Positions 1 through 64,000 of a DNA stretch of 64,000 bases are shown piece after piece. The stretch covers positions 1 to 64,000 of the forward strand of contig NIVC01001222.1 in NCBI GenBank assembly GCA_002269645.1, written 5' to 3'. The DNA comes from Macrostomum lignano. Lineage: Eukaryota. The notes under the pieces are model-generated. The model made no database searches, was not told where the DNA came from, and saw nothing but the letters and a program-made list of their open reading frames with translations. Position 1 is the stretch's first letter; each line of letters opens with the position of its first letter. A program made the position numbers and the translations under genes.

Positions 1-631
1 GGGGGGGCAAGATTCGGGGGGGCAAATCCGGGGGGGCAAGATTCGGGGGGGGGCAAGATTCGGGGGGGCAAGATCCGGGGGGCAAGATTCGGGGCAATTC
101 GGGGGGCAAGATTCGGGGGGCAAATTCGGGGGCAAGATTCGGGGGGGCAAGATTCGGGGGGCAGATCCGGGGGGCAAGATTCGGGGGGGCAGATTGGGGG
201 GCAAGATCCGGGGGGGCAAGATTCGGGGTGGGCAAGATTCGGGGGGCAAGATCCGGGGGGCAAGATTCGGGGGGCAAGATTCGGGGGGGCAAGATTCGGG
301 GGGCAAGATTCGGGGGGCAAGATTCGGGGGGCAAGATTCGGGGGGCAAGATTCGGGGGGCAAGATCCGGGGGGGGCAAGATTCGGGGGGGGGGCAAGATT
401 CGGGGGGGGCAAGATCCGGGGGGCAAGATTCGGGGGGCAAGATTCGGGGGCAAGATTCGGGGGCAAGATTCGAGGGCGGCAAGATTCGGGGGCGAGATTC
501 GGGGGGGCAGATTCGGGGGCAAGATTCGGGGGCGGCAAGATTCAAGGGGAAGATTCGGGGGGGGCAAGATTCGGGGGGGGCAAGATTCGGGGGGGGCAAG
601 ATTCGGGGGGGGGCAAGATTCGGGGGGGGGG
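1..631. repeat. G-run satellite, GGGGG(G)CAAGAT(T/C)C variant
   Basis: Tandem ~13-17 bp units with variable G-run length. The Gly/Lys/Arg-rich ORFs here are repeat artefacts. Confidence 0.97.
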
Positions 632-644
632 AGCAATTCTCCCC

Positions 645-904
645 GAGTCTTGACTGCTTGACTGTAGGAAGTGCGGGATGAGAAACCATGGCAACACAGG
701 AGTGAGCCTTGGAGGCAGTTAAGAGAAAAAACCAACCAAACTGGTTTTGAGTCCATAGTGTATAAATAGAAGCTTGGAAGCTACTCAGTTGAGGCGCTAC
801 TCAAAACCTCCGGTAGACTCTATTGAAAACTGAAAGCCGCAAAAAAGTTCAAAATTTTACAAACTCTCTCGGAAATGATATTAGTTTGTCATCCACTGCA
901 TTCT
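645..904 (+). pseudogene. Deleted PAN-FReD paralog: promoter plus first ~11 codons of exon 1 (copy 1)
   Basis: Matches 21845-22105 (gene A promoter and MILKFV..HCIL). TATAAATA at 761-768 and ATG at 875. It then joins directly to sequence homologous to the gene A 3' flank (~24578 onward). Confidence 0.85.
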
Positions 905-2201
905 GAAAGTTCAAAGTTGAATTGTTCAAAGTTCAAAGTTATAACTGGCCTAAGTTCGATCAAGGTCGATAAAATTCATCAGTGCTTGTTGTTCGGACTC
1001 TGGCAAACTGTCAGATAGGAATGCCAATAAGCAATTTTCCGTTCTCTTTTTACATGTAGCTAAACCAGAAAACTATTTTTTGTTGCACCAAAAAGCAGAG
1101 CAACGAAAATTAAAGCAGGTACACGAAATACACGCAGGTACAAGCAAGAAATGCAAGAGGTAAATTCTTCTGCCAGAAGATCGTGCTTTCCCTATAAGCG
1201 CTAGTGAATCCAGTACACCCAAGGTGTGCCACTTGCACGGCCTTGCAAGGATTTCATATTTCGTTCGTGATGCGTTTGCATCAAATTCCTGACTTTGGTG
1301 GTGGTTTGTGGCCTTTTCCTATTAACTTCTGATTAACCTCACACCTTTTGAAGCTTGAGTATCGATGCTTGGTCAGCAACATTAGGCATCGGGTGTCTGA
1401 ACCCCGGTGTCCTTGAAACTTGTGTGCCTAACTTGTTGCGGCAAAAAACTAACTATAATTCTGTTTCACCATAAGTCCTTGCGGGGCGAATTTCCCTTTC
1501 GATTTAAATGTTCTTGATTGTGAGTTTTGGGAGCCCTGCGATCTTAAAATATTGCAGTTCCAACTCCAGTGTTTGGTCTGTATCGCTTGCTAATCAATGA
1601 TGTAATATCACGGCGTTAAAGGCTTTTTGATCTTTGTTTTTGGGAAGTTTTACGAGTATCAACAAGTTTGATACTGAGAAAAACGTTTTTGACTGAAAAA
1701 AGAATTAAAAAGAGTTGAGGAACTAGAAATCAAAAACAAAACGACCATACATGTACAATTCATTTTCAATGTTGTACCTTCTGCGTCTTTTTGTACTCGT
1801 ACTTTCTATTCTACACGCTATTACACTGTAGTTCTTAAACAATAAATACTGCTTGATTTAACAATTAACATGTCAAAATGCGCGATTAAAGACATACCAT
1901 TTTTTAACAGTTAAAAATTGTGCTTTTTACGTGTAACTGCCTTTTAAACGCGTTGTTTAACTGAACTCCCTCGATGATCAGAGTCCATTGTCTATCCTAA
2001 TATCAAGAATCTCGGCTTTGTTTTTATGCCTTTTTTCTGAAAAGTACTTTCTATTTAACCAGTTACGCAAAAAACAATTGTTTTTTTAAACAAATATTCT
2101 GTACTATTAAATTGTACCCCTCTATCCCAAAAATGGTATATTATGTCTTTCTATATATCTTGCACCACCATATTCTATTCCGTCAATATTAACACTCATA
2201 A

Positions 2202-2619
<418 letters not shown>

Positions 2620-3214
2620 AGATTGAATACAGATTGAATGGGTCAATCAGTTTCTAGGCCGCAAAGGGGATGAAGGCTTAATGCTAATGAACATTGTAAA
2701 CTGAAAAGGGGATAACTGTAGGCTGCTAAGAGTATGACTGCAGTCTGTTTTGAGGGATTAGAAGGAATGATTTCAAGTTGCTGTGTAGATAACTGCCAAT
2801 TTCTAGGGAGGGCTTAACTTCAAACTTCTGAGGCAATAATAGTAGTCGCCTAATGGCAGTTTGGGAGTGGTGCTAATCTGGGGGATTTTTTACAGCCTGC
2901 TGTGTAAAAAAATATTCTGGGATTACTGTAAACATGCTCTGGGAAGATCATGAAAATTGTCTGTGATTATTGTAAACATGCTCAGGGATTATAACAAAAC
3001 ATCCTCTGGGATAACTATGAGCATGCTATCCGGGAAGATTGTGAAACACGCTGTGGGACTACTACTATACGCATGCTGCTAACATCCTCTTGGATTATTG
3101 TAAACATACTGTGAGATATTAGGAAACATCGTCTGGGACTATTGTAATCCAATCCGATAATATAATCGTGGATTCTGCTGTCTGCATTGGGGCTGTGCTC
3201 TGTCTTCTGTGGGG

Positions 3215-3381
3215 ATTGGGCTGTATGCTGGGGGATTGTGTTGTATGCTGGGGGATTGTGTTGTATGCTGTGGGATTGTGTTGTATGCTGGGGGATTGTG
3301 TTGTATGCTGTGGGATTGTGTTGTATGCTGGGGGATTGTGTTGTATGCTGGGGGATTGTGTTGTATGCTGGGGGATTGTGC
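3215..3381. repeat. 20-bp minisatellite CTGGGGGATTGTGTTGTATG, ~8 units
   Basis: Direct tandem repeats; duplicated at ~9568-9735. Confidence 0.92.
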
Positions 3382-3714
3382 TGTTTACTGGGTTTCCCCC
3401 AGTTTTTGCCCTTTATTGCCCCTCATTGCCATTGTCGTTGAGGGGGGTGGTAAATTTCCTAATCACACTACTGCTTGGTCAGTAACACTCGAGTTTGCTC
3501 GGTGTTGCTTTATTTATGAGTAATTATGTATCCTGCAGATTTTAGCTGGAAGTTTAGCAAAATCATTTAGTTTTTTATTTCGAGCACATGATTTCTCTGC
3601 ACATTGCACTCTGTTAACTATGTGTAGCGCCTATGTGGCAAATTATAATAAATTTGTGCAGAAGGAGTACTTGTACTGCTACTAAATCATTACTGGATCT
3701 CAGGGCAAGAGGAC

Positions 3715-6700
3715 GGAAAGATTCGGGAAGGGGAGGGCAAGATTCGGAGGGGAGGTTCCGGAGGATAAGATTCGGGGGGGGGAAGATTCGCGGGGGGGGA
3801 AGATTCGGGGGGTAAGATTTGAGGGGATAAGATTAGGGGGGGATAAGATTCGGGGGTAAGATTTGGGGGATAAGATTCGGGGGGATAAGATTCATGGGGG
3901 GTAAGATTCGGGGGATAAGATTCGGGGGATAAGATTCGGGGGTAAGATTTGGGGGATAAGATTCGGGGGATAAGATTCGGGGGGTAAGATTCGGGGGATA
4001 AGATTCGGGGGATAAGATTCGGGGGGATAAGATTCGGGGGGATAAGATTCGGGGGGTAAGATTCGGGGGGATAAGATTCGGGGGGGGATAAGATTCATGG
4101 GGGGGTAAGATTCGGGGGGATAAGATTCGGGGGGATAAGATTCGGGGGGTAAGATTTGGGGGATAAGGATAAGATTCGGGGGATAAGATTCGGGGGTAAG
4201 ATTTGGGGGGATAAGATTCGGGGGATAAGATTCGGGGGGTAAGATTTGGGGGATAAGATTCGGGGGATAAGATTCATGGGGGGTAAGATTCGGGGGATAA
4301 GATTCGGGGGGATAAGATTCGGGGGTAAGATTTGGGGATAAGATTCGGGGGATAAGATTCGGGGGGTAAGATTCGGGGGATAAGATTCGGGGGATAAGAT
4401 TCGGGGATAAGATTCGGGGGGGATAAGATTCGGGGGTAAGATTTGGGGGATAAGATTCGGGGGATAAGATTCGGGGGATAAGATTCGGGGGGGATAAGAT
4501 TCGGGGGGTAAGATTTGGGGGGATAAGATTCGGGGGGATAAGATTCATGGGGGGGGGTAAGATTCGGGGGATAAGATTCGGGGGTAAGATTCGGGGGATA
4601 AGATTCGGGGATAAGATTCGGGGGGGGTAAGATTTGGGGGGATAAGATTCGGGGGATAAGATTCGGGGGATAAGATTCGGGGGGTAAGATTCGGGGGGAT
4701 AAGATTCGGGGGGGGGAGAAGATTCGGGGGGGGTAAGATTTGGGGGATAAGATTCGGGGGGGGGATAAGATTCGGGGGGGATAAGATTCATGGGGGGTAA
4801 GATTCGGGGGGATAAGATTCGGGGGATAAGATTCGGGGGGGATAAGATTCGGGTGGTAAGATTTGGGGGATAAGATTCGGGGGGGATAAGATTCGGGGGG
4901 TAAGATTTGGGGGATAAGATTCGGGGGGATAAGATTCATGGGGGGGTAAGATTCGGGGGATAAGATTCGGGGGTAAGATTTGGGGGGATAAGATTCGGGG
5001 ATAAGATTCGGGGGTAAGATTCGGGGGGGATAAGATTCGGGGGATAAGATTCGGGGGGATAAGATTCGGGGGGGGATAAGATTCGGGGGTAAGATTTGGG
5101 GGGATAAGATTCGGGGGGGGATAAGATTCATGGGGGGTAAGATTCGGGGGATAAGATTCGGGGGGATAAGATTCGGGGGGATAAGATTCGGTGTAAGATT
5201 TGGGGGGATAAGATTCGGGGGGATAAGATTCGGGGGGTAAGATTTGGGGGGATAAGATTCGGGGGATAAGATTAATGGGGGGGTAAGATTCGGGGGGATA
5301 AGATTCGGGGGATAAGATTCGGGGGGTAAGATTTGGGGGATAAGATTCGGGGGATAAGATTCGGGGGGTAAGATTCGGGGGATAAGATTCGGGGGATAAG
5401 ATTCGGGGGATAAGATTCGGGGGGGGATAAGATTCGGGGGTAAGATTTGGGGGATAAGATTCGGGGGGGATAAGATTCATGGGGGGGTAAGATTCGGGGG
5501 GATAAGATTCGGGGGGATAAGATTCGGGGGGTAAGATTCGGGGGGATAAGATTCGGGGGGATAAGATTCGGGGGGATAAGATTCGGGGGTAAGATTTGGG
5601 GGATAAGATTCGGGGGATAAGATTCGGGGGGTAAGATTCGGGGGGATAAGATTCGGGGGGGGATAAGATTCGGGGGGGTAAGATTTGGGGGATAAGATTC
5701 GGGGGGGGATAAGATTCGGGGGGATAAGATTCATGGGGGGGGGGTAAGATTCGGGGGGATAAGATTCGGGGGATAAGATTCGGGGGATAAGATTCGGGGG
5801 GTAAGATTTGGGGGGGCAAGATTCGGGGGGCAAGATTCGGGGGGCAAGATCCGGGGGGGCAAGATTCGGGGGGGCAAGATCCGGGGGGGGCAAGATTCGG
5901 GGGGAAGATTCGGGGGGGCAAGATTCGGGGGGGCAAGATCCGGGGGGGCAAGATTCGGGGGCAAGATCCGGGGGGGCAAGATTCGGGGGGAGGGCAAGAT
6001 TCGGGGGGGGCAAGATTCGGGCGGGCAAGATTCGGGGGGGCAAGATCCGGGGGCAAGATCCGGGGGGGCAAGATCCGGGGGGCAAGATCCGGGGGGGGCA
6101 AGATTCGGGGGGGCAAGATTCGGGGCGGGCAAGATTCGGGGGGGGCAAGATCCGGGGGGCAAGATCCGGGGGGGGCAAGATCCGGGGGGGCAAGATCCGG
6201 GGGGGCAAGATTCGGGGGGGCAAGATTCGGGGGGCAAGATCCGGGGGGGGGCAAGATTCGGGGGGCAAGATCCGGGGGGGCAAGATTCGGGGGAAGATTC
6301 GGGGGGGCAAGATTCGGGGGGGCAAGATCCGGGGGGGCAAGATTCGGGGGGGGGCAAGATTCGGGGGGGGCAAGATCCGGGGGCAAGATTCGGGGGGCAA
6401 GATTCGGGGGGCAAGATTCGGGGGCAAGATTCGGGGGGCAAGATTCGGGGGGCAAGATTCGGGGGGCAAGATCCGGGGGGGGCAAGATTCGGGGGGGGGC
6501 AAGATTCGGGGGGGGCAAGATCCGGGGGGGGCAAGATTCGGGGTGGGCAAGATTCGGGGGGGGCAAGATCCGGGGGGCAAGATTCGGGGGGCAAGATTCG
6601 GGGGGCAAGATTCGGGGGCAAGATTCGGGGGGCAAGATTCGGGGGGCAAGATTCGGGGGGCAAGATTCGGGGGGCAAGATCCGGGGGGGGCAAGATTCGG

Positions 6701-6946
6701 GGGGGGCAAGATTCGGGGGGGGGCAAGATCCGGGGGGCAAGATTCGGGGGGCAAGATTCGGGGGCAAGATTCGGGGGGCAAGATTCGAGGGCGGCAAGAT
6801 TCGGGGCGAGATTCGGGGGGGCAAGATTCGGGGGGCAAGATTCGGGGGCGGCAAGATTCAAGGGGAAGATTCGGGGGGGCAAGATTCGGGGGGGGGCAAG
6901 ATTCGGGGGGGGCAAGATTCGGGGGGGGCAAGATTCGGGGGGGGGG
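3715..6946. repeat. G-run satellite: ATAAGATTC/TAAGATT variant (to ~5812), then GCAAGATTC variant
   Basis: About 3.2 kb of 13-17 bp units with an abrupt variant switch near 5812. Confidence 0.97.
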
Positions 6947-6959
6947 AGCAATTCTCCCC

Positions 6960-7239
6960 GAGTCTTGACTGCTTGACTGTAGGAAGTGCGGGATGAGAAA
7001 CCATGGCAACACAGGAGTGAGCCTTGGGAGGCAGTTAAGAGAAAAAACCAAACCAAACTGGTTTTGAGTCCATAGTGTATAAATAGAAGCTTGGAAGCTA
7101 CTCAGTTGAGGCGCTACTCAAAACCTCCGGTAGACTCTATTGAAAACTGAAAGCCGCAAAAAAGTTCAAAATTTTACAAACTCTCTCGGAAATGATATTG
7201 AAGTTTGTCATCCACTGCATTCTGAAAGTTCAAAGTTGA
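6960..7239 (+). pseudogene. Deleted PAN-FReD paralog: promoter plus exon-1 stub (copy 2); reads MILKFVIHCILKVQS*
   Basis: TATAAATA at 7078-7085 and ATG at 7192. Homology to gene A exon 1 stops at 7224; TGA at 7237-7239. Confidence 0.87.
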
Positions 7240-8527
7240 ATTGTTCAAAGTTCAAAGTTATAACTGGCCTAAGTTCGATCAAGGTCGATAAAATTCATCA
7301 GTGCTTGTTGTTCGGACTCTGGCAAACTGTCAGATAGGAATGCCAATAAGCAATTTTCCGTTCTCTTTTTACATGTAGCTAAACCAAGAAAACTATTTTT
7401 TGTTGCACCAAAAAGCAGAGCAACGAAAATTAAAGCAGGTACACGAAATACACGCAGGTACAAGCAAGAAATGCAAGAGGTAAATTCTTCTGCCAGAAGA
7501 TCGTGCTTTCCCTATAAGCGCTAGTGAATCCAGTACACCCCAAGGTGTGCCACTTGCACGGCCTTGCAAGGATTTCATATTTCGTTCGTGATGCGTTTGC
7601 ATCAAATTCCTGACTTTGGTGGTGGTTTGTGGCCTTTTCCTATTAACTTCTGATTAACCCTCACAACCTTTTGAAGCTTGAGTATCGATGCTTGGTCAGC
7701 AACATTAGGCATCGGGTGTCTGAACCCCGGTGTCCTTGAAACTTGTGTGCCTAACTTGTTGCGGCAAAAAACTAACTATAATTCTGTTTCACCATAAGTC
7801 CTTGCGGGCGAATTTCCCTTTCGATTTAAATGTTCTTGATTGTGAGTTTTGGGAGCCCTGCGATCTTAAAATATTGCAGTTCCAACTCCAGTGTTTGGTC
7901 TGTATCGCTTGCTAATCAATGATGTAATATCACGGCCGTTAAAGGCTTTTTTGATCTTTGTTTTTGGGAAGTTTTACGAGTATCAACAAGTTTGATACTG
8001 AGAAAAACGTTTTTGACTGAAAAAAGAATTAAAAAGAGTTGAGGAACTAGAAATCAAGAAAACAAAACGACCATACATGTACAATTCATTTTCAATGTTG
8101 TACCTTCTGCGTCTTTTTGTACTCGTACTTTCTATTCTACACGCTATTACACTGTAGTTCTTAAACAATAAATACTGCTTGATTTAACAATTAACATGTC
8201 AAAATGCGCGATTAAAGACATACCATTTTTTAACAGTTAAAAATTGTGCTTTTTACGTGTAACTGCCTTTTAAACGCGTTGTTTAACTGAACTCCCTCGA
8301 TGATCAGAGTCCATTGTCTATCCTAATATCAAGAATCTCGGCTTTGTTTTTATGCCTTTTTTCTGAAAAGTACTTTCTATTTAACCAGTTACGCAAAAAA
8401 CAATTGTTTTTTTAAACAAATATTCTGTACTATTAAATTGTACCCCTCTATCCCAAAAATGGTATATTATGTCTTTCTATATATCTTGCACCACCATATT
8501 CTATTCCGTCAATATTAACACTCATAA

Positions 8528-8973
<446 letters not shown>

Positions 8974-9567
8974 AGATTGAATACAGATTGAATGGGTCAA
9001 TCAGTTTCTAGGCCGCAAAGGGGATGAAGGCTTAATGCTAATGAACATTGTAAACTGAAAAGGGGATAACTGTAGGCTGCTAAGAGTATGACTGCAGTCT
9101 GTTTTGAGGGATTAGAAGGAATGATTTCAAGTTGCTGTGTAGATAACTGCCAATTTCTAGGGAGGGCTTAACTTCAAACTTCTGAGGCAATAATAGTAGT
9201 CGCCTAATGGCAGTTTGGGAGTGGTGCTAATCTGGGGGATTTTTTACAGCCTGCTGTGTAAAAAAATATTCTGGGATTACTGTAAACATGCTCTGGGAAG
9301 ATCATGAAAATTGTCTGTGATTATTGTAAACATGCTCAGGGATTATAACAAAACATCCTCTGGGATAACTATGAGCATGCTATCCGGGAAGATTGTGAAA
9401 CACGCTGTGGGACTACTACTATACGCATGCTGCTAACATCCTCTTGGATTATTGTAAACATACTGTGAGATATTAGGAAACATCGTCTGGACTATTGTAA
9501 TCCAATCCGATAATATAATCGTGGATTCTGCTGTCTGCATTGGGGCTGTGCTCTGTCTTCTGTGGGG

Positions 9568-9735
9568 ATTGGGCTGTATGCTGGGGGATTGTGTTGTATG
9601 CTGGGGGATTGTGTTGTATGCTGTGGGATTGTGTTGTATGCTGGGGGATTGTGTTGTATGCTGGGGGATTGTGTTGTATGCTGGGGGATTGTGTTGTATG
9701 CTGGGGGATTGTGTTGTATGCTGGGGGATTGTGCT
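9568..9735. repeat. 20-bp minisatellite (copy 2)
   Basis: Same unit as 3215-3381. Confidence 0.92.
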
Positions 9736-10074
9736 GTTTACTGGGTTTCCCCCAGTTTTTGCCCTTTATTGCCCCCTCATTGCCATTGTCGTTGAGGGGG
9801 GGTGGTAAATTTCCTAATCACACTACTGCTTGGTCAGTAACACTCGAGTTTGCTCGGTGTTGCTTTATTTATGAGTAATTATGTATCCTGCAGATTTTAG
9901 CTGGAAGTTTAGCAAAATCATTTAGTTTTTTATTTCGAGCACATGATTTCTCTGCACATTGCACTCTGTTAACTATGTGTAGCGCCTATGTGGCAAATTA
10001 TAATAAATTTGTGCAGAAGGAGTACTTGTACTGCTACTAAATCATTACTGGATCTCAGGGCAAGAGGACGGAAA

Positions 10075-12990
10075 GATTCGGGAAGGGGAGGGCAAGATTC
10101 GGAGGGGAGGTTCCGGAGGATAAGATTCGGGGGGGGGGGGGGAAGATTCGCGGGGGGGGGAAGATTCGGGGGGTAAGATTTGAGGGGATAAGATTAGGGG
10201 GGGATAAGATTCGGGGGTAAGATTTGGGGGATAAGATTCGGGGGGATAAGATTCATGGGGGGGTAAGATTCGGGGGATAAGATTCGGGGGATAAGATTCG
10301 GGGGGTAAGATTTGGGGGATAAGATTCGGGGGATAAGATTCGGGGGTAAGATTCGGGGGGATAAGATTCGGGGGATAAGATTCGGGGGGATAAGATTCGG
10401 GGGGATAAGATTCGGGGGTAAGATTCGGGGGGATAAGATTCGGGGGGGGATAAGATTCATGGGGGGGGGTAAGATTCGGGGGATAAGATTCGGGGGGATA
10501 AGATTCGGGGGTAAGATTTGGGGGGATAAGGATAAGATTCGGGGGATAAGATTCGGGGGGTAAGATTTGGGGGGATAAGATTCGGGGGATAAGATTCGGG
10601 GGGTAAGATTTGGGGGGATAAGATTCGGGGGGATAAGATTCATGGGGGGTAAGATTCGGGGGGATAAGATTCGGGGGGATAAGATTCGGGGGGTAAGATT
10701 TGGGGGATAAGATTCGGGGGATAAGATTCGGGGGTAAGATTCGGGGGATAAGATTCGGGGGATAAGATTCGGGGGGATAAGATTCGGGGGGGATAAGATT
10801 CGGGGGGTAAGATTTGGGGGATAAGATTCGGGGGATAAGATTCGGGGGGATAAGATTCGGGGGGGGATAAGATTCGGGGGGTAAGATTTGGGGGGATAAG
10901 ATTCGGGGGGGATAAGATTCATGGGGGGGGTAAGATTCGGGGGATAAGATTCGGGGGGTAAGATTCGGGGGGATAAGATTCGGGGGATAAGATTCGGGGG
11001 GGTAAGATTTGGGGGGATAAGATTCGGGGGATAAGATTCGGGGGATAAGATTCGGGGGGTAAGATTCGGGGGATAAGATTCGGGGGGGGAGAAGATTCGG
11101 GGGGGGTAAGATTTGGGGGGATAAGATTCGGGGGGGGGATAAGATTCGGGGGGGGGATAAGATTCATGGGGGGTAAGATTCGGGGGATAAGATTCGGGGG
11201 ATAAGATTCGGGGGGGATAAGATTCGGGTGGTAAGATTTGGGGGGATAAGATTCGGGGGGGATAAGATTCGGGGGGTAAGATTTGGGGGGATAAGATTCG
11301 GGGGGATAAGATTCATGGGGGGGTAAGATTCGGGGGGATAAGATTCGGGGGGTAAGATTTGGGGGGATAAGATTCGGGGGATAAGATTCGGGGGGTAAGA
11401 TTCGGGGGGATAAGATTCGGGGGATAAGATTCGGGGGATAAGATTCGGGGGGGGATAAGATTCGGGGGGTAAGATTTGGGGGGATAAGATTCGGGGGGGG
11501 ATAAGATTCATGGGGGGTAAGATTCGGGGGGATAAGATTCGGGGGGATAAGATTCGGGGGGGGATAAGATTCGGGTGGTAAGATTTGGGGGATAAGATTC
11601 GGGGGGATAAGATTCGGGGGTAAGATTTGGGGGATAAGATTCGGGGGGGATAAGATTAATGGGGGGGTAAGATTCGGGGGATAAGATTCGGGGGGATAAG
11701 ATTCGGGGGGTAAGATTTGGGGGATAAGATTCGGGGATAAGATTCGGGGGGTAAGATTCGGGGGGATAAGATTCGGGGGATAAGATTCGGGGGGATAAGA
11801 TTCGGGGGGGATAAGATTCGGGGGGTAAGATTTGGGGGATAAGATTCGGGGGGGATAAGATTCATGGGGGGGTAAGATTCGGGGGGATAAGATTCGGGGG
11901 GATAAGATTCGGGGGGTAAGATTCGGGGGATAAGATTCGGGGGATAAGATTCGGGGGATAAGATTCGGGGGGTAAGATTTGGGGGGATAAGATTCGGGGG
12001 ATAAGATTCGGGGGGTAAGATTCGGGGGGATAAGATTCGGGGGGGGATAAGATTCGGGGGGTAAGATTTGGGGGGATAAGATTCGGGGGGGGATAAGATT
12101 CGGGGGGATAAGATTCATGGGGGGGGGTAAGATTCGGGGGGATAAGATTCGGGGGATAAGATTCGGGGGATAAGATTCGGGGGGTAAGATTTGGGGGGAT
12201 AAGATTCGGGGGGGTAAGATTCGGGGGATAAGATTCATGGGGGGTAAGATTCGGGGGATAAGATTCGGGGGATAAGATTCGGGGGGATAAGATTCGGGGG
12301 GATAAGATTCGGGTGGTTAAGATTCGGGGGGATAAGATTCGGGGGTAAGATTCGGGTGATAAGATTCGGGGAGATAAGATTCGGGTGGGATAAGATTCGG
12401 GGGGTTAAGATCCGGGTGGTTAAGATTCGGGGGGATAAGATTCGGGTGGTTAAGATTCGGGGGGATAAGATTCGGGGGATAAGATTCGTGGGGATAAGAT
12501 TCGGGGGGATAAGATTCGGGGGGATAAGATTCGGGGGATAAGATTCGGGGGGATAAGATTCGGGGGATAAGATTCGGGGGGATAAGATTCGAGGGGATAA
12601 GATTGGGGGATAAGATTCGGGGGGATAAGATTCGGGGGGATAAGATTCGGGGGGGGGATAAGATTCGGGGGGCAAGATTCGGGGGGGATAAGATTCGGGG
12701 GATAAGATTCGGGGGGATAAGATTCGGGGGGATAAGATTCGGGGGGATAAGATTCGGGGAGATAAGATTCGGGTGGGATAAGATTCGGGGGGTTAAGATT
12801 CGGGGGGGGTAAGATTCGGGGGATAAGATTCGGGGGGTTAAGATTCGGGGTGGGTGTAAGATTCGGGGGATAAGATTCGGGGGGTTAAGATTCGGGGTGG
12901 GTGTAAGATTCGGGGGGATAAGATTCGGGGGGGGGGGTAAGATTCGGGGGGTTAAGATTCTTGGTGAGGGTAAGATTATTGGATGGGAGG
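10075..12990. repeat. G-run satellite, GGGGGATAAGATTC variant
   Basis: About 2.9 kb tandem array, degenerate at both edges. Confidence 0.97.
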
Positions 12991-13230
12991 GCAAGATTTG
13001 GGAGGGCAATATTTGGGAAGATGGATAGATTTTTACACCTGTACGTATAGAATGCAGAAATTTTATGCTGCCATAAAATGAAGCCAATATAACAATTGTG
13101 TGCAAACTGCGAAAGACGATGCAGTGAGACGATAGATAATTTTGTTTAAAAATCGTGGGAATTCTAGCAGACTTGGCTCTTCCAGTTTCTGGCTCCGGGC
13201 CTCCTCGGCCAAGAAGTCTCGGAAAAGACA

Positions 13231-13426
13231 ATGGACGCAGGGGCAGGGGAGGGGAGGGCTGGAAACCCCGGTGCTACATTTTGGAGCTTTGGGAAGCTGT
13301 GTAAGCTAGAGAAGGGCCTGTGACGCACGTAGAGAGGCCGCAACAAACCCTCCCTCCAACTGCGCTCCTCCAAAACTAAATGAAGAAGCAATCAAGCATG
13401 AAGAAAAATAGGAGCTCAACTTTTAG
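13231..13426 (+). pseudogene. Degenerate copy of the small ORF at 20143-20343
   Basis: Shares the start ATGGA(C/T)GC, a middle segment reading LELWEAV versus LKFWDAA, and the end GAGCTCAA(C/A)TTTTAG. It contains frameshifts and internal TAA/TAG codons. Confidence 0.5.
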
Positions 13427-13494
13427 ACGTGGCATCCACGGGGTTAAAAGACAGGGGAGGGGCGCCCACCGAGAGGGAGGGGCGTCTAAATAAA

Positions 13495-13637
13495 AGACAG
13501 GGGCGCCCACCAAGAGACAGGGGCGCCTAAATAAGAGACAGGGGCGCCCACCAAGAGACAGAGGCGCCCACCAAGAGACAGAGGCGCCCACCAAGAGACA
13601 GAGGCGCCCACCAAGAGACAGGGGCGCCCACCAAGAC
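13495..13637. repeat. 20-bp minisatellite AAGAGACAG(G/A)GGCGCCCACC, ~7 units
   Basis: Same unit as 20395-21302. Confidence 0.92.
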
Positions 13638-14069
13638 ACCAAGACAGCAAGTTTCATGAGTAGCAAAATGAAAAGCTCTCAAAGAGAGACCCACCCGGTC
13701 CCTAAGTCGAAGACAAGGTCTATTAAACAATGAGCCTGTGCCCCGCGCCCCTCCTCCGTTGTCACGCAAGCAGGAGCATAACAAGAATTAAAGATGAAAG
13801 CCGAATGGGAAGAAGACATGGAAGACAAAGGAGCTCAAGAAGTCAGACTTCCATTGTTCCAGGGAGAGAAAAGCAAAACCCAGGTCCCCATAATGCCAAA
13901 ATAGTGCATCTGAGCTGTCTGAAGAAAATGGAAAAACAGGAGAAAACACGTCAGCTAAATAAGCGCACAGATGCTTGTTTTTTATATTTTCTACTCAAGG
14001 GCGCAGATGCAGGAACGCGCGAACAAAAGCGAGAAACTAACGCGGACAAGATATAACTCAGACAAGATA

Positions 14070-15361
14070 TAGAGATAAGCGCGCAAAGATGACATAGAAA
14101 TTAGCGCGCAAAGATGAGATAAACATAAGCGCGCAAAGATAACATAGAAATAAGCGCGCAAAGATAACATAGAAATAAGCGCGCAAAGATGACATAGAAA
14201 TAAGCGCGCAAAGATAACATAGAAATAAGCGCGCAAACAGGAGATAGACATAAGCGCACAAACAGGATATAGACATAAGCGCGCAAACAGGGGATAGACA
14301 TAAGCGCGCAAACAGGGGATAGACATAAGCGCGCAAACAGGGGATAGACATAAGCGCGCAAACAGGGGATAGACATAAGCGCGCAAACAGGGGATAGACA
14401 TAAGCGCGCAAACAGGGGATAGACATAAGCGCGCAAACAGGGGATAGACATAAGCGCGCAAACAGGGGATAGACATAAGCGCGCAAACAGGGGATAGACA
14501 TAAGCGCGCAAACAGGCGATAGACATAAGCGCGCAAACAGGGGATAGACATAAGCGCGCAAACAGGATATAGACATAAGCGCGCAAACAGGGGATAGACA
14601 TAAGCGCGCAAACAGGAGATAGACATAAGCGCGCAAACAGGGGATAGACATAAGCGCGCAAACAGGCGATAGACATAAGCGCGCAAACAGGGGATAGACA
14701 TAAGCGCGCAAACAGGGGATAGACATAAGCGCGCAAACAGGATATAGACATAAGCGCGCAAACAGGGGATAGACATAAGCGCGCAAACAGGATATAGACA
14801 TAAGCGCGCAAACAGGGGATAGACATAAGCGCGCAAACAGGGGATAGACATAAGCGCGCAAACAGGGGATAGACATAAGCGCGCAAACAGGATATAGACA
14901 TAAGCGCGCAAACAGGGGATAGACATAAGCGCGCAAACAGGATATAGACATAAGCGCGCAAACAGGGGATAGACATAAGCGCGCAAACAGGATATAGACA
15001 TAAGCGCGCAAACAGGGGATAGACATAAGCGCGCAAACAGGATATAGACATAAGCGCGCAAACAGGGGATAGACATAAGCGCGCAAACAGGGGATAGACA
15101 TAAGCGCGCAAACAGGGGATAGACATAAGCGCGCAAACAGGGGATAGACATAAGCGCGCAAACAGGCGATAGACATAAGCGCGCAAACAGGGGATAGACA
15201 TAAGCGCGCAAACAGGATATAGACATAAGCGCGCAAACAGGGGATAGACATAAGCGCGCAAACAGGGGATAGACATAAGCGCGCAAACAGGGGATAGACA
15301 TAAGCGCACAAACAGGGGATAGACATAAGCGCACAAACAGGATATAGAAATAAGCGCGCAA
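14070..15361. repeat. 25-bp minisatellite GCGCAAACAGGGGATAGACATAAGC, ~50 units
   Basis: Period of 25; older variant units (AAGATAACATAGAAATAAGCGCGCA) lie at the left edge. Confidence 0.97.
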
Positions 15362-15894
15362 CTGAAAGTTTGCTCCGAATTTTGAGGGATTTATTTGCGT
15401 CATAGTTTAAATCAGCTTTAATGTTCCGTAAACGTCCTGATTTATAATTTTATGACACTCAATAAGAGTACGTGAGAAGATAATTTGAAAAAAACTTGAA
15501 ATGTTTTCTAAGCATTCTTACGAGTTTTTAAGCTACGAGAAGGAGGGAATAAAAGAATTAACAGATAAATTTGCATAAACAAAATTTATACAGAAAAGTA
15601 GAAAAATGTAATAAATTGATAAATAATGAATTGAGACTTTATAGATTGATGCATAGTGATAAGCGATGACATAGGCAGTAGGTGAATGCAATGCATATTC
15701 AATAAGCTGGATCAAGCATATAGGCTAAGTCTTACAGATCTAGTGTGATAGATACATTGCGCCAAGAGGTACTCCTAAAAGGGACACAAGTAGGCTTAGT
15801 ATGAAACAAACATTACGAGACTTGTGATGATTCACAAGCATATTTAAATATCTCTTATAAGACCCAATATTTCAAAAAGGAGGCAGATCTTTTC

Positions 15895-16358
<464 letters not shown>

Positions 16359-16364
16359 CCCTCC

Positions 16365-17387
16365 TCAGGGAAGCAGACTGAAGAAATGGCGAATCTGCTG
16401 CTCAGACATTGAGCCGCTGGCGATGCCGATGGCGCTCACCGTGCCTCGGAGAGTGTAGTTCCACCAGAAGGTCTCGTACCTGCCGATCAATATGATCGGG
16501 CACGCGAGAAAGTTAAATGTCGTACCACTGTGCCGTGTCGCATTGTCGTCAAAGGAGGACCCAATGAACAGATGGCTGCTCGCGGCGTCCGTTCCGATTG
16601 TGACCGCGATGTCAATCCATGAACTCGAGTGGGGAAGAGTACCGTTAATCAAGGCGACTTTCTGAGCGAGGCGGTTTTCGCGTTTGAAACGAAGTCTGTA
16701 TGTAGGAATTTCGACTAAAGATGGGCCGATATCGGCAAAGTTAGAGCAGGAAACAACCACAATGAATGGCTGAATTCTCGGCTCCCTTCTAACCCTCATC
16801 ATCCAGGTGAAGCCAGCTAGAGTGTCGATGGAGACGAAGCGACTATCGTTAAGCATAGCGTAGGAGGATTCCCCATCGAACTGGGCACCCTCCTCAGTCC
16901 ACTGCAGGTTCGCGGTCTCCAGTTTGCCGCCGCCGTCGCTCTGGCACACCAGGTTGCTGAACCGGCTGCTCCCACCGGCCAGCCACACGCCAAGCAGGTC
17001 AGAGCCGAGCGAAGCATCGCAGCTTTCCTAAGACAACGCGCGATACACCAAGCACTGCGACTCAGTCCACTGCATCGCAGCTTCAGCTCCCATCGCAACG
17101 GCGCCAGTAGCCTGCATCACGCGACACACCTGCTGGTAGTGGAAGAGCGAGCACACACCTGTCTGCTTGTTCCACTGAAGCACTAGGTCGTCCGGCTCGT
17201 TGCTCGCTACGATGGCGCAACCGTGCAGTCTTTGAGAGTTCCACTGCTTCAACGCCGAGCTTTCGTTAAGGCACTGCGGCATCCCATATTGGCACCAGCG
17301 CCTGCGGCACGTGTTAGCGCAACTGGACGCAACAAATGCACAGAGAAGCAGCTGAACCAGTGAAATAATATTTTTGTAGAAACTCAT
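16365..17387 (-). CDS. Intronless secreted protein: signal peptide, Cys-rich degenerate PAN/apple-like module, LamG/concanavalin-A-like domain; one in-frame TAG at 17028-17030 (possible pseudogene)
   Basis: ORFs 17028..17387 and 16365..16988 are in the same frame (..VYRALS*ESCDASLGSDLLGVW..). The N-terminus is hydrophobic. LamG_3-like motifs: FDGESSYA.L, FTWMMRV, WIDIAVT, LIG, LRGTVSAIGI...MSEQQI..FF. Confidence 0.72.
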
Positions 17388-17749
17388 TTCTTTGCTGGCC
17401 AGGATTTCTTGGTTCGATAAAGTTTCGTTTCGTGTGAAGTCACTTTGTTGTTTCGTTCAGATAGAAACCTTCGACTTAAGATATTAATTAGGTCATTGAC
17501 TGATTGGGCTTGAGCGACGCGTCATAAGCTGTAATAAAAAGCTTTCTTCCTGTACATTTTCATTGGTTCCAACTTCCGAGCCAAGAGAAAGTGCTCAGTG
17601 CTACTCAGCACTCCAACCCAGCGCTCATAATACGCATTGTATCATCATTTTGGAGGGGTTTTTAGAAGTATACCAATCCAGCCTGCATTGCTCTTGTTTC
17701 AGAACGGATATTGGGGTGTTGTCAAACTGCTGTCAGATCCACGTTGGGA

Positions 17750-17880
17750 ATTGCTGAGATGCTGTGGCTCATGGGTATTGCTGATATGCTGTGGCTCATG
17801 GGTATTGCTGAGATGCTGTGGCTCATGGGGGAATTACTGGAATGCTGTGGCTCATTGGGTATTGCTGAGATGCTGTGGCT
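17750..17880. repeat. 27-bp minisatellite GCTGAGATGCTGTGGCTCATGGGTATT, ~5 units
   Basis: Direct tandem repeats. Confidence 0.85.
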
Positions 17881-18554
17881 TATAGGGGTCATGTGTTGTA
17901 TCTCAGTGGGTTTTTATTAAAGTACTGACATTTCAATCAGTCCTTCCTATATACTAAAAATGTGATGTCTATATATATGTGATAGATTAGAGAAAAAATG
18001 GCTGGACCGATTTTGTTCGAACTTGCACTGTTCGATCAGAAATTTTCCCGTGACGGTACATGCATCGTGGCTAAGAAATTGCTCGATGCTAAAGGCATTA
18101 AATTTTCGAAAAACATGCTTTTTTGCAAAGGTCAAGCAAACTTTTTGACTTGAAATGCATTGTAAGAATGCTAGAGAAAAAACTGACTGGTTGAATTCTG
18201 ACTCTGAAATAGATTGCATCATAACTGAATTGTAACTCTGACTTGAATTGAAAATGCAGTGTGGAAGCCTAGCACCAGACTTGATTTAAATTGCGTAACC
18301 ATATTGTTAACTGATACTGACTGAGTGAGAAACTGATTATGTCATAACTGCTTCGTGTGATTTACTCTATGCTTGGATTTAAAAGTGTTGAGTTATATAA
18401 GTGCAAAAGTTGATGTTATCAAAACGATGAGAGCTAGCCTAAAGGTGAACAACCTGAACTGCTAAATGCAGTGACGATGGTTTGAATTTTCATAGAGTAT
18501 AATTTTTTTAATTAAAGCTTTTCAACGTCAGGAAAACTAAAAGACTTTTTAAAA

Positions 18555-18900
18555 AGAAGCGTCATGTAAAAATCATAGAAGCGTCATTTACAAAATCATA
18601 GAAGCATCATTTAAAAAATCATAGAAGCGTCATTTACAAAATCATAGAAGCATCATTTAAAAAATCATAGAAGCGTCATTTACAAAATCATAGAAGCATC
18701 ATTTAAAAAATCATAGAAGCGTCATGTAAACAATCATAGAAGCGTCATGTAAAAAATCGTAGAAGCGTCATATAAAAATCATAGAAGCGTCATGTAAACA
18801 ATCATAGAAGCGTCATGTAAAAATCATAGAAGCGTCAAGAAAAAATCATAGAAGCCTCATTTAAAAACTAATGAAAGTGTCATTTAAAAAATTAAGAAGC
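18555..18900. repeat. ~23-bp minisatellite AAAATCATAGAAGCGTCAT(TTA/GTA)
   Basis: About 14 degenerate units. Confidence 0.88.
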
Positions 18901-18959
18901 GTCACGGTAGAATAAAAGAAACGTCATGTCAGACATGAAGGGTTCATGTAAAAATTAAA

Positions 18960-20040
18960 TGCAACTATAATGCTGTGCTGGGGAGAAAAACTGAGACGTC
19001 AAGGCTCTCAGAGAATAACTGAGATTACGGGGGGGGGTTTCTGAGATGTCAAAGCAAAAGTCAGAAGCTACTTCAAAGTTCATGTACTTTACTCCATTTT
19101 TTATTGCATTCTTTGTTGGCTCGTCACGGGGGGGCGCTGATAGAAGAAAAGTCATGTAAAAAATAAAAGTAGCACTATGTATACATAAAAGAAAAGTCAT
19201 GTCGAAGTTAAAAGATTCATTTGGGAATTGCTACGATGTCAAAGCTTGGTGGAAATCGTTATAGTGCTGTGATTCTTAAAGAAAGAATCACTAAAATGTC
19301 AAGGCTTAGGGGAGAAGAATTGCTGAGATTTCAAGGCTTTAGGTTGGGTTAAAGTAAGGTTTAGGTCAGGTGTGGGTTGAGGGTTATATTTTATCGGGTT
19401 TCAAGGTTAACAGGGGATTTTTTAGATTTCAAGGTTTATGGGGGCCATTGCTGACATGTCAAGGCTTACGGGGGAATAGCTGAGATGTCAAGGCTCACGG
19501 GGGTATAAATGAGATTTCAAGGCTAAAGTCAGAAGCTACATGTAGTTTATTGAAAACTTTTTATTACATTATTTGATGCCTCCTCAGGGGAGGGATCGCT
19601 GATAAAAAAGCGTAATGTAAAAAATAAAAGAAGCTTCATGTCGAAGTTAAGAGATTCATTTGGGAATCCCTACGATGTTGAGGCTTGCAAGGAATCGCTA
19701 TAATGCTGTAGTAGTGCTATAATGACTCTTAGAGAGAATTACTGAAATTTCAATGCTTTAGGGTTAGGTTAGGGTTAGGGTTAGGGTTAGGGTTAGGGTT
19801 AGGGTTAGGCTAGGGTTGGGGTTAGAAGGTTGACAGATATTTTTAGATTTCCAAGGCTTATTGGGGGCATTGCTGAGATGTCAAGGGGGGGAAGTTGATA
19901 TGTTAAAGCTTGTGGGGGGGGATAACTGACATGTCAAGGCTTACAAGGTTTGACAGGAGATTTTTTAAGATTTCAAGGATACATGTAGCTTATTAAAAAA
20001 ACGTGTATTGCATTTCTTTGGCTCCCCAACGGGGGGCGTA
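18960..20040. mobile_element. Tandem copies of a dispersed non-coding repeat with GCTGAGATGTCAAGGCT sub-repeats and telomere-like TTAGGG runs
   Basis: Homologous blocks occur at ~55365-55670 and ~61130-61620, each ending ..TT(T/G)GCTC(C/T)..GGG. The (TTAGGG)n run is at 19758-19825. Confidence 0.7.
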
Positions 20041-20142
20041 GATTGCTAGTTTTAAACTAAGACCAATATACAGCGTTTGTGCGTTAACTGTGAAAATTGT
20101 GGGAATTCTAGCAGACTTACAAACAAAATATCGTCAGAAACA

Positions 20143-20343
20143 ATGGATGCTGGAGGAGAAGGTAGGGGAGGGCTGGAAAGAGAAAACCCCAGTGCTGCGA
20201 CACTGTTGAAGTTTTGGGATGCTGCTAGAGAAAGGTCTGGGCCGCAGCCACCCCCTCCCCAGTCGCCCTCGCAAACTGCGCTCCACAGAAAACTAAAAGA
20301 AGTAGCAACCAAGCTTGACAAACGACAGGAGCTCAAATTTTAG
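20143..20343 (+). CDS. Small 66-aa ORF of unknown function (MDAGGEGRGG...QELKF)
   Basis: ATG to TAG is intact. A degenerate paralog at 13231-13426 shares the start and stop positions. No recognisable domain. Confidence 0.35.
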   Translation: MDAGGEGRGGLERENPSAATLLKFWDAARERSGPQPPPPQSPSQTALHRKLKEVATKLDKRQELKF

Positions 20344-20394
20344 ACGTGGCTTCCGCGGGTCTAAGAGCCTGGGTGTTCGCCAGGTAGAGCGGCT

Positions 20395-21302
20395 ACAAAG
20401 AGACAAGGGCGCCAAAAAGAGGCAGGGGTGCCAAACAAGAGACAGGGGTGCCCACCAAGAGACAGGGGCGCCCACCAGGAGACAGGGGCGCCCGGCCAAG
20501 AGAAGGGGCGCCCACCAAGAGACAGGGGCGCCCACCAAGAGACAGGGGCGCACACCAAGAGACAGGGGCGCCCACCAAGAGACAGGGGCGCCCACCAAGA
20601 GACAGGGGCGCCCACCAAGAGATAGGGGCGCCCACCAAGAGACAGGGGCGCCCACCAAGAGACAGGGGCGCCCACCAAGAGACAGGGGCGCCCACCAAGA
20701 GACAGGGGCGCCCACCAAGAGATAGGGGCGCCAAACAAGAGACAGTGGCGCCAAAAAAGAGACAGGGGCGTCCACCAAGAGACAGGGGCGCCCACCAAGA
20801 GACAGGGGCGCCCACCAAAAGATAGGGGCGCCAAACAAGAGACAGTGGCGCCAAAAAAGAGAGAGGGGCGTCCACCAAGAGACAGTGGCGCCCACCAGGA
20901 GATAGGGGCGCCCGGCCAAGAGACAGGAGCGCCCAGCAAGAGACAGGGGCGCCCACCAGGAGATAGGGTCGCCCGGCCAAGAGACAGGAGCGCCCAGCAA
21001 GAGATAGGGGCGCCAAACAAGAGATAGGGGCGCCCGGCCAAGAGACAGGAGCGCCCAGCAAGAGACAGGGGCGCCCACCAAGAGACAGGGGCGCCCATCA
21101 AGAGACAGGGGCGCCCAGCAAGAGACAGGGGCGCCCACCAGGAGATAGGGGCGCCCGGCCAAGAGACAGGGGCGCCCAGCAAGAGACAGGGGCGCCCACC
21201 AAGAGACAGGAGCGCCAAACAAGAGACAGTGGCGCCAAAAAAGTGACTGGGCGCCCACCAAGAGACAGGGGCGCCACCCGGCAAGAGACAGGGGCACGCG
21301 CC
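20395..21302. repeat. 20-bp minisatellite AAGAGACAGGGGCGCCCACC, ~45 units
   Basis: Period of 20. The overlapping ORFs are repeat artefacts. Confidence 0.96.
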
Positions 21303-21958
21303 AAAAAGATCTGTATTTAGAAAAAGTTGCATAAATGTATTTGATATACTTTAGCCCTTATAACTGATTTGTAATTGTAAAATTAGACAGCTGATGAAGT
21401 TCCGAGCTGGTACCTTCTTTACAGGAAATTTTAATTGCTGGCAACTTTCGTACTCCCTATTTACGTTAGGAGATTCGCTTTTTCACTACTAGTAGTTGTT
21501 CAGGCTTTGGCACTAGGATAGGAACGTGATTTGCGAGTTTTTATGCAAAGTAAAGAGCAGTTTGACTGTGAGAAAGCAATATTAGTGTAGGCAGGCTGAT
21601 AGTCGCTGAGAAGATGGGCCCACTGCTCAAGAGCTTCAAAGTCGTATTGTCTTAAAACCAGCGCTACTTCGTTTCCTTCTGGGGAGTAAAAGACAAAGAG
21701 TTAAAATGCAATCATGAAGAATACAAAGCATGCTGTATAGACTTTAATTGAATAGACTTGCGCAGCCTCCTTAAGTTGCGCTGCTTGCTGTCCTGGCAGC
21801 TGCAAGAGGCCAGAAAGTCTTTCAACTGTTTTTTGATCGATTAAGTCTTGACTGCTTGACTGCGAGAAGAGCGGGATGAGAAACCATGGCAACACAGGAG
21901 TCAGCCTTGGGAGGCAGTTAAGAAAAAACCAAACCAAACTGGTTTTGAGTCCATAGTG

Positions 21959-21966
21959 TATAAATA
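21959..21966 (+). promoter_or_regulatory. TATA box of PAN-FReD gene A
   Basis: TATAAATA 114 bp upstream of the ATG; conserved at 26557, 761 and 7078. Confidence 0.65.
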
Positions 21967-22072
21967 GAAACTTGGAAGCTACTCAGTTGAGGCGCTACTC
22001 AAAACCTCCGGTAGACTCTCTTGAAAACTGAAAGCTGCAAAAAAGTTTAAAATTTTACAAACTCTCTCTGAA

Positions 22073-24205
22073 ATGATATTGAAGTTTGTCACCCACTGCA
22101 TTCTGGTCGGTGCCGCCATGGCCCAAGCATTGAATGGTGCAGGTAAGACATTAGATTAAATTTTCTAGAGATTTTATCTTTAGCCATAACATCACTGCAA
22201 GTTCTCAAATTTTTGCAGAGTACTCGACTGACCCAGTGGAGTCGCTGAACTCCACTGCTCCGATTACATCAGCTGGTGGAAGCAGCGACATTCACTGCAC
22301 TGTGCAGTGCTCGGCCGCTGGAGCCGCCGTCTGCGCCGCCACCGCCTACGTGGAAGAGACTCGGGTGTGCCTGTTCTCAGGCGTGAGCAATGCGGACTTC
22401 TCTGCTGCCGCTTCGAGCAGCACCGTCTTCCGTAGGGTGAAAGGTGCGTTGTCAATATAACGGAGAAGCAGTTATGCGCCTTTGAAGGAGCTTAGTTAGT
22501 TTGCAAAGGAGTTTCGGGTACTCACCATTTCCAATGTCCAGCTATATGCCTGAGCGCGTATGAACACTTTAGAGAGGCAACTTCTCTCAAGCAGGGTGTA
22601 GAGTTGCCCTGAATTTCTCACCTTATAGACAGTGTACACACTAGGTGCCTTGAAGGATAATTTCTGCACCCAAACCCTTAAATTGTTCACTGTAGCTATT
22701 TAAAAACTTCGATGTCTCAGTAACTTTTTATCACCGATTTTCTGCCAGGTCCCAAGCCAGATTTGGGGTACTACGTGATGCTGAATAGGACTCGTACGAA
22801 CGTGCAAATGAGTTTTGCTAGAAACTGGACAGAGTACGAAAACGGATTCGGCGATGGAATCGACGTGTGGCTTGGTGAGCATTATCTTACGTCATGGCTG
22901 CTACCACAGCGTTTTTTGTGGCTAAATGAATATTTTTGCCCGTTTTATTCGATTTTCGGTTGTCTTCGATAGGTTAGCCATACCAAGAGGCCATTTCTTT
23001 AAGATAGATTTAGGGTACTTCGCAGAGGCTGGTTTGAAATTCAAGCAGGCTTAAAATCGAGTGACACTATGATACAACGAGTGCAAATAAAATGTTTAAC
23101 TTTCAAAGATGCGTAAGAATGCGTTTTTATTGCGTCCAATTTGGTGCAGTGCATAGAGTCAGCGAGTTCATATTCACCATTGGCTAACAACTGAAATCGC
23201 CATTCAATTTGAATTATTTCACCATCATCAAACTCCAAGCCTCCAGTTACGCATGTATTCACTGTCCTATCTCTTTACTGTCCACCAGACTGACTATAGC
23301 GCACAGTCCCCTCTGCGCTATTTTTTTCTTTAGCCACGCCTTCCAGCAGTGGCCCAACTTGCTCGCAGTTAAAAACCCAATTGATTTCTGTTGTCTATGG
23401 CTTGTCCGTGTAAAATATCTGTCACATCTTAGCCTGCTGACGGCCACGCATCAAATTAACAGAACTACCAGTGGGTGGGGGCAACCGGCAATCTGACAAT
23501 TTTTTGCTGCGCCGTACATGAACTTCAAGAACACGGGCTAACTTTTTGTTGCCACCTTCTCAAACAAAAATCAAGTCGCCAGCCCTCGGGACCATCGAGA
23601 TATTCTACGATTCTGCCAGAAGGTCGGATTTTCCCATAAGCTCTAGTGTATTCACGACACCCCAGTGAGTGTATAAGCACTGCGCTTCAGTACAGCAGTG
23701 AAGAAAAAACCAAATAGGACGCAATAAGATACATTCACATGAAATGACTAATTAAAGCAATTGCTATTTTGTTTTAGGACTTCGGAGAATTCACGAACTG
23801 ACTGAAAACACGCCAAGGAAACTGCGAGTAGAAGCTGTCCTCACATCCGGTGTTCTCCACGTATACGAGTACTCCGGATTCTCCGTGGGCAACGCCAGCA
23901 CAAACTACCAAGTGACCTTTGATTCATTTTTGTCAGCCAACTCCAACGGAACCTATGATGCCATGACTTACCACAAGGGAATGCAGTTCTCAACATTTGA
24001 TAGGGACAACGATATGTCAGCATCCTCTTCATGCTCGCAGTCCAACGGTAATGTCGGCTGGTGGTTTAAAAGCTGTTACTATGCTCTTCCTACGGGAAGA
24101 ATAGAATTCTCAAATACTGATGGTGAACATGTGTTAATATTATGGGACGCCGATGGCTACATGATTTGCAACCACATTAAAATGTTATTGCTAGACCTAG
24201 ACTAG
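22073..24205 (+). CDS. PAN/apple + fibrinogen-related domain secreted protein, copy A (282 aa, no Thr linker)
   Basis: Exons 22073-22142, 22219-22443, 22749-22874 and 23778-24205; all introns GT-AG and phase 1. Signal peptide MILKFVTHCILVGAAMA; PAN Cys pattern CTVQC..C.ATAY....CLF; FReD motifs F.RNW.EYENGFG, WLG, QFSTFDRDND, GWWFKSC. Confidence 0.92.
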
Positions 24206-24577
24206 TGCGAACACGCTGGAGTCCCAAAATCAAATCACACTACTGATGTACAAGGCGACAAAGAATATGAACAAGCCCTAAAATAACTTAAAAGATTCAA
24301 AATTATTTTGATTTCAAGGCGATGTTAACGAGCTTAAAGCTTACAGGAAGGTACAAGGCGCGGAGTAATTAAAAAAATAATATTTTGGCAGACAACGCAA
24401 AGAAATAGTGGATTAAATTACAGCAAAATTTAGGTAAAGCAAACGGGGAAATTTTGGCAAAGTTTACAAATAACCTTGGAAAGTTGAATTGCAGAAAAAT
24501 TTTAGTTGCTGTTTCTTATCCGCTAGAACATTATAACTTCTATTAAATTAAAAAAGTAGAATTATACGAGCAGATAT

Positions 24578-25730
24578 AGTTACTGGCCTAAGTTCGATCA
24601 GTGCATGTTCGGACTCTAGCAAACAGTCGGATATGAATTTCAATGAGCCATTTTCCGTTCTTTTTACATGTAAATCAAGCGAACACAAAAACAGAGCAAC
24701 ACAGGCTCACGAAATTCAAGAACACGGGCTAACTTTATTGGTGCACACCTCGAACAAAAAAGTCCTTCTGCCAGAAGATCGCGTTTTTATAAGCGCTAAT
24801 GCATTCAGTACACCCTGTGTGCCACTTGCATGGCTTTGCAAGGACTTTATATTTCGTTTTTAATAACGTGTCTACATCAAATTTCTGACATCGATGTTAT
24901 CTGGCCTTTACATAGGCGGAGCTTCTGATCACCTTTAACTTTTTGAAGCTTGTGGGTATCGATGCTTGATCAACAACATTAGGCATCTGGTGTCGAACCC
25001 CTGGTCCTTGAAGTTTGTGTGCCCAACTTGTTCCAGTAAAAAACTAACTATAATTCTGTTTTCACCCAGCTATGTCCTTGCGACCGAATATCTTTAACGT
25101 TTCAAATCTTTTTAATAACGATGGCGCAGTGAAGTTTTGGGAGCCCTGCGAAATTGATATATCGCAGGTCCAACTTGAGTGTTCGGTTCGTATCGCCTGC
25201 TAATCAATGATGTACATTAATATTGGCTAGAGTTTCTTTAATCGTAGTTTTCTGGAAGTTTTTAAAAACGAAAATTTTGACGCTGAGCAAAATGATTTTT
25301 GGCTGAAATGAATAACTTAATACATGTACATGTGTTTTTTGTAGTTTCTATTCTACATGCTATTTCACTGTAATTCTGGAAAATAATTCTGCTAGATGTA
25401 ACGATTAACATATCAAAAATGCGCAATTTAAGACGTAGCAGTTTTTTTCTAATAGCATGTAGTTCCTTAAACATGAATATTTATAAACCGATGAAATACG
25501 GTTACTTTTTTACGTGCAACCGTGTCTGTTCTAAAATCGAGAATCTTGACTTTGTTTTTATGTTTCTCCTCAAAATTACTTTTAATTTAACCAGTTTAGC
25601 AAAAACTGTTGTTTTTTAAAGAAATATTCTGTACTAAGTAGTACTCCTTTATCCCAAAAATTTGCATATTACATGTATATATCTATATATATATATATCT
25701 TGCACCACCTTATTCCGTCAATATTAGCAC
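24578..25730. repeat. Diverged paralog of 945-2200 / 7260-8520 (shared 3' flank of the gene family)
   Basis: Colinear similarity from ACTGGCCTAAGTTCGATCA to TCTTGCACCACC..TTCCGTCAATATTA. Confidence 0.85.
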
Positions 25731-26024
25731 AAAATCTGATGTATCTTTCTACTTATTACTATTACTATTAACCAAAAAAAATTCTTTTAAACAAACGGCT
25801 TAAATCTCACCAGCGTTAATTTTCAAGTCTTTGAAAGCTTCGTTAATTTGCAGCAAGAATTGAGAAGTCACAGAGAAGCAGTACAGCCACTCACAGCTCC
25901 ACAAGGCCAAGGGAGTGAGGTTGAGGGCAAGGGACCATTGTTCCAAAGTCAGGAGCTACGAAGACCAGTGCCCAAGCGGCCCTGTCGTGGGTCAGTACAT
26001 GTACATGTAACCAGTACATGTAAG

Positions 26025-26100
26025 TCATGGGTCGGCAAACTCCGGCCCGTGAGCCACATGCAGCCTGAAAAGCTAATTCTCTATTCGGCCCTCGGGTCTT
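26025..26100 (+). mobile_element. Remnant left end of a hAT (Charlie-like) MITE; a second copy lies at ~32238-32310
   Basis: GGGTCGGCAAACTCCGGCCCGTGAGCCACATGCAGCC resembles hAT-Charlie 5' termini (CAGGGGTCGGCAAAC..GGCCCGCGGGCC). Confidence 0.45.
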
Positions 26101-26678
26101 TTGAAACGTGTCTCGCAAGCTCACTCAAGATTTGCGTCTCTCTCTTCTCAGCTCTCCCTCTTCTCTTTCCCCCCTTTTCTCTCTACCCTCTTCGCTTCTC
26201 TCTGCTCTCCTCTCTTCCTTTCTCTCTCTTCTCTCTCATCTTTTCTTTTCTCTTTTCTCTTCTCTCTCTTTTCTCTATCTTGCAACGTGCAGAAAGATTA
26301 ATTGCAACTGCACTACTGTTGAGTCCAGCATCCCAGAAAAGGAAGTGGCGGTTGAGTGACAGGTGATTCCATTGTTTTTTTAGTTTTAAGAGCGAAGAAG
26401 AAGCGCGGAGGCCAAGCAAATTTATTGATTCTCTGAGCTGAGTCTTGAATCCTTGACTGCAGGAAGAGCGGGATGGGAAACCATAGCAACACAGGAGTCA
26501 ACCTTGGGAGACAGATAAGAAAGAAACCAAACAAAACTGGTTTTGAGTCCATAGTGTATAAATAGAAGCTTGGAAGCTACTCAGTTGAGGTGCTTCTCAA
26601 AGCCTTCTTCAGACTCTCTTGAAAACTGAAATTTGCAAAAAAAAGTTCGAAAATTCGGAAAAACAAACTTTCCCGGAA

Positions 26679-28743
26679 ATGATATTGAATTTTGTAATCC
26701 ACTGCATTCTTATCGGTGCCGCCATGGCCCAGGCTTTGGATGGTACAGGTCAGACATTCGATTTAGTTTCCTAGAGATTGCATCTGTTGTGTCTCGACCT
26801 AATGGCCGCTGGACGGGTCAGGGTTCGGGTCCTCCCGCCTAAGACACCCCGGTCCCAGCCCTCTACCCTGTCACGTTATTGGCGTAGTGGCTATGACCCT
26901 TAAGAGGGCTGTTTTAACGAGAGTTGTCGTTGTAGTCCAAAAGGAAGGTTAATTGAACAATGGCGGTGTAGCGGTTTCGTGTAGCGGTAGCACTTATTAA
27001 TAGACCGTTGGTTAAATTGGTTGTGGTATTGGCTTTTATATTTTTCTCAAAATAGTAATAGAATTACAGAGGCGATAACAGTATGGGCACTGGCGGCTGC
27101 AACAACGAGTTAATGATAAGATGAGTAGACGACGAAGGATGGCGATGAGGCAATGGCAGTGAGTAGCGGTCGTGAGTAGGCAGAACGGTAGTGAGCTGGC
27201 GTTAGCCGTGGTAGAGTCAACTTGGCGGGAGAGGCGTGAACAGTCTGGCTGGCGAGTGGAGCCGTGGCGAGAGAAGGAAAACGAGAGAGCGCAGGGAACA
27301 CTAAGTGAGAGGGCCAAGAGAGCAAAAGTGGAACGCCAAGTGAAGACCCCCCAGCCCATAGATAAAGTATACTTTATCTATGCCCCAGCCCGCCGCCAGG
27401 CGGGGGTTACTAAAGAGCGCAGAGGGCTAGCATAATACACGCGGAGAGTTTTCATTGGCTGGCGGGAGAACTTGAAATTATCGATCATGCTAAATTTTAC
27501 AGACGAACGCAAGGCCTACCAAATACACAGTGAATTAGCAATTGATACAGATTATTTGCACGCTACTACAAGTAAACGTAAAAATAAACTATTGGAGAAA
27601 TTTAAATGAGAAATTGCAAGGGAAACTATAGTCCAACGGCCCTTTTGCGGGACCACCTTAAACTAGCAACGTCACAACCCCGGCTACTCGCTACGCGCCC
27701 TTCGCTCGGCTCGGCGAGAGTTCGCCGGACCGACCACCCTGAGATCAGCGAGTGTTCACCGGTCCCAGGTCCCTACCAGCTCCCGGCCCCACGCGGCAAC
27801 CCAGGAGAAGAAAGCACGCGCTCACCTCTGCGTTACAGACTTATTCGCGAAGCGTTTATTGGCGAAGCGTTTATTGACACGAAGCAGAATAATCAGCGAT
27901 TGCGGGAGTCACGAGTTATTAGCTTGCAGAGAGCAGTTTTGCAGAGGGACGCCGACGAACGGGATAGAATACAAACAAAAAGAACGCTCAGGGCTAGCCC
28001 TTAAATAATATTTACACAAAAAGGGGGGAGGGGTGGGGCAGAATGGAGAGGGCGAGCCAAACCCTGGGGCCTAGCTAGCTTATCAGCCAGCCAGCCAATA
28101 CGAGCAGCCCCAGGGTGAGGCGGGCAAAGAGGGAGGGGGTAGGGTCAGCACCCAGATTGGACAGAAGTTGGGCCGGGGGCTGGGTGCAGAAAGGGGTAGG
28201 CCAGGGTTAAGGCTTACGCCTCTCACAAACCCTGGCCCTGGCGCGAGACGGGGGACCGGGCGGGGTAGCAAGAAAACTGAAAACACAATCACTGGAAGGG
28301 CGCAGCCCAACACATCTTTATACGATGGCATCAATGCAAGTTCTCAACTATTTGCAGAGTACTCGACTGACCCCGTGGAGTCGCTGAACTCCACAGCTCC
28401 GATAACATCAGCTGGTGGCAGCAGCGACATTCACTGTACTGTGCAGTGCTCGGCCGCTGGAGCCGCCGTCTGCGCTGCCACCGCCTACGTGGAAGAGACT
28501 CGGGTGTGCCTGTTCTCAGGCGTGAGCAATGCGGACTTTTCTGCTGCCGCTCCGCGCAGCATCGTTTATCGAAGAGTGAAAGGTGCGCAAGTGTTAGGTT
28601 TCGGGGCTTGTTTGAGTCAATTTTCACAGGCAGATTGGTTACTTAGTACATTTTTATTGTAACTGGAACTTTAGCTAATTAAGTGATTTTTTGATGCACA
28701 ATTAACAGTAAATCTGAATAAATGCTTTTCTTCAGAGGAATTG

Positions 28744-28774
<31 letters not shown>

Positions 28775-28836
28775 CTACATCAACAACAACAACTACTACT
28801 ACTACAACTCCTGCCCCCCTGAAAGGGTACGGATAA
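26679..28836 (+). CDS. Copy B: signal peptide + PAN/apple + Thr-rich tail; FReD deleted (131 aa)
   Basis: Exons 26679-26748, 28358-28582 and 28736-28836 (..TTTPAPLKGYG*). The DNA after the stop matches the 3' flank of copies D and E. Confidence 0.82.
26785..28312. mobile_element. Solo LTR (1528 bp) in intron 1 of copy B
   Basis: TGTTG...CAACA termini with a perfect 4-bp TSD CATC (26781-26784 and 28313-28316). Removing it restores an intron colinear with the 76-bp intron 1 of copy A. Confidence 0.9.
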
Positions 28837-30980
28837 TGATTTGATAGACGCAAGATTTTCGCAACCTATTCCCCAATAATATCTTATTTTGGCGCGCACT
28901 ATTATTATTATTATAAAACTATTTGTTATTATAATTTATAAAACTATATCTGCGGATTTCAGTCAGTCCAATCCTACCCTAATTTTACTCTAATCTTACA
29001 GGATATACTTTGTCCACTTATGATCCCTACATTTATTGGCGTTACTCTTGCACTTATCAATCTAGCGTTCGACTGTATTTGATCTTGCAGACACCAAATT
29101 TTTAGACTTGCTCGAAAGATTTCTGCACTCATAAGAAGTGGAGTTTCAAGTCTGAAAAAAATTTACACTTGTCAAGCACTCACCCAAACAACTTTTTGTA
29201 TCTTTCAGCAGCTTAAAACAAATAAATATTTAACAATACTATATTACAATCTATTTTTACGCTCGTATATTCTTCGTACTCGTCAAAAAGCAAGATTTTC
29301 TGGCTATCAGCGTAAGTAGTAGTTAATGCAATCGTTTATCCTAAACTGTATATCATAAGTCCTAGATTATAAATCGAAATCCGAAATATATCATTATATG
29401 CTATCAAAAATACGCAATCTACAATAGATCGAAATGTTTAATGAATCCACTGTTTGATCACAGTTGCCGATTGAATTCGGTTAAGTTTTAATGTTGTTAT
29501 TATTATTACTTATCATTTTTTTAATTCTATTAGCAATTACGGAATACTATGCCAATAAATTCAAGATCGCATAGATTGGTAATTGTTCAATTGAAATAAA
29601 TGAGTGTGTGACGTTCTTGCAGGCGAGCTTGAGTGCAGACGAACTACACGTACAAGGCAGAAGTATAGCAATCCCAATTATAGTTGGGCATGTCCAGATC
29701 GAGATGCAATCTGAGACTAGTAGCTCATACAAGTTTAATGCCATGTAGTTCTACGAGAGAACTACATGTAACATTCAGCGTGCGCGGGCAAGGGGCACTC
29801 GGCAATAAAGCTAAACAGGAAACCAAATTTGAATCAGACACACCTCTGAAAATAGATAAACAAAGTTGTAACCCAATAGAAAAATACGAGTATATGACCA
29901 AAACAAATATAGCTTTAAATATCTATTCCTAGCTTAATCCTTACTAAATCCAATTAGAAACCTGTAATATACAATCAGCGGAAATTCTGCTCATTCTGCT
30001 GAATCCTGAGCACATTACATGTAGAAGAGCACCAATACTCCAATACTGTATACAGGCACGCACTCATGCACACGCACACATAGGGTGTACAGCGGCCCAG
30101 AATTTCTAATCGTCATGGGGTCGTGAAAGCACTAGTTTCTTTGTATTTTTATCTATATCTTGCACCACCTTACTGCGTTCATTTTAGCACAAAAACTTAT
30201 GCATCCTTCTACTTGTCATTATTATTAACCGAACAAAATTCTTTTTTAACAAAAAGCCTTAATTTTACCAGCGTTAATTCTCAGTCTTTGAAAACTTTGT
30301 TAAATTGTTCTCTGGCTTTGTTTTTTTATTCACCCAACACTCAGTTTGCACACATTTATTTCTTTTAGCGGTTACAGCGTGTAGCCAAATGTGCTCGCAA
30401 TTCCTGACGTACATGTACTGAATAATGTTTCTGAAGCCAGGAGACTGAAATAGCTACTATTACGTAGCAGCAAGAATTGAGAAGTCACAGAGCAGCAGTC
30501 ACAGCACTCACAGCTCCACAAGGCCAAGGGAGTGAGGTTGAGGGCAAATGACCATTGTTCCAAAGTCAGGAGCCACGAAGAACAGTGCCCAAGCGGCCCT
30601 GTCGATCTGGTAGTTTCAGCTGCTTGAGATGGGAGTTCTTATACTAACCTATGTGAGAGCAAATTTTATCCAAAGAGAAAAGTTTTCAGCATCCCCTGCA
30701 AGTCTGCCTTGCTTTAAAAGCCTCAGCTGACTCTAAAAAACACTGCTCAAGACGTTACTTATGCTGCGGCTACATCTATTAGAACATGCGGGTAAAATTA
30801 AAATGCATGAATTATTCTGTAGTCGCTTTTGCACGACTACAAAAGAGTCATTTATTTCGCACGATCAATGGAAAGGAAATCCAAGATCAGATGGTTAAAA
30901 AAGTTTGCTTTCACAAAAGAACTCAGGGTAAAAATGTTGCTTCAAGTTCTTTTATTCTTGCAACGGCAGCACAACCAATA

Positions 30981-32031
30981 CCTGCAGTGACCAATGCCTG
31001 CAGTGACCAATGCCTGCAGTGACCAATGCCTGCAGTGACCAATGCCTGCAGTGACCAATGCCTGCAGTGACCAATGCCTGCAGTGACCAATGCCTGCAGT
31101 GACCAATGCCTGCAGTGACCAATGCCTGCAGTGACCAATGCCTGCAGTGACCAATGCCTGCAGTGACCAATGCCTGCAGTGACCAATGCCTGCAGTGACC
31201 AATGCCTGCAGTGACCAATGCCTGCAGTGACCAATGCCTGCAGTGACCAATGCCTGCAGTGACCAATGCCTGCAGTGACCAATGCCTGCAGTGACCAATG
31301 CCTGCAGTGACCAATGCCTGCAGTGACCAATGCCTGCAGTGACCAATGCCTGCAGTGACCAATGCCTGCAGTGACCAATGCCTGCAGTGACCAATGCCTG
31401 CAGTGACCAATGCCTGCAGTGACCAATGCCTGCAGTGACCAATGCCTGCAGTGACCAATGCCTGCAGTGACCAATGCCTGCAGTGACCAATGCCTGCAGT
31501 GACCAATGCCTGCAGTGACCAATGCCTGCAGTGACCAATGCCTGCAGTGACCAATGCCTGCAGTGACCAATGCCTGCAGTGACCAATGCCTGCAGTGACC
31601 AATGCCTGCAGTGACCAATGCCTGCAGTGACCAATGCCTGCAGTGACCAATGCCTGCAGTGACCAATGCCTGCAGTGACCAATGCCTGCAGTGACCAATG
31701 CCTGCAGTGACCAATGCCTGCAGTGACCAATGCCTGCAGTGACCAATGCCAATGCCTGCAGTGACCAATGCCAATGCCTGCAGTGACCAATGCCTGCAGT
31801 GACCAATGCCTGCAGTGCCCAATGCCAATGCCTGCAGTGACCTATGCCTGCAGTGATCATTGCCCTTGGAGTAAACAATGCCTGCAGTGCCCAATGCCAA
31901 TGCCTGCAGTGACCTATGCCTGCAGTGATCATTGCCCTTGGAGTAAACAATGCCTGCAGTGCCCAATGCCAATGCCTGCAGTGACCTATGCCTGCAGTGA
32001 TCATTGCCCTTGGAGTAAACAATGCCTGCAG
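30981..32031. repeat. 16-bp minisatellite CCTGCAGTGACCAATG (~48 perfect units) followed by three 72-bp higher-order units
   Basis: Period of 16 up to ~31750. CAGTGATCATTG recurs at 31851, 31923 and 31995. Confidence 0.97.
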
Positions 32032-33532
32032 TGGTCATTGCCGAGTGATTTTCCAGTAATCAGACAGCCTCATGCGATTGCCAAAAGCTTACAATCAAAG
32101 TAACGCCGTCTGGTTTTTTTTAAACAGCGTTACAGGGCGCGTTTCTGGGTTTGGGGCGAACGTCGGCCGTGGGTGTTCGCCTGTGTTGGAGGTGCTGCTG
32201 CCAACGATGCACTGAACAATAGTATATGAACCAGTAGGCCAGGGGTCGGCAAACTCCTGCCAGGGGGGGGGGGTCACATGCAGCCTGAAAAGCTTCTATC
32301 TCCAGCCCTCGGATCTTTTGAAACTTCACAATAGCAATCCGGCCCACTCGGGGTTTGCGCCTCTTCTCAGCTCTCCCCTCTTCTCTTTTCCCTCCCCTTT
32401 CCTCTCTACCCTCTTCGTTTCTCTCTTTCCTTTTCTCTCTTCCTTCTCTCTAATCTCTCTTTCCCCTCTTCTCCTCCTCCATCCTTTCATATCTCATCTC
32501 CTCCTTTCTATTCTCTCTATCTATTCTCTCTTCTCTCTCTTCTCTATCTTTTCTATCTTGCAGTTTGCAGAGACGGATTGCATCTGCACTGCTGTTGAGC
32601 CCCAGCAGCCCAGAGAAGGAGCTGCTCAAACAGTGACAGATCCTTGAGGCTGTGGAAATGGGGGTTGAGTGACAGGTGATTCCATTGTTTTTGAGTTTTA
32701 GGAGCGAAGAAGAAGCGCGGAGGCCTAGCAAGTTCATTGGTTTTCCGAGCTGTTGTTGTCAGCACTCGTACGTAGGCTTTGAATCCCCTAACCACCAGTT
32801 GCAACAGCAGATTCTTCCTACAGAAAGCCAGCCTAAGTAAAAGTGTCCAGTAAAAAGTTAAAAAACAATAAGGGGATCCAAAAGAGGCGCGGAGTTGAAG
32901 AAAGCAGAGGTTCATTGTTCCAGAGAGACGGGATCGGGTTGGAAAACTGGATTTGCTGGCTTCATACCCCCAGGTGGCAGCTGCTTCCCACAGAAAAACT
33001 GCGAGGCCCTCCCCTCCTTTGGAAGCCATGCAGCTCTGGAAATCCTGAAAAGAAACTGGTGAAGCTAAAACAGCTTCACATTTACTCATTACTCCCAACT
33101 ACACCGACTAGCTGCCTGGTGCATGAAAGATTCAAAGCTCCACTGTTGGCTTTTTACGCGACTCTTCAGCGTCCATGCTCTGTCGACTGTGGCTGAGCTA
33201 TTAAAACAAAGGACTAGCTATAAGACAATAGGATTGCTAGGAGATGCAGAGAGCGCCAACATGGGATGAGGGTGGGTGACACTACGAGTTAAGAGTCAAA
33301 GTCAAGTTTGGCAAGAAAATAGCCTCAGCTACTGTTGCTGCGCTAAAAACACGTTGCTAAGAGACGCAATGCTCAGATCCTAGGGCAGCTCCAATGTCTG
33401 AGCATCTGGCAGGCTGTTTGAGCGGCATTTGTGGCAGGGCATAAATATGAGTGAGCTGCTCCTCCGGGTGAGACGCTGCCTGACCGAGACATTCAAGAAT
33501 CCAGAGCTCACTGATAGACTGAATCTCCTGAC

Positions 33533-36500
33533 ATGATTCGCGAAATTCTTCTCGCCTGCGCCTTGGTCTGCGCTGCTGCAGCGAGTGACCTTGACGGCAC
33601 AGGTAACAGCTTACGGTGACTCATTTATTTTCCAATTGTAAAAATTCAACGCGAAGGTGAACAAAAATTCGTTGCAGAGTACTCGACTGACCCTGTGGAG
33701 TCGCTGAACTCCACAGCTCCGATAACATCAGCTGGTGGAAGCAGCGACATTCACTGCACTGTGCAGTGCTCGGCCGCTGGAGCCGACGTCTGCGCTGCCA
33801 CCGCCTACGTAGAGGAGACACGGGTGTGCCTGTTCTCAGGCGTGAGCAATGCGGACTTCTCAGCTGCCGCTCCGCGCAGCACCGTCTTCCGAAGGGTGAA
33901 AGGTTCGCAATTGCTGGGTTTCGGAGCTGATTTCATTCAATTTTTATAAGTGGTTTGGCTATTCTGTAGGACCCTTTTGTGGCAGCTGATACATTAGTTA
34001 CGACAGACGTCCGCAAAGTAGTGTTATTTTTCGTGTTGCGGACATTTGGTAAGTTGCACTGACACAAGTTTGGTGGCGTTCAAAAGCGACAAGCTTTTTT
34101 AAAAAATTATTTAAACTTCAATCAATTTGAGTTTATATATCAAGAGATATGTGTATTTAAGTATAAAAAGATCGGTCATTGACTTACAGAACCTATAGAC
34201 ACCTAAGCTGTCTCGGCAGAACAACTGTCTAAAAAAAGTATCGATTGCCACTGAGCAGAATGCTAATTTTAACAGATATTTGAGCTTCTGAAAGTCTACG
34301 AGCAATCTCCCTCTACGAGAGCGCGTTAGTCATGTTAGAGAAGAAACTTGCCGCTTTCAAACGACACCAAACTTGTGTCAATGCAACTTGCCAAACGTCT
34401 GCAACACGTAAAAGTAACACTATTTTCCGGAATACCTTTAGTTAGTTAGTTAGTTAGCAGGGCGGTCCGAAGACGCAGCGGGTAGGCGAGCGTCGCCCAT
34501 TCCGCTAATCCCTGAAAGACCCGCATAGGCTAGGGCGCGGGGCCAGTCAGGGAGGTCTGCCGGTCCTGTCTGCAGCGTTGTCTTCGGTGGGGAAGACGGA
34601 GGCTCGCTTGGTGGCCCGGAGGAACCGGATGAGCCGTGGGATATTCTCGGGCCGGCAAGCGTCGTCCAGGGACGGGTTGGGCCCGAGGTGGTTGAGCCGG
34701 TCTCGGTTGAAGGCCTAACAGTAGCAGACAAAGTGCTTGGCGTCTTCGTTCTCTAGGTTGCAGAAGGGGCAGAGTTCGCTCCGGCGAACACTTCGGAGGA
34801 AGCAATGCCTGGCAAAGCAACCGTGACCTGTGAAGGTCATAATGAGAGCCCGGATATCTTTTCGATTTTTGTTCAAAAGGATTCTCCGCAGCTGGAGGGA
34901 CAGATTAGGCACTGCCGCACGGAATTGGCGGCAGTTGGAAATGCCACCCCATCTGCGCAAGTGCAGGATGTCCGCCCAGCCGTTAATCTGACGATTAATG
35001 ACCGTAGCGGGGATGGGAGCAGAGGCACGGGGCCAAGGAGCGAGCCAGAACTACCCGCCTTGGCGAGGGAGTCGGCGAGCTCGTTACCTCTGAAGCCGGC
35101 GTGTCCTGTGATCCACGTGAGCCGGACGGAGTTTCTCCGAGCCAGCTTGTTGAGCTGCCCGATACAGTCGCGAACTGTTCGGGAGTTCGTAGTGGTGTGA
35201 CAAAGGGCCTGCAAGGCGGCCTGGCTGTCAGAGTGGTAGAAGATTCTGTTGTCCTTGAAGTCCCTGCAATGGAGCTCAGCTGCACAGGAGCTGATGGCAA
35301 ACTTCATTCTGGAAGACGCTGGAGAGTCTGCCAGTGTGTTGGGCGTGAGTGGCGATCACGCGGCCGTTGATAAGGATGCAAACTCCAAAGTCAGATATAC
35401 CGTCTTTGGAGATCCGTCAGTGAAGCAGTGAGCCTCCTGAGGGGCCCAGCTGTCGTCGGCGTTTTCCCTAGAGGGGATAGTGACCTTGAAGCGTTAGTAG
35501 AGATTGAGGGAGCGCGGCTTACAATCCGAAAGGACAGCCGCACTCCTACTCTCCTCCAGAACTTCAAGGCACAGGTCAGAGTGCGGCAGGAACTTGCGCT
35601 TCGCCATCGCTCTTTGTGGCTTGAAGCTAACGCCAGCCTCGATGAGCCGGCGGGTAGTTTTAGCAACCTCGCGACGGACGAAGATGTCCAGGGGCGGGAG
35701 GCAGAGGAAAGCATTGAGGCCGTCAAAGGGTGCAGAGAGCGGGGCATTCAGGATCATGCGACACGCACGTCCCTGCACCTTTTTGAGGGCTTCGTGGCAG
35801 GTTTTAATCTGCAAAGCGCTGGTCCAGACCAGGCCGGCGTAAGTAACGGCCGGCCGGACCATTGCGGTATAGATCCACCAGAGCCGCTTCGAAGTGAGGC
35901 CCCAGGTGGTGCCGACGGCTCTGCACAACTGCGCAAGAATCGCGAGGGCTTTTTTGGTTTTGGCCTGAACGTGGGTGGACCAGCTCAGCCTGTGGTCGAG
36001 CGTAACGCCGAGACACTTGGTTTGCTTGCAGGATGGGATTTCCACCCCCCCCCCCCGTAAAGCTTTAGTGGCCGAATACGCAGTTGACCCTGTGAACATG
36101 ATCGCGACAGTTTTGGTCTCAGAGAGTCTGAGGCCGCATCTGTCCGCCCATTGTTCAGCAGAGCGAATAAAGTTTTGTAGAAGATCCCTAAGGGTTTCAG
36201 GTGACGGTCCGGATGCCACGGCTGTGACATCATCGGCGTAACCGACCTTAAGGATGGGGTCAAGATGGCTGTCCCTAAGGAGCTCATCGATGACCATGTT
36301 CCAGAGAAATGGAGAGAGAACACAGCCTTGGGGCTGCCTTTGCAGACGGTTACCGTCCGTTGGTGGCCCAGCAGGTGCGCGGTGGCAGTACGGTGGCTGA
36401 TCGTATACATGATCCACCGGGTGAGGTGCGAGTGGGTTCCTCTAGCACGAAGAGCTCTGTCAAAAGCCTCAAAGAGGACATTATCGAAGGCTCCAACAAT

Positions 36501-38291
36501 GTCGAGGAAGACAGCGAGAGCGTAGTCATTGCCAAGAATGGCTTTCTACAGCATGTCGACCAAGACGTGAAGCGCGTCTCCGTGGACCTGCCTGCCCGAA
36601 AGGCTGAGCGGCTTGTTCTTCAGTTCCACAGAGAGGAGGCGCCAGAGCACCAGTCTCTCCAACAGTTTCACCAGTGAGGAGGTGAGGCTGATAGGCCTGA
36701 AGGATTTAATGGACCGGTAGTCCAGTCGGTTGGGCTTGGGGATAAAACCACCTTAGCCTCGGTCCAGGGTTTCGGAACAAAGCCGAGAACATGGCTTTCA
36801 GGAGCCAGCAAAGGTTCTGCAGGAAACCGGTGCATTTCACCACCTCTCGCAGGAAGTAATGATTGAGTCAGCCAGTACGTGTCCGCCCACTGAGTGGTCA
36901 GGGGGGTCGGGCCTGGCTATCTCGTTCGGGAAAAACGCTGTTAGCATCGCTTCCAGTGTTTCTCCTGGGTTCTCAGTGAGCGAGCCGTCGGCTCTTTTAA
37001 GGATTCCTAGCTCTCTCCCGGAAAACCCTCATAATCAGTTGATTAAGAAATGCAGAATTATAGTGAATCTAAATGAAAGTTTTTTTATGATTCTTTAAGA
37101 GGAATTGACAACAACAACTACAACTACTACTACAACTACGACAACGACAACTAGTCCTGCTCCCGGGTACCATGTGCTGCTGAGTCGCACAAGACTCACA
37201 CTGAGCTTTGCTCGAACTTGGACTGAGTACGAAAACGGCTTCGGCGATGGAGTGGACGTGTGGCTCGGTGAGACTTAGGGCTCAACAGAAACTACCTTGA
37301 CTAACTTACTTTAGTATTAAAACGCAAAACATTAAAACATTTGTTTTTCTGAAATCTTGGTGACAAAGTGCCGGGAGATATACTTATCATCGACCCTTTA
37401 GCAGGGCGATGACTTTTAATATCTTATGATGACTCACATGCCGACTTAAAGGTTGGTAAAATTCTAAGTAGCAAAAACTCTTCAAAAAAAATTTAAATTT
37501 TTATTACATCAGCTCTACTGGGCAGATGTACAACCGACAGCTCAGTCGCAGCAATTGCGTGGCGCATCTGAAGGCTGCGTACGGCTGTTCAGTCCAAGGA
37601 CTGGGGGGTTGCCACATACACCTTGAATTACCCTTGAATTGTGAACTGGAGCAATGCAGAGTTAAGTGTCTTGCTCAAGGACACATTGTACCGAACTGGG
37701 TCAAGAATCGAACCCCCGACATTTCGGTCTTGAGTACGACGCTCTAACCACTAGGCTACAACCCCTTGTAGACCAATTTACATGTAACACTCGCTGTTTG
37801 ATTTGTAGACTTGTACTAAAAGAAGACATTTTTAATCGCCACAGCAAGCTTTATGCTTATCCAATCTTGCATTAAAATCACTTGATTCAGGCCTGAAAAA
37901 AATAAATGAGCTGACTGGGAGCACGCCAAGGAAGTTGAGAGTGGAGACTGTGTCCACTGCTGGCGTTTCGTACGTCGACGAGTATTCCGGATTCTCCGTG
38001 GGCGATGCCAGCACCAACTACGCCATGACCTTCGATGCTCGATTGACGGCCAGCTCAAACACGACTGGCGACTCGCTCACCTATCACAAAGGCATGCAGT
38101 TCTCCACCATGGACAGGGATAACGATCAATCTTCCACTTCTTGTGCCTCGCGATACGGTAATGGCGGCTGGTGGTTTAAACACTGCCATTACGCTAATCC
38201 TACAGGAGGCACTGTCTCCACTTACGATCCCTACATTTATTGGCGTTATGCTAGCACCTATCAGTCCAGCATTCACATATATTTGATTTAA
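33533..38291 (+). CDS. PAN/apple + Thr linker + FReD secreted protein, copy C (287 aa)
   Basis: Exons 33533-33602, 33678-33902, 37100-37267 and 37891-38291; GT-AG, phase 1, open frame throughout. Motifs MIREILLACALVCAAAA, FARTWTEYENGFG, QFSTMDRDND, GWWFKHCH. Confidence 0.92.
34437..37017 (-). mobile_element. 5'-truncated, frameshifted non-LTR retrotransposon with RT, RNase H and C-terminal Cys/His motif (R1/LOA/I-group-like) in intron 2 of copy C
   Basis: RT motifs FRPISL, FLDIVGAFD, PQG.VLSP.LW, YADD. RNase H motifs FTDGS, SDSQAAL, WITGHAG..GNELAD. CPFC..EDAKHFVCYC. (CTAA)n tail at 34437-34459. Near-TSD CCGGAATACC (34427-34436) / CCGGAAAACC (37018-37027). Confidence 0.92.
37515..37760 (-). 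mobile_element. tRNA-derived CORE-like SINE in intron 3 of copy C
   Basis: On the minus strand: A box TAGCCTAGTGG, B box GGTTCGATTC, and the core GTGTCCTTGAGCAAGACACTTAAC. Confidence 0.8.
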
Positions 38292-38745
38292 CAGGCACCA
38301 AATTATTAGACTGCCTCAAAGATTTCGGCACTAACAAAAACTGGAGTTTCAAGTTAAAAAAATATAGTTACTCGTATAAAGCAATCATTTTAACAACTTT
38401 TTGTATCTTTTCTATTCGCTAAAACAGTCGCTGAAAAGTAAAACGTCTATTTTTATTATACTTTTCTCCTAATATATTAATCTTTATACTTTCTAGAAAG
38501 CTGTTTGATAAAAAGCAAGATATTCTGGCTTATCTCCAGTTTATTTTATCCTAAATCCTAAGTCTTAAATATAAGTTATTAAAAAATTCACAATAAAAAA
38601 TTGCTCGTAATTTTTAATACGAGCATCCTTTTGATTAAAGCTGAATCCCATGGCATCGACATATTAATCTTCCATTAATGCCTTCTTGGGTTGTTAGAGG
38701 TTGAATGTGAAAGAAAAGTGTCATGTTCCTTTTCAAATAATCTAA

Positions 38746-39652
38746 TATAGCTTTTTTCAAGCCAATTGAGCCTAGGAGCAAGCAATTTAATCCTTAGTGG
38801 GAGAATCAAGCTATTGAAGACTTGTTTTTCATTGTCTATGGCCCAAAAGCGGGTTTATGGAGCAACCAATTTGAGAATCTGGGCGCGCAATTGATCCTTT
38901 CCACAGTTGTGCAAGCCTCAGACCATAGAAAATAACAGATTTCATTAGACAAACATGGATATGGCAGACGAAAAATTTAGCGAGCAGAGCAGTGACCAAA
39001 GTTTTGATACAGCCCAAGATGCAGTGCAGTTGAGCAGAATCCTGCAGGGCGAGAACCCTATTGCAAGATAAGCAACAAAAAGTACGACCTGAGAGAGGTG
39101 ATAGTGCTGAGCACATTTCGCGATGACTGGACGTAAAGAGAAAAACAGTGTATTCTAACAGGCGTCGCTATGAAATCACGGGATGACGGGACCGCGCACG
39201 AGGGGGTGGAGAAACTGGAAGAGCAGCACATGCAACTGCTTCTTTTATCACTGGATAGCAATCCTATAATGACGTTGAAAGAGCTCTGAACATTGATCGG
39301 GTTTGATTTCAATCTGTCCAACACTGTTTTGAGAGACACGATTGTTCTCGGTTTATACTGTATGCTATGGTTTTGCATTTGCCTGTTTTTGATTGGTTTC
39401 TCTGAAATCAAAGTGTTAATGTCAATCGTTTTTTGATATGCCATCTACTTGCAGACGTTATTTTAGTGAAGTTATGAAGGATATACGAGCACTGTGAAAA
39501 GGATTAATTGCGCGCCCAGATTCTCAAATTGGTTGCTTCATAGACTCCCTTTCGGGCCATAGACAATGAAAAACAAGTCTTCAATAGCTTGATTCTCCCA
39601 ATAAGGATTAAATTGCTAGCTCCTAGGCTCAATTGGCTTGGAAAATGCTATA
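38746..39652 (+). mobile_element. Internally deleted Tc1/mariner-like element (~160-bp TIRs, TA ends)
   Basis: Inverted arms at ~38748-38907 and ~39491-39650, with TA at both outer ends. The degenerate frame KLEEQHMQLLLLSLDSNPIMTLKEL* (~39212) resembles the Tc1/IS630 HTH region. Confidence 0.75.
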
Positions 39653-40439
39653 CTGGCTCGTATATAGGAAAGGTAGCCATTGCATAACCTTTACAGAATA
39701 AAGAAAATACGAGCATAGCGTATTAGCATTAATATTAATTGAATTAAAAATTGTATATGTTTAATTGTTCATCTAGAGAGACAAAATGCCAGTAAGACCA
39801 GGGTAGTAGCTCACTGCTGCAGAGAAAAGCGATCTTTTGGTGAATTGGAAAACCAGTTTAGGAGGCCCAAGCCTTAACGGAAATCATGTCTTTGTGGAGT
39901 ATAAACGTTTCTGTTTATGCATGAATATACATCTTTTTGGAATAAATTCAGAGGTCCTGTAGGCACCCTGCGTGGTGCAAAGCCTTCGGGGAAATCGTTC
40001 TGAGCACATACAAGCGCTTCAATACTGCACACCGTCACACAGGTTGTACAGCCGCTGCTTGACTTTCTAGCCAATTTCCGTTCACGAGAACCAAGTCAAT
40101 GTGGCCACTCTGAGTCAGCTCTGCCCCGCGCTGTAGAATCAACATCATTGCCTGCTGTACACTGCAAGTAAATTTTGAATAGTGCCGCCATCAGCAACTG
40201 GGACGATCTACGTAAATTGGGCATGCAGCTCGATCATTCGCAAAATCTGTTGAACTCCATCTTAATAGGGACTATTCAAACAGTTTGAGTACTTATAGAC
40301 ACTTAGCATTGATTTACTAATGTGTTTTTAACTGTAATTCGGTGAGAAATAAAACTTGCTTGCAAAAGAAGCTTGAGGAAATAAGATACCAGGGTAGTGA
40401 TTTTAAACGTAGCAAGACGTTTACAATTTTGAGCTAATA

Positions 40440-41100
40440 GCTAGCTGTTTTCATTTTATAGCTGTGTATTTTTGCCTCATTACAGAGAAGTACATGCATC
40501 TCAATTAAATAATTGAAAAACCAAGAGGAAACGGTCATTTGTTGAGTTTAACAAATCGAGATCAAATTCAAATGCAATCTTGAAATCGGCAATAAAATTT
40601 AAACAAATTATATTATGCTAGCATTCACTTGTATGATTACCTGATTAAACAGGGTGTAGAGATATCACGGATTTATGGTAGAGACAGTCTGTTTTGGCTA
40701 AAAATGAGACTGCCATTCGGAGATGTAATCGGAAATAGCTGTGTCGAAGATAGGCTCGTAGCACACGTACGAAGCTTAGGTTTACATCCAGAGCATTCAG
40801 GTAACTTGCATTCACTCCATGCAGTTCTATTGAGACTTTTTTAAAGGTTAACCTGCCAAAAGCATTTTTACAAATTTTTCATTTGAAAAAATTGGCGTTA
40901 GAATAAAAATTAATGCCCTTTCTGGGGGGTGACTAATACATGAAGTCACAAAGTTACGAACTCCAACTTGTCCAGTAGTTGAGCCGAATTGCTCAGTCAG
41001 GACTCAGGTGAGATGATAGACCAAAAAGAAATAACGCAGCACGTCGAACTCCGGGCCAAGTACCCAGCCTGCACACCCAGGCCACAAACCAGCACAGGTG
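40440..41100 (-). pseudogene. Duplicated 3' end of the PLA2 gene (C-terminal codons plus 3' flank)
   Basis: Colinear with ~54390-55050. Encodes WVLGPEFDVLRYFFLVYHLT* versus WVLGPEFDMLRYSFLVYHLT* in PLA2. Confidence 0.8.
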
Positions 41101-42013
41101 GGTTCCTTCTCTATCCTTTCATCTCTCATTCCACTCTCACCTGGCCCGCAGCCATGGGCTAGATTATTTATCTGGTCCTTGAGTTAAATAAGTCAGCCAA
41201 CTCTTGCAGTAGGTTCTGCTTGAATTGCAACCTGCAGAGAGACGCATTGCATCTGCACTGCCGTTGAACCCCTGCAGTCCAGAGGAGCTGTTCACAGAAT
41301 GCATCGCTGATTCCTGAGGCTGTGGAAGTGGTGCTTGAGTGACAGGTGATTACATTGTTTAAGAGTCTTTGGAGCGAAGAAGAAGCGCGGAGGCCAAGCA
41401 AGTTTATTGATTATCTGAGCTGTTGTTGTCTTGCCTTGTCAGGGAGTAGTCAACAGCAGGTTCGCATAAGTTGCTTCACACAGACAAGCAACTCTGAGCC
41501 TGCAAGCAGAATGAATTGCATGGCTAGTAGAGGAAGGAATGGGTAACCATACTGCTGACTCAAAAACATGTGAGCGTGCTTATCGTATGTCATTGAATCC
41601 ATGATTGTTTTATCTCAAAACCACCAAAATAGATTTAATTTGTCTATTCAGGTGACATAAGACACAGATAGCACTTTGTTTATGGTTTCCTGCGCTGGGA
41701 AACCTCAAGTCCTGCTGTCCAAGAGACCAGATCATGGACGGAAGGGATGCCCTGAGGCCAAGTAAGGCTTTGAATCCCCAGCCCATCAGTTGCAGCAGAA
41801 CATTCTTTCCAAGGAAAGCCGGCCCAAAGAAAAGTGTCCAGTAAAAAGTTAAAAGACAAACAAGGGTTCAAAAGAGGCGCGGCTCTTTGCCATCTGCCAT
41901 CTTTGCCATCTGCAGGTGGCAGCTGCAGAAAACTGCGAGGCTCCCCTTTGGAAGCCATGCAGCTTTGGGAATCCAGAAAAGAAACTGGTGAAGCTAAAGC
42001 AGCTTCACATTCA

Positions 42014-43925
42014 GGCATTCTTTCGGATGACGATCACCTGAAAAGTGACGATCACCAATGTAAAAGTTCTGGGTAATTGAAATTGAAAGTAAGAAAGCGA
42101 GTCAAACAAATAGTCCAGAAATTAAAAAACCCAACATTGGGGCTATCAGTCGTGAATCGTGTATTTCGTAGTAACCGCCACGTGTATTAAATCAATTTCG
42201 GATGGAATGATCGTCTTCCGAAACTACAGCTTGGCAATTCTAGAAAAAAATTAGTGTCTCAAAGTTTAACATCTAGTGAACGTAAGTCAGTTTCGGAAGA
42301 CGATCATTTTAATATGAAGGTAGCCCTGAAATGATCGCGTTCCGAAAGTACAGAGTTTTTATTGTCTTAGGAGCAGTAATCATTTCATTCAACAGACAGA
42401 CGTTCAAAGTTGAGGCCAAAGAGGCGCTCATCCAAAACCCGTGGAGCACCATCCAAGGGGTAGACGTGCTTTAAGTCCTGGAAGAACTCATGGACGAACT
42501 GTTTCATTTCTTTGTTATGGTGGGAGCGGTACATTAGCTCGACTAGGTATGAAGCGAAGTGTAGTGCGCTAGTTCCACGCATGTTCTTAAATTTGGCTTT
42601 TGCAGTACCCCAAAAGCCCTCAATGCGATTCGTGTGTACGTCTTTCTTCTCGCCATTTCGTTCAATAGTCGTCTTAAAGTGCTCTTTGTGGCAGACAACC
42701 CAGTGACTGTAACCCATGTGTTCCAAGTCAAGGTAAGCAGACCAGCCGTCGCTGAATACAGTCGTTCCGGGGAGAATGAACTTCTCAATTAAAGGTAGAA
42801 GAGTTTCTTTTGACCTGTTTTCAACAGGCCAAATGACAGTACGGCCATCGTGTCTGTCTGTCATGCCGAAAATCCAAATTTGTTGGCCCAGTTTCGCACC
42901 TCGGTTATATTTCATCTTTCGGCCAAAGAGGGACTCATCTATTTCAACGATGTGTCCGACACCGCCAAGAGAGATCGTATCTCGACGTGTCTTGAACCAT
43001 TCACACATTACGTCTCGAATGAAGTGGCCCCATTGCACGGCTGCCTCCGCTTCAATGCCGTACATGGCGCGCAGTGAACTGTGGGTTATAATATGGATGC
43101 ACCCCCCCCCCTCAGTTTCGGAAGGCGATCATTCTTAATGTAATTTGTACATTGTAATGATCGTCCACCGAAAGTACATGGCTTACCTTTGCGGAGTGTT
43201 CAGAAGATAACCAATGCAGTACCCAATGATGTCCATTGGATTCAGTTTAAAATTCTCGAAAAAAGTTCCCCTTCTAATGGAGACTCTTTTTTCATGTGCT
43301 CCAAATGGCGAACCAGCTCCCTTCTTGCACCGGAACACGACGCCGTCTGTCGAATTATGGGCCTTGACAATGTTCATTGACGATGCACAAATAGGGCAGG
43401 GCATGGTTTCCGGAAGCAGTCCTTCTCTTTGAAGAAGGCCAATCCAGTTTTCAGCTGTAATAAAGCGCCATGACATGGGACACACCAGTTCCTCGATATG
43501 CTCCAGTGGCTTCAAATCAACAAATGAGCCGGCACGTTCAATTTTCCGTTCTTTGGCAGGTTTTGAGCATGCCATAGTGAGTGCTACTGAAATATGAGAA
43601 AGAAAAGCTGTAGTTTCGGATCACGATCATTTGTATTCAAAAGTATCATTGAAATGATCGCATTCCGAAACTGATTATATACACGTCCATGACAGAAATA
43701 ATGCTATTGATGTTGCTGGTTTTAAATTGGAAAGTTTCTCTGTTTTTCTGTGGTTTCGGATCGCGATCCTTTCTATTCAAAACTTATATTGAAATGATCG
43801 CCTTCCGAAACTAATTATATAGTTGCCGTTTTACCATGATTTCTACAGCACAGTATACCATTTTCATAGGTGATCGTCAACCGAAACTTGTAAGAAACGG
43901 AATGATCGTTATCCGAAAGAATGCC
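42014..43925 (-). mobile_element. Full-length Merlin (IS1016/IS1595-related) DNA transposon, 1912 bp
   Basis: 23-bp TIRs GGCATTCTTTCGGAT(G/A)ACGATCA (22/23 match) and a perfect 8-bp TSD CACATTCA (42006-42013 and 43926-43933). The empty site is visible upstream of copy E (~50495). Confidence 0.95.
42385..43575 (-). CDS. Merlin/ISXO2-like DDE transposase, two exons (43575-43187, 43078-42385), 360 aa
   Basis: Zn-ribbon CPIC..RC, SIRRGTFFE, VEIDES (D), VFSDGW (D), HTNRIEGFW (E). A 108-bp GT-AG phase-2 intron joins the two ORFs in frame. Confidence 0.88.
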
Positions 43926-45242
43926 CACATTCACTCATTGCAAGCTGTGTGAATGATAGACAAATTACTCCAGACTACACCAACTAGCTAGGCCTGCTGA
44001 GTCGCATCAAACCTCCACTGCTAGCTTTTCACGCGTCTCTTCAGCGTCCATGCTCTGTCGACAGTGAGGTGAGCTATTAAAACAAAGGACTAGCTACAAG
44101 ACAATGGGACTGCTAAGAGATGCAGGGAGCAGCCAACGTGGGATTGGGGTGGGTGACACAAGGAGTTAAGAGTTGATATTACGAGCGTATTTGGCAAGAA
44201 AATAGTCTCAGCTACTGTTGTTGCGCTAAAACACGTTGCTAAGAGACGCAATGCTCAGATCCTAGGGCAGCACCAATGCCTGAGAATCTGGCAGGCTGTT
44301 TGAGCGGCATTTGAGGCAGTGCATAAATAGGAGTGAGCTGCTCCTCCGGGTAGAACACTGCCTCACCGAGACATTCAAGAATCCAGAGCTCACTGATAGA
44401 TTGAATCTCCTGACATGATTCGCGAAATTCTTCTCGTCTGCGCCTTGGTCTGCGCTACTGCAGCGAGTGACCTTGACGGCACAGGTAACAGGCTTACGGT
44501 GACTCATTTATTTTCCAATTGTAAAAATTCAACGCAAAGGTGAACTAAAAATTCCTTGCAGAGTATTCGACTGATCCTGTGGAGTCGCTGAACTCCACAG
44601 CTCCGATAACATCAGCTGGTGGAAGCAGCGACATTCACTGCACTGTGCAGTGCTCGGCCGCTTGAGCCGCCGTCTGCACTGCCACCGCCTACGTGGAAGA
44701 GACTCGGCTGTGCCTGTTCTCAGGCGTGAGCAATGCGGACTTCTCAGCTGCCGCTCCGCGCAGCATCGTTTATCGAAGAGTAAAAGGTGCGCAAGTGCGG
44801 GCTTCATTCACTTTTTATGGGCAGTTTTTTTCATACTGTCGGCTCTTTTTTGCAACTGATACTTGAACCACGACGTGTGTCCGGAAAATAGTGTTACTTT
44901 TACACGTGTTGCGGACGTTTAGTAAGTTGCATTGACACAACATTGGTGTCGCTTAAAAGTGGCGATTCATTTTTTTAAATGACTTGAACTGCGATTTTTT
45001 TATATATGAAGATATACGTGAATTTACAGTACAAGTAGATCGGTCATTGACTTACAGAACCTGTATACGCACGAGCTGTCTGGAAAAAATTATCGATTGC
45101 CACTGAGCAGAATGCTGATTTCAACAGTTATTTGAGTTTTTGTAAGCCTACGAGCAATCTCCCTCGCTCAAGTCCTGTTACCCCGCGTACGCTTTCCAAC
45201 AATTTGCCAAACTTCCGCAACACATTAAAGTGTAACAAAGTC

Positions 45243-45464
45243 TGTGTGGCTTGCAGAGAGGAAAAGCTTAGAGCCGGCCAAGCCTAGCTCTCTCAATAAA
45301 TACCAGTTTATTTTCCAGCCTGACTAGGCTGACCAATCAGCCGCTACCTCTGGCGTGTTCGCGCTCCAGAGAACGCACATGCGCGAGTACAATCCGAGAG
45401 AGAGAGAGAGAGACAGCCCCCCATCCCCCACTCTGCACAGAAAGCTAAACGCAGTCACCACACA
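45243..45464 (-). mobile_element. Short solo-LTR-like insertion (222 bp) in intron 2 of copy D
   Basis: TGTGTGG...CCACACA termini; flanks AAGTC/AAGTA (5-bp TSD with one mismatch); absent from copy E; minus-strand AATAAA at 45306-45311. Confidence 0.62.
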
Positions 45465-46009
45465 AAGTATAACACAATTTTCCGTACAACCCTCATAATT
45501 AGCTGATTGATTAATGCAGAATTATAGTAAATCTTAATGGATACTTTTTCACGATTTTCAAGATAAATTGACAACAACAGCAACAACAACAGCAACAACA
45601 ACTGCTCCTACAACTTCTGAAACTGCAACTACTACAACTACTCCTACTCCCGGATACCATGTGATGATGAGTCGTACAGGACTCACACTGAGCTTTGCTC
45701 GAACTTGGACTGAGTACGAAAACGGCTTCGGCGATGGAGTGGACATGTGGCTCGGTGAGACCTACGAGAGTATTGGTTCAACAGAAACAGTTTTAACCTA
45801 CGAGTAGCTTATTTTAGTATTAAAATATTATAACATTAATTTTCCTAAAGTCCTGGTGACGAAGCGCCGAAAGATGTACTTACCATCGACCCCTTAGCAG
45901 CGCTGTGACTTTTGATGTATGTTATGATGACTCATATGCCGACTTATAGGTGAGTAAAATTTTAAGTAGCATGAATTCTTCAAATGATGATTCATATTTT
46001 TATTAAACC

Positions 46010-46258
46010 TGCCCCAATGGGCAGATGTGCAACCGACAGCTCAGCTCTTGCGCGGCGCATCTGAAGGCTGCGTACGGCTGTTCAGTCCAAGGATGCATGG
46101 GGTCGCCACATACACCTTCAATCACCTTTGAATTGTGAACTGAAGCAATGCAGGGTTAAGTGTCTTGCTCAAGGACACAAATTGTTCCTACTAGTAGGTC
46201 GAGAATCGAACCCCCGACCTTTCAGTCGTAATTGCGACGCAGCAACCACTAGGCTACA
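46010..46258 (-). mobile_element. CORE-like SINE in intron 3 of copy D (same position as in copy C)
   Basis: Same A box, B box and core sequence as 37515-37760. Confidence 0.8.
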
Positions 46259-47729
46259 ACCCCTAGTAGCTAGGCTAGTTTACATGGAACAGTCGCTATA
46301 GGACTTTTTGAGTTTCAGATCTTCTATCAAAATCACTTGATTCAGGTTTAAAAAAAATACACGAGCTGACTGGGAGCACGCCAAAAAAGCTGAGAGTTGA
46401 GACTGTGTCCACCACTGGCATTCCATACGTCGATGAGTATTCCGGATTCTCCGTGGGCAACGCCAGCACCAACTACGTCATGACCTTTGATGCTCGATTG
46501 ACGGCCAGCTCAAACACAACTGGCGACTCGCTCACCTATCACAAAGGCATGCAGTTCTCCACCATGGACAGGGATAACGATCTAAGTAGCTCGTCTTGTT
46601 CTAATGGCTATGCGAATGCCGGCTGGTGGTTTAAAAGCTGTCAGCGTACTCTTCCAACGGGAGGAACCTTCTCGTCTTACAATCCCTATATTCGTTGGCA
46701 ATACGCTGGTAATTTTCTAGTGGCTATTCGATTGCTGCTGATTTAAATCCATTTTAGCTTGAATTTGTTACTCTGAAGACCGGGAGTGCTTTGAATGCAC
46801 ATACGCTGTTGGTTCTGTAATATTTTGGTTCAATTAAAATTTCTTTCGCGAATACCATTGAGATGGCGGCGTAAGTTTTTCGCAACCTCACCTATAGCTT
46901 ATTTTGGTGGTGCACTAACATAATCTATAAAACTAAATCTGTGGATTTCAGTCAGTCCAATCCTAACCTAAATTTACTTTAATCCTACAGGAGACACTTT
47001 CTCCACTTACGATCCTTTATTAAACATTAAAATGTCAAATGAAAATCGATAGTTAGCATTTATCGATCTAGCATTCGTCTGTATATAAGTTTTAAACCGG
47101 ACGCCAAGTTAGTCGACTGTCACAAAGATTTCAACACCAACAAGAACTGAGTCTGAAAAAATAATTTTTACAAACTATTAAGCAATAATTTTAACAACTT
47201 TTTTGTTTCTTTTCAATTTGCTAAAATAGCCGCTTAAAGATCTATTTTGATATAATAAAAATCTATTTTTATTATATCCTTCTTTTAATTTTTTCTGAAA
47301 TCTCTAGAAAGCGATTTTCTAAAGAGCAGGATCTTCTGGCTTATCCAAATATACTAAATCTCTAATATCCTATACTAAATCCTACATATACGTTATCAAA
47401 AAACTCCACAATCTAAAATATCAATAGATCGCAATTTCTTTAACGAGCATCTGCTTTATGAAAGCTGAATCCAATCCTAACGTTGCTTTTTAAGATTTTT
47501 ATTTTGTCATAGTATAGCGATTGTCGTTTAGAGAAAAATACCGAAAATCACTGCTGCATAGAATATGCAACGACCTTTTGTTAAAGTGGGCAACCAGTTA
47601 AAGAGATCCAAGCCTTAACTGAAACTATAGGCTTTGTGAAATATACATGTAGTAAAAAAAGTAGTAAAAAAATATAATAAAAATAATAATAATTTCAGAT
47701 AGGCCCTCATGCAGCGCCTTGGGCGACTT

Positions 47730-49755
47730 ATTGATGGGTTTCGGCCCTTTCGGCCCCTTTCGGGAAGCCTTTGGGCTTCAGGTCTCAGAAATAAATCAAT
47801 AAGAGTCCTGGCCCCCCACTCCTGTCAGATGGTCAGCCCCATGGTAGCTTGATCTTGTGGCGAGCAGTCTAGGTCCTATAGCTAAGAGAGGGACAGCGAG
47901 AGACAAGCAGGGAGAATTTCGAAGGTAGAGATCAGCTAATCCGCAGATTAACTAACCCGCTGCCACCAGCCCGTGCGTCCTGGCTCACCAAAACCGTCCT
48001 GGCTCGCCACCTGCGCCTCACTCAGTGTTGAGGCTGGCGCCAGATGGTCTGAGAGGATGCGGGCGGTAGCTTTTTTCTCATCATTTTTGACAGGCCATCA
48101 GATGCGTTGCGTTTTACCACTAAAAGTACTTTGGGATTAGCGATTAGCAATTTCTCTTCACCATCTTCACTTTTTACTTAATAAGATCTCTCTAATGTAT
48201 ATTTTTTCATTAATTTTTGTCATTTCTACGCGAAAGGTCATAAATCATTATGTAGCGATTTTGAGTGATTTATGACCGCACCTGTCGTATTTTTATGCCC
48301 CCGAGGGAACTGATAGGATCTTCAGGTCACGTGAGTTTGGGTGGCAACAAGCTCAGCCAATCAGAAAATTTGACGTCAGTTATAACAAATCGGCTCAGCC
48401 AATCAGCGTCGGGGTGTTCCATTTTAGCAAATTGCGGTCCAGTTGGCGGCTATATAAACCAGTGTTTTTGGCCCGCTCGGACTTAACGTCCTGGAGCTTG
48501 GCCTAACTTTGGACCTGCTCGGACCCAGCACACAACTTCTGGCTCCCGGGACTCGACCGTCGTCTCTTGATCCCCGGATCGCGACAGCCCGGCCATCATC
48601 ATCAAGGACGAATCCCCCCGGTCGACGGCACCGATCATCGAGGTTAAGATCATCACCTGCTAGCTATCTGCGAAGACTGCGACATCATCGTCCCAGACCT
48701 ACAGCTGCGAAGCACTAAGCCGATTCGGTCACTGTGGATTACCTGGTCTCCGGCTGTTGAGTTTCTGATTGGTTGGGTGAGAGGCTACCTAGTATTGCTT
48801 GATTGGGCGATTCCTTATCTGTCCCCTGTTTCAGTAGCTGGATTAGGCGCACACTTTTGCTCATTTTGTTCAGCAGTGCTGTTATTGGGGCAGAAGTCAC
48901 TTAATAATACTGTTAGTAGTCTGAATACTCCAATTCAATCTGAAGTGTGAAGTGATTCAGGGAGAAGGTTAAATCTGACAGTTATTTTTATCGGTTTTAT
49001 TTCTTTTTTCGCCGATGGCTCAGATGAGTAGCAAAGCTAGCAGGCGCCGGTAACAGTGGACCAATGGCAAGGCAGTTCTCAGTCGATCAATCTATCAAAT
49101 CAGTTAGCAAAATTGTCAATAGTGCCGAATCGGCGCTAGAGATGTACTCTGTGCACTCTAGATTCGCCAAGCGGCTCGGGTAAAGAATCATGCGGTCTCT
49201 GAAGTTTGAGTTAGTCGATCATCAGCGCTATGAGAGGCTAGTTGGCGCGTTGAAGGCCAAAAGTACATATCTTCGTATTTAGCAATGTAATAGTACATGT
49301 AGCTACCCCATAGTCTCGCCACTGCAAGAATCCCCTGCAAAAATCCCCTCTGCACCTGCATGGTCAATGTGATCAAGTCCCAGCAGAGTCTCTTATCATC
49401 GGCTATGACTTCGAGATTGACAGCAAAAAGACACTAGTTGGCAGGTAAGTGCTAAGCCTCCTCTAGTCGGAAGCCCGATTTTGAAAGTTCCGGTTTGGTG
49501 AGCCAGGACGCACGGGCAGGTGGCAGCGAGTTAGCTTAGTCTGCGGATTAGCTAATCTCTACCTTCATTCAAAATTCTCCCTGCTTGTCTCTCGCTGTCC
49601 CTCTCTTAGCTATAGGACCTAGACTGCTCGCCACAAGATCAAGCTACCATGGGGCTGACCATCTGACAGGAGTGGGGGGCTCAAATTGATTTATTTCTGA
49701 GACCTGAGGCTCGGAGCCTTCCCCAAAGGAGCCGAAAAGGCCGAAACCGATCAAA
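47730..49755. mobile_element. Unclassified ~2.0-kb non-coding element with ~260-bp imperfect terminal inverted repeats
   Basis: 47730-47997 is the reverse complement of ~49495-49755. No long ORF. Internal promoter-like cassette at 48328-48458. Confidence 0.8.
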
Positions 49756-50030
49756 TATTTCAAATTACTTTTATAGTCCTGTGAATAAGCGACATCGCAT
49801 ACTTGCCAAGCTGTACTTCCCAAGTTGCAGTGCATGTGCCGCAGACCATACTTTGAAAGTCATATAGAAAGTAGCGAGAAACATATAAAACTTTCCAAGT
49901 TACCAGCAAAGCCAACATTGAGTAGCTACGCGTCGTACTTTAAAAGCCAATCCAATACAAAGTACCAGTGCTGACCTTGAAAGTTTTCAACGCTTTTTTG
50001 CAATTCTAATTCTTTTTTTAGAATTCTAAT

Positions 50031-50326
50031 GAGCCCGGCGCAGAGGCAGCTCCTGGGGAGGAGCTGCGGGCAGGCCCGGGACCGACCCCTAACCCCGACT
50101 TGGCGTGGCAACCGAGAGGGTGGATGCGTGAGCCGGCCCGCACAGAAGGACAGTGAACTGAGCTCCCCCAGATGCTCTAACGCAACCAGAGTAATCCGCT
50201 AAGTCTAACCGTCCAGCCCCCGCCTCCGTAGTTACGGGCTTGTCTAGTGCTGTTTTAATTGCATGCGCTGTGTTGTGTAAACCCCGCCGTCGTTAGGAAA
50301 GCGTCGTCCGCCAGTCGCAGCAGCAG
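50031..50326 (+). mobile_element. GC-rich ~300-bp insertion, probably a retroposon 3' fragment
   Basis: Abrupt GC island ending in (GCA)n, flanked by ATTCTAAT (50023-50030) and ATCCTAAT (50327-50334). Confidence 0.4.
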
Positions 50327-50939
50327 ATCCTAATTCCAAAAGAAAGCAGAGGTTCATTGTTCCAGAGAGGCGGGAGGGTGGGCAAAATGAATTTGCATGC
50401 TGGCTTCATCCCCAGATGGCAGCTTGGCTCCCCTTTGGAAGCCATGCACCTTTGGGAATCCGGCAAAAGAAACTGGTGAAGCTAAAATAGCTTCACATTC
50501 ACTCATTGCAAGCTGTGTGAATGATAGACAAATTACTCTCGACTACACCGACTAGCTAAACCTGCTGCATCGCTTCAAAACTTCAAAGCTGCACTGTAGC
50601 TTTCGACGCAACTCTTCAGTTTCCATGCTCTGTCGACTGTGGGTGAGCCATTAAAACAAAGGACTAGCTACTAGACAATGGGACTGCTAAGAGATGCAGA
50701 GATGCAGGGGAGCAGCCAACATGGGATTGGGGTGGGTGACACTAGGCGTTACAGTAGGAGTCTTTGCTAAGACGTTGCTAATTAAGCGACGCAATGCTAA
50801 GATCCTGAGGCAGCTCCAACGCCTGAGCGGCATTTTGAGGCAGGGCATAAATAGGGGTGAGCTGCCCCTCCGGGTAGAACGCTGCCTCACCGAGACATTC
50901 AAGAATCCAGAGCCTCACTGATAGACTGAATCTCCTGAC

Positions 50940-51896
50940 ATGATTCGCGAAATTCTTCTCGCCTGCGCCTTGGTCTGCGCTGCTGCAGCGAGTGACCTTG
51001 ACGGCACAGGTAACAGCTACGGTGACTAATTAATTTACCAATTATATAAATTCAACGCAAAGGTGAACTAAAAATCCCTTGCAGAGTATTCGACTGACCC
51101 TGTGGAGTCGCTGAACTCCGCTGCTCCGATAACATCAGCTGGTGGCAGCAGCGACATTCACTGCACTGTGCAGTGCTCGGCCGCTGGAGCCGCCGTCTGC
51201 GCTGCCACCGCCTACGTGAAAGAGACTCGGCTGTGCCTGTTCTCAGGCGTGAGCAATGCAGACTTCTCTGCTGCCGCTCCGAGCAGCATTGTTTATCGAA
51301 GGGTAAAAGGTGCGCAAGTGCGGGTTTCATTCACTTTTTATGGGCAGTTTTTTCATACTGTAGGGCCTTTTTTGGTAACTGAGACTTGAACCACGACGTG
51401 TGTCCGGAAAAAAGTGTTCCTTTTTTGTGCCTCTGACGTTTGGTAAGTTGCACTTTGGTGTCGTTTAAAAGCGGCAATTTACGAGCTATTTGTTTAAAAT
51501 GAATCGAATTGCTATTAATATATTTTTATATATTAAGAGACACTTGTTTTTAAGTACAGGGAGATTGGTCATTGAAGGTGAGGTGAGAACCTGTATACGC
51601 ACGAGCTGTGAGGAAAAAATTATCGATTGCCACTGAGCAGAATGCAAATTTCAACGGATATTTGAGTTTCTGTAAGTCTACGAGCACTCTCCCTCGCTTA
51701 AGTCATGTTACCTCGCGTACGCATTCCAACAACTTACCAAACTTCCGCAACACAAGTATAACACAATTTTCCGTACAACCCTCATAATTGGCTGATTGAT
51801 TAATGCAGAATTATAGTAAATCTAAATGACTACTATTCCACGATTTTCAAGATGAATTGACAACATTAACAGCAGCAGCAGCAGCAGCAGCAACAA

Positions 51897-51929
<33 letters not shown>

Positions 51930-53008
51930 TTGCTACTACTACTCCTACAACTTCTGCAACTACAAATACTACTCCTACTCCTACTCCCGGATACCATGTG
52001 ATGATGAGTCGTACAGGACTCGCACTGAGCTTTGCTCGAACTTGGACTGAGTACGAAAACGGCTTCGGCGATGGAGTGGACATGTGGCTCGGTGAGACCT
52101 ACGAGAGTATTGGTTCAACAGAAACAGTTTTAACCTACGAGTAGCTTATTTTAGTAATAAAAGATAAAAACATTTAAACATTTGTTTTCCTTAAGTCTTT
52201 GTGACGAAATATTTAATAACTTACCATCGACCCTTTAGCAGGGCTGTGACTTTTTTTTATGTTATGATGACTCATATGCCGACTTAAAAGTGAGTAAAAT
52301 TTTAAGTAGCACGAATTCTTCAAATGATGATTCATATTTTTATTACACCTGCCCCAATCGGCAGATGTGCAACCGACAGCTCAGCCGCAGCTATTGCGCG
52401 GCGCATCTGAAGGCTGCGTACGGCTGTTCAGTCCAAGGACTCTAACCATGCACTAGGCTACAACCCCTTGTATATTAATTTACTTGTAACAGTCGCTGTT
52501 TGACTTGTAGACTTGTACTAAAAGAAGACATTTTTAATCGCCACAGCAAGCCTTATGCTTATCCAATCTTGCATCAAAATCACTTGATTCAGGCCTGAAA
52601 AAAATAAATGAGCTGACTGGGAGCACGCCAAAAAAGCTGAGAGTGGAAACTGTGTCCACTGCTGGCGTTTCGTACGTCGATGAGTATTCCGGATTCTCCG
52701 TGGGCGATGCCAGCACCAACTACGCCATGACCTTCGATGCTCATTTGACGGCCAGCTCAAACACAACTGGCGACTCGCTCACCTATCACAAAGGCGCTCA
52801 GTTCTCCACCATGGACAGGGATAACGATCAATCGCCCACTTCTTGTACCTCGCAATACGGCAATGGCGGCTGGTGGTTTAAATCCTGTTTTCGTACTCTT
52901 CCCACGGGAGGAGCCTACACAGCGTCCAACGGGGCGATCGTCGATCCCTTCATTCGCTGGATACACGCTGATGAACTTCAACAGGCTATTCGATTGCTGC
53001 TGATTTAA
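50940..53008 (+). CDS. PAN/apple + Ala/Thr linker + FReD secreted protein, copy E (316 aa)
   Basis: Exons 50940-51009, 51085-51309, 51852-52091 and 52593-53008; GT-AG, phase 1, open frame. Confidence 0.92.
52350..52462 (-). mobile_element. Internally deleted copy of the intron-3 SINE in copy E
   Basis: Keeps both SINE ends but lacks the core and the B box. Confidence 0.7.
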
Positions 53009-54955
53009 AACAATTTCTAGCTTTAATTCTTCACTCTTGAGATCAGAAGTGCGGTTAATGGACATACGTTGTTGGTTCTGTAAGACGTGAAAGCTATATT
53101 CCGACGCAATATTTTTTTGGCTTTGTTATAAAAGCATGAAATCTGTTTTCAACATACATGTAGTTGCCGAATGCCCGAAATCGAAAAAGTCCATTTTTCA
53201 GAGGATTCTTAACCATTCATAATCCTGCCCATTTAAACTTTCTTTCATCAATATTATTAGTGATAAAGTTTTTCGCAACCTCCCCAATAGCTTTTTTGGC
53301 GGTGCACTAGCAATCTAAAAAGTAAATCTGCGGCTGTCAGTCAGTCCAATTCTAACCCTAATTTTATTCTCATCCTATAGGAGACACTTTCTCCACTTAC
53401 GTTTATTGGAAATTATATAATGTCAAATGAAAATCGATACTAGCTAATATGGATCTAGCATTCGCCTGCACTGTATTTAATTTTTAAACCGACGCCAAAT
53501 TTGTCGACTGCCCACAAAGATTTCAACACCAACAAGAACTGTAGTTTAAAGTCTGAAAAAAATAATCTATAATCATTATCAAGCAATAATTTTCACAACT
53601 TTAATTGTGTTTTTTCTTCGATTCGCTAAAACAGCCGCTGAAAAGAGTCTATCTTTGTCTTATCCTTCTCTTAATTTTTTATTCTCTGTACTGTCTAGAA
53701 AGCGATTTTTTAAATAGCAAGATCTTCTGTCGTATCCAACTATAGCTACTAAATTCTAAATCCTAAATATACGTTATCAAAAAAACTCACAATCTAAAAT
53801 ATCAATAGATCGCTATTTCTTTAACGAGCATCCGTTTAATCAAAGCTGAATCCAATCCTAACGTTGTTTTTATTACTTTAATTTTATCATAGTAGCCATT
53901 GTCGTTTAGAGAGAAAAATGCCAAAAATCACTGCTGCACAGAACATGCAACGATCTTTTGTTAAAGTGGACAACCATTTAAAGAGATCAGAGCCTTAACT
54001 GAAATCGTATGAAGTCCACCGTATGAAGTCTGTTAGGGCTAAAAGAGCGTTTCGTTTAGTAGTTTTCTTAGGCTTTGTTCGCGAGGGAAATATTTTAAAA
54101 CTTGATTAGACATTAATTTTTCTTCCGCGGGCAAACTAGTGGGAAAGATACCGGATACTTGTGCATGTACATTTATTACATCATTGGGGCCATGTGCCCA
54201 GGCTCAATGCCAAGCACGCAGTCACAATTAAATTGAAAATAAATTGGAATCTCGGCTTGGCGCTGCTCGTGCAATCAAGGTCCTTGACGGCCAGCCCTAA
54301 GGCACAGTGAAGTGTACATGTACCACACTTGGCTCCCCAACCCTTGAGAGCAATCAACACGCTTTGATTTATTTTGACGTTTAGAGTTTTAAGCCAATAG
54401 CTGTTTTTCGTTTGTATCTGTGTATTTTTGCACCATTACAGAGAACACGCAGACTCAATTCAATAAATGAAAAACCGAGAGGAAACGGTCATTTGATGAG
54501 TTTAACAAATCGAGATCAAATTCAAATGCAATCTTGAAATCGGCAACAAATTATCTTATGCTAGCATTCACTTGTATGATTACCTGATAAAACAGGGTGT
54601 AGAAATATCACGGATTTATGGTAGAGACAGTCCGTTTTTGGCTAAAATGAGACACCGCATAGAGAGACTGCCATTCGGAGATATACTTCGGAGATGTAAT
54701 TGGAAATAGCTGTGCCCAAGATAGGCTCGTAGGCACACGTACAACGAAGCTTCAGTTTACATCCAGAGCATTCAGGTAACTTGCATTCACTCCAGTTCTA
54801 TTGAGACTTTTTTCAAAGGTTAACCTACCAAAGCATATTTATGAGTTTGTAATTTAAAAAAAATGGCGTTAGTGCCTTCTCTGGCTAATACATGAAATCA
54901 GAAGTTTACGAACTCCAACTTGTCCAGTAGTTAAACCGAATTGCTCTGTCAGGAC

Positions 54956-56178
54956 TCAGGTGAGATGATAGACCAGAAAGGAATAACGCAGCATGTCAAA
55001 CTCCGGGCCAAGTACCCAACAGGTGGGCACAAACCAGCACAAATAGGTGCCATAGTACAGAGCGCCAATCGTGACCGGTAGGAGGTATCTACCTGGCAGG
55101 AAATGCTTCCTGCGTTGGTGCAGGCATTCAGCAAATACTCGGTCGCATTCGCAGAAGGCGAACTGGCAACTGGCTTGGTGATTTGAGCAGCTCACCTGCC
55201 TACTGGCTGACAGCCAGCGCCAGTTGTAGGGCGTCTGATAGCCAGTCAGGTGGCTGCAGCGATTGGAATCATGCACGGCATCGAAACATCTGGAGCGGAA
55301 TTGATCAAGTTGAATCAGCCTGCTATAGTGCAAACTGTCTCGTTCTTGCTTGGAGGGAATTGTTATAATGCTGTGATTCTTGGGAAGAATTACTGAAATG
55401 TCAAGGCTTACGGGGGAAGAGTTGATGAAATTTCAAGGCTTTAGGGTTAGGGATAGGGTTAAGATTAGGGTTAGGGTTGGGCTTAAGGGAAATTGCTGAG
55501 ATTTCAAGGCTCACGGATGAATAGCTGAGATGTCAAGACCTACGGGGGAATAGCTGAGATGTCAAGTTGTACAAGGGGAATCGCTGAGGCTATTGCAAGG
55601 AAAAGCTATATATAGTTTATTCAACAATTTTTATTTCATTCTTTTTTGGCTCCCCAACGGGAAGCGCTAATAACTATAATAGGCAGGTAGGGCTTATCGT
55701 AGACACTAAAGAAGTGGCAGTCGACCCGCAGTCAATGAGTCCTTTCCGCTCATCCCTTGCCCATCCAGCATGCACGAAATCAAACTGAGATGCACAATTG
55801 AACACATGAACCGCTGCACCACTTTACTGCCATATAAGTTGTCATATGAGCATAATGGTGATATAGTTTCCATTCTCAGAATTCACGTGTACCGGTACTT
55901 TAAACAATCTCTCCAACGGTTACCGCACTGACGTACTTGTCGTGCGTGTAGCAGCAGTCATCGATGGGATCTAGCACCGGTCCACCACCGCCGTAGCCGC
56001 ACCAGTTAGCGTAGCCGAGTAGCCGCAGCGGCTCGATACCCGTCGTTGCGCGCACCATGTTCCTCAGCGTCACAATGCTGCGCTTCGAGCGCTGACTAAT
56101 AGGCGTTGCTAGGGTCACTTCGGACAGCAGCAGAGTCGTTGACATGACGACTATTGCTAGCAAGAGCCTGTTCGGCAT
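54956..56178 (-). CDS. Secreted phospholipase A2 (group I/II/X-like fold), 191 aa; exons 56178-55937 and 55289-54956
   Basis: Signal peptide, RSKR processing site, Ca-binding loop YANWCGYGG. Splicing (AA|gtacgt...ccag|A) restores DCCYTHDKCF; CECD catalytic Asp is present. Confidence 0.93.
55365..55670. mobile_element. TTAGGG-bearing dispersed repeat in the PLA2 intron
   Basis: Homologous to 19200-20040; degenerate TTAGGG run at 55441-55481. Confidence 0.7.
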
Positions 56179-56379
56179 GTTCTTGGTCTATTCAAGCGAT
56201 GTATCTGTTAGAGAGTTGTGGGCAGTGAGCAACCACTCGAAAGATTCCGTGCTTCCGAGTTTTCTAGCAGGTACTGCACGCATTAATTATCAAATTGTTA
56301 CTTCTCTGCTAGGGAATTTAATAAGAGTTTCTCATTAAGTCATGAAATATAACTTCCTTCTAGGGTTGTAGTAGAGGTT

Positions 56380-57010
56380 GCACTTAAATGCAGGGTCGTG
56401 GGGTTTGTAGGTTCCTGCAAGTTCGTGGCGTTTGCAGGTTCCTGCAGGGTTGCAGAGGTTGTAGGTTCCTGCAGGGTCGTGTGGTTTGTAGGTTTCTGCA
56501 GGGTCGTGGGGGTTGTAGGTTCCGGCAGGGGCATGTAGGTCGTAGGTTCCAGAGGGTCGTGGTGGAGGTTGTAGGTTCCTGCAGGGTCGTGGAGGTTGTA
56601 GGTTCCTGCAGGGTCGTTGTGTTTGTAAGAATTCTTGCAGGGTCGTGTAGGTTGTAGGTTCCTGCAGGTTCGTGTATGTTGTAGGTTCCTGCAGAGTCGT
56701 GGAGGTTGTAGGTTCCTGTAGGGTCGTGGGGTTTGTAGGGATTCCTGCAGGGTCGTGGAGGTTGTACTTGTAGGTTTCTGCAGGGTCGTGGAGGTTGTGG
56801 GTTCCTGCAGGTCGTGGGGTTTGTAGGAATTCTTGCAGGGTCGTGTAGGTTGTATATGTAGGTTCCTGCAGGTTCGTGAAGGTTGTAGGTTCCTGCAGGT
56901 TCGTGAAGGTTGTAGGTTCCTGCAGGTTCGTGAAGGTTGTAGGTTCCTGCAGGTTCGTGAAGGTTGTAGGTTCCTGCAGGTTCGTGAAGGTTGTAGGTTC
57001 CTGCAGGGTC
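56380..57010. repeat. 27-bp minisatellite GGTTGTAGGTTCCTGCAGGTTCGTGAA and degenerate derivatives
   Basis: Perfect units at 56865-57005, degenerate to the left. Confidence 0.92.
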
Positions 57011-58079
57011 GTAGAGGCGCTAGTAGTTTCAGTATAGTTCCAGACAACGAAACGCAAGCAAAGTATTCAGAAAAAGAAACGATCAAGCGCTTACAGAAAT
57101 CCTCTGAATAGAATGCAGCTGAGTTTGCAGTATGAAATCAAGCTGACATGACAAATGCTTAGCTTTTGGCTTTATGAAGTCACGTCAGTCTCTGCTGCCT
57201 TCACAACGCGGGAAGAGCATATAGTGTCCTGCTCTACCGGTAAATCTGCTGTATTGCGTAAGCAAAAATTTACTTGTGAAATACATGTAACTAACGCCTG
57301 CTTTGGTCAGTTTTAAACATGATTCATTTTAAATCAATAGGGACTGCCTACTACATTTATCTGAAAAAAAGCAATGAGATAGTGTCAGCTTTCAGGTGAG
57401 CACAGATAAGATTACCTGCTGAAGTTCGCCGGACAAATTCGTCCTCAAAGAATCCACGCCCCCTCTGTAGGTCAGACGGGCTCTGTAGTTCACATACCAA
57501 TCTCGGTTGGCAAAGCACTAATTCGCAAAATTATACCTGACCCACAATTTAAAACTAGTTAGAATGTACTTCAGAAGTACACTCTGTACTTGTTAAGTTT
57601 GTTTTAAATCGTCATGAAGTCCGTATAACAAAGTAACAAAAAGAGAATAATCTTTTTTGTGCATCAGCTGATAATTTACACTATTTATTAAAATCAGTTT
57701 TCAAGTGTATTATTTTAAACACCCAATCCTGGCATTGTGTTCCACATAACTATTAGAACACGACGTATACAAAGTATGTAATCTATAACAAATATCAGGT
57801 AAAAGATATTGATTGTGGGGTAAAAACAATTCAGTGCGAAAATCAAACTTCGTTTCAAAAAGCTGTTGTAAATTTTTAAGCCTCGAAACCATTGTGAAGA
57901 AAAAGTGCTGAGAAAATTAACATGTACAACTATAGATATAATTTAGTGGATTTATGTGTAATTTGGAAGACATTGTACCATAAAAAAGTAAATAAAATCA
58001 AGGAAGTCATGTTCGCAGTAAAAGACCACGCTGCCAAAAGGCACGGACAAAAGAAATGATCAGCTGTTGAGCTCGCATG

Positions 58080-58250
58080 GACAACAGGAATGGAAAAATG
58101 GGATGGAAGTCCTTGATAGTCATGAACAACAGGAATGGAAGTCCTTGATAGTCAGGGACAACAGGAATGGAAGTCCTTGATAAACATGGACAAATGGGAT
58201 GGAAGTCCTTGATAGTCAGGGATAATAGGAATGGAAGTCCTTAATTGATT
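58080..58250. repeat. ~30-bp tandem repeat ACAACAGGAATGGAAGTCCTTGATAGTC within a local direct duplication (~57910-58140 / 58270-58460)
   Basis: Recurrent GGAATGGAAGTCCTTGATA. Confidence 0.75.
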
Positions 58251-58633
58251 GATTAATTACAGAAAAAGTAGTAAAATGTACAACTGCATAATTTAGTGGA
58301 ATGTTGTGTAGTTGGGAAGACATTTTATAACAAAACAATAAAATTTTGCGATAAAAAGTCAATGAAATCAAGGAAGTCATGTTCATAGCAAAAAGATCAT
58401 AGTAAAAAATCAGCTGTTGAATTCGCATGGACAACAGGAATGGAAGTCCTTGATAGTTAGGGAAGAACGGAAATAAGGGAAATTCCATAAAAGAAGTAAA
58501 AAATGTAATATTTTTTCTGCAAATTAATCGAATAGAACAATTTTACGGTAGGTTCTAATCTAGTCTCAAGGGTAAGTTTAGTCTCGAGAGTTTCGCTTTT
58601 GCTTAAATTGATAATTTACGTCAAAAAGGCTGC

Positions 58634-59617
58634 TCAGCAGTGCTTGGTTATGAGCCACTCCGCCCCGTCAGCCGCTTGCTTGGAGTCGATGGGGTACAGC
58701 AGCAGCAGAGGCCAGTGGTACCAGTCACCCAGCGCCACTCGCATGTTGTCCCACACGCCAAGATTGTAGCGTCTCAGGTTGCAGCCCATCTCGAAAAAGG
58801 TCTGACCTCGCAGCACTAGGACAGTCTCAAGGAAGAAGTAGACACATGTGACGCCAAGGCAGCCAATCTGCAGGTACACGCTGAGCACCAGGACAACGTT
58901 AACCAGGTAGCTGTAGTCACTAAACAGCCTCCACAAGGTGACGGGTAGGAAGAGATTACCAGGTAGTTGGAACTGATCAGTCAGGTTGATTGACGTCAGG
59001 CAGATCCCCATTGACAGGCCGATGGTGCTGTAGACGCACATCACCAGGAAGTGCTTCTGGTTGTGGTGCCCGATGCAGCAGCTGGTGAAGTAGCAGTGAT
59101 GGTCGCGGCGCAGCACGCACTCGCCGCAGATTTTGCAGTGATGCGACCGCGGCGGAGCGTCTCGCTGGCAGTGCGGACAGGCGCGCCAGCCCTCCTGCAT
59201 CCGGGTCGGCTTGGCCGCGGCAGCAGCCGTGACCACCTGATTGGGCTGGTTGCAGTGGAAGCAGTAGACAATGTCTTTGTCATGGTGCCGATTGATGCAG
59301 GCCATGAAGTTCATAAAGTTCTCGGCCATCACAAACAGAATGATGAAGAGGAATCCGGCAAACTCCACAGCGGTCAGGCCCAGCGTCGGCAGGACGAATA
59401 TTATGCAGTAGACTGGTACAGCCAGCAGGCAGAAAAAGAACGAAAATACTCCCATGCGATGCAGGTGGTAAGGTTTTGTAGTGAAATCGCGATTGTTGTA
59501 ATGCTCCTTCCACTGCTCAATCAGTGTTGGCTCCTTGCTTTGATTAGATTCCACAGATTTGTTGTCATTGCCTGCTGGCCGCTTGGTGACTTGGGAGCTT
59601 GTTGAGGACATCTTCAT
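58634..59617 (-). CDS. DHHC-type palmitoyltransferase (most like the ZDHHC22/24 group), intronless, 327 aa
   Basis: CPHC...PPRSHHCKICGECVLRRDHHCYF..CCIG..NQKHF; about four hydrophobic segments; QTFFE in the TTxE position. Confidence 0.93.
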   Translation of the reverse strand: MKMSSTSSQVTKRPAGNDNKSVESNQSKEPTLIEQWKEHYNNRDFTTKPYHLHRMGVFSFFFCLLAVPVYCIIFVLPTLGLTAVEFAGFLFIILFVMAENFMNFMACINRHHDKDIVYCFHCNQPNQVVTAAAAAKPTRMQEGWRACPHCQRDAPPRSHHCKICGECVLRRDHHCYFTSCCIGHHNQKHFLVMCVYSTIGLSMGICLTSINLTDQFQLPGNLFLPVTLWRLFSDYSYLVNVVLVLSVYLQIGCLGVTCVYFFLETVLVLRGQTFFEMGCNLRRYNLGVWDNMRVALGDWYHWPLLLLYPIDSKQAADGAEWLITKHC

Positions 59618-61129
59618 GAAGTGAAAGATAAGTTTGCATAGGTAGGTTTAAACTTGATTTTGAGATAATGTAAAGATGGTAGCAAAATCCATTATGAGAT
59701 ACTCTAGATAAAATTTGGACTAGCTAGTCAAATAATGATAAAAACAATGATATATTCTATTTTTCGCTGATCACCTACTTTACTTAAATGGACTTAAATT
59801 TAACTTAAATTAAATTTATTTGCAATAAGCTAAGTGCTGGATAGATAGCAACATTTGAGGTGTGGGTAAGGATCACATATATCAAATAGTATGTAAAGCT
59901 AAACTGTTGAGAATCGAAGACATTTTGATATTCCTATCAATTGAATAGTCTTTCAACACATGAAAAGGGCGGTGCTATTGACATTTGATAGATTCTTTTG
60001 TATATTTTTCTTGAGGATATCAAATCTACTTTATATCATTATATGTTGAAAATTCATTGATTCATTATTTTCTAAGCGTGGGAATTTTGAGTACAAAATT
60101 TTAAGTGCATTCTTTCTAGACAATTAAAAATGTATTGGTAAAAAGAAAACGCTATCCAAATTGGTAAAATAGTTAAAATTTACAGGGTTGCACACAAACA
60201 GACAGACAAACCTTAGAGGTTTAATAATACATGTTAGAGTTCTTTAATGAAAAATCTCGACTAAACAATGCACGGTCAAAAAATAGTGCACACTAGTTGC
60301 ACTTAGCATAACAAAGTTGAAACCCTCGTTTAGACTTTTCTGAAAGCAAAGCAAAGTATTTGTTTTTTCATTTCAAATGATGCTATTTATTTTAATTAAA
60401 CATGCTTAGGAATTATGTCTTTAACTAATTTCAACTTTTTTAATTTTAAATATCATTTTGCTTATAGGGCGAGGTCCGATCGATGAATTCACGTGCACCA
60501 TGCTTGTTTTGCTTGAGTTTAGTTTACTTTATAAATATAAAAGTGCTTTGCTGCGATCCAAGTATTTTTGGATTGAGGTTAGTAGGGCCTATTCTGTCCT
60601 ACCTCTAGCCAAAAATTGATTGCATTCTAAGTTAAACAAATCTTGTCTTCATTTATCAAAAAATGATAAGTTTAAAATTGGTGTTTGGTGGGGATTCAGT
60701 GAGATTTTGACTCGAGGTAGCACCTTTTTAATTTTTTTCTTAACGTTACCCTCCTGAGTAAGAGACATCCTACCTTTGAAAGTTTTGTTTCTAAGGCCTA
60801 CTACAACTATTTTTGTATAACTTTTGTAGTTGGTAGGCCCTAACTTATAGGGCCTATAAAAAGGACTCAAATTTTTTTAGAAATCCCAAGTTTTTATGAT
60901 ACTGATTTTTAGGCCTAGGCTATGTGTTCTGAGTGCAGCAACATCAAACCTTCTAAAATTGGTCAAGTATTAAAAATTTATAAATATTTTTATGAGAGTG
61001 CCATCAAAATAGCTAGCACTCTTTTCAAATATTCATTTAACTTGAAATTGTGCTATTCAAGGCTATACCTTCTAGTCTAGGTTTTTTGTGCAATAGGCCT
61101 AAGGATGCTATCTCAACTCTCCAAATTGT

Positions 61130-61620
61130 TAGTTTATAGGGCATAGGGGGAATAGCTAAGATGTCAATGCTCATAAGAAAATAACTAAAATGTCAAAACT
61201 AAAGTCAAAAGCTATAGGGTATAGCTATGTAGTTTATTCAAAACTTTTTATTACAATATTTGTTGGCTCTTCATGGGGAGAGGTCACTGATAGAAAAAGC
61301 ATTATGTCAAAATTAAGAGATTCATTTGGGAATTATTATAATATCAAGGCTCGGAGGGAATTGCTTATTGCTATAATGCTATAATGCTATAATTACTCTT
61401 AAGGAGAATTATTGAAATGTCAATGCTTTAAAGTTAAGATAGGGTTAGAAGGTTGACAAGAGATTTTTAAGATTTCAAGGCTTATTGGGGTTATCACTAA
61501 GATGTCAAAGGGGAAGTTGATATATTAAGGCTTATAGGAAGGATTGCTAAGATATCAAGGCTTACAAAGGATTGCTATTTGTTGCAGTAATTGCAGAGAT
61601 GCTATATAGAGTTTATTAAA
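61130..61620. mobile_element. More degenerate copy of the TTAGGG-bearing dispersed repeat
   Basis: Homologous to 18960-20040. Confidence 0.65.
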
Positions 61621-62632
61621 AATAAGGAGTGCTAATTGCCAGTTGTATCTTGAAATTAGACCTTGGATATGATTTTGCATCTTAGTGCTAGCAAAAAAGC
61701 CCAGCCTATGGCCATTTCATAGTGTAGCTATTTTGCATATGGCCAATTTAAGATATATCTAACAAAAAGAGTTACATTTTTGTGATATTTTTAATACTTT
61801 TTGTATGTTAAAAGAAAGGCAAAGGCAAGTTGTCAAATTGACAATCCACATTAAAAATAAAAGAAAAACAAAATTAAAAAAATATAAAAAATAATATAAA
61901 CAAGCCAAATTGTTTATAGTAGGATTAGGAATCAAATCTGTACTACAAACCTATAAGTCATATGTCCGATGTTATTAACTGCTAGACTACAACATTAGTG
62001 AGGCATATAATAAAATATTTCTGATTTTCCAATTTTAATAAAATAGTCTAAAGTTGAATTGGGTAGCCTACCTAATAAAAAAGTGTTGGAGTAACTATTA
62101 AAAATTACATTAAATATTTGCATTAGGTTCACTTTGTTTTTTTTTATAGATTTTTAATGACAACTACATGCCTTCAGTGGTAGGTTTTAACCTTTGTGGC
62201 TAGCTAAACTAGGTAATCCCAGCTCATTCCATATAAGATAGACATATTTGGAAAATAGAAAAAAGTCAATATTTTTGCTTGCCATTGCCTAATTAGCCTA
62301 TTTTTTTACCAAATGTTTATATTGTGCAATATATACAATCTAAGAATAAAGGAATGGTAAAATGTTGGATGAGTATGTTTTTGATTGGCAAAAAGTCATT
62401 TTTGTAAAAATTTGGACATTTTTCAAAGCAAAAGACATCATTAAGATTTCGTACCTTTTAAAAACAAATAGAAAGCTTTTGAAGGTTGAAACAAACTATA
62501 GATAAAAGTATAGTACTTGCATCATCAGATAAAAGCATTGGTGACCAAATAATCTATTATATTTTTAATGTATTAGTTCCTCAAAGTTACTGAATTGACA
62601 GAAAAAATATGTTACAACCATAATGTTACAAC

Positions 62633-64000
62633 CAGTGGTGGGAGTGAGGCGCGAATTCGCGCCTGGCGCAAATTTCGGGATTAATGGCGCGAATGCGCGA
62701 TTTATGAGGCGAGGCGCGATTTTTTTTTATGCTCAATGTGCGAAAAATGTTAGCTGATTTTGCTTTACTTTGCTCGTGACCCCAAAGTCGAATTTTTTCT
62801 TCTATTTTTGGTCGAAGTTTTGTGTCCTCTGCAGAAGTTCGAGCTGTTGTTCCAACAAGAAGACTGCCAAATATTCCGGCTGTACGAAGTGCTGAATGAC
62901 CTGACACGCTGCTGGCTGTTGCGCTTTGTCTCGCCAGTCAAACTACCCGCCAAAGTCTGGAAGCTGGATTTAAAGGACAGTTCGATTTGGCTGCCCCATC
63001 TGCAAATTGGCATGGGGGAGCAGGCCAGGCGTCTCTTCATTGAGATGTCTGCTAGTGACCAACAGGCCTGTCTAGCTTCGGTGAAAGCGTTCTTTGTAAA
63101 GGGAACAGAGAAACTCTTTGAATATTTGCCGCTGAGCAGCTCCACTCTTCGTGCCTGCCAACTGCTGGATCCGAAAAAGCAGACAAACGATCAGTTTGTT
63201 CAGTGGGTTGATACCATTGCCAGGCAGCTACCGACAATCATGACAGCAAGCGAGCTCGACACGTTGCGAGTTGAGGCTCATGCTCATCAACAAGATGTGC
63301 TGATTGCTGAGTTAGACATTGAATCCAAATCGGCTAGTAACTTCTGGGGAAAGGTCGCCGCAGTTGGCAATCGCCCACTTCTTATGTGCATAGTACGTGT
63401 GTTATTCGTCTTGCCGCACGGCAACGCAGAAGTCAAGAGAATTTTCAGCAATCTTAATGATGTCGTTACAAAGAAGCGCTCCAGTCTTGGAGCGCACACC
63501 ATTAAGGCACTAGTCATCGCGCGCTCTTGCCTTGCTGCTAAATGTTGGACAGCTGCTACGCTACCAGTCTCGCTTAGGTTGCAGAACCTGTGCAACAGCG
63601 CCTATGCTGCGTACCGACGACGGCTGGAAGAAGAGAAGCAAGAAGAGGAGCGCAAGAAGAGGGAAGAGCTCGAGAAGAGTGTCCTCTCCGAAATTCGAAA
63701 TGAGAAAAGCGCAAGCAAGACATTCACAGACTTAGAAAATTCTGTTCTGGAGACTAACGAGCAGATAAAGAAGAAGCAGAAGCAGAGGGATGACGCTCAA
63801 AAGCTGTTGCTGGAAATGACTAATTCGAAGGAGGACCGAGATCGTGAGCTGGACGACCTGCGACACAGACAAGACAAGCTGCAGAAGAAGAAGCTGAAAC
63901 AGGCCGAGAAAATCACTGAGACGGTGCTCAAGCGTCGAGCTATTGAGCAGTCATTGTCGAACCCTCTGCCAGAAAGCGTTCAACAGAAAAAGTTCCGCTC
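62633..64000 (+). mobile_element. hAT-superfamily element (left end plus C-terminal transposase region), incomplete at the window edge
   Basis: Starts CAGTGGTGG after GTTACAAC (nTnnnnAn-type target), with GCGCGA-rich subterminal motifs. Transition from AT-rich to GC-rich DNA. Confidence 0.6.
62835..64000 (+). CDS. Open frame (>388 codons, no stop in window): hAT transposase C-terminal/dimerisation region plus coiled-coil tail
   Basis: Follows a pyrimidine-rich CAG acceptor at 62834. FW.KV...LFVLPHGNAEVKRIFS..N...TKKRSSL matches the hAT P.snA..ER.FS motif. Not in the ORF track because it runs off the end. Confidence 0.8.

Follow-up and report, generated by a model that had tools for sequence, protein, structure and literature searches.

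A fibrinogen (FBG) protein with an N-terminal PAN_AP domain has been described in the mollusc Biomphalaria glabrata (PMC5440852; PMC7588048), and PAN/Apple domains have also been cited for "some Lottia gigantea FReDs" (PMC7588048). In molluscs, the PAN-FReD genes form clusters that have partial copies in their vicinity (PMC5440852; PMC7588048). We analyzed a 64,000-nucleotide stretch of the Macrostomum lignano genome (contig NIVC01001222.1; hereafter, the window) containing an array of genes whose products resemble the mollusc proteins: they are predicted to be secreted, they combine an N-terminal PAN/apple module with a C-terminal fibrinogen-related domain (FReD), and their genes are clustered. 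In the Biomphalaria protein, PAN and FBG are separated by an IgSF domain and an interceding region, both missing from the window proteins, whose FReD, unlike that of the mollusc PAN-FReDs, lacks its first 37-45 residues. A search of 1.84 billion representative proteins with a profile of the window PAN family matched no mollusc PAN-FReD protein, and apart from the shared domains the two groups showed no sequence relationship; the sole mollusc match, P0026 from Bulinus, contains PAN plus an F5/8-type C domain. Because no mollusc PAN-FReD protein was matched by this profile, the pairing of the two domains may have arisen independently in the flatworm and in molluscs. A first-pass annotation of the window had regarded the architecture as possibly unreported. 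This view could not be maintained, because PAN and FReD are already combined in Biomphalaria and Lottia (PMC5440852; PMC7588048) and UniProt automatically names the Macrostomum relatives "Apple domain-containing" or "Fibrinogen C-terminal domain-containing" proteins. Both the PAN-FReD combination and FReD gene families that are clustered and partly decayed have precedents, and the locus does not open a new category.

The close relatives of the window proteins are all uncharacterized M. lignano proteins. These relatives, such as BOX15_Mlig012238g1 (P0002) and A0A1I8H7W8 (P0016), have the architecture and intron positions of the window genes and are likewise arranged in tandem, at other loci; they share 43-73% full-length identity with the window proteins. 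P0016, an "Apple domain-containing protein" in UniProt, is 100% identical to exon 2 of gene C. Searches with gene A and the comparison of gene C with P0001 turned up no identical full-length match. Many of the M. lignano database models are fragments or fusions.

The array comprises seven copies, of which three (A, C, and E) are intact and four (two stubs, B, and D) are defective. The five plus-strand paralogs proposed by the first-pass annotation, starting at 22073 (A), 26679 (B), 33533 (C), 44415 (D), and 50940 (E), were reproduced together with their exon modules. They share a 70-nt signal-peptide exon 1, a 225-nt exon 2, an exon encoding the linker and the start of the FReD, and a FReD-encoding exon 4; every intron is GT-AG and every junction falls in phase 1. 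Both the positions and the phases of the introns match those of the annotated homolog P0002 at another locus. Each intact gene has four exons and its own TATA-type promoter, and the TATA-like boxes are kept within each promoter type. Gene A (22073-24205; exons 22073-22142, 22219-22443, 22749-22874, and 23778-24205) encodes 282 amino acids, gene C (33533-38291; exons 33533-33602, 33678-33902, 37100-37267, and 37891-38291) encodes 287, and gene E (50940-53008; exons 50940-51009, 51085-51309, 51852-52091, and 52593-53008, with the stop codon ending at 53008) encodes 316. The 3.2-kb intron 2 of gene C harbors a minus-strand retroelement fragment (34873-36417) with RNase H and reverse transcriptase ORFs (Pfam RNase_H, E 1.3e-8; RVT_1, E 1.7e-13). 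Scattered through the region are satellites, a retroelement, and a DDE transposase, and next to the array lie a gene for a secreted PLA2 and an ORF with Thr/Pro repeats.

The defective copies are of three kinds. Stub 1 (645-905, plus strand) retains an A-type promoter with the element TATAAATAG about 117 nt upstream of the ATG at 875, the 5'UTR, and the first 31-33 nt or so of exon 1, the remaining gene being deleted. Stub 2 (6960-7224, plus strand; ATG at 7192) is its duplicate within a 6.3-kb segmental duplication (window positions 1-6588 against 6301-13017, 94.8% identity). As the first-pass annotation had recognized, both are deleted genes: they are 93.5% (stub 1) and 95% (stub 2) identical to the promoter, 5'UTR, and exon 1 start of gene A (21844-22105), and after about 33 nt of exon 1 this similarity breaks off and homology to the 3' flank of A follows (978-2195 against 24597-25730 at 71% downstream of stub 1). 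Gene B (26679-28836; exons 26679-26748, 28358-28582, and 28736-28836) is truncated to 131 amino acids and encodes a signal peptide, the PAN module, and a Thr-linker, ending in "PAPLKGYG" ahead of a stop. It lacks about 90% of the FReD through a deletion equivalent to C 37165-38188, which spared the last 29 or so codons of FReD exon 4 (TLSTYDPYIYWRYSCTYQSSVRLYLI; 28985-29087, plus strand, 79% identical to C 38189-38410). Gene D (44415-46746; exons 44415-44484, 44562-44786, 45563-45754, and 46346-46746) is open apart from an in-frame TGA at 44663-44665, codon 58 in the PAN exon, where the other four copies have GGA (Gly); because of this premature stop, D is probably a pseudogene. The architecture of signal peptide, PAN, Thr-rich linker, and N-terminally truncated FReD holds up, with three points that the first-pass annotation missed: B has lost the FReD, D carries the nonsense codon, and A has no Thr-rich linker.

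The encoded protein consists of a cleavable signal peptide followed by a four-cysteine module of about 75 residues from exon 2, a linker, and the FReD. The assignment of exon 2 to PAN/apple depended on indirect lines of support. The window proteins scored 13.3-16.7 bits (E 0.007-0.07; 0.054 for gene C) against Pfam PF00024 PAN_1, below its curated cut-off of 21.4 bits, while the Macrostomum paralog P0019 exceeded the cut-off with 25.2 bits and P0020, P0002, and P0004 reached 20-21 bits. The exon 2 family profile matched just 20 of the 1.84 billion proteins, namely the Macrostomum family and true multi-PAN_1 proteins; the matches outside the family were P0025 (7.3e-8), P0026 (1.6e-6), P0030 (1.2e-4), and P0032 (2.5e-4), whose PAN_1 content was verified with Pfam. 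The invariant cysteines C27, C31, C39, and C51 line up with those of the PAN core. An AlphaFold model of the domain (pLDDT 80.4) adopted a beta-beta-alpha-beta-beta-beta topology, and all Foldseek PDB matches with a probability of at least 0.9 were PAN/apple domains (plasminogen, the HGF N domain, and the SML-2 lectin), as were most lower-ranked ones (LAPP, MIC4, and FXI); the best matches had a TMq of 0.64-0.67, although the alignment behind the model contained true PAN domains and may have biased it toward the PAN fold. By sequence, the best PDB match was residues 20-59 of plasminogen. The four core cysteines are spaced as in the N-terminal PAN of plasminogen and HGF, SML-2, and MIC4, whereas sequence similarity to these modules is marginal (13-17 bits with PAN_1; PDB profile E 0.05), and they are fused to kringles, proteases, or further PAN repeats instead of a FReD. 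With only four cysteines, the window module lacks the outer third disulfide (first to sixth cysteine) of apple domains sensu stricto of the prekallikrein/factor XI type. Family profile, cysteine alignment, and structure model together support exon 2 as a four-cysteine PAN module.

The identity of the C-terminal domain as a FReD is certain. Pfam PF00147 Fibrinogen_C (curated cut-off, 22 bits) matched A, C, and E with 111.7-119 bits (E 6e-33, 3.5e-34, and 5.9e-32, respectively). The domain is short, as first annotated: coverage of the 221-position profile begins at position 38-42 and extends over 38-210 overall (42-201 in gene A), PDB alignments begin at chain residue 46-57 or so, and the missing 37-45 residues include the subdomain-A disulfide, no cysteine pair being found ahead of the B subdomain as in a complete FReD of about 220 residues. 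All Macrostomum paralogs share this N-terminal truncation, and a FReD lacking part of subdomain A may differ in folding and oligomerization from characterized FReD lectins. Among PDB structures, the domain is most closely related to tenascin-R/C, ficolin-1/2, and FIBCD1. Like ficolins, FIBCD1, and tachylectin-5A (TL5A), A, C, D, and E have a DRDND-type calcium loop, FST(M/F)DRDND, and a pocket disulfide, C-x13-C, around GGWW/VGWW; the loop and the pocket cysteines align to those of tenascin, ficolin-2, and MFAP4. Gene C further shares with FIBCD1 and TL5A a Tyr four residues after the pocket cysteine and a His after the second cysteine, the positions that make up the acetyl pocket of those two lectins. 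The window proteins differ from ficolins, FIBCD1, and TL5A in lacking the start of subdomain A along with its disulfide, in a loop 3-4 residues shorter after the NxxG motif, and in the residue after the second pocket cysteine, where only C retains the canonical acetyl-pocket His and A has Tyr, D has Gln, and E has Phe, so that acetyl-group binding is not assured for all copies. Pfam found no coiled coil or collagen in the window proteins that could correspond to the oligomerization regions of those lectins, and, even at E<=10, no Ig-type domain in A, C, and E, whereas gastropod FREPs carry one or two IgSF domains ahead of the FBG domain. The linker has no ficolin-like Gly-X-Y repeats and is Thr/Ala/Pro-rich, encoded by ACN trinucleotide repeats. 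Thr runs occur in B, C, D, and E and are missing from A, whose short non-mucin linker is only "GPKPDLG"; the Thr-rich tract accordingly measures 0 residues in A, about 18 in C, and about 45 in E, where the Ala/Thr-rich linker is longest.

On the basis of these features, we propose, with a probability of roughly 0.6, that the array encodes small secreted lectin-like proteins for which calcium-dependent glycan binding is the most likely activity. The FReD would bind acetylated or other glycans in a calcium-dependent manner, as in ficolins, FIBCD1, and TL5A, the linker would be O-glycosylated and serve as a stalk, and the PAN module would provide a second binding or oligomerizing surface. Such proteins could agglutinate or opsonize as bivalent molecules, or could be lectins associated with mucus on the surface of the gut or epidermis, and paralogs that differ at pocket residues and in the FReD's C-terminal half could have different specificities. 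The lectin and defense roles are both suggested by family resemblance; an immune role is plausible, and the earlier label "pattern-recognition system" is likewise a putative designation drawn from that resemblance. The same domains might instead belong to structural or adhesive proteins of mucus or extracellular matrix, whose PAN and FReD ends cross-link the worm's own glycoproteins while the O-glycosylated stalk adds to the gel, with no recognition of microbes. PAN modules often mediate protein-protein contacts, the linkers are mucin-like, the neighbors include the secreted-PLA2 gene and the Thr/Pro-repeat ORF, and the nearest solved FReDs by sequence are the matrix proteins tenascin-R/C and MFAP4, with scores similar to those of ficolins. 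We consider this unlikely, because small, single-module, highly duplicated proteins with variable pockets fit soluble lectin repertoires better and a multimerizing coiled coil or collagen region is absent.

The birth-and-death evolution claimed for the locus was corroborated by the stubs, the deleted B, the nonsense mutation in D, and the mosaic structure of the paralogs. Between A and C/D/E, omega was 0.07-0.19 with dS of 1.7-2.9. The dN/dS values were 0.08-0.19 in exon 2, 0.07-0.26 in the 5' part of exon 4, and 0.26-0.86 in its pocket-bearing 3' part, which is the most variable. While exon 2 dS was 0.13-0.25 among all copies, exon 4 dS between A and C/D/E was 1.7-2.2. In gene E, a plus-strand tract at 52440-52882, covering the 3' end of intron 3 and the 5' two-thirds of exon 4, is C-like (93.7% identical to C 37742-38180) and the remainder of the gene is D-like; within the intronic part of the tract, identity was 0.97 for C-E versus 0.41 for D-E. 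In gene B, the 5' end is A-type and the 3' end C-type. These comparisons indicate that the paralogs are mosaics produced by gene conversion. The locus is a lineage-specific tandem array with birth-and-death character. It evolves by tandem duplication, unequal recombination or gene conversion, transposon insertion, and decay, with homology for recombination and conversion supplied by the PAN exon, which is conserved, and by parts of exon 4.

Between the C, D/E, and A tails of the FReD, dS is at least 1, and the neighboring 5' half is homogenized. A doubtful extension of the lectin proposal is that the array forms a flatworm-specific recognition repertoire independent of mollusc FREPs, in which PAN structurally replaces the lost FReD N-terminus, germline gene conversion shuffles the pocket half, and trinucleotide-repeat slippage sets linker length, together creating binding diversity; if true, such diversity would exist in a phylum whose immune receptors are almost unknown. 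Rapid copy turnover, a faster-evolving C-terminal half, and the restriction of the family to M. lignano in the databases searched would also suit a reproductive family acting in seminal fluid, egg shell, or sperm-egg interaction, with turnover driven by sexual conflict and not by pathogen pressure, and Macrostomum reproductive proteins do evolve fast; this seems improbable, as FReD proteins are mostly tied to defense or matrix functions and the Macrostomum papers retrieved on fibrinogen, FReD, or lectins link the family to neither reproduction nor any other role. It is likewise improbable that the array is mostly debris decaying in repeat-rich DNA, as its four defective copies and the interspersed satellites, retroelement, and transposase might suggest, with the remaining open copies functionally unimportant, because A, C, and E retain complete reading frames, canonical splice sites, and promoters and dN/dS stays well under 1 even at saturated synonymous divergence.

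In free-living flatworms, the recognition molecules of innate immunity or of the mucosa have received little description, and transgenesis and RNAi are both available in the model M. lignano. As a compact, lineage-specific family of putative PAN-FReD lectins, the proteins proposed here would offer an accessible system for FReD diversification outside molluscs and arthropods. The same family may show whether folding and binding are possible for a FReD that has no N-terminal subdomain, and what a PAN module adds beside a lectin domain.

Searching the window with gene A as query (tblastn and blastn) recovered exon 2 five times, the FReD-start exon and the FReD exon four times each, and an A-type exon 1 in A and B. 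From reading of the sequence, we constructed models with four exons for A, C, D, and E and with three exons for B, in which all introns are GT-AG and every junction is in phase 1. Exons 1 and 2 are 70 and 225 nt in each of the five copies, and exon 3 is 126, 168, 192, or 240 nt. The start and stop coordinates in the first-pass annotation, which had described five plus-strand paralogs (A to E, starting at 22073, 26679, 33533, 44415, and 50940), were exact. Intron positions and phases matched those of P0002 (BOX15_Mlig012238g1), an annotated Macrostomum lignano homolog whose exon 1 is also 70 nt and which likewise has a split inside WLG|L, and we regard this sequence-level agreement as the best junction support short of RNA-seq. 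A TATA-like box, conserved within each promoter type, lies 92-122 nt before the ATG. Only A, C, and E are intact, encoding proteins of 282, 287, and 316 aa, respectively. Gene A does not have the Thr-rich linker, and the FReD has been lost from B.

The two deleted stubs reported upstream of the array are real. The stretches at 645-905 and 6960-7224 are 93.5-95% identical to the promoter, 5'UTR, and first ~31-33 nt of exon 1 of gene A, and both run on into sequence homologous to the A 3' flank, which shows that the body of the gene was removed by deletion. As parts of a 6.3-kb segmental duplication (1-6588 versus 6301-13017; 94.8% identity), the stubs are duplicates of one another. Gene B has lost the segment equivalent to 37165-38188 of C; its frame stops past the Thr-linker (...PAPLKGYG*), and a remnant of exon 4, corresponding to the last ~29 codons, is found at 28985-29087. 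In gene D, codon 58 (44663-44665) is an in-frame TGA; every other copy has GGA there. Selenocysteine was considered for this codon, and no evidence for it was found; a sequencing error is possible, as D is known from one sequence. With the stubs, the B deletion, and the D TGA, three of the seven copies (A, C, and E) are intact genes.

The exon 2 domain had been called PAN/apple. Pfam PAN_1 scored the window proteins at 13-17 bits, below the cut-off of 21.4 bits, and the top match of a family-profile search of PDB sequences was the plasminogen PAN domain (residues 20-59) at a marginal E value of 0.05. A word-indexed PAN profile search returned three M. lignano fragments only and did not reach true PAN domains, for which an exhaustive search of 1.84 billion representative proteins was needed. 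The exhaustive search yielded just 20 proteins, consisting of the Macrostomum family and Pfam-confirmed multi-PAN_1 proteins (P0025, 7.3e-8; P0026, 1.6e-6; then P0030 and P0032). Among the paralogs, P0019 exceeded the PAN_1 cut-off with 25.2 bits, and P0020, P0002, and P0004 reached 20-21 bits. The four invariant cysteines of the exon 2 domain line up with those of the PAN core. Modelled with AlphaFold (pLDDT 80.4), the domain showed a beta-beta-alpha-beta-beta-beta arrangement; a single-sequence model of full-length C (pLDDT 36.7) was unusable. When the domain model was compared with the PDB, all high-probability matches and most of the others were PAN/apple structures, including plasminogen, the HGF N domain, the Sarcocystis SML-2 lectin, leech anti-platelet protein, MIC4, and factor XI, with TMq values of 0.64-0.67 for the best matches; a caveat is that true PAN domains were part of the modelling alignment. 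Taken together, the profile search, paralog scores, cysteines, and model make the PAN assignment sound. Because it has four cysteines, the module is of the plasminogen/HGF type and not a six-cysteine apple domain.

Pfam Fibrinogen_C matched A, C, and E with E values of 6e-32 to 4e-34, starting only at position 38-42 of the 221 positions of the profile. The closest solved structures to the FReD are tenascin-R/C, ficolin-1/2, FIBCD1, angiopoietin-like proteins, and MFAP4, and the alignments to them begin around residue 46-57 of the crystallised domains. The description of the domain as a short FReD is correct, because it lacks the N-terminal part of subdomain A together with the disulfide of that subdomain, as do all Macrostomum paralogs examined. 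Both the DRDND calcium loop and the cysteine pair flanking GGWW (Cys-x13-Cys) have been retained. FIBCD1 and tachylectin-5A have, in their acetyl-binding pocket, a His directly after the second pocket cysteine; at this position C also has His, and the residue is Tyr in A, Gln in D, and Phe in E. A Tyr four residues past the first pocket cysteine is shared by C, D, and E and is missing from A.

All strong protein matches, and indeed all detectable family members, are proteins of M. lignano, a free-living flatworm, and carry automatic names only. One of them, P0016 (A0A1I8H7W8), a UniProt fragment named "Apple domain-containing protein", is 100% identical to C exon 2 and reads through into C-type intron sequence. 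The window is eukaryotic and, on these matches, stems from M. lignano or from a species very close to it. At L001, the locus of P0002 in GCA_002269645.1, one more complete copy and a partial one lie nearby (8097-9098 and 13592-13759); tandem PAN-FReD arrays therefore occur at other loci too. The UniProt models P0001, P0007, P0019, and P0021 look mis-merged rather than real architectures: among them, PAN-FReD units are fused to the N-terminus of an amiloride-sensitive channel (PF00858), joined to each other with three FReDs and two PAN domains (P0019), or fused to retroelement-like sequence (P0021). An environmental protein, P0012, combines a PAN-like region with a full-length FReD. Pfam found no IgSF, collagen, EGF, or coiled-coil region in the window proteins, which are thus not strict FREPs or ficolins, differing from the former in having no IgSF and from the latter in having no collagen region. 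The PAN/apple and FReD pairing, suspected to be unreported, is already known: the genome paper on Biomphalaria glabrata presents a FREP that carries a PAN_AP domain at its N-terminus (PMC5440852), and a later survey confirms it and mentions PAN/Apple in "some Lottia gigantea FReDs" (PMC7588048). Among the papers retrieved on Macrostomum and fibrinogen-type, FReD, ficolin, or lectin proteins, none deals with this family or ties it to a function. The cluster is a lineage-specific family of lectin-like proteins that combine PAN with a truncated FReD.

Exon 2 is 89-95% identical among the five copies (dS 0.13-0.25), and exon 4 is saturated between A and C/D/E (dS 1.7-2.2), the similarity of A to the latter ending only a few bases from either boundary of exon 2. 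An overlapping RNA element was considered as the cause of exon 2 conservation, and no Rfam or tRNA match was obtained. Recombination explains it better, because B and E are demonstrable mosaics. B is A-type upstream and C-type downstream with the crossover in exon 2, and E resembles D apart from a tract of ~440 bp (52440-52882), which shares 94-97% identity with C and spans intron sequence in which D and E have an identity of just 0.41. Such mosaics point directly to unequal recombination or gene conversion. Omega values of 0.08-0.19 for exon 2 and 0.07-0.26 for the 5' part of exon 4 show clear purifying selection. Variability is higher in the 3' portion of exon 4 (omega 0.26-0.86), which encodes the pocket loops and C-terminus and exists in distinct A, C, and D/E versions; the sequences are too few to claim positive selection.

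Satellites are scattered through the array, together with a retroelement in intron 2 of C and, between C and D, a DDE transposase gene. The 1-13017 duplication consists mainly of a G-rich 14-15-mer satellite GGGGGGTAAGATTC (3735-6942 and 10153-12960), (GTCT)n arrays (2202-2619 and 8528-8973), and a 20-mer repeat, with a very strong GC skew of up to 0.77. Just upstream of gene A are satellite arrays at 13458-13636, 14069-15361, 15895-16358, 18555-18904, and 20398-21295, comprising a 20-mer AAGAGACAGGGGCGCCCACC, a 25-mer, (TAGA)n, and a 23-mer, with long spurious ORFs on both strands. Between B and C, ~65 copies of a 16-bp satellite ACCAATGCCTGCAGTG (30974-32033) give long artefactual minus-strand ORFs. 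The minus-strand ISXO2/IS1595-like transposase ORF in the C-D gap (42385-43065; Pfam E value 1e-24) and an adjacent 130-aa Cys-rich ORF without a Pfam match (43183-43575, minus strand) probably form a eukaryotic DNA transposon. Short tRNA-like stretches (...gaatcgaacccccga...ctaggctacaacccc) in intron 3 of C and D (37690-37775 and 46250-46270), for which ARAGORN and Rfam gave no call, are perhaps a tRNA-derived SINE. Directly downstream of E, on the minus strand, lies a two-exon secreted phospholipase A2 gene (54956-56178) with Phospholip_A2_1 in both ORFs and a signal-peptide-like start at 56178. It adjoins a 27-bp tandem repeat of ~23 copies (56335-57086, minus strand), whose Thr/Pro-rich LQEPTTFTN repeat ORF has no Pfam match and may encode a further mucin-like secreted product. 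An uninterrupted 327-aa DHHC palmitoyltransferase ORF follows at 58634-59617 on the minus strand (Pfam E value 8e-26).

The first-pass annotation had proposed a pattern-recognition system; its observation was confirmed in part and its interpretation is partly supported. Architecture, secretion signal, calcium loop, pocket disulfide, purifying selection, and mosaic evolution are established. In the function that we propose, the FReD would bind glycan in a calcium-dependent manner, the PAN module would add another surface for binding or oligomerisation, and an O-glycosylated stalk would be formed by the Thr-rich tract. A role in mucus or matrix, or in reproduction, is conceivable for such proteins. 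The analogy with other FReD families of invertebrates makes defence the likeliest setting, in which the products would act as soluble bivalent lectins at gut or epidermal surfaces.
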